In this document: piece after piece, positions 1 to 54,930 of the stretch
Layout of the letters: the number at the start of each line of letters is the position of its first letter
How positions within the stretch are numbered: position 1 is the stretch's first letter
Assembly: GCA_000998805.1 (NCBI GenBank)
Contig: LCFC01000006.1
Coordinates: forward strand, 24,999-79,928
Origin: Parcubacteria group bacterium GW2011_GWA2_43_11
GTDB lineage: Bacteria; Patescibacteriota; Minisyncoccia; Phycocordibacterales; UBA12088
DNA: 54,930 nucleotides
Direction: 5' to 3'
Translations under genes and position numbers: made by a program
Notes under the pieces: generated by a model
Seen by the model: the letters and a program-made list of their open reading frames with translations, nothing else
Told to the model about the DNA's origin: nothing
Database searches by the model: none

Positions 1-1074
1 GTGACACCTTTCCACAAAGCAGCAAACCGCTTACGCGAGGTGTTGCGTGGAGACGGAAGGCATGGAAGTGTCGGCATGGGGATAGGAGAGACAATGGCAG
101 ACATGATTGCCTTCCCACACCTTGCTGTACGTGCTCAAGACTTACGTTCGATAGAGACTGTCGAAAGGAAATGTAGAGGCTTGCAGGAACTTAAGTATGC
201 CGAGTTTAAGGAATTGTTTGCTGTCATTAGTGCGACAGGGTTGCTTCCTGACGAACTTCGGTTACTCACTGATTCACATGCTCCGAAAATGGTAGCACGT
301 GAGATGGTGCGTATTGCCAGATTATTTTCACTCGTTTCGATGAAAACGCTACAGCGCCTTTCGTACACCCACCCACTTATTTTTGAAGGAGCACAGGGTG
401 TACTTATCGACGAGTGGCATGGCTTTCATCCCTTTACGACATGGAGTACAACAACAAACGCGAATGCCAATGTGTTGCTCAGTGAGATTATGTATCCTGA
501 CGTTGTTACGCGTCTCGGTGTTGTGCGGGCGTACAGTACACGACACGGACCTGGACCGTTTCCGAGCGAAAGTAGAGAGCTCACCATGCGTTTGCCTGAC
601 ATGCACAATGGCTTTGGTGTCTGGCAGAGAGGCTTTCGGGTGGGATGGCTTGATATACCGCTCACACGATATGCACTCGCTGTTTCAGATGGTACGGACT
701 CTCTTGCACTGACGCATCTCGATAGATTTGCGTCTTTGTCACAAAAACGAGTGGTAAGGGCGTACCGAGTAGCAAAAGCAGACCTCACAGAAAAGGAAAA
801 ATCGGTGATGGTGACAGACAAGGAACAGTCAAATGATGACTACCTGCACATCGTTTCGTTTCGTCGTAAAGATATCCTCGAAGATCTTGGGTATCAAGAA
901 ATGATTGGTGCAATACTTGCAAAGGTAACACCGGTTGTAGAGGATATCCAATGTTCTGAAGAGTGTTTTGTGGATTATGTGAGCGAACTCCTTTTTCTTC
1001 CAGTTGACATTACGTCACATGGACCGACGGCGTTTGATAAACGTGAAAGAGTGCAGATGCAGTTAGCTGCATAA
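1..1074 (+). CDS. purA: Adenylosuccinate synthetase-like protein, 5' end outside window
   Basis: ORF is open to the window edge. FEGAQGVLIDEWHG.HPFTT and RAYSTRHGPGPFPSE resemble the PurA EGAQG / TRVGxGPFPTE core. A hairpin aaccgactag-tttc-tagttggtt follows the stop. Confidence 0.7.
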   Translation: MTPFHKAANRLREVLRGDGRHGSVGMGIGETMADMIAFPHLAVRAQDLRSIETVERKCRGLQELKYAEFKELFAVISATGLLPDELRLLTDSHAPKMVAREMVRIARLFSLVSMKTLQRLSYTHPLIFEGAQGVLIDEWHGFHPFTTWSTTTNANANVLLSEIMYPDVVTRLGVVRAYSTRHGPGPFPSESRELTMRLPDMHNGFGVWQRGFRVGWLDIPLTRYALAVSDGTDSLALTHLDRFASLSQKRVVRAYRVAKADLTEKEKSVMVTDKEQSNDDYLHIVSFRRKDILEDLGYQEMIGAILAKVTPVVEDIQCSEECFVDYVSELLFLPVDITSHGPTAFDKRERVQMQLAA

Positions 1075-1123
1075 GAATTCTTTCAATACTAACCGACTAG
1101 TTTCTAGTTGGTTAGTTTGTGTT
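937..1123 (+). repeat. Left copy of 187-bp direct repeat (purA 3' end plus terminator)
   Basis: Aligns base for base with 5207-5393, same length, 4 mismatches by manual alignment. Confidence 0.9.
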
Positions 1124-1235
1124 TTTTATTAAGAAATAGTAAGGATAGTATTAGGAACAAGCATATCTAACTTTTGAATATGAAACTACCCTCTTGGTTG
1201 TAGCCAAAAGGGCAGTTGTAAAAAATGTGGAAAAG

Positions 1236-1586
1236 TTACCTTTCGATAAAATCAGGGTTCCATCTCCCTTGCATAGACTTGTAGCCTGGAGGAAAGGCTT
1301 CGTTATACTCATGTCCACCATATTTTTCCATCAAGAAATACGTTATTTCGCATACCTTATCTCGTCCCAGATCGTCCATGTCAATAAATTTTTTTGTGTA
1401 TACCCGCGCGATAACATGGTTCTTTAGCGACGGGGTGAGACTTGGATCGATAAGAAAGTTGATGCTGGTGGTATCGAGTCTTGGAAAACCCCAGCTTTTT
1501 TGAAATGCTACTTGAATAACAAATCGAATCACGTCCATTGCGTCGGTCTCGTCTGCAGTAAAACCAGTAATGTCTACAATTGGCAT
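1236..1586 (-). CDS. Hypothetical protein (116 aa, starts MPIVDITG)
   Basis: ATG at 1586 preceded by aagggg. Its 3' 180 bp has a degenerate second copy at 7012-7190. Confidence 0.5.
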   Translation of the reverse strand: MPIVDITGFTADETDAMDVIRFVIQVAFQKSWGFPRLDTTSINFLIDPSLTPSLKNHVIARVYTKKFIDMDDLGRDKVCEITYFLMEKYGGHEYNEAFPPGYKSMQGRWNPDFIER

Positions 1587-1827
1587 GGGAAACCCCTTAA
1601 AATATTTGTTTTGCCACCAGAGCGGTGACAGAGAACTACAACCTAGGCAGGAGAATACCATAAAAGTGTGGCTTGTGAAGGGAGTGAATTTTTTACAATG
1701 AACCGTGTCTGAATCAGGCTATTTGATGTTGAATTAAGGTCATTTTATGGCTAGTTGTTTCCTCAACTTTGGTATTGAATCAGTTTATATATCGGAAAGT
1801 GACTGTTTTTAGTATAATGAATCAAAT

Positions 1828-2529
1828 ATGAGCGAAATTAATATTTACTGCGATGAAAGTAATCATCTTGAAACTGATGGACGCCCCATGGTTTTGGGTG
1901 CTTTGCACTGTCCTAGAAGTAAAGCTCCAGCTGCAAACAGGCGCATCCGTGAAATAAAGAAAGAGCATAGTTTACCTGATACTTTTGAAATTAAGTGGAC
2001 AAAGGTTTCTCAAAAAAATTTACCTTTCTATATCGATGTTTTAAATTATTTCTTCGATGCAGACCATATCGGTATTCGAGTTGTTGTTGCAGATAAGGAA
2101 CATTTGAATCATGCAAAGTTCGGTCAAACCCATAATGATTGGTATTACAAAATGTATTTTCAGCTTTTGACTAAAATCATAAGCTCTGAAAATAAATATA
2201 AAGTCTGTCTAGATATAAAAGACACACTTGGTAAGATTCGAGTACAAAAGTTGAGAGAGGTTCTTTGTAACAAAGAATATGATTTTAAGCGTGAAATCAT
2301 AGAAGAAATTAGAGAGGTGCACTCAAACCAAGTCCAGATGGTGCAGGTAATCGACCTAATCATTGGGGCTATTCAATTTAATCTATGTAGCAAAGACAAG
2401 GATAGGGAAAATCAGGCAAAACGGGCAATTGTTGAGCATATCAAAAAACGAACACAGAAAAGTTTAACTGTCCAAACATTGCCTTCAGAGTTTAAATTTA
2501 ATCTGTTTTTCTGGAATGGTATAGATTAA
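1828..2529 (+). CDS. DUF3800-like protein
   Basis: N-terminal IYCDESNH motif, recalled as typical of DUF3800 (YxDESG). TATAAT at 1813-1818 lies only about 10 nt before the ATG, so the transcript may be leaderless. Confidence 0.6.
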   Translation: MSEINIYCDESNHLETDGRPMVLGALHCPRSKAPAANRRIREIKKEHSLPDTFEIKWTKVSQKNLPFYIDVLNYFFDADHIGIRVVVADKEHLNHAKFGQTHNDWYYKMYFQLLTKIISSENKYKVCLDIKDTLGKIRVQKLREVLCNKEYDFKREIIEEIREVHSNQVQMVQVIDLIIGAIQFNLCSKDKDRENQAKRAIVEHIKKRTQKSLTVQTLPSEFKFNLFFWNGID

Positions 2530-2532
2530 TTT

Positions 2533-3024
2533 ATGAAGGACTTTACGTGGTTACCGCCCCTAATCACTCTCGGGGCTCATAACGGAGATGTAATTTTTTA
2601 CATGGACACACTTTATCAGGCTTTTCTTAATGATTTGGTTAATCTGAACTGCACATTATTAGGCAAACCTGTATATGTATCCCGCAAACTTGAAGTTGAT
2701 GGAAGATATGAGCGATTTTGGCATATAATCACTGATCCTCATAGTCCTCGTACCCAAGATATCCAGCATTTGAGAGCAGAAAAAATACCTTGGATTAAAG
2801 CTGTGATTGATAATTTCGCAAGACCAGAAGTTTTAGCTTATGAAATTAAAAAAGACAGAGACCTCAAACTATACCTCTACATTCCTGAGCAAGAATTTAT
2901 GGTGATTTTAGTTGATAAGGGAAAAGAGTATCATTTTGTTACCGCTTATCATATACGTTACAGTTACATGTTAAGACAATATGATAGGGAATATCGGCAG
3001 TATGGTCCCAAGATAAAAGTCTAA
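2533..3024 (+). CDS. Hypothetical protein, apparently co-transcribed with the DUF3800 gene
   Basis: Starts 4 nt after the DUF3800 stop. Followed by hairpin gcccc-gtaa-ggggc at 3035-3048. Confidence 0.55.
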   Translation: MKDFTWLPPLITLGAHNGDVIFYMDTLYQAFLNDLVNLNCTLLGKPVYVSRKLEVDGRYERFWHIITDPHSPRTQDIQHLRAEKIPWIKAVIDNFARPEVLAYEIKKDRDLKLYLYIPEQEFMVILVDKGKEYHFVTAYHIRYSYMLRQYDREYRQYGPKIKV

Positions 3025-3034
3025 ATCAAAAACA

Positions 3035-3056
3035 GCCCCGTAAGGGGCGAGTTTTC
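3035..3056 (+). terminator. Hairpin terminator after the DUF3800 pair
   Basis: gcccc gtaa ggggc followed by gagtttt. Confidence 0.45.
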
Positions 3057-3164
3057 GGACTCCTTTTACCTAGGTAAATGAGATGTTTGTAGTATAACAA
3101 AAATACATCTATTTTCAAGTGTCAACAAACGTAATGTGGATAATGATGACAATAAAAAAAATAG

Positions 3165-3235
3165 GGGGCTACACGAATAGCTGTTAAGTTATCCACAACC
3201 ATTTCGTCGATATCAACGAAATGGTTTGGTTTGTT
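3165..3235 (+). pseudogene. Short dinD-like remnant
   Basis: gttaagttatccacaaccatttcgtc...cgaaatggtt matches dinD at 8768-8815. Translates to VIHNHFVDINEMV versus VIHNHFVLTDEMV and is flanked by stops. Confidence 0.4.
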
Positions 3236-3399
3236 TGAGTATTGGAAGATGCTCTTAAACCCAAAACATAAAAAAGAAGTGAAGGTAGTCACAAAATTCA
3301 GTGTTCTTGACGATGGTGACACTGTTTGTAAAATGGGGAAGATCTTGGAAACTACACACACTCTTCAAAACACCTGCGTATCAATAAAAATTGAAAATT

Positions 3400-5172
3400 A
3401 TGGAAGAAATAACCCTACAAAACTTCGACAACATTATTGATTTAAATATCGTTCGTAGAGGTAAACAATGCTATGAAAATAATGCTATTACACGTCTCAA
3501 AGAGAATCGAGTGGGTGATTTTATTGCTTACGTGCGTGGTACCGATTTGTATCATGTTCGGATACAGCTCGATGATGGTGAGGTGGTAGAGTGGTCGTGC
3601 GGTTGTCCGTATAACAAAGGACCGGTATGTAAACATATTGTGGCTGTTCTGTATGCATTGGCTGACGGAGAACGAGACATTGATGAGTCAAGCGCATCTT
3701 TAAAAAGTGACATAGCTACATCTGCGACTGTAGGCAACATGCCCGAGGATCTCGAAAAACTTTCAAAAATGGATCTCATTAACATACTGCAAGAAGCCCG
3801 AACGAATCATGTAGATGTGAATCGTCGTGTACAGTTTGCGTCCTCTACTGAAATGCAGTTTGAAGATAAGACATTTGTTCGCAGAATTATTCGTGAAGCG
3901 GTTCGTGATGCTTCCGGGCGCTACGGTGGTGTTGAGTATGGAGACACATATGAAGCCACACAAGGTGCGTTAGAGGTGCTAGATGTGGCTGATAGCGCTT
4001 TCACTAGCAATGCACGTGTGGCGTTAGTTGGATATGAGACAGTGATTGAAGAGCTAGTGCCAGTGGTGGAGCGGTCTGATGACTCAGATGGAGATATTGG
4101 CGGAGCTATATATTACGCATTTGAAAAGCTTCATGAATTGGCAATAAGACTACGTGACCAAAAGAAAGAAGATTTACGTCGGGAATTACTCGCATATATT
4201 CTAAAAGAGTGGTCAAAAAAGAAATACCAAGGTTTTGATTGGCTGTGGCTTTTTCTCAATATCGCGGCCGATATTGTTGAGTCTGGCAATGAAGAAGAAC
4301 AAATGACTCAAGTGCTGCAGAAAGCGCTTACCTATGACAGAAAAGAAGAACCGCAAGAGGTAAATGCTTTTTTTGCTATCACTGGGGGCTCCGGAGCATT
4401 GAGTAGTAGTGATTGGAGTAATCATTATCGACAAGAAGAGGTGGCAAGAATACAACTGGTGCTGACACAGAGACTTCATCCTGAAATGGTTGAGAGCTAT
4501 GTTTTAAAAAACTTACATTTATCTAACATGAGAGAGCAGGCAGTGAAAATGTACATACAAAACAATGCTTTTGACGAAGCACGTAGACTTGCAATAGAAG
4601 GTGTCAAACAAGCAAAACAAGATGGGCACTTTGGGATTGTTGTGAAATTTCTTGAGCTCCAGATGGAGTGTGCTAAAAAAAGTAACAGGTTGGATGAGGC
4701 AAGACAGTGTGCATTACAACTCTTTCTAGACACACACCACGATGCTTTTTCTTACTATCGACACGCAAAAGAATACGCAGGTGAAAAATGGGATGAGTGT
4801 CTTCTAGATATCGTTGCAAAATTAAAAAAAAGTAAGCACGGAGGTGGTGTGTGGAAATTAGCAGATGTCTATATTGAGGAAGGTATGTGGAAAGAGTTGC
4901 TGTCACTTGCTCAAGATAATACTGCTTTGGTGCAAACACATGGTAAACGGTTGGCGAAGCGATTTCCAAAGGAAGTCGGTCGACTATACATACAGCTTGC
5001 AGGTGAAGGTATGCAATATCCTGGCGGCCGTGCTGAGTATCAGAAGAAGTGCAATCTATTGCGCGAAGCAAAACGTCTCGGGTGTCAAAAAGAAGTTGCA
5101 CAGGTGGTAGAGGAATGGTGTCGCATGTATGAACGACGACGAGCTCTCCTAGAAGAATTGCGGAAAGTGTAG
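3400..5172 (+). CDS. SWIM zinc-finger protein with a long helical C-terminal region
   Basis: WSCGCPYNKGPVCKHIVAV is the CxCxnCxH SWIM signature. ATG at 3400 is preferred over the TTG at 3391. Confidence 0.7.
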   Translation: MEEITLQNFDNIIDLNIVRRGKQCYENNAITRLKENRVGDFIAYVRGTDLYHVRIQLDDGEVVEWSCGCPYNKGPVCKHIVAVLYALADGERDIDESSASLKSDIATSATVGNMPEDLEKLSKMDLINILQEARTNHVDVNRRVQFASSTEMQFEDKTFVRRIIREAVRDASGRYGGVEYGDTYEATQGALEVLDVADSAFTSNARVALVGYETVIEELVPVVERSDDSDGDIGGAIYYAFEKLHELAIRLRDQKKEDLRRELLAYILKEWSKKKYQGFDWLWLFLNIAADIVESGNEEEQMTQVLQKALTYDRKEEPQEVNAFFAITGGSGALSSSDWSNHYRQEEVARIQLVLTQRLHPEMVESYVLKNLHLSNMREQAVKMYIQNNAFDEARRLAIEGVKQAKQDGHFGIVVKFLELQMECAKKSNRLDEARQCALQLFLDTHHDAFSYYRHAKEYAGEKWDECLLDIVAKLKKSKHGGGVWKLADVYIEEGMWKELLSLAQDNTALVQTHGKRLAKRFPKEVGRLYIQLAGEGMQYPGGRAEYQKKCNLLREAKRLGCQKEVAQVVEEWCRMYERRRALLEELRKV

Positions 5173-5206
5173 AGTGTTTAAATTTCTTGAAGATTGTTGA
5201 TTTGTG

Positions 5207-5393
5207 GTAGAGGATATCCAATGTTCTGAAGAGTGTTTTGTGGAATACGTGAGCGAACTCCTTTTTCTTCCAGTTGACATTACGTCACATGGACCGACGG
5301 CATTTGATAAACGTGAAAGAGTGCAGATGCAGTTAGCTGCATAAGAATTCTTTCAATACTAACCGACTAGTTTTTAGTTGGTTAGTTTGTGTT
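5207..5393 (+). repeat. Right copy of the 187-bp direct repeat (orphan purA 3' fragment)
   Basis: See 937-1123. Not attached to any purA body. Confidence 0.9.
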
Positions 5394-5449
5394 GTACAAA
5401 AGTTAGACCGCACAGGATAAATCGAGTGCGGTCTAAGGTAGAGATGAGC

Positions 5450-5899
5450 TTACAGTTGAACAAAAGGGTATTGAAGCATATCTTCAAAACTGTTTACTAA
5501 CTGCTTAAAAAGGTCTTGTTGCTCTGGACACGGTCCAAAAAGTATTCCAGATTCGTTTTTTAAAGAATGAAACCAAAGGGTCATACACGCTTTGTTTTCT
5601 TCGGGCTTTTCCCAAAAGAGCATTTTTCCAAAAGAGCCAAGTTGAAAACAGTCCGGCATAACTTTTGACGGGTGGTCTGCATCTTCAAGTTCTTTTTGCA
5701 TATCCACATGAGGGATTGGTCGCACATCTTCTTTATTGACTACATGTCTTTGCAGAGTGCCTGCTGGAGGTACGTGATATATTTCAAGTCTGGTATCGAA
5801 AATATTTACCCGTATTGAACCTCCGAAATTCTGTGGAGATGTTTCGTCGAACACTACCCCTGTGTATTTTCCTTGGAAATTAAAAATGTCAGTAGCCAC
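5450..5899 (-). CDS. Hypothetical protein
   Basis: Strong RBS aaggagg before the ATG. Hairpin agaccgcac...tgcggtct lies downstream at 5404-5436. Confidence 0.6.
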   Translation of the reverse strand: MATDIFNFQGKYTGVVFDETSPQNFGGSIRVNIFDTRLEIYHVPPAGTLQRHVVNKEDVRPIPHVDMQKELEDADHPSKVMPDCFQLGSFGKMLFWEKPEENKACMTLWFHSLKNESGILFGPCPEQQDLFKQLVNSFEDMLQYPFVQL

Positions 5900-5950
5900 A
5901 TCTTCCTCCTTGGTTGATTGTGAATGTCAAAATTTATGCAAACCTACGTA

Positions 5951-6364
5951 TCATGCGTGTTCTTTTGGTTCTATCTCATAAATAGTTACTCCACCATCTG
6001 CGAGCACAAATACTTTAAAGTGCCCTTCGGTTGGTTCTTTAGTAGCTGCATCAGCAATGTTTGGACTCATCCCAGCTACAATGTTACATATGCCCCAACC
6101 AGCAATTCCTTTGGCCGTAAGCTCTACGTTTGTTGCATGATTTGCTTCCCAATCATATCCAGGCATGAGAAAGTCAACAAGTGGTTTCCATTTGGATTTA
6201 ACTTGTATACAGACTACGACAAGTTCCGTGTTGCTTTTTTTATGTACATTGAGCGCTCGCCAAGCAAAATGTTGCAAACGGGAGTAGGATTCCGTGTACA
6301 TTTTTTTACGATATTCAGCTTCTTTGGAAAGTACTGTGTTCGGGGGAATTATTCCAGTTGCCAT
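5951..6364 (-). CDS. Hypothetical protein (start MATGIIPP)
   Basis: Internal ATG at 6364 preceded by ggaga. The longer ORF reaching 6439 lacks an RBS. Confidence 0.5.
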   Translation of the reverse strand: MATGIIPPNTVLSKEAEYRKKMYTESYSRLQHFAWRALNVHKKSNTELVVVCIQVKSKWKPLVDFLMPGYDWEANHATNVELTAKGIAGWGICNIVAGMSPNIADAATKEPTEGHFKVFVLADGGVTIYEIEPKEHA

Positions 6365-6542
6365 AAATTTTCTCCAAGGGTTGAGTTTTAGGAAAGCCTT
6401 TCTGAACGATACTGTACGCAGAGTGGGCAACACTGTCAATCAAGTAGAGTAAACATGTCTTACATGTAACTTCCAAATATAACACTAACAAAACACTCCA
6501 CCCTTGCGGGTGGAGTGTGTTTACTAAGGAGGTGACTTAGAA

Positions 6543-6890
6543 TTATACAGAGTTAATCTGTTTAAACATTCGCTCAATAGTAAGGTCCATTATAAAAGCA
6601 ATTACTTGTTCTCGAGGAATATCGGTAACGTCTTCAACTCGAAAGTTACGTGTACAAGAATCATCATCTTCATCATCCTCATCGGGAATGCTGATTATTC
6701 TTTCCGCAATCTCCGCAGCACTGTAAAACTTTTCACCGTTTCTAATTCGCTCATCAAGATTGGCACCAAATTCCTTTTCGTACGTACAGTACGCACGTCT
6801 GATAGCCAGCTCTGTCTTGTTTGCAGGTTGTTGATTCCTGAACTCACCAAGAGTTACTGGTTGAGGAAGATAGATTTTTGTAAAGTCCAT
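6543..6890 (-). CDS. Hypothetical acidic protein
   Basis: RBS aaggagg before the ATG. Contains a DEDDEDDD tract. Confidence 0.55.
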   Translation of the reverse strand: MDFTKIYLPQPVTLGEFRNQQPANKTELAIRRAYCTYEKEFGANLDERIRNGEKFYSAAEIAERIISIPDEDDEDDDSCTRNFRVEDVTDIPREQVIAFIMDLTIERMFKQINSV

Positions 6891-7011
6891 TCATGCCTCC
6901 TTTGTTTTAGTCTTTTTTATCCTCAGAAAGTTATAAAAAAACATTTCTATGTAAATAATGCCATGTTCTTTAACTTGAGTAAATTTACCCTACCCAAAAC
7001 AAGACTGCCTT

Positions 7012-7190
7012 CTGGCTTGAAGCCGATAGGGCAGTTGTAAAAAAGTGGAAGAGTTGCCTTTCGATAAAACCAGGATTCCATCTCCCACACGTAGACTTGT
7101 ATCCGGGAGGAAAAGCCTCGTTGTACTCATGCCCGCCATACTTTTCCATCAAGAAATACGTTATTTCGCAGAACGATATGAAAATAAAAA
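7012..7190 (-). pseudogene. Remnant of the 3' end of a paralogue of gene 1236-1586
   Basis: About 180 bp align with 1190-1371, same orientation. Peptide CEITYFLMEKYGGHEYNEAFPPGYKS is conserved. No N-terminal part, and the stop is lost. Confidence 0.6.
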
Positions 7191-7259
7191 GGTGCGATAT
7201 TGATACAAAAAGAATAGCCCCGCAATACATGCGGGGCTATGTTTGTGAGGTTTATTGTA

Positions 7260-7571
7260 TCATTTTTTTGGCTTGCTGAACTTGAAGTATGCACTGTAGT
7301 CTTCACAGTACCCAGGTTTGTCGTACTTTACTTCCCAGCCTTTCTTGCGGTAGATGTCTTCTACATCCAACCAATGACGATTGTAAATTTCTCTTTCGTT
7401 GAAACCACTTTCTACTAAACGCTTTACGACAACATTCTGATGAATTATTGCGCTGTATCCGTCAAATTTTTCAGTGATCAGCGAATTGAACACCTCAAAT
7501 ACGGTGTCAGGAATTGACTCCTCACGATTTTTGACTACTTCCTGTGGACTTATTGCTTTACTGTTCGCCAT
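7260..7571 (-). CDS. Hypothetical protein (103 aa, start MANSKAIS)
   Basis: RBS agaggag before the ATG at 7571. Divergent from the regulator gene. Confidence 0.55.
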   Translation of the reverse strand: MANSKAISPQEVVKNREESIPDTVFEVFNSLITEKFDGYSAIIHQNVVVKRLVESGFNEREIYNRHWLDVEDIYRKKGWEVKYDKPGYCEDYSAYFKFSKPKK

Positions 7572-7682
7572 GATATTCTCCTCTTTTGAATGAACTTGAA
7601 TGACCCTGTTGTAGAATAGAGGCAAACAGAGAAGTATGCAGAAAAGCTTGTATAAGTGTAACAAATAAGATACACTTTAGAT

Positions 7683-8408
7683 ATGGAGTTACAGGATATT
7701 TTTAAACGACTCGGGTATCCTAAAAATACTGATACGGTATATCGCACACTGAGTATTAGCAAGGAACCTCTTTTAGTGAGTACTATTGCTCAACATGCCA
7801 ACGTTTCGCGAATGGTAGTATACCGTTGTCTCCTGAAGCTTGAAGAGTCAAAGCTTGTGAGTAGAAGTGTCATCGGTCGTCGTACTTTTTATGCACTTCT
7901 GAATCCGCGCAGACTTAAGCAACTCATAGCGATGTGCGAAAAAGAATCAGGAGAGGTGATAGAGAAGTACGCAAAAGAACGAGAAAAAGAGGTGCCACAA
8001 AGCATTCGTTTTATGTATGGAGCTTCTGGTATTCGTTCAGCCTTTGATGACGTACTAGCTCACACTAAAAAAGGCGATACGTTCTTTCGTTACACATCAG
8101 AGCGCGATCTTGCTCGGGTGAATAGATACTTAGCTCGTGACTATCGCATACGCAGAGACAAGAAAAAACTCGAACGACTTGTTATAAGTAACCCCGTTTC
8201 AGGTAAACAAAAAAAATCACGACTTGAGCGATTTATAAAATTCATCCCTAGAGAGGTAGACCTGTTTGAGCAGGATATTATCCAACTCATCTACGGAAAC
8301 CGTGTCACAATCATTAACCTTAACACTGAAGAGGTGTTCGTGATTGAGAACAAACAACTTGCTGATTTTCAGAAAACAATATTTAACTTGCTGTACAAAA
8401 AATTGTAA
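7683..8408 (+). CDS. Winged-helix (TrmB-like) transcriptional regulator
   Basis: N-terminal VYRTLSISKEPLLVSTIAQHANVSRMVVYRCLLKLEESKLV resembles a wHTH domain. Family assignment is by eye. Confidence 0.5.
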   Translation: MELQDIFKRLGYPKNTDTVYRTLSISKEPLLVSTIAQHANVSRMVVYRCLLKLEESKLVSRSVIGRRTFYALLNPRRLKQLIAMCEKESGEVIEKYAKEREKEVPQSIRFMYGASGIRSAFDDVLAHTKKGDTFFRYTSERDLARVNRYLARDYRIRRDKKKLERLVISNPVSGKQKKSRLERFIKFIPREVDLFEQDIIQLIYGNRVTIINLNTEEVFVIENKQLADFQKTIFNLLYKKL

Positions 8409-8612
8409 TTACTTTGACAAAATTATTCCGATATGTATGCGTCACTAGCTTCATAAGGTGTTTAAATTTTTTGGAGGAATCGGTCACAAGGGAATTGGGG
8501 TCACCCACGCAGGATTACAGGCATACCCTTTATTAAACGTATGCTTGCCTACAGTATAAAGACGCGCACGCAGTATCTTGGTAAGAATTATGGTAACATT
8601 TAAGTAATAAGT

Positions 8613-9425
8613 ATGGCTGAAAACAAATTTGAAACAATAAAAAGATTGGATGACAATGGTGCCGAATATTGGTCATCTCGCGACCTTGCTAAGGTGCTTG
8701 AATATCCTGATTACAGAAAATTTCTAAACGTGATTGAGAAAGCTAAAGTTGCTTGTGAAAATAGTGGTGAAGTTATCCACAACCATTTTGTCCTTACGGA
8801 CGAAATGGTTCAGATTGGATCAGGAGCAGAAAGAGCAATAGATAGCATATATCTTTCACGTTATGCCTGTTATTTAATTGTTCAAAACTCTGACCCTACC
8901 AAGGTTGTTGTGGCTAAAGGTCAGACATATTTTGCTATCCAAACTAGGAGGCAAGAAAAAGCTGATAATCTTATTGAAGATAACAATCGTGTTTTCTTGC
9001 GCGAACAAATGAAAAAACACAATACTAGTCTGATGCAAACCGCTTCTATGGCTGGGGTTGAGAGTTATGCAATATTTCAAAACGCTGGGTATAAGGGATT
9101 GTATGGAGGTCTTACAATGCAGGATATTCACGAAAGAAAGAAACTTAAGAAATCACAAAAAATTCTTGATCACATGGGAAGTGAAGAACTTGCAGCAAAT
9201 CTTTTTCGTGCAACACAAACAGAAGCTAAAATAAAACGTGATAAAGTTCACGGTCAAGGTAATGCGAGTCTTGCACATATGCAAGTCGGTCAGAAAGTAC
9301 GCAACACAATCCAAAGTTTGGGAGGTACTATGCCGGAGAACCTGCCATCTGTTGACGGAGTCGGCAAAGCAAAGACTCGCATAAAGAAGGTGCAGAAGAC
9401 GAAAAGGGTGGGGAGGGGAAGTTAA
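8613..9425 (+). CDS. dinD: DNA damage-inducible protein D
   Basis: Collinear with E. coli DinD as I recall it: SRYACYL.VQN.DP, GQTYFAIQTRRQE, IFQN.GY.GLYGG, KILDHMGS.ELAANLFRATQTE, LGGTMPE.LP. Confidence 0.85.
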   Translation: MAENKFETIKRLDDNGAEYWSSRDLAKVLEYPDYRKFLNVIEKAKVACENSGEVIHNHFVLTDEMVQIGSGAERAIDSIYLSRYACYLIVQNSDPTKVVVAKGQTYFAIQTRRQEKADNLIEDNNRVFLREQMKKHNTSLMQTASMAGVESYAIFQNAGYKGLYGGLTMQDIHERKKLKKSQKILDHMGSEELAANLFRATQTEAKIKRDKVHGQGNASLAHMQVGQKVRNTIQSLGGTMPENLPSVDGVGKAKTRIKKVQKTKRVGRGS

Positions 9426-9861
9426 AAATAAGCTAATATCCATAATTATCGCTAAATTTAAGTTATGTTTATACCAAAGTGGGTAATTATCTTATTTGTT
9501 ATCTGTTAGAACTGGGGTCAGACCCCACACAAAATTTCAAAAATGTGGTCTATTTTTTAAAGCATCTGATTATAAATGTATGTTTCGCGTGCTGTATATA
9601 GGTATCTTTCCTTACAACGTAAATATGCCTTTGCGATTTGTTTACGACTACTGTCGTTCACAAATAACGCAAAGCTTTTCGATGTCGGGTATCGACGATA
9701 CGTCATTAAGTAAATTCGTCACAAGCTCCTCATTTACTAAGTGCGTTTCGTCTAGGCTCAGCTGTGCTTAAGCACATGCTTCCGCCTTTCGATACCCCAC
9801 GTAACGTGCATTGGCACGTTACTCCATCTCCACCAAAAAACCGCCCTCAAAGGCGGTGTTT

Positions 9862-10268
9862 TGGTGGAGATGGCGGGTATCGAACCCGCGTTCAAAAAGA
9901 ATTCTATGAAATGCTCTACAAGCGTAGATTGTTTTTTTCCGCCAGCTGGCGGATCTTGGAAGGGTAGGGCGAAACAAACAAAATCTAACCTTCCTACCAT
10001 ACTTAGTCTCGAGTGGTACGGTGATGGTAACCATACTTCCTCATAGCCGAGTAGTATTACGCCCGTATCAGTATATCGGCATCAACCAAATCGGACGCCG
10101 CTTGGGTAACTATGTGTTACGCAAATGCGGGAGCGAATTGTATCGGTGATACAACAGCCCGTGCAGTTTTGTTTGCACGTATTGGTTTTCCAGTCAGTTT
10201 AACGACTTACTTGGTGGTCGGCTTGCACATCTCAAAGAACAATCCTTTTGTCTAAGCCAGTCATCCCC
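9862..10268 (-). ncRNA. ssrA: tmRNA
   Basis: 5' GGGGATGACTGGCTTAGAC and 3' GCGGGTTCGATACCCGCCATCTCCACCA (tRNA-like domain). Tag ORF from resume codon GCA at 10176 to TAA at 10119-10117 encodes ANKTARAVVSPIQFAPAFA. Terminator ccgcc-ctcaaa-ggcgg lies at 9841-9856. Confidence 0.85.
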
Positions 10269-10306
10269 GTGTTGGGTTCGATGCTTCAAACACAGAACGG
10301 GAACTT

Positions 10307-10588
10307 CTATTTATATTTTATCAAACGCTCCAAGTCTCTCTTGGTATCACGTTCCTTGATACTTTCACGCTTGTCTGCCTTCTTTTTACCTCGAACAAGA
10401 GCGAAATTTAGCTTGAGCAACCTCTTATTAGTATACAACGAAACAGGGACAAGTGTCAATCCTCTGGAAGCCTCTAAACCTATGAGTTTATTGAGTTCTT
10501 TGCGAGTGAGAAGGAGTCTTCGTGGACGTTCAGCATCATAATCCTTGCCAGCATTTGTGGGTTGGTAAGGTTCTACAGATGAACCCAC
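10307..10588 (-). CDS. smpB: SmpB, C-terminal two thirds only (N-terminal region degraded)
   Basis: RRLLLTRKELNKL...LVPVSLY...GKKKADKRESIKERD matches SmpB. In-frame TAA at 10678-10676. No ATG, GTG or TTG start upstream of the GTG at 10588. Confidence 0.7.
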   Translation of the reverse strand: MGSSVEPYQPTNAGKDYDAERPRRLLLTRKELNKLIGLEASRGLTLVPVSLYTNKRLLKLNFALVRGKKKADKRESIKERDTKRDLERLIKYK

Positions 10589-10868
10589 AAGATATGCCTC
10601 ACCTCCTCGAATAATAACGTGGGCTCCTTCCAGCTTTCCTCTTCCGGCATAGCTTTTAGCATAGCATACCTGTTTTTACTTATATACCAGGTAAACTTTT
10701 TTGTTGCTGTGTTATGTGAATAACTGGTACACTATCGGTACTATGATCCCGTTAGAGACGAGAACTGTGATACTGTATAATTAAAGTAAGTTACGTGAAT
10801 ATATATGATGAAATTCAAAAACATTATCAATATAACCGACGGTCACTCTGTGACCTGTCTCTAACGGG

Positions 10869-11876
10869 ATGATACCAACTATACAAAAGCTTGCGAGCAT
10901 CATGATGACTCCCGGTAAGGGCATTCTCGCTGCCGATGAGAGTGAAAGCACCATGAGCAAACGCCTCACGTCTATCGGTGTATTAGATAATACTGAAAAT
11001 GGCAGGAGGTTTCGAGATGTTCTCTTTACTGCACCGGATGTAGAGGAATATTTAAGTGGGGTGATACTCTTTGATTCCACGATTCGACAGTCGAGCAACT
11101 CTGGCGAGCCATTTGCTCGACTCCTTGAAAGGCTAGGTATTATGCCGGGAATCAAGGTAGACAAAGGTCTGCAACCAGTTCCCAACTTTGCGCAGGAAGA
11201 AATAAGTCATGGGCTTGATGGGCTTCGTGAACGACTTGATGAGTACTATCAACTTGGAGCACGTTTTACGAAATGGCGGTCAGTGATACGCATCACTGAC
11301 GATACTCCCAGTGACACGATACTACGGGCAAACGCGCAAGTACTGGCATACTATGCCGCTATAGTGCAGGAACGTCATATGGTACCGATGGTCGAGCCAG
11401 AGGTGCTCTTTGAGGGGACGCACACTCTGGAGCGGTCTGGCGAAGTACTCCACAAGACACTCAAGTACGTCTTTGAAGAGCTTCAAGCGTTTCGTGTCTC
11501 ACTTTCCGGATTGGTATTGAAGACAAGTATGGCACTCCCTGGAAGTGAGTCAGGAATAGTACTCAATCCTATGCTTATTGCGCGAGAGACAGTAAAGGTC
11601 CTCAAAGATGTTGTGCCATTTTCTACTGCAGGTATCGTCTTTCTTTCGGGTGGACAAACTCCGATTCAAGCTACAGAGAACCTCAACGCCATCGCGCTTT
11701 TTGATAACCTTCCTTGGCCAGTAACCTTTTCTTACTCCCGTGCACTTGAAGAGCCAGTACTTGAAGCATGGAAAGGGCTTGATGCGAATACCGTTGCGGC
11801 ACAGAAAGCTCTCTTGCACAGACTTTCGTTAAATGTCGCTGCTCGTAAGGGTGTGTATAAAAAAGAAATGGAATAG
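10869..11876 (+). CDS. fba: Class I fructose-bisphosphate aldolase
   Basis: PGKGILAADES motif and about 335 aa length, typical of class I FBA. Confidence 0.85.
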   Translation: MIPTIQKLASIMMTPGKGILAADESESTMSKRLTSIGVLDNTENGRRFRDVLFTAPDVEEYLSGVILFDSTIRQSSNSGEPFARLLERLGIMPGIKVDKGLQPVPNFAQEEISHGLDGLRERLDEYYQLGARFTKWRSVIRITDDTPSDTILRANAQVLAYYAAIVQERHMVPMVEPEVLFEGTHTLERSGEVLHKTLKYVFEELQAFRVSLSGLVLKTSMALPGSESGIVLNPMLIARETVKVLKDVVPFSTAGIVFLSGGQTPIQATENLNAIALFDNLPWPVTFSYSRALEEPVLEAWKGLDANTVAAQKALLHRLSLNVAARKGVYKKEME

Positions 11877-11878
11877 GG

Positions 11879-12012
11879 TAGGACTTATTTAAATGGCGCA
11901 CCATAGGGGTACTTCATTTTTGTAAAGCCTTCGGCTAACAAAAATGAAGTACCCCTATGGTGACTATAAAAATGGGAATGTCCTTGTGGCACATCCATTT
12001 GAATAAGTCCTA
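11879..12012. repeat. Nested palindromic element, TAGGACTTA family, copy 1
   Basis: Outer arms taggacttatttaaatgg / ccatttgaataagtccta. Inner perfect 23-bp arms caccataggggtacttcattttt / aaaaatgaagtacccctatggtg. Begins 2 nt after the fba stop. Confidence 0.85.
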
Positions 12013-12145
12013 TTGGTCGGGTTACCGAACACTCTAAAATATACTGTAGTAGTGCCCAAGTACATGACCAGCATTTGAAGCTTGAAGATGTTATAATCAA
12101 CGTTATTGAAGAATACAACAAAAAATTATTAGATTACGTACTACT

Positions 12146-13372
12146 ATGAATAAAATCCACATATCATTTTTTCTAAGCGTTCTTGCGGTTTGTTTTGGTC
12201 TGTTTATGCCTGATGTCACACACGCTATGGTGATACGTGGAGGTGAGACATTTGAGCTCGAAGCGTATACCACCCTGGAGGACGATTTGTACGTAGCTGG
12301 GAAAACAGTTTCTTTGGCAGGGACTACCACCGGGGACGTTTTTGCTGTTGGCTCAGAAGTAGTATATTCCGGCGTGTCTACCGAAGACATGCTTTTTGCA
12401 GGGGGAAAGGTGAATGTTACAGGTCTTGTCCAAGGTGACCTACGTGTACTTGGCGGAGAGATTACACTCAGTGGGCACGTCACAGAAGATGTTGTACTTA
12501 TTGGCGGAACGATTCAAATCACAGAAGGAGCAGTTATCGACGGTGATGTGTTGGTGGTAGGAGAGTATGTATCTAGCAAGGGAACCATAGGTGGTGTTGT
12601 GGAAGCGTATACACGAGTTGCGGAGTTTACTGGAGGTAGTGTAGGAGGTTCTCTACGAGCTTACACACGAGAATCTCTGTCAGTCACAGGGACAACTCGC
12701 ATTGAGGGAAGTCTTGAATACAAAGCACCTCATGAAGCGTTTGTATCTGAGACTGCGTCTATTGAAGGAGAGCGTCTCTACACCCCGCTTCAGACTTCGC
12801 GTGCAGACAAGGGAAAAGTAGATCTAGTAAAACTTATCGAGCTGATACTCATTACTGTGGCTGCTGCGGTGACTTTGGTGTTTTTCTTCCCAGCGCATAC
12901 GCGTGCTATGACAGATATAGCGCTTAGAAAAGGCAACCTTATCAATTTTGTAAAAGGCTTTTTGATTTTGATTTTTGTCCCGATTATTTCCCTACTCGTT
13001 ATGGTGACTATGGTAGGAATCGTTCCAGGACTCATTATGCTCTTCGTGTATTTTGTTCTTGTGTGTGTAGCCCTAGCGCTTGCACCGGTACTTGCAGGGA
13101 TATTTCTTGCTCGATCGTTTAAAAAAACGAGTGAAGAGCTTTCCCTAGCTTGGGTATCATTTGGAGCTATCGCCTTTACCTTGATTTCAATTTTGCCTTT
13201 TATTGGATTTGCTGTTCGTCTACTCGTTTTCCTCCTCGCGTTTTATGCAGTAACTGTATTACTCTACGAACATGTTTGGGTACAGCGAAAAAAACAACAG
13301 ATTGAAGATGAAAAACCACATCATGACACAAAAGAAACCAGTGAGTCGGAAACGACCACAACCACTCCGTAA
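12146..13372 (+). CDS. Membrane protein with N-terminal Gly/Val-rich repeat domain and C-terminal multi-TM domain
   Basis: Signal/TM segment, repeated G.V.GDV-type motifs (bactofilin-like look), then several hydrophobic helices. Confidence 0.55.
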   Translation: MNKIHISFFLSVLAVCFGLFMPDVTHAMVIRGGETFELEAYTTLEDDLYVAGKTVSLAGTTTGDVFAVGSEVVYSGVSTEDMLFAGGKVNVTGLVQGDLRVLGGEITLSGHVTEDVVLIGGTIQITEGAVIDGDVLVVGEYVSSKGTIGGVVEAYTRVAEFTGGSVGGSLRAYTRESLSVTGTTRIEGSLEYKAPHEAFVSETASIEGERLYTPLQTSRADKGKVDLVKLIELILITVAAAVTLVFFFPAHTRAMTDIALRKGNLINFVKGFLILIFVPIISLLVMVTMVGIVPGLIMLFVYFVLVCVALALAPVLAGIFLARSFKKTSEELSLAWVSFGAIAFTLISILPFIGFAVRLLVFLLAFYAVTVLLYEHVWVQRKKQQIEDEKPHHDTKETSESETTTTTP

Positions 13373-14045
13373 GTCTATCTCACAAGATTCTGTACTTTTT
13401 CTTGAGCGAAAAGCTCGACTCTTGAAACTCAACGCGAAGCTTAAAAAACTATTTCCAAAAGCAGAAATGGCTCTTCGATGGAACACAAATTGGGAGCTCC
13501 TTGTGGCTGTGGAGTTGTCGGCACAATGTACGGATAAAAAAGTAAATGAAGTAACTGAGGTACTCTTTAAAAAATATACAACATTGGAAGCGTACACCAC
13601 CGTAAAGCAAAAAGACTTTGAAAAAGATATTAAATCAACTGGATTTTATAAAAGCAAAGCTAAAAATATTTTAGCTGCTGCAAAACGGGTTACGGAGATT
13701 TATGGCGGAGAGATACCCAAAACCATGAAAGAAATTCTTACTATCCCAGGAGTTGCCAGAAAGACGGCAAATGTAGTACTTGGCAATGCGTATGGTGTCG
13801 TAGAGGGTATAGCAGTAGACACACATGTGCGCCGTTTTGCAACACGGTTTGATCTCTCAGATTCTAAAGACCCTGTAAAAATCGAACAAGATTTAATGGA
13901 GTTAATCCCTAAAAAGGATTGGTTCTCCTTTACCTATCGAGTGATTGAGTATGGACGCACCATAGCACCAGCGCGCGTGTACGATACAAACAAAGACCCG
14001 CTTGTTGCAGTGTACCCTCCTGCAGGTAAAATGTTTCGGGTGTAG
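13323..14045 (+). CDS. nth: Endonuclease III-family DNA glycosylase lacking the C-terminal Cys cluster
   Basis: LVAVELSAQCTD, IPGVARKTANVVL (catalytic Lys) and VDTHVRRF (Asp) are present. The tail has no Cx6Cx2Cx5C. Start is ambiguous (13272, 13308 or 13323) and overlaps the previous gene. Confidence 0.75.
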   Translation: MTQKKPVSRKRPQPLRKSISQDSVLFLERKARLLKLNAKLKKLFPKAEMALRWNTNWELLVAVELSAQCTDKKVNEVTEVLFKKYTTLEAYTTVKQKDFEKDIKSTGFYKSKAKNILAAAKRVTEIYGGEIPKTMKEILTIPGVARKTANVVLGNAYGVVEGIAVDTHVRRFATRFDLSDSKDPVKIEQDLMELIPKKDWFSFTYRVIEYGRTIAPARVYDTNKDPLVAVYPPAGKMFRV

Positions 14046-14086
14046 GTGCATAAGGTATGGGAATGCATATGTGTATGAGGGACGAC

Positions 14087-14116
14087 GCCCATACCCATAC
14101 CCATACCCATACGCAT
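14087..14116 (+). repeat. Hexanucleotide microsatellite (CCCATA)x4 plus one degenerate unit
   Basis: cccatacccatacccatacccatacgcata lies directly upstream of the probable mutY-like start. Confidence 0.8.
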
Positions 14117-14941
14117 ATGATGCTCAGTATGACAGACAAAAAGAAAATAAAAGAACTACAGAAGGTGGTCTGGACACACTACAAGAAAAACGGCCGGCAT
14201 ACTCTTCCGTGGAGAAAAACAAAAAACCCGTATCGAATTCTTGTTTCAGAAATAATGCTTCAGCAAACACAGGTGGCTCGTGTTATTCCTAAATATAGAG
14301 TGTTTTTGAAACAGTTTCCGACTATACAATTGCTCGCTACCGCATCACTTCGTGACGTGTTAGTCGCATGGCAGGGTTTGGGGTATAACAGGCGGGCTCA
14401 GGCACTTCACAAACTCGCAGGGGTTGTGGTAGAGGAGTATATGGGCAAGATGCCTACGGGTTATGAAGTACTGCTTGGGTTGCCTGGCGTTGGTCCCTAT
14501 ACTGCTAGTGCAGTGTGTGCTTTTGCGTACAATGTCCCGAGACCAATGTTAGAAACAAACATACGCACAGTGTTTTTTCACCACTTTTATGCTGATAAAA
14601 AACAAGTGAGTGACCCAGAGCTTTTATTACTTGCAGATGAAATACTTGATACGAAAAATCCCAGAGAGTGGTACTGGGCACTTATGGACTACGGTGCATT
14701 TTTAAAAGAAAGTGGCGTGCGGGTAAACAGTACGAGTAAACAGTACACCAAGCAGTCCAAATTTAAAGGGTCAGACAGGGAAGTCCGTGGAGCACTGTTG
14801 AGGGTACTTACCGAGGGGAGTACCACTGAAAAAAATTTACAAAAACAGACAACATTTTCTTTAGAGAAAATCCAAGAACAACTTACAAAACTTCAAAGAG
14901 AAGGTTTGGTTCAAAAAAAGAGAAATCGGTGGTACGTGTAG
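14117..14941 (+). CDS. mutY: MutY-like HhH-GPD adenine glycosylase lacking the Fe-S Cys cluster, with a C-terminal winged-helix-like tail
   Basis: LPWRKTKNPYRILVSEIMLQQTQV and GLGYNRRA, LPGVGPYTA are present. No Cys cluster after ALMDYGA. Confidence 0.7.
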   Translation: MMLSMTDKKKIKELQKVVWTHYKKNGRHTLPWRKTKNPYRILVSEIMLQQTQVARVIPKYRVFLKQFPTIQLLATASLRDVLVAWQGLGYNRRAQALHKLAGVVVEEYMGKMPTGYEVLLGLPGVGPYTASAVCAFAYNVPRPMLETNIRTVFFHHFYADKKQVSDPELLLLADEILDTKNPREWYWALMDYGAFLKESGVRVNSTSKQYTKQSKFKGSDREVRGALLRVLTEGSTTEKNLQKQTTFSLEKIQEQLTKLQREGLVQKKRNRWYV

Positions 14942-15030
14942 CTTGCTGTTGTTAATATCACGAGTATGTGGTAAAACTTCTTCCAGAAAGTAAACCTTAG
15001 GAAAACGTTAACTCTACAGCGGAGATTACC

Positions 15031-15240
15031 ATGAGTAATTATGTAGGCATAAAAAAAGTGGAAGAAGTTTCAAATATAGCAAGAGTGAACGAGCTACTCA
15101 CATTAAACTGGGAAATCCTCCACATTTGCACAGTCAGTTTTACTTATGAAAGTACGCAAGAAGATGGACTCCCAAGAATCAAAGAATCTCCAGTTTTAAA
15201 AATTGCCACGAGGACACATTATGTTATGGGTAAAAGATAA
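15031..15240 (+). CDS. Hypothetical small protein
   Basis: ggaga RBS 6 nt before the ATG. Terminator ctcgcagtg...cactgcgag at about 15266-15302. Confidence 0.4.
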   Translation: MSNYVGIKKVEEVSNIARVNELLTLNWEILHICTVSFTYESTQEDGLPRIKESPVLKIATRTHYVMGKR

Positions 15241-15378
15241 CCGTACCTCTTGGTTATTGTTTCTTTTTTCAAAACTCGCAGTGATTGCTAGATCCCACTG
15301 CGAGTTTTTTGATTTTACTTTTACTCCGCCACGGGGGGTAAGCTCGCTACTCCTACCCTTCGAGTTCCTCAGGGCAAG

Positions 15379-15473
15379 CCCGCACACACACAAAGACCTT
15401 GTACGTAAAACACCACCTCGTAAGGTGGTATTTTACGTACGCGCATTGCGCAAGGTCTTTGTATGTGTGCGGG
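15379..15473. repeat. Nested palindrome
   Basis: Outer arms cccgcacacacacaaagacctt / aaggtctttgtatgtgtgcggg enclose the hairpins gtacgtaaaacaccacc..ggtggtattttacgtac and gcgcattgcgc. Confidence 0.8.
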
Positions 15474-15622
15474 CAAGCTCAAGGCTCACGGCTCATTACT
15501 CTCGGCTCTTCAGCTATTCAAAAAATCCCTTGAGAAATACCCACACATTGTCTGTATCAATATACCATGTATATATCGAATCGAATCGTTCACTTGGTTC
15601 AACGATAGGATGTACTCTCACA

Positions 15623-17233
15623 TTATGAACACGTTTGTCGCTCGTTGCGCATTTTTTCCAAGAGCGCATCAGCGTCGATATCTGCAAATTGAGCAATGTT
15701 TAATCCAGGATCGTTTCTTTGTGAACTGTGCCAAAAAGCATAGAGGTCAAGTTCGTGTCCTATAACCATACCAAACAGGAGTGCATCAAAACGTCTCGGA
15801 CGTATGATTGACTGTGTTAAGTCTGTAGGTTCAAAAATCTTGAGCTCAACTTCCGCACCGACTTCTCGCCAACTGCCTGCTACTCGTTCGGCAGTCTGTA
15901 CCAGTTCTGGTGTGTTTACGGTAGATAAGGCTACAGAAAGTCGTGTTGTCTCATCATCATCTTCCAGTACGTATATCCCACTTCCTTCTTCGCGTTGCCA
16001 ACCGGCATCTTCTAGAATTTGTCTTGCTCGCTCAATATGGTTCACTGCACTTTTTTCGTCTCCATCTTCTGTATCGGTTTCCTCTCCTGGCGCAGTTTCT
16101 TCTGTGCGTGCTGTGTCATTAGAAGAGGTACTTGTAAGGTAGGAAAAGAGAAGTGGTCCATCAAGGGGTGTTCCGTAACCACGAAATATTTCTCCGACTA
16201 TAGCTTTTTTTGGTGTCGCTTCATCAAGTGCTTCTCGAACTTCTTTGCGCAAAAAAATAGGTTGTCTGTTGTGATTAAAGAAAATACCAAACACGCGTAA
16301 AAGAGGAGCACGATGTATTGCGGTAGTATTTTTTGTATCTGTATTTAAAAATTCTTCCAAGCGCATAGGAGTGATACTATTTACTGCTTGTACGGCACCT
16401 GTCTTGTATGCCGTGAGTGCCTCTTCTTCATTGTTAAAGAGAACAAACTCAATGGTTTGTATGTATGGTGATCCTAATGCAAAATCTTTAAACCTAGTGA
16501 GTTTATATATTGTGGGTATTCCTGATTTATCACGTTCAATCATTTCAATCATGTATGGCCCTGAACCCACAGGGGTAATATTAAATTGACTGAAAGGAAA
16601 CTCTTCTGCTGAAAGACCCTCCCATATGTGTGAAGGGAGTATACCAAGTGTCAGATTTTCAATAAAAGGTGTATATGGTTCTGGCAAGGTAAATGTGACA
16701 GTTCGTTCGTCAATTTGCTCAATCTGTACTCCTTCCCAGTCTGCAAATGACGGGCTTCGTACAGAAGCATTCCCAGCTTGCTCGACAGTAAATACAATGT
16801 CCTTGGCTGTAAGTGGTGTACCATCATGGAATGTTACGTTGTCACGGAGAGTAAATGTATACAGAAGGCCATCCTCTGAAACAGTATAAGATTCTGCAAG
16901 TTCTGGTATGAGAGTACCTTCTGCATCCCTTGAAAGTAGTCCAGCATATACAAGGGCAGTAAGGTCTTTGTCAGCATTGGAAATCGCTAAGAGGGGGTTA
17001 ATAAACCTTGGGGTACCTACAATACCCTCAACATGTCTTCCACCCACCCGAGGTATCTCCACGAAGGTGTTTTTGTTCGCTTGATAGGCGAGTGAGGTTC
17101 CACTTATTATCACAAGCAAAAAAAGTACTCCGATAACCAATCGCTCAAATGAGCTTAGGATACGGAGTCGGTTACATAGGGTGAGAGAGTATGAATATAT
17201 TGCGTCAGGATCAGTGTGTTGATTTGAAGTCAT
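15623..17233 (-). CDS. ABC transporter substrate-binding protein, family 5 (peptide/nickel type), orphan
   Basis: N-terminal TM anchor. LAESYTVSEDGLLYTFTLRDNVTFHDGTPLTAKDIVFT is typical of SBP_bac_5. No permease or ATPase nearby. Confidence 0.8.
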   Translation of the reverse strand: MTSNQHTDPDAIYSYSLTLCNRLRILSSFERLVIGVLFLLVIISGTSLAYQANKNTFVEIPRVGGRHVEGIVGTPRFINPLLAISNADKDLTALVYAGLLSRDAEGTLIPELAESYTVSEDGLLYTFTLRDNVTFHDGTPLTAKDIVFTVEQAGNASVRSPSFADWEGVQIEQIDERTVTFTLPEPYTPFIENLTLGILPSHIWEGLSAEEFPFSQFNITPVGSGPYMIEMIERDKSGIPTIYKLTRFKDFALGSPYIQTIEFVLFNNEEEALTAYKTGAVQAVNSITPMRLEEFLNTDTKNTTAIHRAPLLRVFGIFFNHNRQPIFLRKEVREALDEATPKKAIVGEIFRGYGTPLDGPLLFSYLTSTSSNDTARTEETAPGEETDTEDGDEKSAVNHIERARQILEDAGWQREEGSGIYVLEDDDETTRLSVALSTVNTPELVQTAERVAGSWREVGAEVELKIFEPTDLTQSIIRPRRFDALLFGMVIGHELDLYAFWHSSQRNDPGLNIAQFADIDADALLEKMRNERQTCS

Positions 17234-17342
17234 ACGATTGTATAAAGTGTTCAGTACACATCAACGGATATTTATATATGAACCGTCAGTACTCGTTTTT
17301 TTCAACGGAAAACAAAACACACGTAGTTAAGCCTAACTCGTT

Positions 17343-17573
17343 TTATATAAAAAGAGTTAGAAAAGCTGTACCAGCAAAAAGTACTCCAAGTACAACTGTG
17401 GCTTGGAAGAGTGTTTTTTCAGCTCCACGTCTAGTGTAAAATGTAGAACCCATACCATCTCCACCAAACGCTCCACCAAGTGATGAGCCTCGAGATTGTA
17501 AAAGAATCGCTGTAATTAAAAATATTGCAAGCGCGACTTGTATATATGGAAGTATTGAAGCTATAAATTGCAT
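17343..17573 (-). CDS. secG: Preprotein translocase subunit SecG
   Basis: About 76 aa with two TM helices and LLQSRGSSLGGAFGG, the SecG signature. The internal ATG at 17573 is preferred. Confidence 0.75.
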   Translation of the reverse strand: MQFIASILPYIQVALAIFLITAILLQSRGSSLGGAFGGDGMGSTFYTRRGAEKTLFQATVVLGVLFAGTAFLTLFI

Positions 17574-17728
17574 GAGAGAGATAGTACACTGAATACCAGT
17601 TTCTGACAATATGTTTGAGCTTCTGCTGAAAGTTGACGTTAATGAAAAAATTCCTGTATACTATGCCAACCCTTTACCTATGAAGACAAAAGTCGCATAG
17701 GTTTTACCAATAATAAATATTCGGCATT

Positions 17729-18052
17729 ATGTCAAAAGACACAGCAGTTCAAGTAACACTTCGCCCGTTGGGTGATAAAGTGCTCATTCGACCACTTTCT
17801 GATGATGAGATTGGTACACGTTCTCCTTCTGGCATTATTATTCCCGAAACAGTTAACCGTGATAAGGCCGACCGCGGTGAGGTCGTGGCAGTGGGTCCTG
17901 GTAGATGGGATGAAGATGGAGAAAAGCGCATACCACTCGATGTTGCCGTTGGTGAAATCGTTATTTTCCAATGGGGAGACAAGGTTGAGTACCAAGGAAC
18001 AGAGTACTATCTTGTATCTGAAAGCAATATAAGTGCGGTTATAGAAAAATAG
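17729..18052 (+). CDS. groES: Co-chaperonin GroES
   Basis: LRPLGDKVLIRP...IIIPET...GEVVAVGPG, directly upstream of groEL. Confidence 0.95.
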   Translation: MSKDTAVQVTLRPLGDKVLIRPLSDDEIGTRSPSGIIIPETVNRDKADRGEVVAVGPGRWDEDGEKRIPLDVAVGEIVIFQWGDKVEYQGTEYYLVSESNISAVIEK

Positions 18053-18099
18053 GCACGCTCAGACAGTGCATTTACCAGTAAACGTATTTAATTTTCATT

Positions 18100-19758
18100 A
18101 TGGCAAATAAAGAAATAATTTATAACGAAGATGTTCGTAAGGCCCTCAAACGAGGAGTTGACGCAGTAGGTAATGCGGTGCGAATCACTATAGGCCCTCG
18201 TGGAAGAAACGTAGCACTTGATAAGGGGTACGGAAGTCCTACTATCACCAACGACGGTGTTTCAATTGCGAAAGAAATAACACTCAAAGACAAGTTTGAA
18301 AACATGGGTGCAGAAATTGCGAAGGAGGTTGCTTCAAAGACGAACGATACTGCAGGTGACGGTACGACGACTGCAGTGATTCTGATGCAAGCTATTGTGA
18401 GTGAGGGAATGAAGCGTACAGCACTCGGTGCAAACGCAATGAATGTCCGACGCGGTATTGATGAGGCTATGAAAGACACGGTAGAGGAATTAAAGAAAAT
18501 GGCAAAAGCAGTGAAGAGTAACGATGAAATTCGTCAGGTTGCCACTGTCTCAGCAGAAAGTGAAGAGCTGGGGAAGGTGATTGCAGAAACAATTGAAAAA
18601 GTTGGTAAGGACGGGGTCGTTACTGTTGAAGAGAGTCAGTCATTTGGTATTGAGAGTGAGGTGGTAGAAGGACTTGAATTTAGCAATGGATACATTTCAC
18701 CGTACATGGTCACTAACTCCGAGAGAATGGAAGCTGAGTACAAAGAAGTGTCCGTACTTATCACTGACAAAAAAGTTTCATCGATTAAGGATATCCTACC
18801 GCTTCTAGAACGAATGGCACAATCAGGATCTAAAGATTTAGTTATTATTGCAGATGATTGTGATGGTGAAGCACTCGCAACTTTTGTTGTCAACAAACTT
18901 CGAGGCGCTTTCAATGTATTGGTAATCAAAGCTCCTGGGTACGGTGATCGCAAGAAAGACATGTTGCAAGATATTGCTATTACTGTGGGAGCACAGGTTA
19001 TCTCAGAAGATGTTGGTCTTTCTCTGGAAAAAGCAGAACTTGCCCACCTAGGAAAGGCATCACGTGTCGTTTCTACAAAAGACTCGACACTTATTATTGG
19101 TGGAAAAGGATCAAAAACAGAAATCACTAAGCGAGTTGATTCACTCAAGAAGCAACTTGAAACCACTGAAAGCAAGTTTGACAAAGAGAAACTTGAGGAA
19201 CGCGTTGCAAAACTTGCAGGTGGAGTAGCAGTTATTCGCGTAGGTGCTGCCACTGAAACAGAAATGAAGTATCTGAAACTTAAGATTGAAGATGCAGTAA
19301 ATGCCACAAAGGCAGCCATAGAAGAAGGTATCGTTCCTGGTGGTGGAACTGCACTTGCGAAGATTGCACATCGACTCACTGAGAAGCTTGCAGATAAAAA
19401 AGGAAATCCAGAATTTGCTGCAGGATATGAAATTATGCTCAAAGCCCTGTTGATGCCTCTGTACCAGATTGCATTTAATGCAGGGAGAGAGGATGGTGCT
19501 ATGGTAGTCGTAAACAAAGTTGCAAATGACAAAGGCAACCTTGGTTTCGATGCAATTTCTGGTGAGTACATTGATATGCTTGATAAGGGTATTATTGACC
19601 CTGTCAAAGTAACTCGTTCAGGAGTACAGAATGCAGCTAGTGCAGCAGCTATTCTCCTTACGACCGATGCAGCAATAGCGGACGCACCTGATGATCATAA
19701 ACATGGTCCTGAGATGGGAGGAATGGGAGGAATGGGTGGCATGGGAGGTATGATGTAA
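18100..19758 (+). CDS. groEL: Chaperonin GroEL
   Basis: AGDGTTTA, the VAAVKAPGFGD-like VLVIKAPGYGDRKK, and a GGM-repeat C-terminus. Confidence 0.97.
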   Translation: MANKEIIYNEDVRKALKRGVDAVGNAVRITIGPRGRNVALDKGYGSPTITNDGVSIAKEITLKDKFENMGAEIAKEVASKTNDTAGDGTTTAVILMQAIVSEGMKRTALGANAMNVRRGIDEAMKDTVEELKKMAKAVKSNDEIRQVATVSAESEELGKVIAETIEKVGKDGVVTVEESQSFGIESEVVEGLEFSNGYISPYMVTNSERMEAEYKEVSVLITDKKVSSIKDILPLLERMAQSGSKDLVIIADDCDGEALATFVVNKLRGAFNVLVIKAPGYGDRKKDMLQDIAITVGAQVISEDVGLSLEKAELAHLGKASRVVSTKDSTLIIGGKGSKTEITKRVDSLKKQLETTESKFDKEKLEERVAKLAGGVAVIRVGAATETEMKYLKLKIEDAVNATKAAIEEGIVPGGGTALAKIAHRLTEKLADKKGNPEFAAGYEIMLKALLMPLYQIAFNAGREDGAMVVVNKVANDKGNLGFDAISGEYIDMLDKGIIDPVKVTRSGVQNAASAAAILLTTDAAIADAPDDHKHGPEMGGMGGMGGMGGMM

Positions 19759-19787
19759 AAGGACCTATTCAAGAAGGAATTAATAAG

Positions 19788-19819
19788 AAAAGGCTGTCCA
19801 TATAGGGCAGCCTTTTTTA
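19788..19819 (+). terminator. Intrinsic terminator of groESL
   Basis: aggctgtcc-atata-gggcagcct followed by tttttt. Confidence 0.8.
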
Positions 19820-19881
19820 TACGTATGTCGGTTTAAAGAAACATTTGGGTTGCTGTTTCTCCCTTCCATTGAGTAAATTCT

Positions 19882-20124
19882 TTAGAAGTTTTTGGAAGAT
19901 TGCCAACCCGACCTGGTGAGAAAACCATTTTCTCCAAAAACATCAGTAGCAAGAATCTTTGCCACAAGGGCATTCTCCACTTTAAATTTGAACTTTGTGT
20001 CGTTGCCAACCTTTTCATATGTGACTTCACACATATTTCTTAGAGGTTGACCGATCAACTCCCAGTCTTTTTCGAAAGTTACAAACTTCTCTTTGGGAAC
20101 AGTGACTTCAAAAATTACGCTCAT
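19882..20124 (-). CDS. Hypothetical protein (80 aa)
   Basis: aaggag RBS 6 nt before the ATG. Confidence 0.55.
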   Translation of the reverse strand: MSVIFEVTVPKEKFVTFEKDWELIGQPLRNMCEVTYEKVGNDTKFKFKVENALVAKILATDVFGENGFLTRSGWQSSKNF

Positions 20125-20221
20125 AACATCTCCTTGAGTAGGGATTTATACGAAATTGTATTTCCAAAAATACAATACCACGCAAAACGTGGTATTGTCA
20201 ACTTTAAGAAAATTTGGTTTG

Positions 20222-20563
20222 CTACCAACGACGTTCTTCACGTGGTGGGCGAGAGGCTTTGAAGCACTCGTTGCAGTTGATAGGTCGATCTCCTTTTGGT
20301 TCGAAAGGAAGTTCGGTAATCTCTTTTCCACAACCAGAACAGGTCCAAGAACCTTGTACCATAGGTCTACTTGGTCGTGTACCACCATTTGAGCGCTCAG
20401 GACGAGAAGAACGTCCCGCTCGGTGACAGTCAAGACACTTTAGTGTGTTGAGTCTATCTTCATGTGGTTGGAATGGAAGTTGTGTTATTTCTGCTTTACA
20501 TTCAGAACATTGCCAGTTCCCCTTGACCATTGGTCGTGAAAATCCACTTTTGTTGTCATCCAT
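20222..20563 (-). CDS. Tandem zinc-ribbon protein (two CxxC-x17/18-CxxC modules)
   Basis: WQCSECKAEITQLPFQP...CLDCHR and WTCSGCGKEITELPFEP...CNECFK are internal repeats separated by an R/S/P-rich linker. Confidence 0.6.
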   Translation of the reverse strand: MDDNKSGFSRPMVKGNWQCSECKAEITQLPFQPHEDRLNTLKCLDCHRAGRSSRPERSNGGTRPSRPMVQGSWTCSGCGKEITELPFEPKGDRPINCNECFKASRPPREERRW

Positions 20564-20823
20564 AATTTATATCAATAAAATTTTACTCACTTCTAATACA
20601 GACTGCCAACAAAATAAAACATGCGCTCTATTGCTACGTCAGCTACACTGCAAATAGTTTAACCTATCGACACTAATTCTATAGTGAAGTGATGTAATGT
20701 CAATAAAGCTACACACAATACTGTAGATTTCATAAAAGTTTACTCTTACTATGGTATACTGAATGCAAGTAGTGCACTTACTGTATACCATTAAGGCATT
20801 ACTATTACTATTTAAATTTACGT

Positions 20824-21405
20824 ATGATTTTATACATAATCTTGGGTGCTATAGCAGTGGTTTTTATTTGGGGTATTTTCATGTACAACCGCTTTGTAGC
20901 ACTTATCAACAATTCCAAAGAAGCGTGGGCGGATATCGATACTCAACTTAAGCGTCGATATGATCTTATTCCAAACTTAGTCGAAACGGTGAAGGGGTAT
21001 GCGTCACACGAGCGAGAAACCTTCAATGAGGTTATGGAAGCACGAGCAAAAGCTACCTCTATGCAGATAGATGCATCAAATATTACTCCGGAACAAATCC
21101 AAGCATTTGAGGGGGCTGATTTAGGACTTAATTCTGCACTCGGCAAACTTCTTGCGGTTGCTGAAAATTACCCTGACCTTAAGGCAAATGAAAACTTTCT
21201 TGAACTTCAGCGAGAACTTACGGATACTGAAAACAAGATTCAGGCTGCTCGTCGTTTCTACAACAGCAATGTGCGTGATTTACGTACTGCGCTAGAGCAA
21301 TTTCCTGGGAACGTTGTTGGGAATTTCTTTAAGTTTAAAGCGATGGAGTACTTCGAACTTGGTGAAGAAACGCAAGCAAAAAATCCCGTAAAAGTTGATT
21401 TTTAG
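20824..21405 (+). CDS. lemA: LemA family protein
   Basis: N-terminal TM, YNRFV...W.DIDTQLKRRYDLIPNLVETVKGYA.HE and ENYPDLKAN.NF..LQ.EL..TENKI..AR..YN. Confidence 0.85.
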   Translation: MILYIILGAIAVVFIWGIFMYNRFVALINNSKEAWADIDTQLKRRYDLIPNLVETVKGYASHERETFNEVMEARAKATSMQIDASNITPEQIQAFEGADLGLNSALGKLLAVAENYPDLKANENFLELQRELTDTENKIQAARRFYNSNVRDLRTALEQFPGNVVGNFFKFKAMEYFELGEETQAKNPVKVDF

Positions 21406-21408
21406 AGT

Positions 21409-21834
21409 ATGTCCGAGCGAATCTATTACAACAAGCTTGTTTGGGATAATGTTCCTGACTTAATCAAAGAGAAGGGTAAGGAGTGCGAGGTGCGCACGCT
21501 TGATGACGAGGAGTTTGAAATTGAACTCATGAAGAAAGTGGAAGAAGAGGCAAGTGCGTTACCCGAAACGGCTTCACGACAAGAACTCATAGATGAGCTT
21601 GCGGATGTGGTGACCTGCGTGGAGTATATCAAAAACATTAAGAAAATTACCGAGCTTGAGCTTGCGGATGCACTTGAACGGCACTCTCGAAGAAAGGGAC
21701 GCTTCGAAAAAAAGAACTACCTCGTATGGTCTTCTGATAGTACGTACAAAACAAATGAAAAAGCAAAAACAGTAATACGTTTGACCATCCCAAACAAAAA
21801 AGAAGGGGAAACAACTACGCCGACAGAAGAATAA
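21409..21834 (+). CDS. MazG-like / all-alpha NTP pyrophosphohydrolase
   Basis: YNKLVWDNVPDLI..KG and ELIDELADVV resemble the YNKLVRDKIPEII...EELADVLE pattern of this family. Recognised by eye. Confidence 0.55.
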   Translation: MSERIYYNKLVWDNVPDLIKEKGKECEVRTLDDEEFEIELMKKVEEEASALPETASRQELIDELADVVTCVEYIKNIKKITELELADALERHSRRKGRFEKKNYLVWSSDSTYKTNEKAKTVIRLTIPNKKEGETTTPTEE

Positions 21835-21847
21835 CTATATAAGACTT

Positions 21848-22318
21848 ATGTCTACTGAAGCACGAGTACGTATACACAGCCACCGGTTGATGCGTGAGGT
21901 ACCTACAAGCGACCATGAGGTTAGGGTGGACAGTGCACGCAGGGAAGTCGTAGGGAGAAAAGTAAAAGAAAAGCCTCGGTGGCAACGTCGATTATTGGTT
22001 CACGTGAGTATATTTATTGTTTCGTTTATTTTTACAGCTGGACTTCTCGTGCTTGGAGTACTTTTATGGGTACGTCCCGATACACTACTACCTATACTTG
22101 CGGTAGGATTGTTATCTTCAGCCGTTTTCGTTATCTCCTTTGCTAGTTTGCGGATGATGATTTTACATGGACTTTTCGATGAGTATCCAAACAAAGAAGA
22201 GGATCCTGGACTTGCACACCATGTGTCAAAAAGTATTGTATATGGTTTTATTGCTCTTGTAGTTGCTATTATATTAGCCGGTATGCTTATTAAGATTGCT
22301 TCTGCTCAGATGTTTTAA
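21848..22318 (+). CDS. Hypothetical membrane protein (3-4 TM)
   Basis: Hydrophobic helices. Sits between the NTP-PPase-like gene and htpX with short gaps. Confidence 0.5.
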   Translation: MSTEARVRIHSHRLMREVPTSDHEVRVDSARREVVGRKVKEKPRWQRRLLVHVSIFIVSFIFTAGLLVLGVLLWVRPDTLLPILAVGLLSSAVFVISFASLRMMILHGLFDEYPNKEEDPGLAHHVSKSIVYGFIALVVAIILAGMLIKIASAQMF

Positions 22319-22329
22319 TCTTTATTACT

Positions 22330-23235
22330 ATGGCCACACTCTACACATATCAAAATTCAAATATTCGTAAAACGTGGTTTTTGATGACATTCTTTTTCCT
22401 TGTGGTGATAGCGGTAGGATGGGCGATAAGCTGGTATATGAACAGTCCACTGTTTCTCTATATAGCAGTCATCTTTGCAGTCTCTATGAATATGTATAGC
22501 TATTGGAACTCTGACAAGCTCGTAATACGAATGACAGGGGCATATGAGGCCGATTCTGTGAGGTTTAGAGAACTGCATAATATTGTAGAGAATCTTGCTA
22601 TTACTGCAGGACTTCCCAAACCACGAGTCTACGTCGTAGAAGATATGTCCCCGAACGCTTTTGCAACAGGTCGTGATCCTGAACACGGTGTTGTGGCGGT
22701 CACGACTGGTCTTGTGAATCTACTAAACCGCACTGAGCTAGAAGGAGTGATTGCACACGAGTTATCACATATCGGTAATAGGGATATTCTCGTTTCGACT
22801 GTAGCCGTGGTACTTGCTGGATTTGTTGCAATTCTTTCAGATTTTTTCATACGTATGCTTTTCTATGGAGGAGGAAACAGAGACAGGAACATACACCCTA
22901 TCGTGTATGTACTTGGACTTGTCGCTATCATTCTTGCGCCAATAGCAGCTTCTCTCATACAGATGGCTATTTCACGTAAGCGTGAATTTTTGGCTGATGC
23001 TTCAGGTGCTCTGCTCACTCGATATCCTGATGGGCTTGCTTCAGCATTGCAGAAAATAAGTCAGTCAGCCGAGGCGATGGGCGGAATGAAGCGCGCAAGT
23101 CATGCAACATCACATCTTTTCATTGCGGACCCTTTTGGAAGGAAAAAAGGAATTAGTGCTATTTTGGGGAATCTTTTTAAAACACACCCTCCTGTGGAGG
23201 AGAGGGTGCAGGCACTCCTCGGCCCCCAACTGTAA
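22330..23235 (+). CDS. htpX: Zinc metalloprotease HtpX (M48)
   Basis: HELSHIGNRD (HExxH) and AFATG..P....VAVTTGL, with a TM topology typical of HtpX. Confidence 0.9.
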   Translation: MATLYTYQNSNIRKTWFLMTFFFLVVIAVGWAISWYMNSPLFLYIAVIFAVSMNMYSYWNSDKLVIRMTGAYEADSVRFRELHNIVENLAITAGLPKPRVYVVEDMSPNAFATGRDPEHGVVAVTTGLVNLLNRTELEGVIAHELSHIGNRDILVSTVAVVLAGFVAILSDFFIRMLFYGGGNRDRNIHPIVYVLGLVAIILAPIAASLIQMAISRKREFLADASGALLTRYPDGLASALQKISQSAEAMGGMKRASHATSHLFIADPFGRKKGISAILGNLFKTHPPVEERVQALLGPQL

Positions 23236-23359
23236 TAGGACTTACGGAAACGGTGCATTTCTTCGTTGCGCTACACAAAATACTCCTTACCGTATACTCA
23301 TACGCCTCGTAGTATTTTGTTTGCGCGCCTCGAACTGCATCCATTTGCGTAAGTCCTAA
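23236..23359. repeat. Nested palindromic element, TAGGACTTA family, copy 2
   Basis: Arms taggacttacg / cgtaagtccta. Subterminal aaacggtgca / tgcatccattt are homologous to copy 1. Begins right after the htpX stop. Confidence 0.75.
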
Positions 23360-23584
23360 CACCAACTCCAATTAACCTTTCGTAACGTCGTCGTCATTGC
23401 GAACGTAGTGCCTGCCTGCGGGCAGGAAGCAATCAATGAGATTAATTGTGCCTGAAATAAAAGCTGTTTTTAAACTGAGTAAAGAACGTGCTATAGTGTC
23501 ATTTACGAAAAGTTTTTTCGTAACACAGGGCTAAAACATGTGATTCAAATGTTCGCACGAACATTTGTGTAGCAAATGTTTTAG

Positions 23585-23669
23585 GGAGGCGTCGCATAGT
23601 GGTCTAGTGCACCGTCTTGGAAAGACGGCAAGGTGAAAGCCTTCGAGGGTTCAAATCCCTCCGCCTCCG
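23585..23669 (+). tRNA. tRNA-Ser (GGA)
   Basis: Acceptor GGAGGCG/CGCCTCC, anticodon loop TTGGAAA, long variable arm, T-loop GGTTCAAATCC. No encoded CCA. Confidence 0.85.
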
Positions 23670-23811
23670 CACTGACAACCTGTTAGTTTTGTTGACCCAT
23701 ATGGCCTAATGAGGTAGTGCGACCCACAAAGCTTCAGATTGTGTAAAAGGACCGGGATGTCCCCGATGTTCTCAATCTCAATCTGGGGGAACCGGCAGTC
23801 CGACATTTCCG

Positions 23812-24672
23812 ATGACGGCACCTGGGGACTATGAATTTTCTTTCAAGCAAGATGACTTGGAGCGATCGTATCGTGTCCATATTCCCCTGGACTACGATCC
23901 CTCTGTCTCGTATCCAGTCCTCTTCGGCTTCCATGGAGGGTTTGGCAACGCCGAGCAATTCGCGCGTTCAACCCATCTCTCTGAACTCGCCGATCAGCGA
24001 GGGTTTATTGCCGTCTACGGCCAGGGGACGTCATGGGGAGTCCTCCAGGCCCCCGTGTGGAACGCGGGCGATTGCTGTGGGAGAGCAGTAGATTCAGATA
24101 AGAACGTGGACGATGTTGGATATGCCCGCGAAGTTATCGAAGAGATCAAGAAAAAATATCATGTTGATTCCTCCCGTATCTACATGACCGGCATGTCAAA
24201 CGGTGGCATGTTGGTGCAACGTCTGGCATGCGAGGCATCGGACCTATTTTCAGGTGCCGCTACCGTGTCGGGAACGATTGGTATCTCAACCTGTAGGCCC
24301 GCGCGTCAGATGCCCATTTTCATCATGCATGGGACAAACGACGAGAATGTCCCGTATGAAGGAGGTCGCGGATCGAAAGCAGTGAATGGAAGTAGTCATA
24401 TTCCCGTAGAGCAGGAGTTCGCCGACTGGGCAGCGCGCAATGCGTGTACCGGCGCAGTGTCGACTTCCCCTGTTGTGCACGCGGGAAGCGACGGCAAGTC
24501 GGTCGACAGACTTTCCAATGCGCACTGCGCTGAGCCCGTAGTCTTATATCGGGTGAATAACGGCGTACATGAGTGGCCTGGCGGCATGGCAAAAGCCAAT
24601 GCTCTTGAAAGGCCGACACCGACCAGCGCGATTGATACTTCAAAAACTATCGTTGACTTCTTCGGATTGTAG
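23812..24672 (+). CDS. PHB depolymerase / LpqC-family esterase, apparently lacking a signal peptide
   Basis: VLFGFHGG, the GMSNGG nucleophile elbow and HG..D..VP. Visibly higher GC than its neighbours. Frame is open from 23713 with no earlier start codon. Confidence 0.7.
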   Translation: MTAPGDYEFSFKQDDLERSYRVHIPLDYDPSVSYPVLFGFHGGFGNAEQFARSTHLSELADQRGFIAVYGQGTSWGVLQAPVWNAGDCCGRAVDSDKNVDDVGYAREVIEEIKKKYHVDSSRIYMTGMSNGGMLVQRLACEASDLFSGAATVSGTIGISTCRPARQMPIFIMHGTNDENVPYEGGRGSKAVNGSSHIPVEQEFADWAARNACTGAVSTSPVVHAGSDGKSVDRLSNAHCAEPVVLYRVNNGVHEWPGGMAKANALERPTPTSAIDTSKTIVDFFGL

Positions 24673-24869
24673 TCCTGTTTCGCTATTTACCGTGATGTTC
24701 ACCTGTCAGTACCCCCTTCTTTTTCTGGGTTAAAGGGATTTCCAGTGACATAATAATAAATTGTACTTATCTCTATAATCTTATCCATATAATCAAATCC
24801 CCCCTCCTCTATCCTCCGAAACAAAGTTTCTTCGGGGTAGGGCTGATAAAGTCACCAGCATCAATAAAT

Positions 24870-24898
24870 TTGACACATAAGAAAAAAAGTTATATAAT
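24870..24898 (+). promoter_or_regulatory. Sigma70-like promoter
   Basis: TTGACA at 24870-24875, 17-nt spacer, TATAAT at 24893-24898. Confidence 0.6.
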
Positions 24899-24946
24899 GA
24901 TTTTAGGTAAAGAATAGATTTTTTTCAAATTTAACGAATGGGGTGA

Positions 24947-25501
24947 ATGATGGGAAAGAAAATTCTCATTACTGGTATTGGAAATACTGGCAAGAGCACT
25001 CTGCGAAGAAAGTTTGTTGAGGAGTGTCGAAATCAAGGTGTACAAGCAAGTCACTTTGATGCGGACAACTTTAAGCAAATCCGTCATGAGGCGGACAGAG
25101 ACTGTCTGTCGGAGTTTGCAGACCCTTATGCATGTGAGATGCTTATCGTAGAAGATGTGCATGCCACGGTTAGAGGTGCAGTGCTCACCCTTGATGCATA
25201 CGACCACATCTTGTATGTGCAGGTCGCGAATGTGTTTTCGCATTTTCTTTTCTGGTTACCCCGTGCATGGCGATGGTTCCAAAACGGGCAGTTTGCATGG
25301 GACCAGAAGACAGGTTGGGCAGGCACTGGTGTACGGTACGACCCACACAACATCATCCCAATTCTTTCTGAACTTTTGAGTAATTTTCAAAACGCAAAGA
25401 AATGGATTGCGGAGGATATGGAAACACTCAAACCATACAAAAACAAAACCATCTTCATAAGATCGTTTTGGACTCGGAAGGGTCCTGATTTTCGGTATTG
25501 A
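24947..25501 (+). CDS. P-loop NTPase-like protein
   Basis: ILITGIGNTGKST Walker A near the N-terminus. Confidence 0.5.
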   Translation: MMGKKILITGIGNTGKSTLRRKFVEECRNQGVQASHFDADNFKQIRHEADRDCLSEFADPYACEMLIVEDVHATVRGAVLTLDAYDHILYVQVANVFSHFLFWLPRAWRWFQNGQFAWDQKTGWAGTGVRYDPHNIIPILSELLSNFQNAKKWIAEDMETLKPYKNKTIFIRSFWTRKGPDFRY

Positions 25502-25547
25502 GTAGCAAGTCAAACCGAAAAAAACCGTCTCGTGTCGTTTTATGACA

Positions 25548-26540
25548 CTAGACGGTTTTGTGTTCCAAGATGTTTTCAATAGCATTTCTATTTTCCTCAA
25601 TATTTTTTAAAAGAGTGTGCAGAGAGTAGTTGGCATATTCTGCATCTGCAACATCCTTTGAAGTTGTAAAATGTAACGCAAACGACAAACTTCTTTCAAG
25701 GATTCCAAATCGTATTGCATCAACAATATTTTTCTTTTCTAACACAGTCATTTTTCTATACTTTTGGTAACCTGAAATAAGAGCCTCAAAATGAGCCATA
25801 CTCCACTTACCACTTTTCTCTGAGAAACACCAGCCACGACACGCTTGCCCGAGGTCAAGGATGAGTTCTCCATAATAACTTCTATCAAAGTCAATAACAC
25901 CAACAATACTGTCTTTCTCCCACAACACGTGTCGCTTTCCAAGGTCCTCATGGATAGTTCCTTTGGGTAAAGATTTTGAAAAATTGATTTCAGATAATTC
26001 AGCCGATAGCTTTTGTAAGAAAGCTTTTTTATTGGGAAAGTTGCTTTTTAAAATCATTTCTTTGTCAAAAACAAAATTTTTCTTTGTTGTGTTCACATCC
26101 CAGCGATGAATTCTTTTGTGTTTGGTTGAGAAACCTTCGATTGAGCTATGAAATTTTCCCAACCACTCACCAAATAATTCAATCTCATGTAATGTTGGGT
26201 TTGCTTTTTCTTTGCCTTTATTAAACTCACGTACATATCCGTGATGCTTTTTCCACGACAACAAAGTCTCACCATTTTTTGTAGTAATGGGAGTTAGAGA
26301 AGGAATAGCGTATCTCGTGAGGTGTTTTATGAGTTCAAGCTCCCCAAGTATTTCGTTTTTTGACCGGTATCGATATCCGGAGGGTGAAAGTCTAAGAACG
26401 TATTTTCCTTGAGTTGTATCAACAATATAGGTAATATTTCCGCTTGTTTCGAGTGGTTTGATTTTTTTGATTGTACCTATAGCAAATACAGAAAGAATCG
26501 TTTGCACCTCATTTTCTGAAATCTTTTCTTGTGTAAACAT
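25548..26540 (-). CDS. Aminoglycoside phosphotransferase / homoserine kinase type II family kinase
   Basis: IHEDLGKRHVLW...GVIDFD....G.LILDLG is the APH-fold catalytic and DFD motif. The ATG at 26540 (MFTQEK) is preferred. Confidence 0.7.
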   Translation of the reverse strand: MFTQEKISENEVQTILSVFAIGTIKKIKPLETSGNITYIVDTTQGKYVLRLSPSGYRYRSKNEILGELELIKHLTRYAIPSLTPITTKNGETLLSWKKHHGYVREFNKGKEKANPTLHEIELFGEWLGKFHSSIEGFSTKHKRIHRWDVNTTKKNFVFDKEMILKSNFPNKKAFLQKLSAELSEINFSKSLPKGTIHEDLGKRHVLWEKDSIVGVIDFDRSYYGELILDLGQACRGWCFSEKSGKWSMAHFEALISGYQKYRKMTVLEKKNIVDAIRFGILERSLSFALHFTTSKDVADAEYANYSLHTLLKNIEENRNAIENILEHKTV

Positions 26541-26616
26541 ATGTTGAGTAGTATACCTTTTTATAAGAATGAACAGTAAGTATCGGTGTGGTATGCTGAG
26601 ATAGTTATATCTAGGT

Positions 26617-27255
26617 ATGGAAACATTTGTATATATTTTGGATTTTATAATGCATATTGACACCCATTTGGGCGATATTATTGTGCAATATGGAACCGTA
26701 TCATATGTAATTCTGTTTGCGATATTGTTTATCGAAACAGGACTTGTGTTTGTGCCATTTCTTCCAGGGGACTCACTCCTTTTCGCGGCAGGGGCTTTCT
26801 CCGCAATAGGTTCTTTTAATATTTATATCTTACTCGTGTTGTTGTGGGTTGCTGCCTTCCTTGGTGATACCATGAATTACTGGATAGGTCACTTTTTTGG
26901 ACAAAAGCTAATAGACAATCCAAGGGTACCTATTAAACAAGAATATATTAACAAAACACAAAAATACTTCGACAAGTATGGTGGAAAAACAATTTTCTTG
27001 GCACGATTTGTCCCAATCGTAAGAACCTTTGCACCGTTTATAGCAGGTGTGGGGAAAATGAATTATGTGAAGTTTGTATACTACAATGCTGTAGGAGGGC
27101 TTGTTTGGGTTTTTGGCTTTACCCTCTTAGGATACTTCTTTGGTAACATCCCAATAGTAAAAGATAATTTTTCACTTGTTATACTCGCTATAATAGCACT
27201 CTCGGTAGTTCCAGTGATTGTTGAATATATAAAAGCTAGAAAAAGTAACAAGTAG
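26617..27255 (+). CDS. dedA: DedA family membrane protein
   Basis: FIETGLVFVPFLPGDSLLFAAGAF and RFVPIVRTFAPFIAG. Confidence 0.8.
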   Translation: METFVYILDFIMHIDTHLGDIIVQYGTVSYVILFAILFIETGLVFVPFLPGDSLLFAAGAFSAIGSFNIYILLVLLWVAAFLGDTMNYWIGHFFGQKLIDNPRVPIKQEYINKTQKYFDKYGGKTIFLARFVPIVRTFAPFIAGVGKMNYVKFVYYNAVGGLVWVFGFTLLGYFFGNIPIVKDNFSLVILAIIALSVVPVIVEYIKARKSNK

Positions 27256-27269
27256 ATATAAAGATAACC

Positions 27270-27743
27270 ATGACAAAATATACGTACATTGCCATTGGCG
27301 TTGCCTTGATTGGTATGGTACTTGTGGTGCTTATTACCGTGCTTACCTTGGTAGGAAAAACTGAACAGGACACAGATGTAGATTCAAATACTGTAACGGT
27401 TGTTTTTAAAAACGTTTCTGTGCAAGCAGAGACAGTTTCTACAGATGCAGAACGGAGCAAGGGACTTTCTGGAAGAGAGGCTTTAGAAGAGGGAACTGGT
27501 ATGTTGTTTATCTTTGATGATGTGGATACACATACATTTTGGATGCCGGATATGCATTTTGCCATAGATATCATTTGGCTTGATGAGAGCATGAAGGTGG
27601 TTCACATAAAAGAAAACGCGACACCAGAGTCGTATCCGGAAATATTCACTCCATCCGCATCCGCAAAATATGTGCTAGAGGTACCTGCAGGTTTTTCAAA
27701 AACGTGGGGAATTGTAGAGGGTACTCAGGCAATTGTACGATAG
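27270..27743 (+). CDS. DUF192 family protein
   Basis: GLSGRE.L....GMLF.F......FWM.DM.F.IDIIWLD and YVLEVPAG. Confidence 0.7.
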   Translation: MTKYTYIAIGVALIGMVLVVLITVLTLVGKTEQDTDVDSNTVTVVFKNVSVQAETVSTDAERSKGLSGREALEEGTGMLFIFDDVDTHTFWMPDMHFAIDIIWLDESMKVVHIKENATPESYPEIFTPSASAKYVLEVPAGFSKTWGIVEGTQAIVR

Positions 27744-27809
27744 TACCTTCGCGTACTTTAAAGTTATTTCAGAGTAGAAATAGTTACAAATAGGTTATAT
27801 ACTAAAAAA

Positions 27810-29263
27810 ATGTTTTTTAAGCGGTTACTGTTGCTATATAAACGAGATGTTTTATTGTACGTTATTTTTATAACAGGAGCCGTAATCCTCGCTGTTGAAG
27901 TAATGGCTGTCCGTATCCTAGCACCATTTTTTGGCAATACTATATTTTCCTTTTCAAGTGTGGTGAGTATAATTCTCGCCGCTCTATCTGTTGGGTATTG
28001 GCATGGTGGACGACTTGCAGATAAACATCCTGATAAAAATTTTTTCTACCTCCTCGTATCTCTGGCTGGTAGTACTGTTATCTTTGCACATTTTGTCAGT
28101 CAATTTATTGTCTTGTGCTATCAGAGCGGGGTATAGGTCAAGTGAGTGGTGAAGTATTTTTCTCATCAACCTTGGGCTCAATACTTGGAAGTCTTTTGTC
28201 TGGTTTTGTGTTAATTCCATATGTGGGTATTTCTATGTCTATGTATGCAATGGGTGTATTGGTAGTGTTAGTTGGTGTAGCAGGGAGATATAACAAAACA
28301 TCTTTCAAACGTTTAGATATACTTTTTTACCTTGTTGTTATTGGTGCTTTATCTATACCCTTACTTGACGTGAAAGAGTCGGAGGTCCTAGCAGGAGGTG
28401 GTAAAGTCCTTTTCTCAAAAGATGGTTTGTATGAAAAGGTTATGGTGGTAGACACAGTACTTTCAGGCCAACCTGCGAGACTCCTCCGTCAAGATAGGTC
28501 TTTTTCTTCAGGCATACAGCTTCCAACGGGCGACCTTCTTTTTCCGTATACGTTGTATTACAAGCTATATAATTTTTTTCATGACCCAGCTACACTTACA
28601 CATGCTCTGGTGCTTGGTGCAGGTACGGGGACTGTAGCAAAAGAAATTAATAAAGAGTACCGAGGAATTGTGGTAGATGTTGTGGATATAGAACCGATAC
28701 TTTTTAATCTTGCCCATGAGTATTTTATGGTACCTGAGGTTGATAGTATTCGTGAGTATGTGGCAGATGGGAGGCAGTTTCTGAGAATCAACGAACAACA
28801 GTATGAATTGATTTTTGGAGATATGTACTCATCTTTGTACTCACTTCCTTTTCAAGTTATGACCAAAGAGTACTGCGAACTCCTCTATAGTCGTCTCACG
28901 GACGGGGGTGTGTATGTTGGTAATTATATTTCGTCTCTTGATACACTGCCCCCCTCACTACTCGGATCGATTGTCGCTACTTTTAGTGAGGTTTTTGATT
29001 CTGTGTACATTTTTGCCATGGAGTCACCCGAACTATCAGGTCCACAAAATATAGTGCTTGTCGCAACCAAAGGTACAAAGGTTCCCAAACTTACGAAAAC
29101 AGCATTAGCAAATACGAACGATAGAACGATACGTAGTTTTTTGAAATATTTTGTAGAACTTGAAGATATTTTCCCAACACTATCACAGTATGATGTGTTT
29201 ACAGATGATTTGGCTCCCGTAGAATTCCACTCCATGGAACTCTTACGTAAAGCCACTTTATGA
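27810..29263 (+). pseudogene. Fused membrane / spermidine synthase-like protein split by a frameshift near 28073-28136
   Basis: ORFs 27810-28136 and 28115-29263 are in different frames. The TM region continues across the junction (STLGSILGSLLSGFVLIPYVG). The methyltransferase-fold part is LVLGAGTGT...DVVDIEP. Confidence 0.5.
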
Positions 29264-30121
29264 GTGGTCTGAAAGTGGTGGCTACAGTAATAGGATTAGG
29301 TCTTCTATGTTTCCTTTTGTATGTCGCGTATACTCCAAAACAAAATACATCGGTACCAAATGAACAATCACTAAATTCGGAAGAAGAAGTCTCTGTGCAA
29401 TATGGAGAGGAGAACAGATTACTTCAAGATATTCAGACACAGCTTTCATTTGGTTCGCGGTACTCTGGAATGCCTGGGCACAGTGAGGTGATTAAATGGA
29501 TTACAAATGAACTCGCAACCTCGACTTGGACTGTCGAAAAACAAGAATGGGTGCACACGCAAAACGATGATGAACAGTTTTCATTTGTTAACATTGTGGG
29601 TAGGTTTACACCCGAGAAGACAAACCGAATTATTCTTGGAGCACACTACGATAGTCGTGCCCATGCTGACCAAGATAAAAACTATGGAGATGCCCCTGTG
29701 CCGGGTGCAAATGACAGTGCTTCGCAATCCGTGGAGACCGTACGGTTCAGAGTATTTTGCTCAACACGGGACTGATTTTTACAGTAGCAATCTTCCAGAG
29801 GCAGGTCTTATAGTCGATATGGTGTGTGATGCAAATCTTGAATTCATAATTGAAGGTACTTCATATAGAGATGCAAAGGCAAATACAGAGCGTGTTTGGT
29901 CCATTGGGCATGCTATGTATCCAGAACTTTTTTCGTACGGTGAGTTTGTGAATATCTATGATGACCATGTTTCACTAAATGCCGTTGGTATACCAAGCAC
30001 TCTGCTGATGGACTTTACGTATCCATACTGGCATACCACACGAGACACAATAGATAAATGTTCAGCTAAAAATATGGAAAAGGTGGTAGAGGTTGTTTTA
30101 GCGTACGTGTATAGCTTCTAA
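29260..30121 (+). pseudogene. M28-family peptidase / glutaminyl-cyclase-like gene with internal deletion and frameshift
   Basis: The first frame ends just after VPGANDSAS. The second frame resumes at YGSEYFA. The segment that normally lies between these motifs, carrying acidic metal ligands, is missing. Confidence 0.55.
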
Positions 30122-30159
30122 CCTTGTGTTTTAATGTACGCGTGTCATAATACTACTGT

Positions 30160-30640
30160 CCTGTATCGGACAGTTGCGCCCCGTAGTAGAACATGTTCAC
30201 TACAGGGTGAGGAAAGTCCGGACACGTGCCGATTTTGTCTGCCACAGGCAGTTACAAAATTGAGCACCCGTCGTAGCACGCCATGTGCGAAGGAGGGTAT
30301 TCAGTTTTAAACCACCCGTGGTGGATAAAATTGGCAGAAGGGTAGCGGGTAACGCCCGTCCCGACTCAATAAGTTGATTCGGAGAGGTGCGAGCAGTGAC
30401 GTCTGACCCGAAAGGGAAGGACATCCTTCGATTTTGAAGGATGAATCTTTGTATAAGCTTAGAGTTTACTCTGAGCGAAGTCGAAGAGTGAAACGGCTAA
30501 ATCCTTACTCACGTGCAAGGCCGTGTTCGTTCGCTTGCGAACGAAAGTGCCGCTTGACTTTGTGAGTAATCACAAGGCTAGATAAATAACTGTCGTTTTC
30601 TTGAAAGAGAAGATACAGAATCCGGCTTATAGATACAGGT
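30160..30640 (+). ncRNA. rnpB: RNase P RNA (bacterial type A-like, with insertions)
   Basis: GAGGAAAGTCCGGAC (CR-I) and ACAGAATCCGGCTTAT (CR-V). P1 pairs cctgtatc at 30160-30167 with gatacagg at 30632-30639. Terminator acaaaagctcg..cgagcttttgt follows. Confidence 0.8.
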
Positions 30641-30689
30641 AACATACATGACAAAAGCTCGTTAATTCGAGCTTTTGTCTGTATAGGGT

Positions 30690-30718
30690 TTGCAAATATG
30701 TTGTGTATGTGTTATAAT
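30690..30718 (+). promoter_or_regulatory. Sigma70-like promoter
   Basis: TTGCAA, 17-nt spacer, TATAAT at 30713-30718. Confidence 0.55.
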
Positions 30719-30778
30719 ACATAAAGGTGATAGGAGAGTTTTTCTCACAACATTCATACAACATGAAGGAGAGAGGGC

Positions 30779-31123
30779 ATGAAGGCTAAAACGTTAATTG
30801 CAATGTTGTTTGTATCTTTTTTTGTACTGATTTCGGAATTTGCAAACGCTGATGAAGTTTCCAAAATAAAAATACAACGAACAACGACGATACAGTATGA
30901 GTTGTTGGGACCGGTTCTTTCACCGGAACTACAGCAAGGTCTGGAATCCTCTATTGTTTCTAAGTTGAACAAAGGGAAGGTTCCCGGCGTCGTTGTTTCG
31001 GTTGGAGAATCAAGTGTGACATTGTATGTTAAGGAGTCTAGTGGTTTTTTTTCAGTTCATAACTTCTTTGTCTTGAGGTCAATTTTTGAAGTACTTGGAA
31101 AGGAGCCAGAGATTTTGCATTAA
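30779..31123 (+). CDS. Small secreted hypothetical protein
   Basis: Signal peptide MKAKTLIAMLFVSFFVLISEFANA. RBS aaggagag upstream. Confidence 0.5.
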   Translation: MKAKTLIAMLFVSFFVLISEFANADEVSKIKIQRTTTIQYELLGPVLSPELQQGLESSIVSKLNKGKVPGVVVSVGESSVTLYVKESSGFFSVHNFFVLRSIFEVLGKEPEILH

Positions 31124-31216
31124 GCAAAAGTCACGGAGTTTGAAAAAGGTTCCAAACAGTTATTAATAAACAAGCCGCCAATTTGGCGGCTTGCTCGTTG
31201 TTATACTTGTTTAAAC

Positions 31217-32362
31217 TTACTTTTTATCAACATCTTTCTCGGCTTTGTCGTACTTGAAAGAAAGTGTCATACGTTGGCTGGCTGGTTCAAAGAGTGTAAT
31301 CTTGAACTTATAACTGCGTCCAAGTTCCAAGCTCTTGTGAAGTTCTTCTGCACTCGCAAACTCACTGATATGTACAAGCCCAGCAACTCCTTCTTCAATA
31401 GAAGCAAGTGCTCCGTGCTTGTTGTACTTGATGATAGTTGCTTCAACCATTTGATCCCTCTTGTATTTCTCTGCTGCTGATTTCCAAGGGTTCTCTTTCA
31501 ATGCTTTTATAGAAAGTGAAACTTTGCCGTCTTTAATCTCAATCACTTTAACATTAAGCTTTTCACCTATTTTGTACATAGATTTTGGATTCTCAACGAG
31601 ACCCCAATCTATTTCTGAAATATGTACAAGTCCTTCAAGACCCTCATCGATTTTGATGAAAATTCCGAAGTCAACAGCACCAGTGACTTCACCTTCTACT
31701 GTGTCTCCGACAGCAAAGCGTTCAGTGGTACTTCCTTTTTCTTCTTGCGGACCACGTTCTGAGAAGATGAGTTTATTCTCTTCTGCATCAGCAGTAATGA
31801 TAACTACAGAAAGTTTGTGACCAACAAGTTGCTTGAGTTCTTCAAGGATTTTTCCACGATCACCGTCTTCTACGCGTGGATAATTTTCGGGTTTGAGCTG
31901 ACTTGCTGGTAAAAAGCCAGTAACACCTTGCCATTCGAGCATAAGTCCTCCCTTGTTTGCTTCTTTGACAAGTACTTCAAATACAGTACCTTTTGCGACT
32001 GCTTTTTCAGCCTCAGCCCAAATAAGAGCTTGTCGTGCTTCCATAAGTGAAAGCTCGATATACCCCTCACTGTTTGCAGTGCCAACTACTTTTGCTGCTA
32101 TAGTGTCACCTGGTTTGACGCGGCGCAAGATATCACTTGCAGTGAGAAATTCTCGTCCGTAAATAATACCCGTACCAAAAGGATGTAACTCAATAAATAC
32201 TTTATTCTTGGCAGTGGCAACCACAGGACCTTCTACAAGGTCACCCTCTCCAGGTGGAAGTGGACTTTTCTCAAGAAATACAGCCATTTGACTCAAATCT
32301 GTAGTATTTCCTAGAATATCGTTTTCCCCATCTATTTTTACTTTCTGCACTTCTGTTTCCAT
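31217..32362 (-). CDS. rpsA: 30S ribosomal protein S1 (four S1 domains)
   Basis: Repeated G..V.G.V......G.F...... S1 motifs. The ATG at 32362 (METEVQ) is preferred over 32401. Confidence 0.85.
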   Translation of the reverse strand: METEVQKVKIDGENDILGNTTDLSQMAVFLEKSPLPPGEGDLVEGPVVATAKNKVFIELHPFGTGIIYGREFLTASDILRRVKPGDTIAAKVVGTANSEGYIELSLMEARQALIWAEAEKAVAKGTVFEVLVKEANKGGLMLEWQGVTGFLPASQLKPENYPRVEDGDRGKILEELKQLVGHKLSVVIITADAEENKLIFSERGPQEEKGSTTERFAVGDTVEGEVTGAVDFGIFIKIDEGLEGLVHISEIDWGLVENPKSMYKIGEKLNVKVIEIKDGKVSLSIKALKENPWKSAAEKYKRDQMVEATIIKYNKHGALASIEEGVAGLVHISEFASAEELHKSLELGRSYKFKITLFEPASQRMTLSFKYDKAEKDVDKK

Positions 32363-32502
32363 ATGTATACTAAAAAGCCGGAGGTGTTGTGTGTCATACA
32401 TCCAAACCTGATGAACATCACAATGTTAGCCTCCAAGCTAACCCGTTTGGGTTTGCTGGTAATGGGGTAACTTTACAGGAGAGCTTAGAGGTTGTAAAGG
32501 AT

Positions 32503-32639
32503 GCGAGTTGAAAGTTAAAAGTTCAAAGTTAAAAGTTCACAAACGCGGTTGGGTTTCGCCGAAGGCGAAATTGCTTCCAACTTTTACCCCGTACCAGAGC
32601 AAGCTCGGTACAGGGCATGCTTTTAACTTTCAACTCGTC
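32503..32639. repeat. GTTGAAAGTTAAAAG-family structured element R1
   Basis: gcgagttgaaagttaaaag at 32503-32521 pairs with cttttaactttcaactcg at 32620-32637. The interior holds the hairpins cgcc-gaag-gcg and ccgtacc..ggtacagg. Confidence 0.8.
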
Positions 32640-32662
32640 CATGCTATACTCTGCAGGCATAT

Positions 32663-33301
32663 ATGATAATAACTCACCATGGCGGAGAATTCTTTAAAGT
32701 GTCTTTTGGGGATATCACCCTTGCTTTTAATCCAATTTCAAAAAATTCAAAGCTCAAGCAGACACGTTTCGGTGCAGATATTGCCTTTATTACCTCAGAA
32801 CACCCTGATTTTACAGGTATTGATCAAGTGAGTCATGGAGAAAAAGAGCCTTTTGTTGTTCGAGGCCCAGGTGAATACGAGGTACGCGATATAGTGATAA
32901 AGGGTTTCCAAACAACAACTGAATACGGAGGTAAGGAGTGCATTAACACTGCATACCTAGTAACTTTTGAAAAAATGTTTCTTCTTTTTCTTGGTGCGTT
33001 GAGTACCAAAGAATTACCCAAAGGGTTGCAAGAAGCGCTTGATAAGATTGACATCCTTTTTGTTCCTATTGGAGGTGATGGAGTTTTGAGCCCGCAAAAA
33101 GCCTATGAGCTTGCGATTTCTATCGAGCCAAAGATGATTATACCCATGCATCATATTGATATGGGAATACCGAAAGCTCTTCAGCTCTTCCTAAAAGAAG
33201 AGGGAGCTTCAACTGATAATCATAAGCCGATAAGTAAATTAACTCTTAAAAACAAAGATCTTGAAGATAAGCAGAACGAAATTGTAGTCTTCTCAAGTTA
33301 A
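32663..33301 (+). CDS. Metallo-beta-lactamase-fold hydrolase (UPF0173-like)
   Basis: MIITHHGGEFFKV N-terminus, ...FITSEHPDF... and IPMHH. Confidence 0.65.
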   Translation: MIITHHGGEFFKVSFGDITLAFNPISKNSKLKQTRFGADIAFITSEHPDFTGIDQVSHGEKEPFVVRGPGEYEVRDIVIKGFQTTTEYGGKECINTAYLVTFEKMFLLFLGALSTKELPKGLQEALDKIDILFVPIGGDGVLSPQKAYELAISIEPKMIIPMHHIDMGIPKALQLFLKEEGASTDNHKPISKLTLKNKDLEDKQNEIVVFSS

Positions 33302-33339
33302 TACACAGATATCTATCTACTCTCTGATATCAAAAATAC

Positions 33340-33735
33340 ATGTTCTTAGAATATTTTGATAATTTACGGGAAAAGCCAAAAGATGTACGAAAGCGGTATG
33401 CTCTTTTCTTTACATGTGTCCTTACCGGTTTAATCGTCCTTATTTGGGTAGGTGGTATTCTTATAAGTAATTATGGAAGTCGGTCTCCCGACAATGGTAC
33501 TGTAGACACAGATGGGAACGGTCAGGTTACAGATACCACAACACTTTTTAATTCTTCAAATACTTTCATGGAGGATGGTGGGGCAGATTTTTCTGAACAA
33601 AATAACTGGGAGATGGAGCTTCAAACTTCGTTACTAAATGAATCTAAGCTCGAGGATGTGTATGCATCATCTTCTCAAGCGACGCCTGAAAGCTATGGAA
33701 CCTCCACAGGGACTTCATCGGTGGATACTCTGTAA
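33340..33735 (+). CDS. Hypothetical membrane-anchored protein
   Basis: Single TM (FFTCVLTGLIVLIWVGGILI), then a low-complexity S/T/D/N-rich tail. Confidence 0.4.
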   Translation: MFLEYFDNLREKPKDVRKRYALFFTCVLTGLIVLIWVGGILISNYGSRSPDNGTVDTDGNGQVTDTTTLFNSSNTFMEDGGADFSEQNNWEMELQTSLLNESKLEDVYASSSQATPESYGTSTGTSSVDTL

Positions 33736-33845
33736 TGCTACTGAATTATATTTTATCGCTATATATAAGGATTAATTTACCAATATCTACCCTTTTTTAT
33801 TCGCCTTTTTAAGGGGAGTGTGGTAGTATTGCTGGCAATTACCAT

Positions 33846-36329
33846 ATGGCAAAAGAGGATAAAAAGAAATCACCATCAATAGAAAATGGGGAGGGGAAAC
33901 AAGATGCGTCAGTGATAGCATGCCCCATTACTGGTGAAATGCGGGAATCCTATCTTGCATATGCTATGTCAGTTATCACACAGAGAGCCCTTCCTGATGT
34001 GCGGGATGGTCTAAAGCCAGTGCATCGCCGTATTCTCTACACAATGCATAAGATGGGGTTGGTCTCCAGTGCAAAGTTTCGTAAGTCAGCAGCAGTGGTA
34101 GGAGATGTGCTTGGTAAATACCATCCACATGGTGACACAGCAGTATATGATGCACTTGTAAAATTGGCTCAAGAATTTACCACTCGGTATCCACTTGTGC
34201 TCGGACAAGGAAACTTTGGTTCTATTGATGGAGATAGTCCTGCTGCTATGCGTTATACCGAGGCAAAAATGACCAAGATTTCAAGTGAGATGCTTCGTGA
34301 TATAGAAAAAGAGACCGTTGAGTGGCGTCCAAACTATGATGAAACTCGTGATGAGCCAATTGTGCTTCCAGCCGCGGTCCCGAACTTGCTTCTCAATGGA
34401 ACGCTTGGTATCGCCGTGGGAATGGCAACAAATATTCCTCCGCACAACTTAAACGAAGTTGTCGATGCGTGTATTCACCTCATCAATAACCCCGATGCCT
34501 CCCAAGATGAAATCTTTAATCTTGTAAAAGCCCCGGATTTTCCTACTGGTGCCGTTATCTTTAACCAAAAAGATATTAGACATGCGTACGCTACAGGAAA
34601 AGGTCCTATGGTGGTGCGTGGCGAAGCGGAAATAGTGGAGAATAAGAAAGGTGCTTTTTCTATTATCATTACTTCGCTACCCTATCGCGTGAATAAGTCA
34701 GAGCTTATCAAGCGTATGGCGAATCTCGTGACTCAAAAGAAACTTGAGGGTGTGCGTGATTTACGAGACGAATCAACGAGAGATATTCGGATAGTGGTAG
34801 AGCTTAAAACAGGAGCACAACCACAGAAAGTCCTCAACTACCTATACAAACATACCGCATTAGAAGACACGTTCCACCTTAACCTTGTTGCACTTGTGGA
34901 TGGTGTTCCGCAGACTCTATCACTTAAAGGAGTTTTGGATGAGTTTGTGACGTATAGAAAACTTGTGGTTAAGCGTCGATGTGAATTTGATCTTAAAAAA
35001 GCACAGGCACGAGAGCATATCCTACTTGGTCTAAAAAAAGCACTCGATAATATAGATGCGATAATTAAAATCATCAAAACGTCAAAAGACGTTCCGCTTG
35101 CGAAAGCGGCCATGATGAAAAAGTTTTCTTTTTCTGATATTCAGGCGACTGCAATTCTTGAAATGCGCCTCCAAAAACTTGCCGGACTTGAAAGAATTAA
35201 AATTGAAAATGAACTAAAAGAAGTTCAGGCTCTTATAAAATGGCTTGAGTCTCTCCTAAAGAGCGAGAAAAAAATGGCGGAGCTTATTAGAGGTGAGTTT
35301 GAAGAAGTAAAAGCAAAATACGGCGACGAACGAAGAACACGTGTTATCAAGGGTCCAGTTAAAAACATGACCCCTGAGGATATGATTGCTGAGGAGGAAA
35401 GTGTTTTGGTGATTACCCGTGGTGGCTATATCAAGCGTACAAACCCTGATGAGTACAAAAAACAAAAGCGTGGAGGTGTAGGCGTGATAGATCTCAATAC
35501 CAAGGAGGAAGATTTTGTAACTATTTTTCTCACCGCAAGTACGCATGATGACCTTCTCTTTTTTACAGATAAAGGTAAGACATATCAAATCAAGATGTAT
35601 GATGTACCTGAGGGAAAGCGTGCTACAAAAGGAAAGTCGGTAATGAATTTTCTTCCACTTTCTGCTGATGAGTCAGTAACGTCTGTCGTTGCAATGACAA
35701 AAGAACTAAAAGAAAGTGACGGTTCACTTCTTATGGTTACAAAAGGTGGAATTACAAAAAAGACGAAAGCAAAAGATTTTCATGACGTTCGCCTTTCTGG
35801 CATTATCGCCATAAAGCTCGCACCTGGTGATAAGCTAATACAGGCAAGTTTTGTAGAAAAGGGTGATACGGTGCTGTTGGCTACTAAAAAAGGCCAGTCA
35901 ATACGTTTTAATGAAGCTGACGCGCGAGAAATGGGGCGAGCTGCAGCTGGTGTGCGTGGAGTAAAGCTTGGTACTGGAGACGTTGTAATTGGAGCTGATA
36001 TTGCCCTAAAGGGTACAAAAGATAAAGAACTTTCACTACTAGTGGTGTCTGAAAACGGTTATGGAAAACAGACAGCACTTTCTGAGTTTAAAGTACAGAA
36101 ACGAAGTGGATCTGGAATAAAATGCGCAAGTACGACAACAAAAACAGGTACCTTGATGGCAAGCAGAATCCTTACTCGAGACATTGAGGAGCTTGTGGTA
36201 ATTTCTAAAAAAGGTCAAGTAATACGGACTGATATAAAAGAAATTCCTTCAATGGGTCGTTCAACACAGGGTGTGCGGATAATGAAGCTACGAGCTGGGG
36301 ATTCCATTGCCGCAATCATCTGTCTCTGA
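33846..36329 (+). CDS. gyrA: DNA gyrase subunit A
   Basis: [26 protein letters not shown] (catalytic Tyr region) and C-terminal beta-pinwheel repeats. Confidence 0.97.
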
Positions 36330-36425
36330 GTTAAAAGTTGAAAGTTCACTAGCCCGCATACGCGGGCTAGTGTGTTCAACGAAGGTGAGGGTACTTTCAA
36401 CTTTTAACATTTAACTTTCAACTTA
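36328..36425. repeat. GTTGAAAGTTAAAAG-family element R2
   Basis: gttaaaagttgaaagt at 36330-36345 pairs perfectly with actttcaacttttaac at 36394-36409, around hairpin cactagcccgc-atac-gcgggctagtg. An extra half copy ttaactttcaac follows. Confidence 0.8.
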
Positions 36426-36488
36426 GTAATGTTATACACAAATATCCTACCCGAAAGAGGGCGATTTTTGTTACAATAAACACTACGT

Positions 36489-37025
36489 ATGGCTTTTGCT
36501 AATCCAAAAAGAAACATAGAACAGTTTATGCTCGCAGAAGGTATGGAAGTTGCTGATTTTGGAGCAGGTGCAGGTTACTTGGCAGTGGAGGCTGCAGAAG
36601 TAATAGGTAAGAAAGGCAAGGTGTTTGTTATAGATATTCAACAAGAACTACTTACTAAAAGTATACATTACGCACAAGAACACCATCTTGAATCAATAGT
36701 GTTTATACATGGTGATTTAGAGAAGGAAGGAGGATCAACGCTTCCTGATCAAAGTGTTGACGCGGTAATCATTTCAAATCTACTGTTTCAGGTGGGTGAC
36801 AAATCTGCAGTGCTACATGAGGCACACCGTATTTTGAAAGATTCAGGTAAGGTACTTGTGGTGGATTGGTGTGAGTCTTTTGGAGGTATGGGTCCACAAA
36901 CGGATCATGTATTTCCTGAGGCAGAGTTACGTACCTGTGCCGAAGGTGAAGATTTTACGTATGTATCTTCTATTGACGCAGGGGCATACCATTATGGTTT
37001 GATTTTCCGAAAACATGGGAAATAA
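36489..37025 (+). CDS. Class I SAM-dependent methyltransferase
   Basis: VADFGAGAGYL motif I and DAVIISNLL. Confidence 0.7.
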   Translation: MAFANPKRNIEQFMLAEGMEVADFGAGAGYLAVEAAEVIGKKGKVFVIDIQQELLTKSIHYAQEHHLESIVFIHGDLEKEGGSTLPDQSVDAVIISNLLFQVGDKSAVLHEAHRILKDSGKVLVVDWCESFGGMGPQTDHVFPEAELRTCAEGEDFTYVSSIDAGAYHYGLIFRKHGK

Positions 37026-38343
37026 CAGCCAAAACATATTTCAAATAGGACTTCTTGTGATATTCGGCGTCATGGCCGTCGTTGGTGTTATCTCAATCGC
37101 AATGAATAAAAACATGAGTGATGATGCAGCTTTTACTGTTCCAGTGGTTATATGGGGGCCGCCACTTGAGGATAGAGCGATGACTATGGTTATAAATGAT
37201 TTAAAAAAAGACAACGAGTCTTTTGAAAATGTTTCGTACGTTGAAAAAAACCCCAATACGATATATGGTGACTTACTTGAAGCTATCGCAACAGGGAACA
37301 GTCCTGATCTCGTACTTATGAATTCTTCAGGTTTGTTACCGCTCCGAAACAAATTGTATCCTATTTCATTTGAAACAATACCCCTTCAAAATTTTTATGA
37401 CACCTATGTTGAAGGGGGAGATGTGTTCGTATTGTCTGACGGTATTTATGCACTACCTCTCTTTGTAGACCCGCTGGTTTTGTACTGGAACAGGGATATT
37501 TTTACAAAAACTGCAATAGCTCAGGTACCTCAAGATTGGGATACTTTTGTGCAACTTGTTCCCCGTCTCTCTACTATTGTGGGTGGATCGGAGTTGATTC
37601 AGAGTGGCATCGCATTTGGAGAGTATGACAACGTCCTTCATGCAAAAGAAATTTTAAGTGCGCTTATAATGCAAACAGGCGTTTCTATAGTTATAGAGCA
37701 CAATAATAAGTTTATTACAGATATTTTTTCTGTTGATGAACGCGTGGAAAAACCTGATCTTGCTCTACGTTTCTATACATCTTTCTCTAATCCGGTAAAG
37801 ACGGTGTATTCATGGAATAAGACGTTTGAACGTTCTCGAGAAGCGTTCGCAGCTAACAAAGTGGCTATGTATGCAGGATTTGTGAGTGAAGAATCCATTT
37901 TAACGGAAATTAACCCAAATCTTAATTTCGGTATGGCTCCATTACCTCAATCAAAAAATACCCATAAATCGCTAACATATGGAAAATTCTACGGTATAGC
38001 TGTTCTAAAGGCCTCCAAAAATCCCCAAGTTGCCCTTATGGTTGCACGAATACTCTCTGATGCTGGAGTCTCTAAACTACTAGCCAACAATGCTGGGCTT
38101 CCTTCAGCTCGTCGGGATGTCCTTACAGAGGTGAATAGTACCGATCCCTTTGGGCACACAAAAACACAATCAGCTATCATGTCTCGCGCATGGTTGGAAC
38201 CGGCACCACAATCTGCAGTTAATGATATTTTTTCAAGAGCGGTGAATGGTATTGTGTCGGGTACATTGACTCCTGGTAACGCAGTGTCGCAATCGGCGAC
38301 AGATTTAACTGTGCTTTTAACACCTTACAATAATAGACCATAA
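37015..38343 (+). CDS. Extracellular solute-binding protein (family 1-like), membrane anchored, orphan
   Basis: N-terminal TM. PLFVDPLVLYWNRDIF is typical of sugar-type SBPs. No transporter genes nearby. Confidence 0.65.
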   Translation: MGNNSQNIFQIGLLVIFGVMAVVGVISIAMNKNMSDDAAFTVPVVIWGPPLEDRAMTMVINDLKKDNESFENVSYVEKNPNTIYGDLLEAIATGNSPDLVLMNSSGLLPLRNKLYPISFETIPLQNFYDTYVEGGDVFVLSDGIYALPLFVDPLVLYWNRDIFTKTAIAQVPQDWDTFVQLVPRLSTIVGGSELIQSGIAFGEYDNVLHAKEILSALIMQTGVSIVIEHNNKFITDIFSVDERVEKPDLALRFYTSFSNPVKTVYSWNKTFERSREAFAANKVAMYAGFVSEESILTEINPNLNFGMAPLPQSKNTHKSLTYGKFYGIAVLKASKNPQVALMVARILSDAGVSKLLANNAGLPSARRDVLTEVNSTDPFGHTKTQSAIMSRAWLEPAPQSAVNDIFSRAVNGIVSGTLTPGNAVSQSATDLTVLLTPYNNRP

Positions 38344-38347
38344 AAAT

Positions 38348-38638
38348 ATGTCTTCACTTGCAGCAGTTTTTGATAATCCACTTGCCGGTGATCCGGATTT
38401 GTATACATTATTGGGTTTAATACTGCAATCGGCAGTTTACATTCTTTTTCCTATCGTTGTACTCATGATTGTGTATACAGGCTTTCTTTTTGTGAGTGCA
38501 CAAGGCAATGCGTCCAAGCTGGAGGAAGCGCGGAGGGCATTGTTGTGGACAGTTATAGGGGCTCTGATAATTCTGGGTTCATGGGCACTTGCGGAAGCTA
38601 TTCGTGCAACGGTAAATAATATTGCAGGCAATCCATAA
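38348..38638 (+). CDS. Small two-TM pilin-like protein (TrbC/VirB2-like, CPR T4SS_pilin type), paralogue 1
   Basis: TM1, then a charged loop SAQGNASKLEEARRAL, then TM2. Confidence 0.6.
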   Translation: MSSLAAVFDNPLAGDPDLYTLLGLILQSAVYILFPIVVLMIVYTGFLFVSAQGNASKLEEARRALLWTVIGALIILGSWALAEAIRATVNNIAGNP

Positions 38639-38642
38639 GACT

Positions 38643-38960
38643 ATGAAAAGAATAAACAGTATTGGAAGACTGGCACTCTTGGGAATCATCATATTTCCTT
38701 CAAATTTGTTTGCTCAAGTTCAAGATTTCAAAAGCATTGCAACTATTTTTGTAAATCTTCTTAACACCTCTGTGCTCCTTATTATGGCTATGGCGGTATT
38801 CTTCTTTGTTATTGGTGCGATACGGTTTATTGCTACCGCTGGAGATGATAAAAGTAGGTCTGAAGGTAAACAAATGATGGTTTGGGGGACTTTGTCACTT
38901 TTTGTCATGGTTGCGGTATGGGGGATTGTGAATATTATTAGAACAACATTTTTTGGATAA
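38643..38960 (+). CDS. Pilin-like protein, paralogue 2
   Basis: Signal peptide ending FAQ, then TM, loop ATAGDDKSRSEGKQMMVWG and TM. Confidence 0.65.
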   Translation: MKRINSIGRLALLGIIIFPSNLFAQVQDFKSIATIFVNLLNTSVLLIMAMAVFFFVIGAIRFIATAGDDKSRSEGKQMMVWGTLSLFVMVAVWGIVNIIRTTFFG

Positions 38961-38961
38961 T

Positions 38962-39300
38962 ATGCGTTTTCTGCTTCCAATAGTTGGTATCATTTTACCA
39001 AACATACTATTCGCTCAAGCAACATTGTTTAATATTATTTTTGAGGCTCGTGAAGTATTTGTTGTATTGGTACAAGTAGGTCTTGCAGTTGCTCTTGTGG
39101 TGTTTGTTTGGGGTTTAATGGTGTTCATTGCGAACGCGGACAATGAGAAAGAAAGGGACGAAGGTAAAAGTAGAATGGTGTGGGGTATCGTTGCACTTTT
39201 TATGATAGTGAGTGTCTGGGGAGTAGTTGCATTACTTTCGGATTTAATGGGTGTTTCGGGAGCCGACACAACACAACCTGCACCGATTATTGAGTACTAA
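38962..39300 (+). CDS. Pilin-like protein, paralogue 3
   Basis: Signal peptide ending FAQ, then TM, loop ANADNEKERDEGKSRMVWG and TM. Confidence 0.65.
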   Translation: MRFLLPIVGIILPNILFAQATLFNIIFEAREVFVVLVQVGLAVALVVFVWGLMVFIANADNEKERDEGKSRMVWGIVALFMIVSVWGVVALLSDLMGVSGADTTQPAPIIEY

Positions 39301-39504
39301 GATTCTATCTCCAATAAGATAGACTTTAGGTATTCTTAATGTGTCCCATTACAACAACATTATCCCCAAGAACCTATTTTAATGAAGTAATATCGTGCTA
39401 TTCTTTACATGAAGCGAGTTCTGAAAATTAATTTTAATGTTTTTACTTATGTAGTAAATTCCATATTATTATTTTCGTTATTAGTTTATTAATAAATATA
39501 TAGT

Positions 39505-39867
39505 ATGAACAAAATTGCTAAAATACTTCCTGTTGGGTTAGTGGCTGCCCTTCCATGGCTTGCTCTAGCACAATCTTCAGTAGATTTATCATGGCTTAAT
39601 TCACTCGTTGCATCAGTAGGTAACTTGGTTGCCATGTTGATTCCGGTCGTGATTGCTATTGGTCTCCTCTTCTTCATCTGGGGACTTGTACAGTATATCG
39701 CCGCATCTGGTGATGAAGCTGCAAAGGATGAAGGAAAACGAAAGATGATTTGGGGAATCATTGCCCTATTCGTCATCGTAGCTGTCTGGGGACTGGTAGC
39801 ACTTCTTGGTGAACTAGTTGGTGTAGGTCAAGGAGATACAGTGATTACACCTACCATTCCTGTATAG
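39505..39867 (+). CDS. Pilin-like protein, paralogue 4
   Basis: Signal peptide ending LAQ, then TM, loop AASGDEAAKDEGKRKMIWG and TM. Confidence 0.65.
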   Translation: MNKIAKILPVGLVAALPWLALAQSSVDLSWLNSLVASVGNLVAMLIPVVIAIGLLFFIWGLVQYIAASGDEAAKDEGKRKMIWGIIALFVIVAVWGLVALLGELVGVGQGDTVITPTIPV

Positions 39868-39968
39868 TCTAGAAAAGCATATATTATGGAGCAACAAGCG
39901 CGAGAACACTCGCGCTTGTTGTGTATTACGGTGTTTTTTCTCCATCATGAATAGGATATACTTGTAGC

Positions 39969-40268
39969 ATGCCAGGATCAGTTCCAGCTGAAGTTCAAGG
40001 CCTTGTAGGCAGAATAGTGATTGAAATAATAAACCCTATTATTGGGGTAATTTTTGCAGCTGCACTCGTATACTTCCTATGGGGTTTGCTCATGTTTATT
40101 TTAAATGCTGGGAATGAAGCAAAACGGGGAGAATACAAGCAACATATGCTTTGGGGGCTAATAGGTCTAGTAGTCATGCTGTCAGCGTATGCGCTTATAG
40201 AAATAGGACTAAGAACATTTGGGGTTCAAAATAGTGATATGCCTCAAGGTCTCCCGATACGTTTATAG
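39969..40268 (+). CDS. Pilin-like protein, paralogue 5
   Basis: TM, loop NAGNEAKRGEYKQHMLWG, TM. Confidence 0.6.
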   Translation: MPGSVPAEVQGLVGRIVIEIINPIIGVIFAAALVYFLWGLLMFILNAGNEAKRGEYKQHMLWGLIGLVVMLSAYALIEIGLRTFGVQNSDMPQGLPIRL

Positions 40269-40407
40269 AAAGTTGAAAGTTTAATGTTAAAAGAAGAAAC
40301 CGCTAGCTGGCGGAGAATTAGAAAAAAGGAAATGTTCTAGTGCAAGTCCTCTTCTCGGCCAAAACAATAATCGCGAAATGCTTGTCGCATTCCGCTCTTT
40401 TGTTTTG

Positions 40408-40550
40408 TGCCGAGGAGAGGAATCTTTCTCTCTACGAGAGCAGTATAGGTTTCGCGTCTCACTTTCTCCTCGACAAGCTCGGAGTCGTTGCGACATGCTC
40501 AACCTTTTCAAGTCTTCTCACGCGAGCGGTATTGACCGCTCGCTCTCGGC
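40408..40550 (-). repeat. Foldback unit with tRNA-Leu(TAG)-derived termini
   Basis: Minus-sense 5' is GCCGAG, a hairpin (agcgagcgg..ccgctcgcg), then TGAGAAGACTTGAA. The 3' end GATTCCTCTCCTCGGCA copies the tRNA 3' end. Confidence 0.7.
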
Positions 40551-40588
40551 ACAAATAAAAAGAACCTTTGAAAGGTTCTTTTTATTTG

Positions 40589-40669
40589 TGCCGAGGAGAG
40601 GACTTGAACCTCCATGGGTCACCCCGCTTGCTCCTAAGGCAAGTGCGTCTACCATTTCGCCACCTCGGC
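40589..40669 (-). tRNA. tRNA-Leu (TAG)
   Basis: GCCGAGGTGGCGAAATGGTAGACGC, anticodon loop CTTAGGA, long variable arm, GGTTCAAGTCC. No encoded CCA. Confidence 0.85.
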
Positions 40670-40912
40670 ATAACGAAAGTATTCTACACTACTTTATAAA
40701 TAATTGCATTTACCCGCACACTAACAACACATGATAAATGTGTATATGTTATGTAGTAGAATGTTAGTGTGCGGGTTTACTCACACACTGTCCTAACCAT
40801 TATTTTGCTATTATATATAAACACCACTATTGTAATCTAAGTATATGTTGTGCAATTTTATGGTGAGTGTGCGGGTTTACATTATCCATAATTTGTTCTA
40901 AACTATCGCAAT

Positions 40913-40985
40913 CCGCCCATAGCTCAGCTGGTAGAGCAGTCGCCTCTTAAGCGAACGGTCGTAGGTCCGAGTCCTACTGGGCGGA
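40913..40985 (+). tRNA. tRNA-Lys (CTT)
   Basis: Acceptor CCGCCCA/TGGGCGG (C1-G72), D arm GCTCAGCTGGTAGAGC, anticodon loop CTCTTAA. Confidence 0.8.
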
Positions 40986-41323
40986 CTTGAGTAAAATATA
41001 ATAACCACACTTTTTGTGTGGTTATTATATTTTAGAACGCAAACTATTTTGCGTTCGTACTCAAGTCCGAAGCGGAAACATGTTCCATAGGAGCAGTTGA
41101 GCTGGGGTAGCGAGCACTTAGTTTTTGAGGAGTCTGTGACGAAAAAACTTAGTGACTCGTGACGACAGCGTAAAAAAATCAGTGCCTGTGCACTGATTTT
41201 AACATTTCAAAACGGGGAACTCAGTACATGGTACTCAATTATAGACAAATTTATTTTAGTAATTAAAATTACGGCTTAATGTAAGTAAATTTTAATACTC
41301 CAAATTATCTCAATCAAAAATGC

Positions 41324-41351
41324 TTGACAATTATCTAGGATAGTGTATACT
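41324..41351 (+). promoter_or_regulatory. Sigma70-like promoter of an orphan transcription unit
   Basis: TTGACA at 41324-41329, 16-nt spacer, TATACT at 41346-41351. Confidence 0.55.
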
Positions 41352-41689
41352 ACTTGACAGTTAGAACATTTTTATAGAGACATATTCACTCTGGGCTTTT
41401 TACAAAGCACACTGCAAATATGGGTGTTTCGGAGGCAGTATATGCTAACGGAAAACCAGAAACTTATCTTATGATAAGGAATACTGTTTCATTGTGCAGT
41501 AGAAGTTCGAAGCTTATTTTTTTGAAGTATCTATTTTTTGTAGGACCACCAATAGGCATGTGGAACAGAATTATTTTACGTAGTACGTGGTACGATGTAA
41601 AGTGGAATTACCTCATCGAAGAAGTTTCTCCGAACACCTGTGTGTCAGAATATCGACACATACTTACTTACTTAGCACACCAACCCCCC

Positions 41690-41729
41690 AGTAGCCGAGT
41701 CTGTATTTTGGACCGGCTACTTTATTTTT
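41690..41729 (+). terminator. Intrinsic terminator
   Basis: gtagccg...cggctac followed by tttattttt. A second perfect palindrome gatacctatttccgcg/cgcggaaataggtatc lies at 41761-41796. Confidence 0.65.
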
Positions 41730-41883
41730 ATATATATCATAAATTTAAAGAAAACTAAAAGATACCTATTTCCGCGACCGCGGAAATAGGTATCTTCTTT
41801 GTTTGGATATGTTGAAAACTATGTATGTAGGAATATATAAACTTTGATTCTTCCGCATTTTCTAGTATTCTTTGTTTGTGCAT

Positions 41884-41967
41884 GCCCGGGTGGTGAAATT
41901 GGTAGACACGCAAGACTTAAAATTTTGTGGCCGTAAGGCCATGCGGGTTCGATTCCCGCCCCGGGCA
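41884..41967 (+). tRNA. tRNA-Leu (TAA)
   Basis: GCCCGGGTGGTGAAATTGGTAGACAC, anticodon loop CTTAAAA, variable arm, GGTTCGATTCC. No encoded CCA. Confidence 0.85.
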
Positions 41968-41986
41968 CAAGAGCGAAGCGAATTGG

Positions 41987-42142
41987 GTTCGGGGAGTACT
42001 GTGCCTATGCACAGTACGTCGGGAATCGAAAGGCGCAGGCATATCGCCTTGCGATACCGAGCATAGACGAAACGCACTTAGGATTTGAGGAGTTTACGAC
42101 GAATAATACTTAGTGACGTATCGTCGATTCCCGCCCCGGGCA
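41987..42142 (+). repeat. Foldback unit U1 with tRNA-Leu(TAA)-derived termini
   Basis: 5' is GTTCGGG-GAG, a hairpin (tactgtgc-ctat-gcacagta), then CGTCGGGAATCGAAA. The 3' end is TCGATTCCCGCCCCGGGCA. The ends pair 7/7 with two G.U pairs. Confidence 0.75.
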
Positions 42143-42172
42143 CAGTTTAACGAACATAGTGAGGAAAACTGT

Positions 42173-42305
42173 GTTCGGGGAGAACGCAACCAATGTTGCG
42201 TTCGTCGGGAATCGAAAAGATTGATTATATTTTCGAAGAGCTTGCTCAGAGAAAATTTGAAATCTGTACCGTTCATGTAATGAAAGATTCCTGCCCTGGG
42301 CACCA
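42173..42305 (+). repeat. Foldback unit U2 with tRNA-Leu(TAA)-derived termini, ending in CCA
   Basis: 5' is GTTCGGG-GAG, a hairpin (aacgcaa..ttgcgtt), then CGTCGGGAATCGAAA. The 3' end is GATTCCTGCCCTGGGCACCA. Confidence 0.7.
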
Positions 42306-42447
42306 GAAAGGAAAAAACAAGCGGTTTTGGTTCGCTTTGCTTTGATCGGCGACTAATTTGTTTTCAATTTTAGGAGAAGATAATTTATTAATCCAAAAGA
42401 GCCAATAAACGTCTATAAACAAGGCTATTTTATTTGCCAGAGCGAGC

Positions 42448-42476
42448 TTGACAGGAGTATTTTAATATGCTATATT
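42448..42476 (+). promoter_or_regulatory. Sigma70-like promoter of the GC-rich orphan gene
   Basis: TTGACA at 42448-42453, 17-nt spacer, TATATT at 42471-42476. Confidence 0.6.
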
Positions 42477-42620
42477 TTTGCCCTAATAGGGATTATTTAG
42501 CTCTTTTACAGCAGAGATAGACGCTTTTACTCGATAGCAACGCATTCTGTATCTACCACTAGGTATGTAATGCGTTGCTAGAATCGAGTAAACAAACACA
42601 CCTAACAAAAGGAGAATATT

Positions 42621-43241
42621 GTGGAAACCGAACGAACATTTAACATTCTGGAAACGTGCTGTTTTCCAAAGGGATGTCTCATCCCTGAGGATCTTCAGCC
42701 TTACTTGGCGACAGTCCTCATCCCGCAGCTCGAAGCGGCGGGCATAAAAACAGCCGAGTGGACTCGCGGTGCGCTGATGTTGGAAGAGCCCCACCTGTCG
42801 AAGGTCAGGGGTATCGTCTGCAGACAGTGCAACATCCGCGAGTGTCCGTTTAATCCGCACTTCAAGCCGACCGATGGTCTCAGCGACCTGATGGACGGAC
42901 AGTACGCGGATCGCATCGAGAGAGGTGACCAGCTTCTCGCACAGCTTCTTCCTGAAGCGAAGAAGACGGAACTCGAGCATAAAGGAATCAAGGTCATCGC
43001 GTTTCAGATGCCCTCGAGGAAGAACCCCAAGCTCGTGTTCTCGTTCACTCGGAACGACAAGACGCGTCGGGTGAGCTGTGAAGTCGGCAAGCGCCGTCTC
43101 TTGACGGACGAGGGCGAGGAAACTCTGCTCTCGCTCGAACAACTTGATCAGAAGATCGGGGAAGCGATTCGCGGGTTGACCATCTACACCGCTCTCCTTA
43201 CTCTCGATCAAACGATCGGTCTGCAAATCAGGCAAAACTGA
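42621..43241 (+). CDS. Hypothetical protein (206 aa), GC-rich foreign-looking gene
   Basis: aaggag RBS 6 nt before the GTG. Terminator at 43258-43303. Contains CRQCNIRECPFNPH. No family recognised. Confidence 0.6.
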   Translation: METERTFNILETCCFPKGCLIPEDLQPYLATVLIPQLEAAGIKTAEWTRGALMLEEPHLSKVRGIVCRQCNIRECPFNPHFKPTDGLSDLMDGQYADRIERGDQLLAQLLPEAKKTELEHKGIKVIAFQMPSRKNPKLVFSFTRNDKTRRVSCEVGKRRLLTDEGEETLLSLEQLDQKIGEAIRGLTIYTALLTLDQTIGLQIRQN

Positions 43242-43257
43242 TTTCGGCTCGGCCAAC

Positions 43258-43303
43258 GGCCTCGACTGCGGCATCCAATGCTGTGGTCGAGGCCTTTCTT
43301 TTT
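43258..43303 (+). terminator. Intrinsic terminator
   Basis: ggcctcgac...gtcgaggcc followed by tttcttttt. Confidence 0.75.
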
Positions 43304-43567
43304 GGTTAATTTTTTGATAAATTAAATTCATAATTGAATCCCGTCAAAAAAAACTTAAATTGTCAGCGGTGCGGCTCCGCCACCTTTCCGAATTTTCGCG
43401 GGGGGATTTCTTTGCCCCGAAGGTGGCGAAATGTGTTCGGACTAATTCAAGAATAGTGCACAGTTTAACAAGCGCAGTGAGGAAAACTGTGCTCGGGGAG
43501 AACACAAGCATTGTGCATTGGCACATTGCTTGCGTTCTCAAATTACTCGCATTGTGAGTTAAATTTG

Positions 43568-43798
43568 AGGCCTGGGCGGGGATCGTCCCAGAATTGCGGA
43601 TATTTTTATTGTGATGAATCACTAAAAAATATCTCGCATTCTCGGACGGCCACTCGCTGTCTTTCGTATCCTCAAGACATGCTCCGTGGCTTGACCAATT
43701 TTTCTTATGATCCGCCAGCGGGCGAAGAGTTAGAAAAATGGAAATAACCTCGTGTCACGATTCCGCACGTACTGTGCGTAGGTACAGTACTCCAAACC
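43568..43798 (-). repeat. Foldback unit A with tRNA-Cys-derived termini
   Basis: Minus-sense 5' is GGTTTGG-AG, a hairpin (tactgtac-ctac-gcacagta), then CGTGCGGAATCG. The 3' end is GATCCCCGCCCAGGCCT. The ends pair 7/7 with two G.U pairs. Carries the X and W hairpin modules. Confidence 0.75.
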
Positions 43799-43837
43799 TC
43801 AAATCAAAATGCACCTAGTGAGGTGCATTTTGATTTG

Positions 43838-43994
43838 AGGCCTGGGCGGGATCGTCCCAGAATCGCGGATATTTTGCTCCAAGTATTCGCAAAATATACT
43901 CGCGTTCTTGGACGGCCACTCACTGTTGCTTTGCAACAGGCTCCGTGGCTTCGATTCCCGACGCAAGCAAAGCAGTTTGCTTGGCTCCCAGGCA
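43838..43994 (-). repeat. Foldback unit B with tRNA-Cys-derived termini
   Basis: Minus-sense 5' is TGCCTGG-GAG, a hairpin (caagcaaa-ctgc-tttgcttg), then CGTCGGGAATCGAA. The 3' end is GATCCCGCCCAGGCCT. Carries the X and W modules. Confidence 0.75.
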
Positions 43995-44024
43995 TGAAAA
44001 AACCGCAAAGCGGTATTTTCAGTG

Positions 44025-44096
44025 AGGCCTGGGCGGGAATCGAACCCGCGCATGTCGGTTTTGCAGACCGAAGCGTTACCTCTTCGCCACCAGGCC
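44025..44096 (-). tRNA. tRNA-Cys (GCA)
   Basis: GGCCTGGTGGCGAAGAGGTAACGC, anticodon loop CTGCAAA, GGTTCGATTCC. Terminator accgc-ttt-gcggt lies downstream at about 43997-44019. Confidence 0.85.
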
Positions 44097-44237
44097 AATA
44101 TTCTATTGTAAATTAAGTAAGGGTTCGATTCCATCGATCCTTACAGGATCAGTACACCTTGTCGCTATTCTTCCTCGTGCTCTCGAAGAATATCTGGCAA
44201 GGTCTTGCGGAGCTCCATGTATTCGCTCCTCACCCCC

Positions 44238-44283
44238 ACACGTCGGCTTTTAGACCGAAGCGTTACCTCTTCGCCACCAGGCC
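44238..44283 (-). pseudogene. Duplicate of the tRNA-Cys 5' half (no T arm)
   Basis: agaccgaagcgttacctcttcgccaccaggccaatat is identical to the real gene plus 5 nt of upstream flank. The anticodon region has changed to CTAAAAG. Confidence 0.7.
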
Positions 44284-44467
44284 AATATGTAATACTTTCC
44301 ACACTTAACTGTTCGGTATTGCTAATTTCATGGATTGCTTCGCTTGCGAGCTCGCAATGACGAGCCATTACTTGAAGCAGGTATATTCATTTTCTCAGCA
44401 CTGAAGCGTTACTTCATCCCGCCATGGGACGGGACAAGCTTCACCACTGAGCCATTCCGACAGTGTA

Positions 44468-44791
44468 TCACTCAGCGAGCAATTCATCTACTCTTCGGCG
44501 ACTTTTTTCCCCTTCGTCAATCATAAATTCAACATGAGGGATGTGGTTCATCTTGGATTTTTCTTTTAGATACTTTTTACACTCTCCTCGTTTTCGCATG
44601 AGAAAACCGAGAGCAGGACCTTCCGCTGTTTCAGGAAATACGGAAACGTAAAACGTTATCTTGTCGAGTGAGTGAGTGAGCTCGGTATTCGTAATAGTGA
44701 TAAGGGATGTTTTGTTGGACTGTGTGTTTACATATGCTGCAGCCAGCTCTTGCAAGTGCTGGGTAAGTACAGTGTGTCGTTGTTGGCTCAT
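44468..44791 (-). CDS. rbfA: Ribosome-binding factor A
   Basis: About 107 aa directly downstream of infB. ITITNTELT.....ITFYVSVF pattern. Confidence 0.75.
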   Translation of the reverse strand: MSQQRHTVLTQHLQELAAAYVNTQSNKTSLITITNTELTHSLDKITFYVSVFPETAEGPALGFLMRKRGECKKYLKEKSKMNHIPHVEFMIDEGEKSRRRVDELLAE

Positions 44792-44795
44792 AGAT

Positions 44796-46313
44796 CTACT
44801 CTTCAGTTACGGTATAAGCAATAATAGTGTCATTGTAGGTAGGTTCTGATTCAAGTGCAACTTCCATTTGTAGTCCGCAATCATTGTTTTCTCCAACACG
44901 TGACGTGTCGGTTTTTCCTGATTTCATTGAAAGTATTTTTCCACGTCCAAGCTCCACGTCACCCTTTTTTATAATTATTCTATCTTTCACTGAAATTTCA
45001 CCTGACTCAACTCGACAGCCCACGGTCTGTGCTTTTTTTGTAAAGCTAAAACTTTTAAGAATTTTTGCAGTGCCTAGTATTTTTTCTTGGCGTATTTTAG
45101 GGCGTCTCGCTTCTATAGCGCCCTGTATCCAGTCCGTAAGTTCATAAATGATAGAGAAGTGCATAATTTCTACCCCAACGCGCAGAGCGAGCTCTTGTGC
45201 AGCACTATCAGCCCCCACATTGAAGCCAATAATAATAGTGTCTTTCTTTCCACTGGCATACTTTATATCTCCTTCTGCTATTTTTCCTACGCCCTCATAG
45301 ATGATGTGGATACTTGTATTCTCATCCTCGTGCTTGCGAAGTTCGTGCTTAATAGCTTCAAGTGAACCTACTACATCGCATTTTATGATTACGGGGACAT
45401 TGTATCGTTTGCCACTTTCTTCAGCCTCTGAAGCCATCACCTTGTTTGAGACAGAAGAAAGTTGTACCGCATGTGCGACCTCTAGTGCTTCTTTTTTTGT
45501 TGGCACGGTTATGAATGTAGCTCCCACAGGAGGGTTTTCCGAGAAGCCAACAACCATAATAGGTGTAGAGAAAGTAGCTTCGTGTATTTTATTCCCAAGA
45601 AAATTTTCAACAATGCGGAGTGGAGCATACGCTTGTCCAGCGACGACATACGCACCAGTTTTAAGTGAACCATTTTTAATGAGAAGTGTTGCAGAAATAC
45701 CTCGCTTTGGATCACATCGGGACTCTATCACGGTACCTGTAGCCGGTACGGTAGGGTCGCCCGTAAGTTCTTCCATGTCGGTCGCGAGGAGTAGTAGGTC
45801 AAGTAGCTCAGGTATTCCTCTACCTGATTTCGAATCAATAAGTGAGTATGAGATAGAACCTCCCATTCCCTCAAGGTATATACCGTGCTCAACAAGACTT
45901 GATTTTGTTTTTTCTATGTCTGCATTGTTCTTGTCTATTTTGGAGATAGCAACAAGGTAGGGAATACCTGCTTCCTCAATAGCTTTAAGAGCCTGTAGTG
46001 TTTGTGGTTTAACACCATCGTCAGCGGCGACCACAAGAATTGCCAAGTCGGCAACACTCGATCCTCGTGATCGAAGGTGTTGGAAAGCCTCATGTCCAGG
46101 AGTATCAAGAAATGTGATAAGTCGTTTTTCACCTGCTGAGTTGGTGTGTTCCACTTCGTACGCTGAAAGATGTTGTGTGATACCACCGGCTTCACCTTCA
46201 ACTACTTTGGTTTTACGGATATAATCAAGAAGCGTGGACTTGCCATGATCTATGTGCCCCATAACGGTAACAACAGGAGGACGTTTTATGCGATTGTTGG
46301 AATTTGCAGGCAT
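44796..46313 (-). CDS. infB: Translation initiation factor IF-2 (short form)
   Basis: RPPVVTVMGHIDHGKSTLLD, DTPGHEAF and the domain order of IF-2. Only about 505 aa. Confidence 0.95.
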   Translation of the reverse strand: MPANSNNRIKRPPVVTVMGHIDHGKSTLLDYIRKTKVVEGEAGGITQHLSAYEVEHTNSAGEKRLITFLDTPGHEAFQHLRSRGSSVADLAILVVAADDGVKPQTLQALKAIEEAGIPYLVAISKIDKNNADIEKTKSSLVEHGIYLEGMGGSISYSLIDSKSGRGIPELLDLLLLATDMEELTGDPTVPATGTVIESRCDPKRGISATLLIKNGSLKTGAYVVAGQAYAPLRIVENFLGNKIHEATFSTPIMVVGFSENPPVGATFITVPTKKEALEVAHAVQLSSVSNKVMASEAEESGKRYNVPVIIKCDVVGSLEAIKHELRKHEDENTSIHIIYEGVGKIAEGDIKYASGKKDTIIIGFNVGADSAAQELALRVGVEIMHFSIIYELTDWIQGAIEARRPKIRQEKILGTAKILKSFSFTKKAQTVGCRVESGEISVKDRIIIKKGDVELGRGKILSMKSGKTDTSRVGENNDCGLQMEVALESEPTYNDTIIAYTVTEE

Positions 46314-46476
46314 GATTGAGTTTATCTTTCATTGTGAATTTTATGTCTGTGTGTTGGCGAGTATAGCCCAGAAATGTGGCAAGTGCAAACAAGAACACAT
46401 TTAAATTATATTTGCAATATATTTACATATAGTGATAGTTATCTTATAAAACATTATAAACTAAATAAGTAATGCT

Positions 46477-47688
46477 ATGTCGAACACTACACACACGGGA
46501 CATCCAAGAATATACCTTGATAATGGAGCAAGTACTGCGGTTGATTCTCGTGTTGTGGCCACGATGCAGCCTTACTGGAGTGAACACATTGGAAATGCGG
46601 GCTCACTCCACCTTGAGGGACGATATGCAAAAAACATCCTTGCTGAGGCACGGAGCTCTGTAGCAAAAAGCCTGCATGCGATAGATGAACAGGTTGTTTT
46701 TACGAGTGGTGGTACGGAGTCCAATAATCTTGCTGTTTTTGGAGTAATAGAGAAATGCCTAGAGCTTGGGAAAAAACCAGAAGAATTGCACATCATTACC
46801 AGTGCTGTTGAGCACAATTCTGTAACTGATTGTTATGCTCATTTTGAAAGAAAAGGTATTCGGGTAACGTATATACCTGTAGATACCGAAGGTAGGGTTG
46901 ATGTGCAAAAATTTGAGTCAGCGTTTACGAAAGACACTGTACTTGTGTCGTGTATGTACGTAAATAATGAGATAGGTACCATAGAGCACATCAAGGAGTT
47001 GTCGGGTATTGTACGGCAAGTAAGAAAAAAGAATAACGCGGCGGTGTATCCTCTATTTCACACGGATGCAAGTCAGTCGCCTGCATGGGTTACGGTTAAT
47101 GTGCAGAAGCTTGGTGTAGACCTACTAACTTTAGACAGTCAAAAAATATACGGACCTAAAGGAGCAGGGTGTCTCTTTGTACGTGACAGAGAATATATTA
47201 CTCCGATGTTGTTTGGAGGAGGACAGGAGTTTGGATTACGACCTGGGACACCTCCGATACCTCTTATTGTTGGATTTGCAAAAGCGCTTGAACTGGTGGA
47301 AGAGGAACGTGAGACATACGTCAAAGAAGTTGCAGAGCTTAGAGATTGGTTAATTGCATATATTTTTAAAAATTTGGACGGTGTGGTGTTGAATGGATCT
47401 ATGGGGGAAGGGAGGATTGCTGGTAATATAAACGTATCATTTCCAAATGTAGATGATGAACAGTTAGTTATAGAAATGGACGCTCGAGGAGTGGCAGTGA
47501 GCGCAAAAAGTGCCTGTCTTTCAGGCGATTCGGAAGGGAGTCGTGTAGTGAAGGCACTTCATAATGGGAGTCCAAAAAACTCAGGTGCAATACGGTTTTC
47601 GTTGAGCAGGTTTACGACGAAAAGTGAGATTGAAATATGCGCTTCAATTATTGTCGAAACAGTTACGTGGCTACAAACATCCCACTAG
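46477..47688 (+). CDS. Cysteine desulfurase (class V aminotransferase, NifS/IscS-like)
   Basis: FTSGGTESNN, HTDASQ, the SQKIYGPKG PLP-lysine region, and SAKSACLSG (active-site Cys). Confidence 0.88.
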   Translation: MSNTTHTGHPRIYLDNGASTAVDSRVVATMQPYWSEHIGNAGSLHLEGRYAKNILAEARSSVAKSLHAIDEQVVFTSGGTESNNLAVFGVIEKCLELGKKPEELHIITSAVEHNSVTDCYAHFERKGIRVTYIPVDTEGRVDVQKFESAFTKDTVLVSCMYVNNEIGTIEHIKELSGIVRQVRKKNNAAVYPLFHTDASQSPAWVTVNVQKLGVDLLTLDSQKIYGPKGAGCLFVRDREYITPMLFGGGQEFGLRPGTPPIPLIVGFAKALELVEEERETYVKEVAELRDWLIAYIFKNLDGVVLNGSMGEGRIAGNINVSFPNVDDEQLVIEMDARGVAVSAKSACLSGDSEGSRVVKALHNGSPKNSGAIRFSLSRFTTKSEIEICASIIVETVTWLQTSH

Positions 47689-47715
47689 TATTTTTTAGGT
47701 TATATGGTATAATAT

Positions 47716-50418
47716 ATGAATATGGTCCCGTTTCAAAATTTCACACCCAAAGCAAAAGAGGCTATTCGTCGTTCACACGAACTGGCTGTTGAGCGTGGTC
47801 AAAATCATGTAAATCCTTTACATCTCCTTGCTGCACTTGTGCTTCAGGAGGAAGGTATGATTTTCTCATTGCTTGAGCGACTTAACGTAGACGTTATTAG
47901 TCTGACAGATAGTATTCTTGATGCACTAGAGTCACCGGAGAACGCGTCGGTGCTTTCACCTTCGTACCAACTCTACCTCACTCCAGAGCTTGCACAGGTT
48001 TTAGAAAATGGTGCAAAAGTAGCTAGCTCTCTCAATGACCAGTTTGTCGGAACCGAACATTTGTTTATTGCAATATTGGATACACCAGGGCCCGCGAAGG
48101 ACGTGCTGTCAAAATATCAATTCGACCGAGAGACCGTACTATCCGCACTTTCTGAAGCTAGAGATACAGAAGGAAAAGAAGGAGTGCAACCTCAGAAATC
48201 ACGTGCCCTCGCGAAGTACACACGTTCACTCACGACCCTTGCTACAGAAAACAAACTAGACCCAGTAATTGGACGAGAAAATGAGATTACACGAATTATT
48301 CAAATAATTTCACGACGAACAAAAAACAATCCAATCCTTATCGGAGAAGCGGGAGTGGGTAAGACCGCTATTGCAGAAGGTCTTGCTGTGCGTATGGCTG
48401 CCGGTGATGTACCTGAAAGTCTCCGTGGAAAGGATTTGGTTTCACTTGACCTTGGTATGCTGGTAGCAGGTACAAAGTATCGCGGTGAGTTTGAAGAGCG
48501 TCTAAAGGCGGTGATGCGAGAAATAGAACGTTCTTCAGGTAATATTATTCTTTTCATAGATGAGATTCACACGATTATTGGAGCCGGTGCAGCCGAAGGT
48601 TCTATTGATGCTGCAAACATGTTGAAGCCAGCGCTTGCACGAGGTGAGCTGAGGGTTATTGGTGCTACGACCACAAAGGAGTATCAGAAGCATTTTGAAA
48701 AAGATGCAGCACTGACTCGACGTTTCCAACCTGTTCGGGTAAATGAGCCATCTATTGATGATGGTGTAGCTATTCTTCGAGGATTGCGAGAACGGTACGA
48801 GGTGTATCATGGGGTGCGGGTGACCGATGATGCTATTGTGGCAGCCGTCAACCTTTCAGCTCGATATTTGACCGATAGATACCTTCCTGACAAGGCGATA
48901 GACCTTATTGATGAAGCAGCTTCAGCACTCCGTATCTCGCTTGAGAACAAACCTCCAGTTCTAGAAGAAGCACATCGAAAAATCATGCGACTTGAGGTTG
49001 AGCGAGAAGCTTTGAAAAAAGACTCCGAAACAGCGTCATCTGTGACTAATCGCAAGGCCAAAGATAGAATTATAGAAATTGACAAAAAGATAGTTGAACT
49101 GCGTGAACAAACTCGCGAAATCGAAATCAAGTGGACAAATGAAAAAGACACACTGGGTGAAATTAAGCATATTAAAAAAGAGTTGGAGCAGAAACGTGTA
49201 GAAGCAGATAGTGCTGAAGCTGTTGCTGACCTGAGTAAAGCCGCTGAGATACGATACGGTACTATTCCTGCACTTGAGAAAGGCTTGGACGAGAGCGTGA
49301 AGCGCATGAAGAAGCTACAGAAGAAACGCAGTATTTTGAAAGAAGAAATTACCGAGGCAGAAATAGCAGACGTTGTATCTCGATGGACCAGTATTCCTGT
49401 GGCACGCATGCTAGAAGAGGAGGCCGATAAGCTCTCTCGTATGGAACAAGCAATAGAGAAGCGAGTTATTGGGCAAAAAGATGCTGTACTCAAAATTGCA
49501 GACGCAGTGCGTCGCTCTCGTACCGGTATTGCTGATCCAAATAGACCCATAGGTTCGTTTCTCCTCCTTGGACCTACCGGAGTTGGAAAGACAGAATTGA
49601 GCAAAGCACTTGCGGAGTTTATGTTTGATGACGAGAATGCTCTTATACGTGTCGATATGAGTGAATACATGGAACGCCATTCCGTTTCGAAAATTATCGG
49701 CGCTCCGGCAGGGTATGTGGGTTACGAAGAAGGAGGGAATCTTACTGAAACGGTACGACATAGACCATACTCAGTACTTCTCTTTGACGAAGTAGAGAAG
49801 GCACACCCCGAAGTGTTTAATATTCTCTTGCAGGTACTCGATAATGGACATTTGACTGATGCTAAGGGTAGAAAAGTGAATTTTAAAAACACCATTATTA
49901 TTCTTACGTCAAATATTGGTGCTCAGTATATTGATCGAATGAGTCGTATGGGCTTCAACATAGACACGACAGAGGTGGGTGATTATGAACATGCCAAGAG
50001 TAAGGTCATGGATTCACTGAAGGATTTCTTTAGACCGGAGTTCTTGAACAGGCTTGATGACATTATCCTCTTCAATATTCTTACACCTGAAGTGGTGAGC
50101 GAGATAGCCAAGCTTCAAATAAATATTGTGGTGAAGCGTCTAGCACAAAAAGAAATTAACTTGTCGGTAGGGAAGGATGTACTGGAATGGCTCGCAAAAG
50201 AAGGGTATGACCCGCACTACGGTGCTCGACCTATGAAGCGTTTGATTCAGAACAAAATCCTTACGCCAGTAGCGTCTATGATAGTGACGAATGGTGTGCG
50301 AGAGGGTGGTGCTATTGCAGTGAGTATGAAAAATACCGAAGTGGTGTTTGATGTGAAAAAAGGACGAGGAAAAGCAAAAAAAAGCTCAGTGCGACCATAT
50401 AAAAACGTAGAAGCATAA
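47716..50418 (+). CDS. clpB: Chaperone ClpB
   Basis: Two AAA+ modules (GEAGVGKTA and GPTGVGKTE) separated by a long coiled-coil M-domain. About 900 aa. Confidence 0.95.
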
Positions 50419-50490
50419 TAAACAGCCGGTCATCACAACATGATCGGCTGTTTCGTTAATTAACACGTTTAACAAACCCTCAGGCTAGTA

Positions 50491-51312
50491 TCATTGCTCA
50501 GCCAATTTGAGGACGGCTTCAATTTCTTTATCTGTAAGGTTTCCTGAAGATACATAATCGATAACCTTCATATCCTTCAAATCCTTTAGAGTTCCCATTT
50601 TTTTAATTCCGCTTAAGAATAGTAATTTCACAGCAGGGTCTATGTCTGGATTTAAATTTACTTTGATAAACAAAGTTCCCATATTGGTCTTAGCAACTTC
50701 AGCATGCTGAGTTGCAATGTTTTCTTTAGAATACATTGTTTTTGTTTGTAAGTTTGCACCTTCAGCATCGTTTGTGTGTCCAAGTACAGCCATACCTCCA
50801 ATAGTAATAGCTACCCACAGGCCTACAGTTTTTGCAAGCTTAGAACCTTGCATTTTTCTGGTCAGGGACATCAGAAATCCTTTAACTTCTCCCTCATCAC
50901 CATCTTGTAAAACTTCAGCAAGTTTTGGATTCTCTTCCTCAAGTAGTACAAGAGTGTTGGGTATATCAAGCGTTTCGTTGCACACTTCAGTTAGAGCAAT
51001 ATCAGCGATTTCCGTATTGACCCCCAATGCACTTTCAATAGCATCTAACTGCGCTTCCCACTCAAGCAGTTCTTTTATTTTCTCCTCTCTCTCCTCAGGA
51101 CTTGCATTCTCAACCGCAAGGTTAAGTTCATGCAAAGTTCTTTCTTTTCGAGTAATATCAGAAGAGTTATTTTCAGAGGCAGTTTCTGTGGGATGAATAG
51201 TATACTTTTCTAGTAAGTCAGCATAATCAGTTCCTTCTGTAGGCTTTTGAACAGTGGTATTTTCAGCTTGCGGAAGAGCATTTTCGTTTCTTGAGAACAT
51301 TTTTTCATTCAT
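50491..51312 (-). CDS. Hypothetical acidic protein with one central TM segment
   Basis: Long ORF. TM is GLWVAITIGGMAVLG. Shares hairpin aaacagccg..cggctgttt with clpB as a terminator. Confidence 0.5.
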   Translation of the reverse strand: MNEKMFSRNENALPQAENTTVQKPTEGTDYADLLEKYTIHPTETASENNSSDITRKERTLHELNLAVENASPEEREEKIKELLEWEAQLDAIESALGVNTEIADIALTEVCNETLDIPNTLVLLEEENPKLAEVLQDGDEGEVKGFLMSLTRKMQGSKLAKTVGLWVAITIGGMAVLGHTNDAEGANLQTKTMYSKENIATQHAEVAKTNMGTLFIKVNLNPDIDPAVKLLFLSGIKKMGTLKDLKDMKVIDYVSSGNLTDKEIEAVLKLAEQ

Positions 51313-51515
51313 ATGGGTTTACGTTTAATTCATGTTTACTATACAACAAGACAAGATCTCGGCAAATCTAAACGTAGGATTACCTTATGTAGAAAGACGA
51401 CGATACGGTACAAAACGTAGAAGCATAAAATAAACAGGTTATAACAAAACATCCGTCAGTCTGTGAGGACTGACGGATGTCGGCAGGAAAGAATTTTGGC
51501 AAGAGGTTGTAAAAA

Positions 51516-51833
51516 TTATCGTGTGGTTTTCTCAACAGTCCCATGTGGGGGGGTATGTCTTTCGCCACAGTGCGGACAGGCTGAATGGGGGTTTCTACTG
51601 TCAGCAACAGAAATGTTGGTTCTCAAATTTCTTCCCGTAGGAACCCCTTCGATGTCGTATTTTTGGTAGCCGGTCTTGATGCCACCAATAACCTTCAGAT
51701 CATCATCGGTCACACGTTCCGTCAAATCCACAACAACATGCTGTTGTGTGATAAAAATCCGCATGACCTTGTCCTTACATCTGCCAATCATGTTAATCAA
51801 CTGCCCTATCAAATGTCGTTTCTGGGTTTTCAT
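51516..51833 (-). CDS. Hypothetical protein (105 aa) with a CPHCGERH motif
   Basis: aaggag RBS before the ATG. Hairpin catccgtcagtc..gactgacggatg downstream. Confidence 0.55.
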   Translation of the reverse strand: MKTQKRHLIGQLINMIGRCKDKVMRIFITQQHVVVDLTERVTDDDLKVIGGIKTGYQKYDIEGVPTGRNLRTNISVADSRNPHSACPHCGERHTPPHGTVEKTTR

Positions 51834-51993
51834 CCTTATTCTCCTTGAAGGTACTGCTTTGCAACGTTTAACAACGGCGAATGTTCAAATAGTATTTAAA
51901 CATGTAGATACTATTTGTCAACAACGAATCACGTCTTAAATAGGGAACAGCCGGTTGTTAGTACCGGCTGTGCGAAAAGAACGGATTGCTACC

Positions 51994-52266
51994 TCATTCC
52001 TCGAACTTTGAGAAAAATACGGAAGCCACATTTTGTTCCTCTCTGTGTTCGTCAAGAAAGTGCAAATATGTCGCCCCCTTATGGTAGGAAATACCGAGGA
52101 GTGTAAAAGGACCTTGTCCGTAATCGTTTTGAAATATCTGAAGCATAATGCGAGAACTTACAAGTTCCGAATTTGGGTTCTTCCAGCTGATTTTTTCTCC
52201 CACAAGTACGCGTTTGATTGTTCCGTCTTCTTGTGTGAGTTCTGCCTTTTGTTCTATATGTGTCAC
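51994..52266 (-). CDS. Hypothetical protein (90 aa)
   Basis: aaggagg RBS 6 nt before the GTG. Hairpin acagccgg..ccggctgt downstream. Confidence 0.5.
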   Translation of the reverse strand: MTHIEQKAELTQEDGTIKRVLVGEKISWKNPNSELVSSRIMLQIFQNDYGQGPFTLLGISYHKGATYLHFLDEHREEQNVASVFFSKFEE

Positions 52267-52693
52267 GACACACCTCCTTTGGTAGGTTACATATTGATTT
52301 ATGAATACTCTAATATATTTCGTCTATTTGTCAAGGATTACGGATTATATGTGGCAAATTATGTCTTGTATAACAAAAAGAGCCTACAGAATAGACTCTT
52401 TTTGGTTTGTGTGGGTGGGCTTTGTCCCAGAGTTGCGGGAGAGATTTGGTCCAAGTCACTAAGTATTTTCTACGTACTACGTACTTGAAAAAACTAAGTA
52501 CTTGTATGCGCCGGTCGGGCTTTGTCCCAGAATCGTGGCTTTTTTATTTCGTACTTCATAAAAAAACTCACGTTCTTGGACGGCTTGGGAGGGATTTGCC
52601 CTCGAGTCACTAAATATTTTTTCTCGCTTCACTCGAAAAATATTAAGTGCTCGTCGGCACGGCTCAGCGCTCTCTCGTGCTTTGGCACGCGCG

Positions 52694-52800
52694 CTTCCGC
52701 CCGAGAATTGCGGATATGTTGCTCCAAGTATTCGCAACATATACTCGCATTCTTGGACGGCCACTCACTGTTGCTTCGCAACATGTTCCGTGGCTTGACC
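52694..52800 (-). repeat. X-W hairpin module, copy C
   Basis: Collinear with 43855-43950 (copy B) over about 95 nt. Substitutions in the stems are paired. Confidence 0.8.
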
Positions 52801-52876
52801 TAATTTTCAAGGAGAGTAGCGACTATGAAAATGGAAATACTCCTGTGGTGCAAATCCCTCCCGCAAGGTGTGCAAA

Positions 52877-53025
52877 CGCTGGGAGGGCTTTGGTCCAAGT
52901 CACTAAATATTTTGCTTCAAGTTTTCGCAAAATATTAAGTGCTTGCGACCCCGCCTCGCAGCCCCAATCTCCATTTCATTACGATTGGGGACCCGCTGCT
53001 CCGGCTTTCAAATCCCTCCCGGCGC
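52877..53025 (-). repeat. Foldback unit with tRNA-Tyr-derived termini
   Basis: Minus-sense 5' is GCGCCGGGAGGGATTTGAA. The 3' end is CAAAGCCCTCCCAGCGT, against CAAATCCCTCCCGGCGCA in the tRNA 3' end. Confidence 0.65.
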
Positions 53026-53074
53026 GACAAACAGCAACAGCCTGAAAGTTTTCACTTTCAGGCTGGCTGATTTG

Positions 53075-53158
53075 TGCGCCGGGAGGGATTTGAACCCCCG
53101 TAGGCATATAGCCGCTTGGTTTACAGCCAAGTGCGATTGACCACTCCGCCACCGACGC
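53075..53158 (-). tRNA. tRNA-Tyr (GTA)
   Basis: GCGTCGGTGGCGGAGTGGTCAATCGC, anticodon loop CTGTAAA, long variable arm, GGTTCAAATCC. Terminator cagcctgaaagt..actttcaggctg lies downstream. Confidence 0.85.
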
Positions 53159-53402
53159 ATTCCTCTACTATTTTCTTGAAAGCATTTCCACCCTTGTATT
53201 TCTTGATTTGCTTTTCTCTACTATATGCTTCTGCTTGGGTATTGTATATTTCAGTGCATAGTAACACAAATGGAGTTCTAAACTTTGTTGATTTATTGTA
53301 CCCACTGTTGTGTTGCTCTAGGCGTTTACGAACATCTTTTGAGCAACCAATGTAGTACCCTCCATCTTTTTTACTTTGTAAAATGTATACTGTCCAAGCC
53401 AT
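53121..53402 (-). CDS. GIY-YIG nuclease-family small protein
   Basis: VYILQSKKDGGYYIGCSKDVRKRLEQHN and AYSREKQIKKYKG are the GIY-YIG/URI signature. The last 38 nt overlap the tRNA-Tyr 5' part. Confidence 0.75.
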   Translation of the reverse strand: MAWTVYILQSKKDGGYYIGCSKDVRKRLEQHNSGYNKSTKFRTPFVLLCTEIYNTQAEAYSREKQIKKYKGGNAFKKIVEECVGGGVVNRTWL

Positions 53403-53514
53403 ATGCGATTGACTTCACCTTTACCCCGCAACTCTGCGGGGACCGACGCATAACACATGCAATATTAACACCATTTACTTGTCAATGGAAATAGGTACCT
53501 GGTATGCTTACCGT

Positions 53515-54450
53515 ATGAAATTCATATCAAAGGTTTTATTTTTTCTGCTATTTTTTGGAGTCTTTGCTGGTTTTATAACTGATCCCATTCATGCAGGACT
53601 TGTGCCGTGTGGTACGAGCGATAGGGTGTCTGGTGGCTTTCTTGAGGGTGAGTGTAGTTTCTGTGATTTACAGGTATTGGCCTTAAACATCTTGAATTTC
53701 TTGGTACTGATATCTGCTGTGGTGGCTGCACTCCTCTTTTTAAACGCTGGCTTTTTGTATATTACCTCTTCGGCAAATCCCGGAAACATTTCGAGAGCAC
53801 ACAAAATTTTTGGCAATACACTTGTGGGGATGATAATTATTTTTGCTGCATGGCTCATTGTTAGTCAGATAATGATAATACTCTACAAAGGTAGCCCTCT
53901 TTCAAGTATGGGAGATTGGAACACTATTTTGGATGGTTGCCAAAATGCGACCCCTACTAATCCCCCTACAAATCCTCCAACCAACCCACCTACTAATCCA
54001 CCTACAAATCCTCCAACTAATCCACCTACAAATCCCCCTGCGGAAGGAACGCTTTCTGACGCGGAGGCCCGGTCAGAGATAGACCCCTACTACAATGTGT
54101 GGGAGTCTGCTCCAGGTGCAACTTCATTTGAAGGGGTTCAGCAATCTACAATAGATGGGGCCATTGCCATTGCAGAACAGTCAGGAATACCAAAATCCGA
54201 ACTTACGATTACTGGAGCGGTTGATTCAGGTGGTGTACATGCTCCTGGTGAAATATCACATGGTACTGGATACAAACTTGATTTTGAAGACACCGCGTCT
54301 TTAAATAACTATTTTCAAAGTAGTGGTGATTTTGTTCGTGATGGATCAGTTAATGGGTATCCGAGGTATACTGGAACAATAAATGGTCAGCAAATAGTGG
54401 CAGTTTATGAAAACAGGACAAACACACATTGGGATGTTACTTTTTATTAA
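53515..54450 (+). CDS. Pilin-like (LVPCG-type T4SS_pilin) N-terminal domain fused by a PTNP-repeat linker to a putative LAS/M15-like peptidase domain
   Basis: Signal/TM, GLVPCGT...CSFCDL, two TM helices around SSANPGNISRAHK, then (PTNP)x7. The C-terminal part has SHGTGYKLD (H-x6-D) and THWD. Confidence 0.7.
   Translation: MKFISKVLFFLLFFGVFAGFITDPIHAGLVPCGTSDRVSGGFLEGECSFCDLQVLALNILNFLVLISAVVAALLFLNAGFLYITSSANPGNISRAHKIFGNTLVGMIIIFAAWLIVSQIMIILYKGSPLSSMGDWNTILDGCQNATPTNPPTNPPTNPPTNPPTNPPTNPPTNPPAEGTLSDAEARSEIDPYYNVWESAPGATSFEGVQQSTIDGAIAIAEQSGIPKSELTITGAVDSGGVHAPGEISHGTGYKLDFEDTASLNNYFQSSGDFVRDGSVNGYPRYTGTINGQQIVAVYENRTNTHWDVTFY
53952..54039 (+). repeat. 12-nt-period coding repeat (PTNP)n
   Basis: cctac(a/t)aatcc(n) is reiterated about 7 times. 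Confidence 0.85.
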
Positions 54451-54484
54451 TTATTTATTATTAATTATTAATTATCATATTAAG

Positions 54485-54930
54485 ATGACAAAAAAATTAA
54501 AAGGTATTCTTTTTCTTGCTTTCATAATAATGTTGGGAGTTGCTACTACGGATAGAGTAGAAGCTGCTACTGTTTCTCAGATATCTAGTGTTCCCGCTCT
54601 CAGCGATGAAACCGCGACATATATTTTTAATTCAGATTCCGAAGGTACCATTGTATACAGCGGTAACTGCGGTACTGCTGACAAGACTGTTGCAGTAGTT
54701 GGACAAAACAAGGTTACGTGGACGTTAGCTAACGGAGTGTATTCAAACTGCACCGTAACTGTAAGAAACGGTAGCACTAATTCTAATACACTTGCTGTTC
54801 CTTCATTTGAATCAACATCCAAGTATCCTGTTGTTTTTGTACATGGTTGGATGGGTAACTCTTCTGCATGGTCTAGCGCTAAGTCATACTTGGTAAATAA
54901 AGGTTGGAAATCTGAATTATTAGTAGCAAA
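54485..54930 (+). CDS. Secreted alpha/beta-hydrolase (lipase-like), 3' end outside window; not in the supplied ORF track
   Basis: I translated 148 codons from the ATG at 54485 to the window edge without a stop. Signal peptide MTKKLKGILFLAFIIMLGVATTDRVEA. YPVVFVHGWMGNSSAW resembles the lipase PVVLVHG..G motif. Confidence 0.6.
   Translation, partial: MTKKLKGILFLAFIIMLGVATTDRVEAATVSQISSVPALSDETATYIFNSDSEGTIVYSGNCGTADKTVAVVGQNKVTWTLANGVYSNCTVTVRNGSTNSNTLAVPSFESTSKYPVVFVHGWMGNSSAWSSAKSYLVNKGWKSELLVA

What the first reader, a model, noticed from the sequence alone, without database searches (positions are those of the whole stretch)
9675..53094. tRNA-like genes are followed by foldback units whose two ends copy the tRNA's own acceptor and T-arm strands
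The tmRNA and four of the six tRNAs (Leu-TAG, Leu-TAA, Cys, Tyr) share one downstream pattern. Read in the sense of the tRNA, the trailer carries a sequence equal to the reverse complement of the tRNA 3' end. This has three parts: an acceptor-strand mimic, usually an inserted 20-25-nt hairpin exactly at the acceptor/T-stem junction, and an anti-T-arm of the form xCGGGAATCGAA.

Some 60-130 nt further on sits a same-sense copy of the tRNA 3' end (T-loop, T-stem and acceptor strand). That copy closes a 130-230-nt foldback.

I mapped six closed units:
- 40408-40550 (Leu-TAG)
- 41987-42142 and 42173-42305 (Leu-TAA)
- 43568-43798 and 43838-43994 (Cys)
- 52877-53025 (Tyr)

A degenerate seventh lies at about 9675-9835, behind the tmRNA.

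The terminal 7-bp acceptor helices are kept in the tRNA sense through G.U pairs:
- GTTCGGG with CCCGGGC
- GGTTTGG with CCAGGCC
- GTTCGGG with CCTGGGC

The same positions would be C.A mismatches on the other strand. Unit 42173-42305 even ends in an encoded CCA, although the tRNA genes do not encode one.

The interiors share modules between units attached to different tRNAs. One example is the hairpin TACTGTGC..GCACAGTA, present at both 41997-42016 and 43771-43790.

I know of no described element class with this architecture. Candidate explanations are tRNA-like ncRNAs released from tRNA transcripts by RNase P and RNase Z, MITE-like elements with tRNA-mimicking terminal inverted repeats, or scars of serial integration at tRNA 3' ends.
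Basis: partly seen in the sequence, partly recalled or inferred. Interest (0 to 1): 0.85.

Follow-up and report, generated by a model that had tools for sequence, protein, structure and literature searches.

The report
Hairpin insertion modules behind tRNA genes
Behind most tRNA genes and the tmRNA gene of this small candidate-phyla bacterium sit short non-coding modules, each flanked by a reversed and a direct copy of that tRNA's own 3' end; the same modules occur next to at least 16 different tRNAs across the Patescibacteria, and they look like an undescribed kind of small DNA insertion element rather than tRNA-like RNAs.

Summary

**What is there.** The pattern follows the tmRNA, Leu-TAG, Leu-TAA, Cys and Tyr genes, with a variant behind Lys. 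The order is: tRNA 3' end (X), a terminator-like hairpin, an inverted copy (X'), a conserved structured core, then a direct copy of X. X' often carries a 25-nt hairpin.

**Distribution.** A model of one core hairpin found 38 copies in the window and 25 other loci, all from Patescibacteria. At least 33 lie 73-560 nt downstream of a tRNA or tmRNA on the same strand. The ends match the local tRNA each time.

- The inverted repeat starts at T54 and runs through the trailer and the terminator hairpin.
- X' therefore pairs best with the tRNA's own end, not with the downstream copy.
- G.T pairs do not outnumber A.C mismatches, so the G.U argument fails.

**Mobility.** Units are absent from the compact tRNA cluster of more distant relatives, reshuffled between near-identical strains, and sometimes carry cargo genes. 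No recombinase lies nearby.

**Best reading (about 0.5).** These are non-autonomous DNA modules inserted at the T-loop. The enzyme and mechanism are unknown. Rfam and the literature search returned nothing similar.

The parts
9862..10268 (-). tmRNA gene; its last 22 nt from T54 (X0) form the left arm of the palindrome
9836..9861 (-). terminator-like spacer hairpin behind the tmRNA (ACCGCC..GGCGGT followed by a T-run)
9788..9835 (-). X' of the tmRNA unit: anti-acceptor 9824-9835, 25-nt hairpin 9799-9823, anti-T 9788-9798
9695..9787 (-). type-A core: hairpin hpA plus the P-helix/M1 hairpin (R1 match 9690-9760, 75.5 bits)
9681..9694 (-). decayed direct copy of the tmRNA 3' end (cgatacccgacatc)
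40588..40669 (-). tRNA-Leu(TAG)
40552..40587 (-). spacer A, a terminator-like hairpin; 40545-40595 is a 51-nt palindrome, 98% identical between arms
40507..40551 (-). X' of the Leu-TAG unit, with its 25-nt hairpin
40426..40506 (-). Leu-TAG-type core, homologous to L001 9463-9591 and L005 15680-15755
40407..40425 (-). direct copy of the Leu-TAG 3' end (2 mismatches over its last 17 nt)
40342..40406 (-). spacer B hairpin (40362-40406) and a second inverted copy X'a (40342-40361); this is a truncated further unit. Spacers A and B are in swapped order in sister genome L001
40913..40986 (+). tRNA-Lys(CTT)
40987..41168 (+). variant unit behind Lys: terminator hairpin, 25-nt hairpin (41036-41058), inverted copy of the trailer plus the last 5 nt of the tRNA, then a core with M1 (R1 match 41098-41168, 74.3 bits). 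There is no downstream direct copy
41884..41968 (+). tRNA-Leu(TAA)
41969..42144 (+). Leu-TAA unit 1: spacer 41969-41986, X' 41987-42030 (hairpin 41995-42019), type-A core 42031-42123 (R1 match 42058-42129, 84.2 bits), perfect direct copy 42124-42144
42145..42305 (+). Leu-TAA unit 2: spacer 42145-42172, X' 42173-42216 (hairpin 42181-42205), type-D core 42217-42283, direct copy 42284-42305 (2 mismatches, ends in CCA)
42448..43294 (+). cargo: promoter-like site (42448-42476), orphan ORF of 206 aa (42621-43241; G+C above the rest of the window; no Pfam, PHROG or PADLOC match) and terminator (43258-43294). It lies between direct repeats of the spacer-X' segment
43458..43514 (+). second copy (86% identical) of spacer 2 plus X' of the Leu-TAA array, with no tRNA attached
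44024..44096 (-). tRNA-Cys(GCA)
43836..44023 (-). Cys unit 1: terminator spacer 43994-44023, X' 43950-43993 with hairpin, type-B core 43858-43949, direct copy 43836-43857
43566..43835 (-). Cys unit 2: perfect 19-bp spacer hairpin 43799-43835, X' 43753-43798 with hairpin, core 43587-43752, direct copy 43566-43586
44232..44288 (-). duplicate of the 5' half of tRNA-Cys (90% identical), with a type-C/D module and an anti-T-arm remnant between it and the gene
53074..53158 (-). tRNA-Tyr(GTA)
52872..53073 (-). Tyr unit 1: spacer hairpin 53028-53073, X' 53008-53027 (no inserted hairpin; 53007-53094 is an 87% palindrome over a 92-column alignment), type-A core (R1 match 52887-52958), decayed direct copy 52872-52889
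52395..52871 (-). rest of the Tyr array: partial X', a type-B core (52698-52808, 91% identical over 52698-52796 to Cys unit 1) and two more M1 cores (R1 matches 52594-52666 and 52443-52517). Each is followed by a decayed T-loop/T-stem copy. A closing hairpin with flanking T-run, seen by eye, lies near 52400

Best explanation
**What they are.** The units are DNA-level insertions, not tRNA-like RNAs. They belong to a family of small, non-coding, hairpin-rich modules found across the Patescibacteria. The modules accumulate by recombination at the T-loop (about T54-C56) of tRNA and tmRNA genes.

**What each event leaves behind**, read in the tRNA sense:
1. An intact tRNA 3' end (X) followed by a terminator-like hairpin.
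2. An inverted copy of that end and its trailer (X'). Together with X it forms a long palindrome that stops at T54.
3. A conserved core. This is an optional 25-nt hairpin 11-13 nt before the core start, then either hairpin hpA plus the P/M1 hairpin, or one of the other core types (B, C/D).
4. The displaced older copy of the tRNA end.

**How arrays arise.** Repeated events and recombination among the repeated ends build arrays, reorder units, flip tRNA genes and trap cargo genes.

**Shown here:** the anatomy, the same-strand tRNA linkage, ends that match the local tRNA, conserved hairpins in the cores, differences between strains, and absence from compact relatives.

**Inferred:**
- The cores are the mobile part.
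- They are moved in trans by an enzyme not encoded next to them.
- The palindrome is either copied from the target at insertion or acts as a folded single-strand recombination site.
For: **Linkage to tRNAs.** 33 of 38 core copies have a tRNA or tmRNA upstream on the same strand. First units start 73-124 nt away. The other five are at locus or contig edges, next to a mis-called or variant tmRNA, or (L011) have no recognisable tRNA upstream.

**One core, many targets.** The same core sits at 16 targets: Leu-taa, Leu-tag, Leu-gag, Lys, Cys, Tyr, Ser, Gly (two), Ala, Pro, Arg (two), Val (two) and tmRNA. X' and X match the local gene in most units and are decayed in the rest.

**Fixed boundary.** The palindrome begins within a base or two of T54 (offset -20 to -22) in 17 of the 25 unit-bearing tRNAs examined. 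The unit-free tRNA-Ser(gga) shows none.

**Pairing partner.** X' pairs with the upstream end in 7 of 7 folds.

**No selection on the end pairing.** G.T is about equal to A.C.

**Frequent direct copies.** 22 of 49 tRNAs have a direct copy of their last 17 nt within 3 kb, many with no mismatch. I estimate about 0.04 per tRNA by chance.

**Gain and rearrangement.**
- The rbfA-to-pilin tRNA cluster spans about 540-640 nt and has no units in L036 and L037. It is also compact and unit-free in L035.
- It spans 2.5 kb in the 95%-identical sister L001 and 4.2 kb in the window.
- The Cys units are absent from L001, L005 and L006.
- Spacer order, tRNA orientation and cargo ORFs differ between sisters.

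**Cargo cassettes.** In L010, ORFs that end in an M1 hairpin plus a copy of X follow a tmRNA.

**Transcription signals.** Terminator-like hairpins with T-runs separate the tRNA from the unit.

**Loop types.** Hairpin loops are GNA triloops closed by C-G (11 of 44 triloops). There is one GNRA tetraloop and no UNCG tetraloop, as in stable DNA mini-hairpins.

**Not a known RNA.** Rfam has no match.
Against: - No integrase, transposase, HUH enzyme or reverse transcriptase was found in the window or beside about 20 units. The one exception is an unrelated IS4-type transposase in L029.
- No circular or empty-site intermediate has been seen.
- I have no demonstrated mechanism for making an inverted copy that matches each new tRNA.
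- The 25-nt hairpin sits exactly where the D and anticodon arms leave a tRNA's acceptor/T helix. That looks like purposeful tRNA mimicry.
- The core hairpins covary strongly and are about 90% identical between Saccharibacteria and Parcubacteria. A functional RNA would show the same.
- A core follows tRNA-Tyr in three related genomes (window, L005, L037), which could reflect retention for a function.
- No copy was found in viral contigs.
Confidence: 0.5

Rival explanations
1. The units are functional RNAs made from the tRNA transcript. One version is a tRNA-like ncRNA closed by an acceptor-like helix and released by RNase P and RNase Z. The other is a cis-acting trailer whose X' pairs with the tRNA 3' end to control processing, stability or termination.
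For: - The units are always on the tRNA's strand and at a fixed distance from it.
- The 25-nt hairpin sits at the tRNA 7/49 junction position and covaries.
- The P/M1 hairpin covaries, and has an invariant T.T mismatch and a bulged A.
- Within the core there are more G.T than A.C cells in the tRNA sense, 22 against 6, although the cells are not independent.
- The core is highly conserved across distant lineages.
- A core follows tRNA-Tyr in the window, L005 and L037.
Against: - Terminator-like hairpins with T-runs lie between the tRNA and the unit, and no promoter precedes the unit.
- X' pairs better with the tRNA's own end, which would compete with tRNA folding.
- The end helices decay neutrally, with G.T about equal to A.C.
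- Downstream copies are often decayed while X' still matches the tRNA end well.
- Presence, order and number differ between strains whose IF-2 proteins are 95% identical, and units are absent from compact relatives.
- Loops are GNA triloops, not GNRA or UNCG.
- There is no tRNA, mascRNA or Y-RNA model match.
Confidence: 0.2
2. The units are ordinary scars of conventional tyrosine-integrase elements (prophages or islands) that integrated at tRNA genes and were later deleted. On this view the conserved cores are the arm regions of one widespread attP.
For: - A regenerated tRNA plus a displaced 3' fragment is the classical signature of integration at a tRNA gene (Islander, PMC4383910).
- T-loop crossover is known, for example in phage Ms6 (PMC1762012).
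- Tandem accretion at a tmRNA gene is known in Dehalococcoides (PMC3146451).
- Longer displaced fragments that start in the D-loop occur in L005, L006 and L034.
- Phage-like and defence-like genes lie downstream of the window's tmRNA.
Against: - No integrase was found in the window or beside any unit examined.
- Dozens of independent deletions would each have had to leave the same 100-130-nt core at the same distance from the tRNA.
- One attP family would not be expected to serve 16 different tRNAs.
- Conventional attP sites do not carry an inverted copy of the tRNA end and trailer.
- No core was found in 2.9 million viral contigs.
Confidence: 0.15
3. The palindromes are by-products of replication. 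On this view, template switching at the terminator hairpin (the quasipalindrome 'correction' mechanism) extends the hairpin into the tRNA end. The cores would then be unrelated neighbours.
For: - The arms are near-perfect and centred on the terminator loop.
- Their extent varies: they reach T54 in most units but only 2-4 nt into the tRNA in four.
- The T-loop sequence TTCGAA is itself palindromic, which would offer microhomology for a switch.
Against: - It does not explain the conserved cores, their fixed spacing, the 25-nt hairpin interrupting X' at a fixed 11-13 nt from the core, or the direct downstream copies.
- tRNAs without a core lack the palindrome.
Confidence: 0.1

Closest known systems
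Genomic islands and prophages that integrate into tRNA or tmRNA genes through tyrosine integrases (Islander definition, PMC4383910; T-loop attB of phage Ms6, PMC1762012; tandem ssrA islands of Dehalococcoides, PMC3146451)
   Same: The tRNA stays intact. A displaced copy of its 3' part marks the far end of the insert. The boundary lies in the T-loop. Serial events build arrays, and some inserts carry cargo genes.
   Different: There is no integrase. Most units are only 130-290 bp and non-coding. An inverted copy of the tRNA end and trailer is always present. One conserved core serves at least 16 different tRNAs.
Recombination sites used as folded single strands: integron attC sites (PMC4792948) and the CTX phage attP(+) hairpin (PMC3442271)
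   Same: Both are imperfect palindromes of variable sequence with extra-helical features. They alternate with cassettes in arrays. They have a fixed strand and orientation. They use hairpins of the kind stable in DNA.
   Different: The outer ends are the T-loop (TTCGAA-like), not the attC R boxes or a dif site. The stem is a copy of a tRNA gene end. No IntI, attI or Xer link has been shown. Single-strand use is only inferred.
MITEs and palindrome-associated elements of the IS200/IS605 family
   Same: They are small, non-coding, multi-copy and hairpin-rich, with no transposase of their own.
   Different: The 'terminal inverted repeats' here are copies of the local target, not of the element. 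There is no recognisable target-site duplication. No autonomous partner was found. Insertion is restricted to tRNA ends.
E. coli tyrT operon repeats that give rtT RNA (recalled from my own knowledge of the 1991 description of rtT RNA and of Rfam family RF00391)
   Same: Repeats directly behind a tRNA gene each contain the last roughly 19 nt of that tRNA.
   Different: The rtT model gave no match. The tyrT repeats are simple tandem direct repeats at one locus. They have no inverted copy and no core shared with other tRNAs.

Membership tests
tRNA / tRNA-like RNA (Rfam RF00005, mascRNA, bacterial Y-RNA tRNA-like domain) | Scores at or above the family covariance-model threshold, or is called by a tRNA finder | tested here: not met
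   ARAGORN calls only the seven genes. Rfam at E up to 5 gives only chance miRNA-type hairpin matches inside the units.
tRNA-like RNA | Closing acceptor-like helix maintained by selection, through compensatory or wobble changes | tested here: not met
   G.T about 10 against A.C about 11 in the X/X' helices of 20 units. Downstream copies are often decayed. The minimum-energy fold prefers the upstream partner.
tRNA-targeting integrative element (genomic island / prophage) | Regenerated tRNA plus a displaced direct copy of its 3' part | tested here: met
tRNA-targeting integrative element (genomic island / prophage) | Integrase gene inside the element | tested here: not met
   No recombinase domain among 30 window ORFs or among 30 ORFs beside units in other loci.
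MITE | Element-specific terminal inverted repeats shared by all copies and by an autonomous transposon, plus a target-site duplication | tested here: not met
   The inverted ends change with the neighbouring tRNA. No duplication other than the tRNA end was seen. No autonomous partner turned up in the genome, metagenome or viral scans.
Integron cassette / attC | R''/R' boxes (RYYYAAC / GTTRRRY) at the ends of the palindrome, and an IntI-attI platform | tested here: not met
   The palindrome ends are TTCRA/TYGAA, taken from the T-loop. No integrase lies upstream of the arrays.
IS200/IS605-type palindrome-associated element | Y1 HUH transposase in the genome and insertion 3' of a fixed 4-5-nt target | tested here: inconclusive
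   No Y1 transposase was found in the DNA held here. Whole genomes could not be scanned. The boundary at T54-C56 is compatible with a fixed short target.
rtT / tyrT repeats | Match to Rfam rtT; tandem direct repeats of a trailer that contains the tRNA 3' end | tested here: not met
   No Rfam match. Tandem Repeats Finder found no arrays.
Xer/dif-dependent integrated element (CTX type) | dif-like XerC/XerD site at the junctions | not tested
   No dif model was available. The junction sequences are T-loop-derived.

The most novel reading that the evidence does not exclude
A previously unknown insertion mechanism, or a cassette system resembling an integron, that is specific to the Patescibacteria. 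In this reading a conserved non-coding core of about 100 nt colonises any tRNA or tmRNA gene at the T-loop. Either the ~20-45 nt from T54 through the trailer are copied in reverse at insertion by fold-back synthesis at the terminator hairpin, or the resulting palindrome serves as a folded single-strand attachment site that rebuilds the tRNA end. The real tRNA T-loop would act as the array's entry site. Empty and gene-carrying cassettes would then accrete behind tRNAs, driven by a trans-acting enzyme yet to be found.
Probability: 0.2. Interest if true: 0.92.

Novelty: categorically new. Interest (0 to 1): 0.8.

Why it matters
Patescibacteria have tiny genomes and are usually thought to carry few mobile elements. 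In this window, six of seven tRNA-like genes carry these modules. They account for most of the size difference of a conserved tRNA cluster between relatives: about 0.6 kb against 4.2 kb. They also coincide with flipped tRNA genes and with strain-specific orphan genes.

If the modules are mobile, they are a main driver of genome change in this large group. They would also point to an unknown recombination enzyme that recognises the universal T-loop, which could in principle be aimed at any tRNA gene.

If instead they are RNAs, they would be a new, widespread class of tRNA-linked RNA.

There is a practical consequence too. They probably cause contig breaks and confuse tRNA and island annotation in genomes assembled from metagenomes.

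Tried and rejected
- **Known RNA families.** Rfam at gathering and at permissive thresholds found no family for the units.
- **Phage origin.** Two viral-contig scans gave nothing. The one hit, L033, is a chance match inside a long ORF.
- **Neighbouring recombinase.** Six Pfam batches found none. The IS4-type transposase in L029 looks coincidental.
- **Cargo ORFs as defence or phage genes.** ORF206, ORF112 and the cargo ORFs of L001, L005 and L022 have no significant PHROG or PADLOC match. The best was a marginal Cas3d hit (E 0.0007) for one L005 ORF.
- **Primer-binding-site idea.** I considered X' as the complement of mature tRNA-CCA, as in retroviruses. I rejected it because X' continues into the genomic trailer and lacks TGG, except at the tmRNA, whose gene encodes CCA.
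- **Decayed tandem tRNA duplicate.** I rejected this because X' is the reverse complement of asymmetric T-loops (AATCGAA for TTCGATT) and includes the anti-trailer.
- **Hammerhead or group I type ribozyme.** No core motifs and no Rfam match.
- **Tandem Repeats Finder.** It found no arrays because the copies differ by indels. The repeat finder documents the L005 array.
- **First automatic count of X/X' mismatches.** It mis-aligned around the inserted hairpin. I redid it with the two halves placed separately. A few rows (L013, L021, L022) remain imperfect, but dropping them does not change the result.
- **Exact-protein look-up of the window's aldolase**, meant to reach sister tmRNA loci: not on record.

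Full report
**1. What is in the window**

ARAGORN and Rfam agree on seven genes:
- tmRNA, 9862-10268, minus strand
- tRNA-Ser(gga), 23585-23670, plus strand
- tRNA-Leu(tag), 40588-40669, minus strand
- tRNA-Lys(ctt), 40913-40986, plus strand
- tRNA-Leu(taa), 41884-41968, plus strand
- tRNA-Cys(gca), 44024-44096, minus strand
- tRNA-Tyr(gta), 53074-53158, minus strand

The gene content points to a Patescibacteria genome. There are T4SS-pilin genes and G+C is about 0.42. The nearest relative found is Parcubacteria bacterium GW2011_GWD2_42_14, whose IF-2 is 95% identical.

Read in the sense of each tRNA, the same order of parts follows the tmRNA, Leu-TAG, Leu-TAA, Cys and Tyr genes:
1. The tRNA's own 3' end, counted from the T-loop. 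I call this X.
2. A spacer that is a terminator-like hairpin.
3. An inverted copy of X, which I call X'. In most units a 25-nt hairpin splits it exactly between the anti-acceptor and anti-T-stem parts.
4. A structured interior.
5. A direct copy of X.

**2.

- The interiors fall into a few conserved core types.
  - Type A has a hairpin (hpA) followed by a long hairpin. The long hairpin is made of a covarying basal helix (P) and a module GCACTTA-stem-loop-stem-TTAGTGAC (M1).
  - M1 has four exact copies in the window against none expected, plus two variants.
  - Type B is shared by the Cys units and the Tyr trailer, at 91% identity.
  - Type C/D carries a small hairpin with a TGTA loop.
- tRNA-Lys carries a variant unit.
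- The Tyr trailer is an array of about 670 nt that reaches about 52395.
- Leu-TAG has a further, truncated unit at 40342-40406.
- A left end with no tRNA sits at 43458-43514.
- The inverted repeat does not stop at the tRNA's last base. It runs on through the trailer and both arms of the spacer hairpin.

**3. The same thing elsewhere**

A pattern for M1 found 12 stretches among 185,579 species genomes. All are Patescibacteria: Saccharibacteria, Parcubacteria/Paceibacterota and unclassified members. It found 13 stretches in metagenome contigs and nothing real in viral contigs.

A covariance model of P plus M1 gave 38 matches in the window and 25 loci.
- 33 of them have a tRNA or tmRNA upstream on the same strand.
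- First units start 73-124 nt after the gene.
- The other five lie at locus or contig edges, next to a mis-called or variant tmRNA, or (L011) have no recognisable tRNA upstream.

The partner genes are Leu(taa, tag, gag), Lys, Cys, Tyr, Ser(gct), Gly(tcc, gcc), Ala, Pro, Arg(tct, tcg), Val(gac, tac) and tmRNA. In most units X' and X are copies of the local gene's end; in a few they are decayed. The core is nearly the same throughout. For example, it is about 90% identical over 68 nt between a Saccharibacteria Leu(gag) unit and the window's Leu(taa) unit.

The core hairpins are under structural constraint:
- P plus M1 is 84.9% paired.
- 13 of its 20 pairs show changes on both sides.
- It has an invariant T.T mismatch and a bulged A.

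The 25-nt hairpin (AG, 9-bp stem, CAAT or CTGC loop, CGT) is 97.6% paired, with compensatory changes at 8 of 9 pairs. It always lies 11-13 nt before the core. This holds even in the Lys-type variants, where those 11-13 nt are complementary to the trailer rather than to the T-arm.

**4. Which pairing matters**

In 17 of the 25 unit-bearing tRNAs examined, the inverted repeat begins within a base or two of T54 (offset -20 to -22 from the gene end). It then covers the T-loop, the 3' strand of the T-stem, the 3' acceptor strand, the trailer and the spacer hairpin. In four cases it reaches only 2-4 nt into the tRNA. The unit-free tRNA-Ser(gga) shows nothing comparable.

When both partners are offered, the minimum-energy fold pairs X' with the upstream end, the tRNA's own, in 7 of 7 window units. 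The 25-nt hairpin then forms a side branch.

In several units X' matches the tRNA end well while the downstream copy has decayed. Examples are the tmRNA unit in the window, L016 and L025; in L001 X' itself is also imperfect.

**5. RNA or DNA?**

Across 20 units the X/X' helices hold about 10 G.T and about 11 A.C mismatches. In other words, X' accumulates C-to-T and G-to-A changes equally. That is what neutral AT-biased decay of DNA gives, and it is not what selection on an RNA helix gives.

Inside the core there are more G.T (22) than A.C (6) cells in the tRNA sense. These cells are not independent.

Other points bearing on the question:
- Terminator-like hairpins with T-runs lie between the gene and the unit at the tmRNA, Cys and Tyr loci. 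No promoter-like site precedes a unit on its strand.
- Loops of perfect hairpins in 10 kb of unit sequence are as often triloops (44) as tetraloops (45).
- 16 of the triloops are G-N-A, and 11 of those are closed by C-G. One GNRA tetraloop and no UNCG tetraloop was seen.
- From my own knowledge, C-GNA-G triloops such as GCGAAGC are the classic hyper-stable DNA mini-hairpins, whereas structured RNAs favour GNRA and UNCG.

None of this is proof, but it leans towards structures that matter in DNA.

**6. Evidence for gain, loss and rearrangement**

The cluster Cys/Leu-taa/Lys/Leu-tag lies between rbfA and a row of pilin genes in all relatives.

| Genome | IF-2 identity to window | State of the cluster |
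|---|---|---|
| L035, L036, L037 | 65-68% | tRNAs 28-146 nt apart. Span is 540-640 nt in L036 and L037; L035 also has a PAP2 gene between rbfA and the cluster. No direct copy of a tRNA end (one weak ≤4-mismatch match in L035 is the neighbouring Leu-taa end) and no core. All four tRNAs are on one strand, except Cys in L036 |
| L006, L034 | 73-74% | Short units behind Lys; displaced tRNA fragments starting in the D-loop behind Leu-tag |
| L005 | 80% | Three copies, 259-270 nt apart, of a 5'-truncated tRNA-Leu(taa) plus unit |
| L001 | 95% | Span 2.5 kb |
| Window | (query) | Span 4.2 kb |

Between the window and L001 there are further differences:
- the Cys units are present only in the window;
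- the two Leu-TAG spacers are in swapped order;
- the Leu-TAA unit has exchanged its spacer;
- individual tRNA blocks are inverted;
- the cargo ORFs differ: an orphan 206-aa ORF in the window, a DUF6804 gene in L001, and further ORFs in L022 and L005.

Behind a Saccharibacteria tmRNA (L010) there are small ORFs with their own promoter and terminator. Each is followed by an M1 hairpin and a decayed copy of the tmRNA end. That looks like gene cassettes that use the same right end.

Across 49 tRNA genes in the loci held, 22 have a direct copy of their last 17 nt within 3 kb downstream, many with no mismatch. I estimate about 0.04 per gene by chance. This sample is enriched by the way the loci were found.

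**7. What I think it is**

The anatomy fits DNA-level insertion at the T-loop. The gene keeps, or is given, an intact 3' end with a terminator. An older copy of that end is pushed downstream. Repeated events stack up. This is the logic of islands that target tRNA genes (PMC4383910; T-loop crossover, PMC1762012; tandem accretion at a tmRNA gene, PMC3146451).

What does not fit any known kind:
- The inserts are mostly 130-290 bp and non-coding.
- No recombinase gene lies in the window or beside about 20 other copies.
- An inverted copy of the target end is always made or carried.
- One core family serves at least 16 different targets.

Because retargeting is so frequent, I think the palindrome is more likely produced from the target at insertion than carried by separate tRNA-specific lineages. 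One possible route is fold-back copying from the terminator hairpin back to T54.

An alternative is that X-spacer-X', with the 25-nt hairpin as an extra-helical mark, acts as a folded single-strand attachment site. That would be comparable to integron attC sites (PMC4792948) or the CTX phage hairpin (PMC3442271).

Both ideas are inference. I saw no intermediate and no enzyme.

My probabilities are:
- about 0.5 for 'non-autonomous DNA modules inserted at the T-loop';
- 0.2 for a functional RNA;
- 0.15 for plain scars of conventional integrase elements;
- 0.1 for replication template-switching alone.

**8. Novelty**

Rfam has nothing. Five full-text searches found no description of these elements. 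Every family I tested fails on a defining feature (see the membership table).

I rate the architecture as categorically new, with one caveat. If an ordinary tyrosine integrase turns out to move these modules, they would be better described as an extreme miniature variant of tRNA-targeting integrative elements.

The interest is high for two reasons. The family is widespread in a major bacterial group, and it visibly reshapes otherwise compact genomes. It also implies either an unknown T-loop-directed recombination mechanism or an unknown class of tRNA-linked RNA.

Noticed in passing
window 934-1123 and 5204-5393: A 190-nt direct repeat, 97% identical, covers the 3' end of the adenylosuccinate synthetase gene. 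It brackets a 4.3-kb insert that carries a DUF3800 gene (a strong match to the candidate defence family PDC-M04A), a 163-aa ORF and a 593-aa SWIM-finger protein. It looks like an island integrated into the end of a protein gene, again with no integrase.
   Followed up: partly
window 1185-1352 and 7004-7170; 3176-3233 and 8760-8817: More direct repeats (79-87% identical) lie inside the variable region between purA and the tmRNA. They suggest nested or serial insertions.
   Followed up: no
window 8613-9425 (+): A Bro-N domain protein with a very strong match to a phage protein family (phrog_8036, E 2e-96) lies directly downstream of the tmRNA unit.
   Followed up: partly
window 44232-44288 (-) and 44100-44231: The 5' half of tRNA-Cys, up to the anticodon loop, is duplicated about 135 nt upstream of the gene. 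Between the copy and the gene lie a TGTA-loop hairpin module and an anti-T-arm remnant. The same module occurs in the Leu-TAG array of L001 (9597-9668).
   Followed up: partly
window 40588-44096 compared with L001, L006, L034-L037: The order and orientation of the four clustered tRNA genes differ between relatives. Individual tRNA blocks appear to be flipped in place, and the tRNA-Cys of the 95%-identical sister is only 78% identical to the window's.
   Followed up: partly
window 42621-43241 (+): An orphan 206-aa ORF with its own promoter-like site and terminator. The 2-kb stretch that holds it has the highest G+C in the window (0.477). It has no match in Pfam, PHROGs or PADLOC. It is bracketed by 86%-identical copies of the spacer-X' segment.
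   Followed up: partly
L010 2700-4120 (-): Behind a Saccharibacteria tmRNA lie two small ORFs, each with a promoter and a terminator. Each is followed by an M1-type hairpin and a decayed copy of the tmRNA T-loop and T-stem. This looks like an array of gene cassettes.
   Followed up: partly
L029 886-2100 (-): An IS4-type DDE transposase gene (DDE_Tnp_1 plus DUF4372) sits between two unit-bearing tRNAs, Arg-tct and Val-tac. It is probably an unrelated insertion.
   Followed up: no
L006 6553-6680 and L034 8852-8960: tRNA-Leu(tag) is followed by a hairpin and then a second copy of the tRNA running from the D-loop to the 3' end. This is a displaced fragment much longer than in the window's units.
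   Followed up: partly
window 11899-11962, 15378-15474, 41723-41837: Other long imperfect palindromes that are not next to tRNAs. The one at 41757-41798 is a 17-19-bp bidirectional terminator-like hairpin upstream of tRNA-Leu(taa).
   Followed up: no
L001-L003 contig starts; L021, L024, L031 (contigs of 1.1-1.3 kb): Several assemblies break at or next to unit arrays, for example just short of the tRNA-Tyr array in the sister genome. This suggests that the repeats fragment genomes assembled from metagenomes.
   Followed up: no

Follow-up and report, generated by a model that had tools for sequence, protein, structure and literature searches.

A gene that is richer in G+C than its surroundings, has its own expression signals and lies among tRNA-derived repeats raises the question of how it came to be there: as half of a small RNA-plus-protein system, as a mobile element in its own right, as an old gene of its lineage, or as the cargo of something larger. 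The gene is carried on a 54,930-nt stretch of Parcubacteria group bacterium GW2011_GWA2_43_11 (contig LCFC01000006.1), which was analyzed whole and is called the window below. It had been singled out by an earlier sequence-only reading, several of whose claims are taken up here. The features of the locus are as follows.

41884–41968, plus strand: tRNA-Leu(UAA), the host tRNA ahead of the cassette (ARAGORN; Rfam, 59.4 bits)
42111–42196, plus strand: pseudo-tRNA 3' end (42111–42144), then the left 57-nt direct repeat (42140–42196; repeat families D3 and D1)
42282–42305, plus strand: tRNA 3'-end-like fragment with terminal GCACCA, from alignment with real tRNA 3' ends
42306–42447, plus strand: degenerate "module U" (a tRNA trailer) and terminator hairpin of the platform, from upstream alignments
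42448–42476, plus strand: sigma-70-type promoter with extended -10 (TTGACA, 17 nt, TG-n-TATATT)
42484–42620, plus strand: 5' leader, about 137 nt from a presumed transcription start, containing a long hairpin (42526–42592)
42609–42614, plus strand: RBS, AAGGAG, from the sequence and conserved in upstream alignments
42621–43241, plus strand: CDS of 206 aa with a GTG start, encoding a Cys4 protein of an unnamed family (ORF, homologues, AF2 model)
42483–43331, minus strand: antisense 282-aa shadow ORF
43258–43304, plus strand: intrinsic terminator, a 17-bp stem (43258–43294) with 10 G-C pairs, then a T-run
43357–43467, plus strand: right-hand arm, a dispersed repeat of about 110 nt found downstream of cargos
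43458–43514, plus strand: right 57-nt direct repeat, 86% identical to 42140–42196 (repeat search)
44024–44096, minus strand: tRNA-Cys(GCA), bounding the variable slot on its other side (ARAGORN; partial self-copies D5 and D6 nearby)

The gene indeed lies between tRNA-Leu(TAA) and tRNA-Cys units, as the sequence-only reading had placed it, and partial tRNA copies and repeats fill the region between the two.

The 206-aa frame on the plus strand is a genuine, conserved gene, present once in the source genome. Its product had 45 homologues at E ≤ 0.01, and the family comprised 67 clusters at E ≤ 1e-3 out of 1.84 billion clusters. Relatives are mostly 185–189 aa long and lack the C-terminal extension of the window copy, in which codons 188–206 (43182–43238) are 19 additional, lineage-specific codons. 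The sense frame was open in 17 of 18 homologous loci; the one stop, in L012, appeared because the analyzed range overran the stop codon of that locus. The minus-strand ORF is the longer of the two frames and was open in 10 of the 18 loci, but the idea that it is the true gene deserves almost no credence. When aligned by codon, it contained 2–8 stops in the remaining 8 loci, against a sense frame that stayed open throughout; it was open solely at high-GC3 loci, as a shadow frame would be, and it had no Pfam match. Furthermore, promoter, RBS and terminator alike serve the plus strand. The stop counts across the 18 loci refuted the antisense gene, and they agree with the original proposal that the minus-strand ORF is a shadow of the GC-rich gene. 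That proposal would have fallen had the minus-strand ORF been the conserved frame; it is the plus-strand frame that is conserved.

The expression signals were largely as first described. The promoter matched 11 of 12 consensus positions, with TG ahead of the -10 element; a promoter scan overall returned 8 sites vs 6.1 expected, i.e., no enrichment. In an alignment of nine platform sequences, which include five different cargos, this promoter was kept in 9/9, in some of them ahead of another cargo, and the TTGAC and ATATGCTA columns were invariant in all nine. A consensus promoter was also seen upstream in each lineage examined. The RBS, 6 nt before the GTG codon, has the sequence given for it, and the terminator after the gene, 88–97% identical in L007, L009 and L011, was confirmed. 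With promoter, leader hairpin, RBS and terminator in place, the gene is a complete transcription unit, as was claimed, and it is presumably transcribed constitutively. The evidence for expression comes only from RNA contigs of three libraries/studies, which covered the CDS of relatives alone (42642–43167, 90–95% identity) with strand and ends unreadable. The leader was covered by no RNA contig, and we drew no inference from uncovered parts.

The leader folded at a minimum free energy of -42.3 kcal/mol (z = -4.7). Within it, 42526–42557 pairs with 42562–42592 over about 29 bp with a 3-nt bulge, so the bulged stem noted earlier exists, but the 18 bp given for it were too few. The hairpin energy was -33.9 kcal/mol (z = -7.5), with equally good folds in 0 of 200 shuffles. 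Over 11 sequences, 97.7% of the cells in the hairpin were paired. Two pairs showed compensatory change, a count matched by 29 of 500 shuffles, and nine varied on one side only, with pairing preserved through G-U. The leader core was 82–98% identical across loci (10 copies), vs 64–79% at fourfold sites in the CDS of the same loci, and the plus strand folded better than the minus strand at 4/4 loci. For the CDS, dN/dS is roughly estimated at 0.3–0.4. The long hairpin was restricted to the close clade and L004, where it occupies the same place with a different sequence. None was found upstream of the gene in six other lineages (L005, L013, L016, L017, L019 and L020). An Rfam search of 40000–45500 gave no match in the leader (42477–42620) at E ≤ 1, and elsewhere just tRNAs and chance miRNA-type matches.

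These results bear on the suggestion that the leader is processed into a small RNA, or acts as a riboregulator, either in partnership with the protein or as its binding target. Conservation beyond that of the fourfold sites, the low folding energy, the strand preference, the G-U-preserving variation and the sequence-unlike hairpin at the equivalent position in L004 all speak for it. Set against them are the missing Rfam match, the six lineages without the hairpin, covariation that is weak given the shuffles, an RBS that is not covered by the hairpin, and RNA contigs in which RNA ends are not visible. We consider such a role improbable, and the small RNA-plus-protein system that had been envisaged was not supported. 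In the close clade, the 5' hairpin more probably acts on the sense RNA, either as an mRNA stabilizer or as a binding site.

We then turn to where the gene occurs. It was present in 3 of 401 genomes sampled from the order, 2 of 401 from the class and 1 of 401 from the phylum. A genome of the same genus (G758, 97% complete) has four tRNAs within about 510 nt and no cassette; the gene was also missing from five genomes of the same family, and three same-family genomes have the identical tRNA set with the cassette absent. No relatives were found in 50,697 phage records or 72,556 plasmids by tblastn, or in a scan of IMG/VR. Between the window and L003, the cassette protein is 87% identical, whereas IF-2 of the same two genomes is only 46% identical, which shows that the gene moved horizontally; in the same comparison, fourfold sites were 73% and the leader core 95% identical. 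Homology between loci detected by blastn was limited to the segment from 42428/42465 through 43303–43462, plus tRNAs, and close copies (81–86% nucleotide identity) stand behind different tRNAs, beside unrelated genes. An apparent pair of inverted copies on one contig, L021, was an artefact, the entire contig being palindromic.

The high G+C content that had been reported for the ORF is real: the ORF region has a GC of 0.54–0.57, vs 0.34–0.36 immediately upstream and 0.418 for the entire window. Its GC3 of 0.675 is above that of all 635 long ORFs in the 929-kb genome (mean 0.369, sd 0.059, maximum 0.596; z = 5.2). The gene exceeded its flanks in GC by at least 0.11 in 15 of 19 loci, and it exceeded flanking ORFs in GC3, by 0.15 to 0.42, in 11 of the 11 loci with usable flanks. 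The surplus was present also in deep branches, in the GC-rich host L015 and in relatives of 39–60% identity. Gene GC3 correlated with host GC3 (r = 0.63, n = 11, the loci not being independent). Those ORFs that come next to it at the top of the GC3 range in this genome are of accessory types, including an IS110 transposase, with no ribosomal or chaperone genes among them, and high GC3 as a sign of high expression was rejected on this ground. No donor lineage for the gene was found. Given the excess in 11/11 loci and its tracking of the host, a gene-specific GC-raising force explains the pattern no worse than recent import does. That the surplus is maintained in each host is a minor evolutionary puzzle in itself.

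Such a pattern could also be read as that of a vertically inherited, lineage-specific gene that was mostly lost, its GC3 surplus coming from selection (for high expression or mRNA stability) or from biased gene conversion and not from import. The constancy of the surplus, including in the distant relatives, its correlation with the host, the consensus promoter in all lineages inspected and shared synteny (infB-rbfA-tRNA-Cys-tRNA-Leu in the window and L003; dnaA-dnaN in L004, L016 and L017) favor this. It is nevertheless unlikely, as protein and noncoding leader are far more alike between the window and L003 than IF-2 is, the gene is missing from genomes of the same genus and family, and close copies follow differing tRNAs among unrelated neighbors. 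The genes of high GC3 in this genome are accessory ones, not highly expressed ones, and unrelated cargos of the same platform, described below, have the surplus as well.

A tRNA was found within 400 nt of the gene in 10 of 19 distinct loci (binomial P < 1e-9). The window copy is somewhat farther away, with its nearest tRNAs at 653 and 783 nt, and there are tRNA-distant copies: none lies within 6 kb in G476, and the nearest is at 2.5 kb in L015. The linkage to tRNA-Leu(UAA) is partly shared synteny, in the window and L003 and in L016 and L017. The tRNA-Leu of the window is only 74% identical to that of L003, indicating that it did not travel with the cassette. A scan of 44 flanking ORFs, in the window and 10 other loci, showed housekeeping genes such as infB, rbfA, dnaA, dnaN, ruvB, asnS, miaA, fmt and def, and no integrase or transposase was among them. 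The 57-nt repeat D1 has just the two copies listed above in the genome, of which the left adjoins the pseudo-tRNA end; the repeat was not seen in L003, L010 or L012. A 19-nt likeness of 43216–43234 to the tRNA-Cys anticodon arm (pair I19) was treated as chance.

The sequence shared by different loci resolved into modules. The left module, which we call the platform, consists of a tRNA trailer of about 125 nt running from the CCA end, a terminator hairpin that closes the tRNA unit, and the promoter. At four different tRNAs, its start was placed no more than a few bases from the CCA end, and in the window it begins immediately 3' of the tRNA-like fragment at 42282–42305. The window platform, 42306–42447, aligned with the upstream regions of L003, L010 and L012 and with the platform alignment (42360–42396 was 86% identical to L012 by blastn); it is degenerate and the single copy in the source genome. 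A same-strand tRNA lies at most 190 nt upstream in 9 of 20 platform loci. The platform is followed by a leader that differs from cargo to cargo and contains an RBS, and then by a single small gene of high GC3 with its intrinsic terminator; in several loci, the right-hand arm comes next. Platform and arm together bracket at least four unrelated small GC3-rich genes in other genomes: the arm was found 3' of all four alternative cargos that we examined, encoding 114 aa (L048, GC3 0.86), 140 aa (L050, GC3 0.69), 57 aa (L051, GC3 0.84; a listed 63-aa ORF, counted from its internal ATG) and 106 aa (L052, GC3 0.66). In L006 and L008, the arm forms inverted repeats of 100–103 nt round the cassette that are 96–98% complementary, and it is highly multi-copy in the DNA run X5. 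As a structured RNA, it was not significant on either strand (z = -0.9 to -1.65; -1.5 for 43357–43467).

The gene is thus patchily distributed, horizontally transferred and tRNA-adjacent, and behaves as cargo in the mobile-looking context that the sequence-only reading had recognized. Most likely, it is one among several cargos carried by a modular, horizontally exchanged cassette that resides directly behind tRNA genes in Saccharibacteria-like Patescibacteria. The cassette would spread by DNA uptake and recombination through its conserved flanks (platform, arm and tRNA-trailer repeats), with no enzyme of its own, and the GC surplus would be the mark of a separate, GC-richer pool of cassette genes. 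No recombination event or enzyme for the cassette was seen. The platform could instead be conserved simply because it works as a trailer of the tRNA, and the arm could be an ordinary dispersed repeat.

The Cys4 protein itself could be assigned to no family, as stated at the outset. Pfam, PHROGs, NCBIfam and PADLOC gave no match at threshold for the 206-aa sequence. The AF2 model of the full protein had a pLDDT of 89.8, with helices and coil in residues 1–95; the N-domain modeled in isolation reached just 61.9 and was hence left out of fold searches. Foldseek against the PDB with the AF2 model gave no clear match (best E 0.18), and BFVD matched uncharacterized proteins at best (E 0.016). VIA-align over 48,161 chains had a best Z of 7.1, for residues 85–196 only and within the noise range according to the tool's own note; the matches in this range were the Mediator Med17 C-terminus, the TriTu immunity protein, PsiB and frataxin-like sandwiches. 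A sequence-profile search of the PDB returned only designed TIM barrels (E 0.2–0.7), residues 96–187 gave no usable match in the ESM Atlas, and 14 longer family members that were scanned had no informative fused domain.

Across the whole family, the invariant residues are C19, C67, C70, C75 and R98, with the cysteines spaced C-x47-C-x2-C-x4-C; there is no invariant His, Asp or Glu of catalytic type. Of the Cys/His knuckle described previously, the three cysteines are invariant and the histidine is not, most relatives having R in its place; C19, far off in the sequence, would supply the fourth ligand. The pattern suggests a metal centre (Zn or Fe-S) coordinated by the four cysteines. Proteins with four-Cys clusters, such as WhiB-like proteins and FNR-type sensors, combine a remote Cys with C-x2-C-x(4-5)-C, and the WhiB-like pattern is C-Xn-C-X2-C-X5-C. 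The Cys4 protein resembles them in its remote Cys and C-x2-C-x4-C cluster on a small, mostly helical domain, and differs in its attached C-terminal alpha/beta domain. A WhiB-like Fe-S protein was rejected, as there was no Pfam match to these families at E ≤ 1 and the third spacing is x4. Endonuclease VII or another His-Me finger nuclease (PF02945) was not supported either: the Pfam match scored 12.6 bits over 15 residues, where the cut-off is 23.6 (E = 0.13), and the family profile found no such chain in the PDB at E ≤ 10. For the beta-beta-alpha-metal fold of these nucleases, what the full model offers is the helices and coil of residues 1–95. In the ESM Atlas, the top three clusters for the whole protein were Endonuclease VII at a score of 0.83, below the lead level of 0.9. 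His-Me finger nucleases have a conserved catalytic His and Asn/Asp, and neither is conserved here. It is possible, though we hold this only tentatively, that the protein is a small accessory binder or regulator, perhaps with a role in conflict such as immunity, rather than an enzyme; the guess draws on the conserved residues and on a fold likeness that is weak and in the noise range. With a confident fold and no known relative, the family is a candidate for structural and biochemical work.

These properties also bear on the thought that the locus is an autonomous mini mobile element targeting tRNA 3' ends, with the Cys4 protein as its own nuclease or recombinase, like a free-standing homing gene or a tiny IS. 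The long inverted repeats in two independent contigs, L006 and L008, the start of the platform close to the CCA end, the variety of tRNA contexts and the Endonuclease VII leads could all be quoted in its support. We think it very unlikely, since the family keeps just four Cys and one Arg, and both Endonuclease VII scores fell below their levels. Other cargos occupy the identical platform and arm without the Cys4 protein, and the platform DNA was found in 24 of 381 genomes of the order, vs 3 of 401 for the gene. The window genome has one copy, and the second copy in L021 was the artefact mentioned above. For the same reason, the suggestion that the protein acts on the surrounding repeats was not supported: genomes without the Cys4 gene can have both the tRNA-trailer repeats and the platform, and G663, for one, has trailer modules but no Cys4 gene.

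Returning to a cassette exchanged through its flanks, a broader and more doubtful proposal is that it represents an integrase-less, promoter-bearing class of cassettes docked exactly at the tRNA CCA end. Each would have a left module of about 190 nt, an arm of about 110 nt, sometimes 100-nt inverted repeats, and a small cargo with a persistent GC3 surplus of 0.15–0.42 over every host that would come from a separate mobile pool or from biased gene conversion through frequent recombination; Cys4 would be a widespread conflict or regulatory cargo. Such a class may be previously undescribed. In the literature on Saccharibacteria and Patescibacteria cassettes, we found no report of the Cys4 family or of the cassette, which is no proof of absence. 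In Patescibacteria, genomes are very small, few mobile elements are recognized, and little is understood of the routes by which accessory genes are acquired. If the proposal is true, a tRNA-linked slot with a terminator and a strong promoter, filled with different small GC3-rich genes, would be a simple route to trade foreign genes and express them instantly, and platform and arm together would be a sequence handle with which to harvest the cargo pool from metagenomes.

Several known systems share part of this organization. Genomic islands and integrative elements linked to tRNAs insert at tRNA 3' ends, have atypical GC and flanking repeats that include the 3' part of the tRNA, and encode an integrase. 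The cassette is like them in its position and its GC, and in the window partial tRNA 3' copies and the 57-nt repeat flank it, the latter not being seen in L003, L010 or L012; unlike them, it is about 1.2 kb long with one gene, stands behind many different tRNAs, and has no integrase in the window or any locus examined. Small IS and MITE-like elements have terminal inverted repeats and either a transposase (IS) or many copies (MITE). The inverted repeats of L006 and L008 and the dispersed, multi-copy arm are reminiscent of these, but Pfam, PHROGs, NCBIfam and PADLOC gave no transposase match for the protein, the source genome has only one copy of the cassette, no inverted repeats occur in the window, L003, L010 or L012, where the left end is a tRNA with its trailer, and no target duplication could be defined. 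Integron gene cassettes are single small genes of varied function swapped in a defined slot, and the exchange seen here is similar, except that each cassette has its own promoter, with no attC-like site recognized and no adjoining integrase gene.

Phage morons are independent transcription units that spread horizontally (PMC3594210). Like a moron, the cassette is a single gene with its own promoter and terminator, of a composition unlike that of its neighbors and between unrelated genes; it differs in being chromosomal, among housekeeping and tRNA genes, with no prophage and no phage relatives, and in having conserved end modules common to different cargos. Reuse of promoters, or mobile promoters, is also known in prokaryotes (PMC3575422). 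The near-identical promoter region before non-homologous genes, across genomes and genera, is of this kind, to which the cassette adds a tRNA trailer on the left, a conserved module on the right, and cargos that were small and GC3-rich in all cases seen.

The Cys4 gene lies between tRNA-Leu(UAA) and tRNA-Cys, in a stretch that also holds partial tRNA copies and other repeats, as the sequence-only reading had described. The following features were located in the window:

41884–41968, + strand: tRNA-Leu(UAA), flanking the unit
42448–42476, + strand: promoter, TTGACA, 17 nt, TATATT, matching 11 of 12 consensus positions, with TG before the -10 (consensus scan)
6 nt upstream of the GTG, + strand: RBS, AAGGAG (sequence)
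42621–43241, + strand: Cys4 gene, GTG start, 206 aa
43258–43294, + strand: terminator, 17-bp stem followed by a T-run (consensus scan)
43357–43467: the arm, a module of ≈110 nt to the right of the cargo
44024–44096, - strand: tRNA-Cys, flanking the unit

Promoter, RBS and terminator were each found, and the gene thus forms the complete unit that had been proposed. Overall, the promoter scan was not above shuffles (8 sites against 6.1 expected), so that the weight of this promoter rests on its conservation among copies of the platform, the module of tRNA trailer, terminator and promoter to the left of the cargo. The ORF is richer in G+C than the rest of the window, as noted earlier, with a GC content of 0.54–0.57, compared with 0.34–0.36 in the preceding 400 nt and 0.418 for the whole window.

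Sense and codon-aligned antisense frames were compared in 18 homologous loci. The sense frame was stop-free in 17, and the single stop in the remaining one (L012) reflects a compared range that extends beyond its stop codon. The antisense frame was open in 10 loci and contained 2–8 stops in the other eight (L004, L005, L009, L011, L012, L015, L016 and L019). Since it was open only at loci with very high GC3, it behaves as a shadow frame. A real gene on the antisense strand is ruled out by these stops, the sense frame being open at the same loci, and the earlier view of the long antisense ORF as a shadow stands. As a whole, the sequence-only observation was confirmed.

The Cys4 family is very small. 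A word-indexed protein search returned 45 relatives at E ≤ 0.01, most of 185–189 aa, all unnamed or "hypothetical" and none with a Pfam domain; when 1.84 billion representatives were searched with a profile, 67 passed E ≤ 1e-3, of which 49 also passed 1e-10 and 18 passed 1e-30. The GTG start of the window copy agrees with its relatives, and the copy has 19 additional C-terminal codons. In 33 full-length members, with identities as low as 22%, residues C19, C67, C70, C75 and R98 were invariant, and P16, L37, P57, L109 and S132 nearly so. The Cys/His knuckle seen earlier therefore survives in its Cys part, a C-x2-C-x4-C motif plus a remote Cys, while its His part is not conserved. The four invariant cysteines suggest that the protein may carry a Zn or Fe-S centre. 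An AlphaFold2 model built from 26 sequences (pLDDT 89.8) is mostly helical over residues 1–95, which contain the Cys cluster, followed by an alpha/beta sandwich (residues 96–187).

Pfam, PHROGs, NCBIfam and PADLOC yielded no match at threshold, and nothing rose above noise with Foldseek against PDB and BFVD, VIA-align (48,161 chains) or a PDB sequence profile, in agreement with the statement that the protein could not be assigned to any family. Endonuclease VII came up twice, each time as a weak lead: a 15-residue Pfam match with E = 0.13, and clusters in the ESM Atlas scoring 0.83. A His-Me nuclease is disfavoured, because the family has no invariant His, Asp or Glu. The C-terminal sandwich resembles immunity proteins, PsiB and secretion chaperones, which are small protein-binding modules, at a Z of only 6–7. 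Our guess is that the protein could be a stoichiometric metal-dependent binder or regulator.

The gene was present in one of 401 genomes of the phylum sample (the window's own), two of 401 of the class sample and three of 401 of the order sample, one of the three being a fragment with two TGA stops. This degenerate fragment (L023, G509:C5:3445–3654), covering residues 13–83 with both TGA codons in frame, looks like a decaying copy. A genome of the same genus (G758, 97% complete) has rbfA, tRNA-Cys, tRNA-Leu(UAA), tRNA-Lys and tRNA-Leu(UAG), the four tRNAs lying inside ≈510 nt with neither cassette nor repeats; in three genomes of the same family, the same tRNA set occurs and the variable space is occupied by other ORFs. 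In the same-genus genome G758, locus L029 (G758:C12:6400–9576) has a GC content of 0.50–0.58, compared with 0.42 for the window's genome, showing that base composition varies widely inside the genus.

One other genome (G931, locus L003) has the cassette at the same site, in the order infB, rbfA, tRNA-Cys, tRNA-Leu(UAA), cassette; relative to this, the tRNA-Leu and cassette block of the window is inverted. Between the two genomes, IF-2 is 46% and tRNA-Leu 74% identical, compared with 87% for the cassette protein and 95% for the noncoding leader core (73% for the cassette's fourfold sites); the cassette is therefore far younger than its host genomes. DNA homology between loci is confined to the stretch from 42428/42465 through 43303–43462, plus tRNAs. 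Close copies (81–86% nucleotide identity) lie behind tRNA-Leu(UAA), tRNA-Tyr, tRNA-Leu(CAA) and tRNA-Leu(UAG), and the housekeeping genes beside them are unrelated. None of 44 flanking ORFs scanned was an integrase, transposase or phage gene, and relatives were absent from the phage, plasmid and IMG/VR collections searched.

Adjacency to tRNA genes was counted over 19 distinct loci, after dropping the L023 pseudogene fragment and two loci, L014 and L018, that duplicate L013 and L017. The metagenome contig of L021 was retained; it is a near-perfect palindrome, its arms 86–100% complementary along their entire length, and an assembly artefact whose Cys4 copy also has frameshift-like errors. A tRNA gene lay within 400 nt in 10 of the 19 loci (binomial P ≈ 5e-11, taking 3% of the genome as that near a tRNA); a more conservative tally, 8 among 13 independent contexts, gave P ≈ 8e-10. 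The nearest tRNAs to the window's gene are at 653 and 783 nt. Eight loci had no tRNA in the available sequence, four of them contigs of 1.1–2.1 kb, and G476 had none within 6 kb. Patchy occurrence, this adjacency and the apparent youth of the cassette bear out the suggestion of cargo in a mobile-looking tRNA context.

The main new result is that the cassette is modular. Three loci (L003, L010 and L012) have in common ≈190 nt upstream of the Cys4 gene, starting within a few bases of the tRNA CCA end and consisting of a ≈125-nt trailer ("module U"), a terminator hairpin and the promoter. In the window, 24 nt that resemble a tRNA 3' end and close with GCACCA (42282–42305) precede a degenerate platform copy. 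Searching with the ≈190-nt stretch revealed a second copy in the L003 genome, behind tRNA-Arg(UCU), with the same terminator and promoter and a different leader and gene; this 114-aa cargo has a GC of 0.59 and a GC3 of 0.86, compared with a GC of 0.45 for its locus. By DNA search, the platform occurs in 24 of 381 genomes of the order (21 of 218 genera), and a same-strand tRNA lay at most 190 nt upstream in 9 of the 20 platform loci returned. In three further loci, L050–L052, the match spans the promoter as well, and a small, unrelated, GC3-rich gene comes next. Four alternative cargos were inspected:

L048, 1061–1402, - strand: 114 aa, GC3 0.86
L050: 140 aa, GC3 0.69, behind tRNA-Leu(UAA) and beside tRNA-Cys, the window's own site; membrane-like, with a weak MBOAT_2 match (E = 0.004, first 70 aa only)
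L051: 57 aa from an internal ATG (listed ORF, 63 aa), GC3 0.84
L052: 106 aa, GC3 0.66; membrane-like

No family reached threshold for any of the four. When nine platform copies, carrying five types of cargo between them, were aligned, the terminator, TTGAC and ATATGCTA-A-T proved invariant, and similarity was lost directly past the -10. The arm lies 3' of the cargo, in the same orientation, in these four loci and L012. Of the 20 platform loci, 15 contain it, three of these only as pieces of 27–53 nt. Around the Cys4 cassette in L006 and L008 it forms inverted repeats of 100–103 nt, and one groundwater DNA run contained very many copies of it. The entire unit in the window is bracketed by two copies of a 57-nt direct repeat, 86% identical to each other and the only ones in that genome.

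The sequence-only reading had also proposed that the protein might act on the surrounding repeats. This was not borne out: the platform occurs eight times as often as the Cys4 gene, and tRNA-trailer repeats also occur in genomes lacking it, so the protein neither makes nor moves the repeats. Downstream of many tRNA genes, and of the tmRNA gene, the window's genome has repeat families of 80–190 nt, with copies (72–91% identity) after tRNA-Arg (contigs C40 and C34), tRNA-Ala (C2), tRNA-Pro (C15 and C26), tRNA-Tyr and tmRNA, some terminating in a pseudo T-arm, acceptor and CCA; they may be terminators, processing signals or mobile repeats. Partial copies of both tRNA-Cys halves lie beside the intact gene, one of 37 nt being 100% identical; L003 is similar around tRNA-Pro (35 nt, 100%; 36 nt, 97%). 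Their positions in the window are:

9686–9825, 41994–42144, 42213–42293, 43576–43764, 43847–43951 and 52698–52796: tRNA-following repeats
44044–44101 and 44232–44288; 43566–43585, 43836–43855 and 44023–44042: partial tRNA-Cys copies

Within the gene's lineage-specific 3' extension, 19 nt (43216–43234) are 84% complementary to the tRNA-Cys anticodon-arm region (44053–44071), probably by chance. Elsewhere in the window, 38390–40240 holds a series of short paralogous ORFs, of which 39505–39864 matches T4SS_pilin (PF18895, E = 5e-11); related genomes have five or six tandem paralogues at the equivalent site.

The GC surplus extends beyond the window. Gene GC exceeded flank GC by at least 0.11 in 15 of 19 loci, the exceptions having short or artefactual flanks (L007, L008 and L021) or a GC-rich host (L015), and in each of 11 loci gene GC3 was 0.15 to 0.42 above that of the pooled flanking ORFs. 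Against 635 non-overlapping ORFs of at least 150 aa from the window's 929-kb genome (47 contigs; mean GC3 0.369, sd 0.059, highest 0.596), the Cys4 gene stands at 0.675 (z = 5.2). The genome's other top-GC3 ORFs are of accessory type (a hydrolase, a hybrid histidine kinase, a TrmB regulator, an IS110 transposase and several unknowns), with no ribosomal or chaperone gene among them; high GC3 here is thus a sign of foreign origin, not of strong expression. The second-highest (0.57), an alpha/beta-hydrolase-like ORF at 23812–24672 with Peptidase_S9/esterase matches, is possibly another imported gene. The surplus is common to the alternative cargos too, and we read it as a separate, GC-richer cassette pool. 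A gene-specific force, either mRNA selection or biased gene conversion through repeated recombination, may be at work instead: gene GC3 tracks host GC3 (r = 0.63, P = 0.04; 11 loci, not independent), and among the loci compared no lineage was found in which the gene's GC3 matches its host.

The leader stem proposed earlier exists, in a longer form than the 18 bp described: 42526–42557 pairs with 42562–42592 over ≈29 bp with a 3-nt bulge (-33.9 kcal/mol, z = -7.5), ending 16 nt upstream of the RBS, which is left uncovered. In ten close-clade copies the leader core is 82–98% identical to the window's, compared with 64–79% at fourfold coding sites of the same loci. In the consensus structure, 97.7% of cells are paired; two pairs show compensatory change, a count matched by 29 of 500 shuffles, and nine vary on one side with pairing retained via G-U. 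In all four loci tested, folding was better for the + strand than for the - strand, consistent with a role at the RNA level within the sense transcript. At the corresponding position L004 (only 60% protein identity) carries a 24-bp hairpin whose sequence differs; six other lineages have no long hairpin upstream of the gene, and Rfam gave no match to the leader. These last two results speak against the small RNA-plus-protein system envisaged earlier, and we infer a clade-specific mRNA-stabilising or protein-binding element rather than a separate RNA partner. Contigs from three freshwater RNA libraries (three studies) cover the relatives' coding sequence over 42642–43167 at 90–95% identity, a weak hint of expression, as such contigs are blind to strand, ends and level and DNA carry-over is possible.

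The earlier interpretation was therefore partly right, in that the Cys4 gene is carried as cargo in a tRNA context that looks mobile; it is neither part of an RNA–protein system nor what acts on the repeats. Among known concepts, phage morons, tRNA-linked islands and reused or mobile promoters come closest. The cassette has some defining features of morons, without the phage context, and some of tRNA-linked islands, without an integrase; the flanking ORFs scanned included no transposase either, and no recombination event was observed. It resembles reused or mobile promoters in part. On a bolder reading, these loci may represent a class of their own, made up of cassettes that lack an integrase, bring a promoter with them and dock at the ends of tRNAs.

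Follow-up and report, generated by a model that had tools for sequence, protein, structure and literature searches.

Genetic elements that integrate into tRNA and tmRNA genes, among them phages, ICEs and genomic islands, appear to share a common topology: the target is the 3' part of the gene, the gene stays intact, a direct repeat of its 3' end marks the far end of the insert, and the old flank lies beyond that distal repeat (Williams 2002; PMC9897764). tRNA fragments that persist as attR scars have been described (PMC9897764), and inserts can accumulate in tandem, as in the ssrA islands of Dehalococcoides (PMC3146451). A second group of elements, the CTX phage and other IMEX, encodes no recombinase of its own and uses a folded single-stranded attachment site, in which two target-like sites in inverted orientation, separated by a short spacer, can fold into a duplex that mimics the chromosomal target dif; a dependence on tandem copies is described for the CTX phage (PMC4246890, PMC3442271). 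Likewise, integron attC sites vary in sequence while conserving a hairpin with mismatches and bulges, and only one strand is active (PMC4792948). Here we analyze a double-hairpin module, X-W, in a 54,930-nt stretch of the genome of Parcubacteria group bacterium GW2011_GWA2_43_11 (assembly GCA_000998805.1, contig LCFC01000006.1, forward-strand positions 24,999 to 79,928; hereafter the window), and we find that it is the core of a non-coding unit located behind tRNA and tmRNA genes in many Candidate Phyla Radiation (CPR, Patescibacteria) bacteria.

Is the structure of the X-W module under selection? The original prediction, made from the sequence alone, placed copies A through E in the window and held that their paired substitutions point to a structure selected in RNA or single-stranded DNA rather than to palindrome decay. 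The five copies are found essentially where they were predicted, and the paired changes are genuine. The 4-bp segment is CGCG/CGCG in B, TGCG/CGCA in A and C, and CGTG/CACG in D, and the apical stems and the inner stem of W also co-vary. We built a covariance model of the W-X core from a four-sequence seed, because a first MAFFT alignment was structurally inconsistent in the apical stems. The model finds A at 43585-43692 (76 bits), B at 43854-43951 (82 bits), C at 52699-52796 (76 bits) and D at 52524-52612 (57 bits), while E is only the last 8 bases of X plus a degenerate tRNA-end copy (52409-52431). In total, the model finds 38 strong copies in the window and in CPR genomes, from at least five named CPR lineages. 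In these 38 cores, 97.6% of cells are paired, against 79.7% in shuffles and 28-46% when partners are slid; because the alignment was fitted to the model, the paired percentage leans upward. Twenty-five of 32 pairs change on both sides, and the covariation score is 0.406 against 0.108, and 0 of 500 shuffles reach the observed score. In 27 distinct X hairpins, the pair after GAA is C-G in 20, U-A in 6 and A-U in 1, and the next pair is G-C in 21, A-U in 5 and G-U in 1. A strand bias supports the same conclusion, with 20 G.U against 5 A.C pairs on the tRNA-sense strand, on which X also folds more stably in most copies. The unpaired motifs are conserved and asymmetric, and a double-stranded palindrome would not keep such asymmetric internal loops. 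The claim of a selected structure therefore holds and becomes much stronger. By contrast, the view that the copies are neutral debris, i.e., segmental duplications of a palindromic region that happen to keep pairing, draws only on the 91-92% identity of copies B and C; given the compensatory changes, the conserved loops and the strict genomic context described below, we consider it all but excluded.

Some details of the original prediction require correction. The flank described as constant and single-stranded, CCCAGAAT / TTCTYGGACGG, is the paired base of X. The motif TTGACC is the end of a nested insertion, V, which is present in A and C and absent from B, and the bases just outside X in A and B are copies of the 3' end of tRNA-Cys. 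Furthermore, the hairpins are read on the strand opposite to the one given in the prediction, and the prediction did not recognize that the module is one part of a larger tRNA-linked unit.

What is the organization of this unit? In the direction of the tRNA, it consists of a hairpin tip (an intrinsic-terminator-like palindrome or a GCGAAGC mini-hairpin); S', an inverted copy of the acceptor 3' strand, T-stem 3' strand and T-loop of the tRNA, split by a small hairpin, hp1; W; X or a Y-type hairpin; and S, a direct copy of the tRNA from C56 to just past the discriminator. The core is about 100 nt and each unit about 170-270 nt. Behind tRNA-Cys(GCA), at 44024..44096 on the minus strand (identified by ARAGORN; Rfam tRNA model, 67 bits), the last ~20 nt of the gene, from T-loop C56 to 2 nt past the discriminator, are here called S0. 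The tip of unit B (43997..44019) is a terminator-like hairpin read on both strands, AAAATACCGC-TTTG-GCGGTTTTTT. It is followed on the minus strand by S' (43950..43993), comprising GCCTGGG (43987-43993), hp1 CAAGCAAA-CTGC-TTTGCTTG (43964-43983) and CGGGAATCGAA (43950-43960). The W hairpin (43915..43949, minus strand) has the closing stem GCCAC/GUGGC and a conserved asymmetric internal loop, with GGAGC on one side and GUGA on the other. The X hairpin (43853..43914, minus strand) has the base CGUCC-A-AGAA / UUCU-G-GGACG with a conserved purine-purine mismatch. S (43836..43854, minus strand) is a direct copy of the tRNA-Cys 3' end, CGAT-CCCGCCCAGGCCTCA, followed by the ancestral type of flank (AAAT). 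Unit A follows: a perfect palindrome with 20-bp arms forms its tip (43797..43840), and it continues on the minus strand with a degenerate S' (43758..43801) composed of TGAGGTTTGG, hp1 GTACTGTAC-CTAC-GCACAGTAC (43769-43790) and GCGGAATCG; V (43693..43757; TGACAC...TTGGTC), a nested mini-insertion at CG|AA between S' and W; W (43649..43690); X (43584..43648); and a second direct copy of the tRNA-Cys 3' end as S (43566..43585). The end of X reads …ATTCTGGGA.

Units of the same plan stack in arrays. tRNA-Tyr(GTA), at 53074..53158 on the minus strand, heads an array of five to six units, all on the minus strand. Unit 1 (52877..53065) contains a terminator tip (53038-53065), S' GCGCCGGGAGGGATTTGAA (53007-53025), a W-like hairpin (52951-53005), a Y-type hairpin (52895-52947) and S (52877-52892). 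Unit 2, copy C (52704..52862), contains a partial S' (52851-52862), V (52797-52850), W (52760-52794) and X (52704-52759); the 3' end of X and the following S, S' and V are removed by a 97-nt deletion relative to L001, L002 and L004 (L and a number denote the loci used for comparison). Unit 3 (52583..52702) contains a W-like hairpin (52661-52702), a Y-type hairpin (52603-52653) and S (52583-52598). Copy D (52507..52582) is an X hairpin alone (52524-52582) plus S (52507-52523). The distal end of the array (52375..52503) contains a Y hairpin (52451-52503), S (52432-52448), copy E, the last 8 nt of X (52424-52431), a degenerate S (52409-52423) and a final terminator-like hairpin (52375-52403). Similarly, two units with a Y-type instead of an X hairpin lie behind tRNA-Leu(TAA) on the plus strand (41969..42303), with S copies at 42125-42144 and 42286-42303. 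A further unit follows the tmRNA gene on the minus strand (9680..9861) and reads terminator, TGGTGGAGATGG, hp1, GGGGTATCGAA, a W-like hairpin, a Y-type hairpin and CGATACCCGAC; it gives only a weak covariance-model hit (9694-9789, 31 bits).

The link to tRNA genes extends beyond the window. Of the 38 cores, 35 have a same-strand tRNA upstream, 27 of them within 56-141 nt, and twelve tRNA identities are represented. A copy of the last 14 nt of the gene, with at most 2 mismatches, lies downstream of 21 of 38 CPR tRNA/tmRNA genes, upstream of 0 of 38, and at 0 of 8 genes in non-CPR loci. An antisense T-loop/T-stem 12-mer lies downstream of 36 of 61 genes and upstream of 1 of 61. The loci were chosen because they contain X, and the fractions of tRNAs occupied are consequently biased upward. 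We considered whether the module is simply a duplicated tRNA with inserts, but S' carries the reverse complement of the T-loop and of the 3' acceptor strand, not the 5' strand. Likewise, reading the TCGA around the core as a target-site duplication was rejected as an effect of the palindromic T-loop, since TTCAAGT loops give inverted, not direct, flanks.

The topology of the units resembles integration. In relatives L125, L127 and L128, tRNA-Cys is followed directly by CAATAC, CAACAA or CAAAAG; L125 and L128 have no module, and L127 carries only a short terminator-like hairpin. In the window, that type of flank follows the distal S copies and not the tRNA. Thus, as in tRNA-integrating elements, a direct repeat of the tRNA 3' end bounds the insert, the tRNA stays intact and the ancestral flank lies beyond the distal repeat, although absence at tRNA-Cys in relatives could equally be loss by recombination between S0 and S. 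Units are also gained, lost or swapped between close relatives. L126 has the same Y-type unit as the window behind tRNA-Leu(TAA), plus a different unit inserted next to the tRNA and a 56-nt V insertion; this V is the same element as in unit A, present at a different position as a clean indel. Strain L002, which is 99.9% identical to the window elsewhere, carries a different allele of the unit next to tRNA-Tyr, with stems replaced in pairs and most loop sequences kept, while the distal array is identical. The 97-nt indel has unit-level boundaries. Finally, the W-X cores at tRNA-Cys and tRNA-Tyr are 91-92% identical over 93-99 nt while their flanks match the local tRNA, so simple segmental duplication fails as an explanation; this high similarity within a genome could, however, be gene conversion rather than movement.

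In contrast to known tRNA-integrating elements, the units contain no integrase or any other gene, the same conserved hairpin core is found at at least 12 different tRNAs, an inverted copy of the tRNA end lies inside the unit, and the structure shows covariation of the single-strand type. Clustering of the neighboring ORFs in 23 CPR sources (22 loci plus the window) revealed no recurrent partner family and no recombinase, transposase or replication gene with the units, only syntenic housekeeping genes and, in two sources, a small GIY-YIG protein. The one transposase seen, of the IS110 family in locus L020, belongs to an insertion sequence that has its own subterminal inverted repeats and interrupts a unit at ATTCG|AAGC, and an IS110 origin of the module was therefore rejected. 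As in CTX-type elements, S0 and S' are two target-like sites in inverted orientation, and the predicted fold with the tRNA included pairs the tRNA 3' half with S'. Where S0 and S differ, S' matches the tRNA in 15 cases and the distal S in 2, indicating that S0 and S' belong together. However, the target is a tRNA T-arm and acceptor region rather than dif, and the element is about 40 times smaller. Compared with attC, the base of X is CGTCCRAGAA / ATTCTGGGACG in 38 of 38 copies, there are no GTTRRRY / RYYYAAC core sites, no cassette ORFs lie between units, no integron integrase is nearby, and the units are tied to tRNA genes. Nor do the units fit the definition of a MITE, with fixed terminal inverted repeats and a short target-site duplication: the inverted sequences at the unit ends are copies of the local tRNA that differ from site to site, and the duplicated stretch is about 19-20 nt and starts at C56.

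We propose, with about even confidence, that the X-W double hairpin is the conserved core of a family of miniature, non-autonomous integrative elements that insert at the T-loop and 3' end of tRNA and tmRNA genes, a kind of mobile element not yet described in the literature we searched. In this inferred mechanism, the element carries a replacement 3' end (S0) that restores the intact tRNA, while the original 3' end is displaced to the far side as S, as at attL and attR of tRNA-integrating islands. We further infer that the active form is single-stranded on the tRNA-sense strand, where S0-tip-S' would fold into a duplex that mimics the double-stranded target, as the folded attP(+) of phage CTX does for dif; that W and X are handles recognized by a recombinase or nuclease encoded elsewhere in the genome; and that new units enter next to the tRNA, so that older ones are pushed outward and decay. 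A DNA-level, single-stranded form is hinted at by the position of the units behind bidirectional terminators, by the absence of a predicted sigma-70-like promoter, and by the hairpin tips, in which triloops dominate (17 and 21 of 38), mostly closed by C-G. About a third of the triloops have a GNA loop (GAA, GTA, GCA), the C-GNA-G form that is probably also that of the very stable DNA mini-hairpin d(GCGAAGC), although this argument rests on presumed thermodynamics rather than on a test. Neither the single-stranded form nor the enzyme has been demonstrated, and, without read-level data, no free or circular form and no copy on a phage or plasmid was found, a scan of 2.9 million viral contigs for X giving 0 hits. 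In addition, since each unit carries tRNA-specific S0 and S', the model does not explain how one family serves at least 12 different tRNAs; gene conversion within the S0-tip-S' palindrome is only a guess. More tentatively, it is possible that the units are a previously unrecognized class of minimal mobile element, a gene-less circle or rod of single-stranded DNA (or RNA) of about 170-190 nt whose only specificity device is a folded copy of the T-arm and acceptor 3' strand of a tRNA, which a host enzyme integrates into the T-loop of the matching tRNA or tmRNA gene, and which has colonized most tRNA genes across the CPR.

The main alternative is that the unit is a functional structured RNA, made by read-through from the tRNA gene or from an unrecognized promoter on the tRNA strand, whose S' segment pairs with the 3' half of its own tRNA or of the precursor. 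Such an RNA could, for example, control 3' maturation, folding or turnover, or be excised by RNase P and RNase Z as a tRNA-like molecule. Covariation, the G.U bias and conserved purine-rich internal loops (GSARS / NYGA in W, GAG...GAA in X) are what a functional RNA shows, and the orientation relative to the tRNA, the complementarity of S' to the functional tRNA and the conservation of the family across several CPR lineages are consistent with this view. The unit alone is predicted to fold into an acceptor-like helix, hp1, a T-like helix, W and X with z = -5.8. However, most units begin behind a strong terminator-like hairpin with no predicted promoter. The helix that would close the RNA, S' with S, is not maintained, since S decays while S' follows S0. 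S' is a plain reverse complement that erases G.U identity pairs, for example A3-U70 instead of G3.U70 at tRNA-Ala, and GCGCCGG rather than GCGUCGG at tRNA-Tyr. The units are dispensable at the same tRNA in close relatives, stacked in decaying arrays, and interrupted by V and by an IS110 element. In searches against Rfam 15, only tRNA and tmRNA pass the gathering threshold, and permissive scans of 41800-44500 and 52000-53600 give only far-sub-threshold hits to generic hairpin (microRNA precursor) models. We therefore regard the RNA reading as the less likely of the two.

Two further alternatives were considered. First, the hairpins could be resident, host-maintained DNA repeats of the REP/BIME kind, recognized as single-strand hairpins by a domesticated nuclease or transposase and spread and homogenized by gene conversion and unequal crossing-over, with the tRNA-end copies as by-products of palindrome extension next to tRNA terminators. 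The arrays are indeed modular, with interchangeable hairpin types (X, Y, W, hp1, V) and alternating sense and antisense tRNA-end copies; cores are more alike within a genome than between genomes; no element-borne gene was found; and templated repair within a hairpin could produce the paired stem replacements seen between strains. Bacterial MITE-like and REP-like repeats (REP/BIME, BOX, Correia, RPE, and the small dispersed repeats of Nostoc; Elhai 2008) also appear to be short, non-coding, hairpin-forming, modular and nested, in intergenic positions often after terminators. However, REP-type repeats do not seem to be tied to one kind of gene, whereas here the link to tRNA and tmRNA 3' ends and the start of S at C56 are very strict, the flanking repeats are copied from the target in both orientations, and the family is conserved across several phylum-level lineages. 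Moreover, templated palindrome correction should erase the internal loops and mismatches, yet these are conserved across CPR lineages, and the extra proximal unit in L126 is of a different type and not a copy of its neighbor. This alternative is unlikely. Second, W-X or the Y-type hairpin could be the scaffold of a guide RNA and the adjoining S its guide, following the logic of TnpB omega-RNAs or of the homing crRNA of type V-K CRISPR-associated transposons, which probably also matches tRNA genes. A scaffold of about 100 nt is followed at once by 16-20 nt identical to the target, and the Tyr array reads as repeated hairpin-plus-S units. Nevertheless, no TnpB, IscB or Cas gene appears in any of the 23 CPR sources, and Rfam omega-RNA and related families do not match. 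The intact tRNA keeps the full target next to its natural 5' context, so a nuclease guide would attack the host's own gene, and S decays while S' is kept, the opposite of what a guide would show. We consider this reading very improbable.

CPR bacteria have genomes of about 1 Mb with little non-coding DNA, yet here 200-700 nt behind most tRNA genes, and behind the tmRNA gene, are filled with one conserved, structured, non-coding element family that is absent from Rfam. If the units are mobile, they would be among the smallest integrative elements known and would give a new example of target mimicry by a folded single strand; if they are instead RNAs, they would be a widespread partner of tRNAs in a major bacterial radiation. 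Either way, the covariance model provides a direct handle for surveying them. The units also account for the tRNA fragments that confuse tRNA annotation in these genomes. Finally, we note that they explain local genome rearrangement: relative to L127, the tRNA-Leu(TAA) and tRNA-Lys genes are inverted in the window, and a fragment of a Leu-type unit abuts the Cys array.

What is the extent of the two-hairpin module within the window? All five copies named in the original prediction are present, and a covariance model of the two hairpins (W and X) recovers copy A at 43585-43692, copy B at 43854-43951, copy C at 52699-52796 and copy D at 52524-52612, while copy E is a remnant of 8 nt. The paired base changes that had been listed for these copies are correct. 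The organism is a member of the Candidate Phyla Radiation (CPR); the same contig occurs in Rifle groundwater metagenomes, and the closest named RbfA homologue is from a Candidatus Pacebacteria genome. The gene content is typical and includes small T4SS-pilin paralogues, ClpB, IF-2 and RbfA. We note that one 323-aa protein with a T4SS-pilin domain (53479-54450) contains a 12-nt periodic repeat (53941-54048) encoding P-T-N-P-type repeats.

The module is conserved far beyond this genome. A scan of one genome per prokaryotic species for the two halves of the base of X returned mostly chance hits, but it also returned 24 true hairpins, all of them from CPR genomes labelled Paceibacterota, Parcubacteria, Kaiserbacteria, Nomurabacteria or Saccharibacteria, and a metagenome scan added 15 loci. 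A covariance model (R1) built from four sequences finds 38 strong, distinct W-X cores. On their alignment, 97.6% of cells form standard pairs, against 79.7% in shuffles and 28-46% when partners are slid; 25 of 32 pairs change on both sides, and no shuffle in 500 reaches the observed covariation. The alignment is fitted to the model, which inflates the paired percentage, but the slid controls and the count of pair types are not explained by that. Neutral debris is excluded as an explanation of the copies. Read on the strand of the neighboring tRNA, the helices hold 20 G.U and 5 A.C cells, and X folds better on that strand in most copies. The unpaired parts are conserved and asymmetric: they comprise a purine-purine mismatch in the base of X, a bulged A, G-S-A-R-S opposite N-Y-G-A in W, and GAG ... 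GAA around a mini-hairpin at the apex of X. The proposal, made in the original prediction, that the structure is selected in a single strand is therefore supported, and the relevant strand is the minus strand of the window at both loci.

The original prediction did not, however, recognize the genomic context of the module. A tRNA gene lies upstream on the same strand of 35 of 38 cores; 27 of these lie 56-141 nt away, the rest are further out in arrays, and the tRNAs are of twelve identities. One apparent exception, in locus L015, follows a tRNA that is interrupted by a group I intron (5717-5979; Rfam, 60 bits), which is why ARAGORN missed that tRNA. In the direction of the tRNA, every unit begins with a tip hairpin, which is either terminator-like or AGAGCGAAGCGA, and continues with the reverse complement of the tRNA's acceptor 3' strand; then AGC, the small hairpin hp1 and GCGU; then the reverse complement of the T-stem 3' strand and the T-loop; then W and X; and lastly a sense copy of the tRNA from C56 to one or two bases past the discriminator. 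Hereafter, S0 denotes the functional tRNA end, S' the inverted copy and S the distal sense copy. The inverted copy tracks the local T-loop variant (TTCGATT, TTCGAAT, TTCGAGT or TTCAAGT), and it uses the complement of the 3' strand even where the tRNA has a G.U pair. It is therefore an inverted duplication, not a second tRNA.

Among 61 tRNA/tmRNA genes of CPR loci, the antisense T-part is found downstream in 36 and upstream in 1, and the sense 3' end is found downstream in 37 and upstream in 4, while none of 8 tRNAs in the non-CPR loci has such a copy. In the window, 6 of 7 tRNA/tmRNA genes carry such units, including the tmRNA gene. Several terminal hairpin types replace X in otherwise similar units, namely a Y type and at least two others in the CPR loci L020, L061 and L126. 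In L061, a 144-aa ORF of unknown function (612-1046) lies between two units that both carry the 3' end of the same tRNA-Ser, and it may be cargo of a larger member of the family. In L125, two to three tandem repeats (5455-6050) lie behind tRNA-Leu(TAA), each holding a unit plus a 5'-truncated tRNA-Leu copy that starts in the D-loop; some events therefore duplicate much more of the tRNA than the last 20 nt.

tRNA genes here also collect fragments on their 5' side. An exact 37-nt duplicate of the 5' half of tRNA-Cys (44252-44288 versus 44065-44101; 5' end to anticodon loop, plus 5 nt of leader) lies 187 nt upstream of the gene, and it is followed by a degenerate remainder and by a hairpin containing GGAATCGAACCC. 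On the minus strand at 53121-53450, a 93-aa GIY-YIG nuclease ORF (53121-53402) is inserted in the 5' part of tRNA-Tyr; its last 13 codons run into the tRNA, the stop codon lies in the anticodon loop, and a displaced copy of the tRNA 5' end, itself split by a hairpin, lies upstream at 53404-53450. L002, a strain closely related to that of the window, lacks the whole insertion, which looks like a homing-endonuclease cassette that targets the other end of the same tRNA gene. Downstream of the tmRNA gene lies an island-like stretch (1-9860) that carries Bro-N, DUF3800 and SWIM-finger proteins and a truncated adenylosuccinate synthetase, and that contains internal repeats (934-1123 versus 5204-5393 at 97%, 1221-1352 versus 7039-7170, and 3176-3233 versus 8760-8817). 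It is probably a decayed integrated element at ssrA.

Comparison with relatives provides evidence for gain, loss and exchange of units. In three relatives (RbfA 84%, 70% and 70% identical), tRNA-Cys is followed directly by CAATAC, CAAAAG or CAACAA and, after at most a short terminator-like hairpin (in relative L127), by the promoter of tRNA-Leu. In the window, that kind of flank (TCAAAT) follows the two distal copies of the tRNA end, while the tRNA itself is followed by unit sequence. This is the topology of an insertion that brings its own tRNA 3' end, or of its precise loss. Behind tRNA-Leu(TAA), L126 has the same Y-type unit as the window, but it also has an extra unit of another type between it and the tRNA, and a 56-nt insertion (V) at AGACG|AAACGC; V occurs in the window at AATCG|AAGCC in unit A, the unit containing copy A. 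Strain L002 is 99.9% identical to the window over 18 kb, yet the unit next to tRNA-Tyr is a different allele, in which the stems of the tip, of the W-like hairpin and of the Y hairpin are replaced in a paired way while most loops and linkers are kept and the rest of the array is identical. A 97-nt indel with unit-level boundaries separates the window from L001, L002 and L004, and the W-X cores at tRNA-Cys and tRNA-Tyr are 91-92% identical over 93-99 nt while their flanks match the local tRNA. A REP-like resident repeat is a possible but doubtful alternative.

In L020 (4500-5860), an IS110-family insertion sequence encoding a 345-aa DEDD / Transposase_20 protein is inserted in the antisense T-loop of a unit (ATTCG|AAGC); its subterminal inverted repeats are CATAGAACCCTG and CAGGGGTTCTATAG, and the units may serve as its target. 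In relative L127 the genes tRNA-Cys, Leu(TAA), Lys and Leu(TAG) all lie on one strand, whereas in the window, at 40588-43560, Leu(TAA) and Lys are inverted, a 282-aa ORF with no Pfam match (42483-43331) lies between them and tRNA-Cys, and a fragment of a Leu-type unit (43458-43540, plus strand) abuts the Cys array. This suggests inversions with breakpoints inside the unit arrays.

To which partner does S' belong? Where S0 and S differ, S' matches S0 in 15 cases and S in 2. The helix that would close a free-standing RNA (S' with S) is therefore not what is kept; the S0-tip-S' palindrome is. A guide-RNA reading of the units is very unlikely. Folding shows both possibilities: the unit alone closes with S':S (z = -5.8), but with the tRNA included, the minimum-energy structure pairs the tRNA 3' half with S' and the tRNA 5' half with the distal S. 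A functional RNA linked to tRNA maturation remains a serious rival explanation, although we consider it the less likely one. The units start behind hairpins that score as terminators on both strands, and no sigma-70-like promoter is predicted in the Cys region. Terminal loops are mostly triloops closed by C-G, about a third of them with a GNA loop (GAA, GTA, GCA), and some tips are GCGAAGC; such loops are probably a hallmark of very stable DNA mini-hairpins and do not appear to be favored in RNA. These points favor a single-stranded DNA form, but they are indirect, and the G.U bias fits either nucleic acid.

How might the units have arisen? The layout tRNA(S0)-tip-S'-hp1-W-X-S is what results if a small circular molecule carrying S0-tip-S'-hp1-W-X recombines within S with the sense strand of the tRNA gene, and we infer that this is the most likely mechanism, although the enzyme is unknown, no free form has been seen in the absence of read-level data, and the retargeting of one family to many tRNAs is unexplained. 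In single-stranded form, S0 and S' would fold into a duplex copy of the target, as phage CTX does with two inverted dif-like sites, a host recombinase and replication of the product (PMC4246890; PMC3442271). W and X, whose bases are invariant in sequence although paired, would be the protein handles. In this scheme, new units enter at the tRNA and older ones move outward and decay, as in the Tyr array. Nothing in Rfam 15 matches the units, and our literature searches found no description of them, whereas the general phenomenon of tRNA fragments left by integrating elements is well known (PMC9897764). We place the units among the tRNA-targeting integrative elements, as a form not found in those searches, and we tentatively suggest that there is a real chance that they represent a new class of gene-less single-stranded mobile element.

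Finally, we note that a short AT-rich motif, AGTTGAAAGTTAAAAGTTCAAAG, whose meaning is unknown, recurs in intergenic positions of the window (32506-32542, 36329-36351 and 40271-40293), and that a LOOT RNA (Rfam RF03000, 82 bits), which is unrelated to the units, is present at 6173-6290 in a Kaiserbacteria contig (L022).
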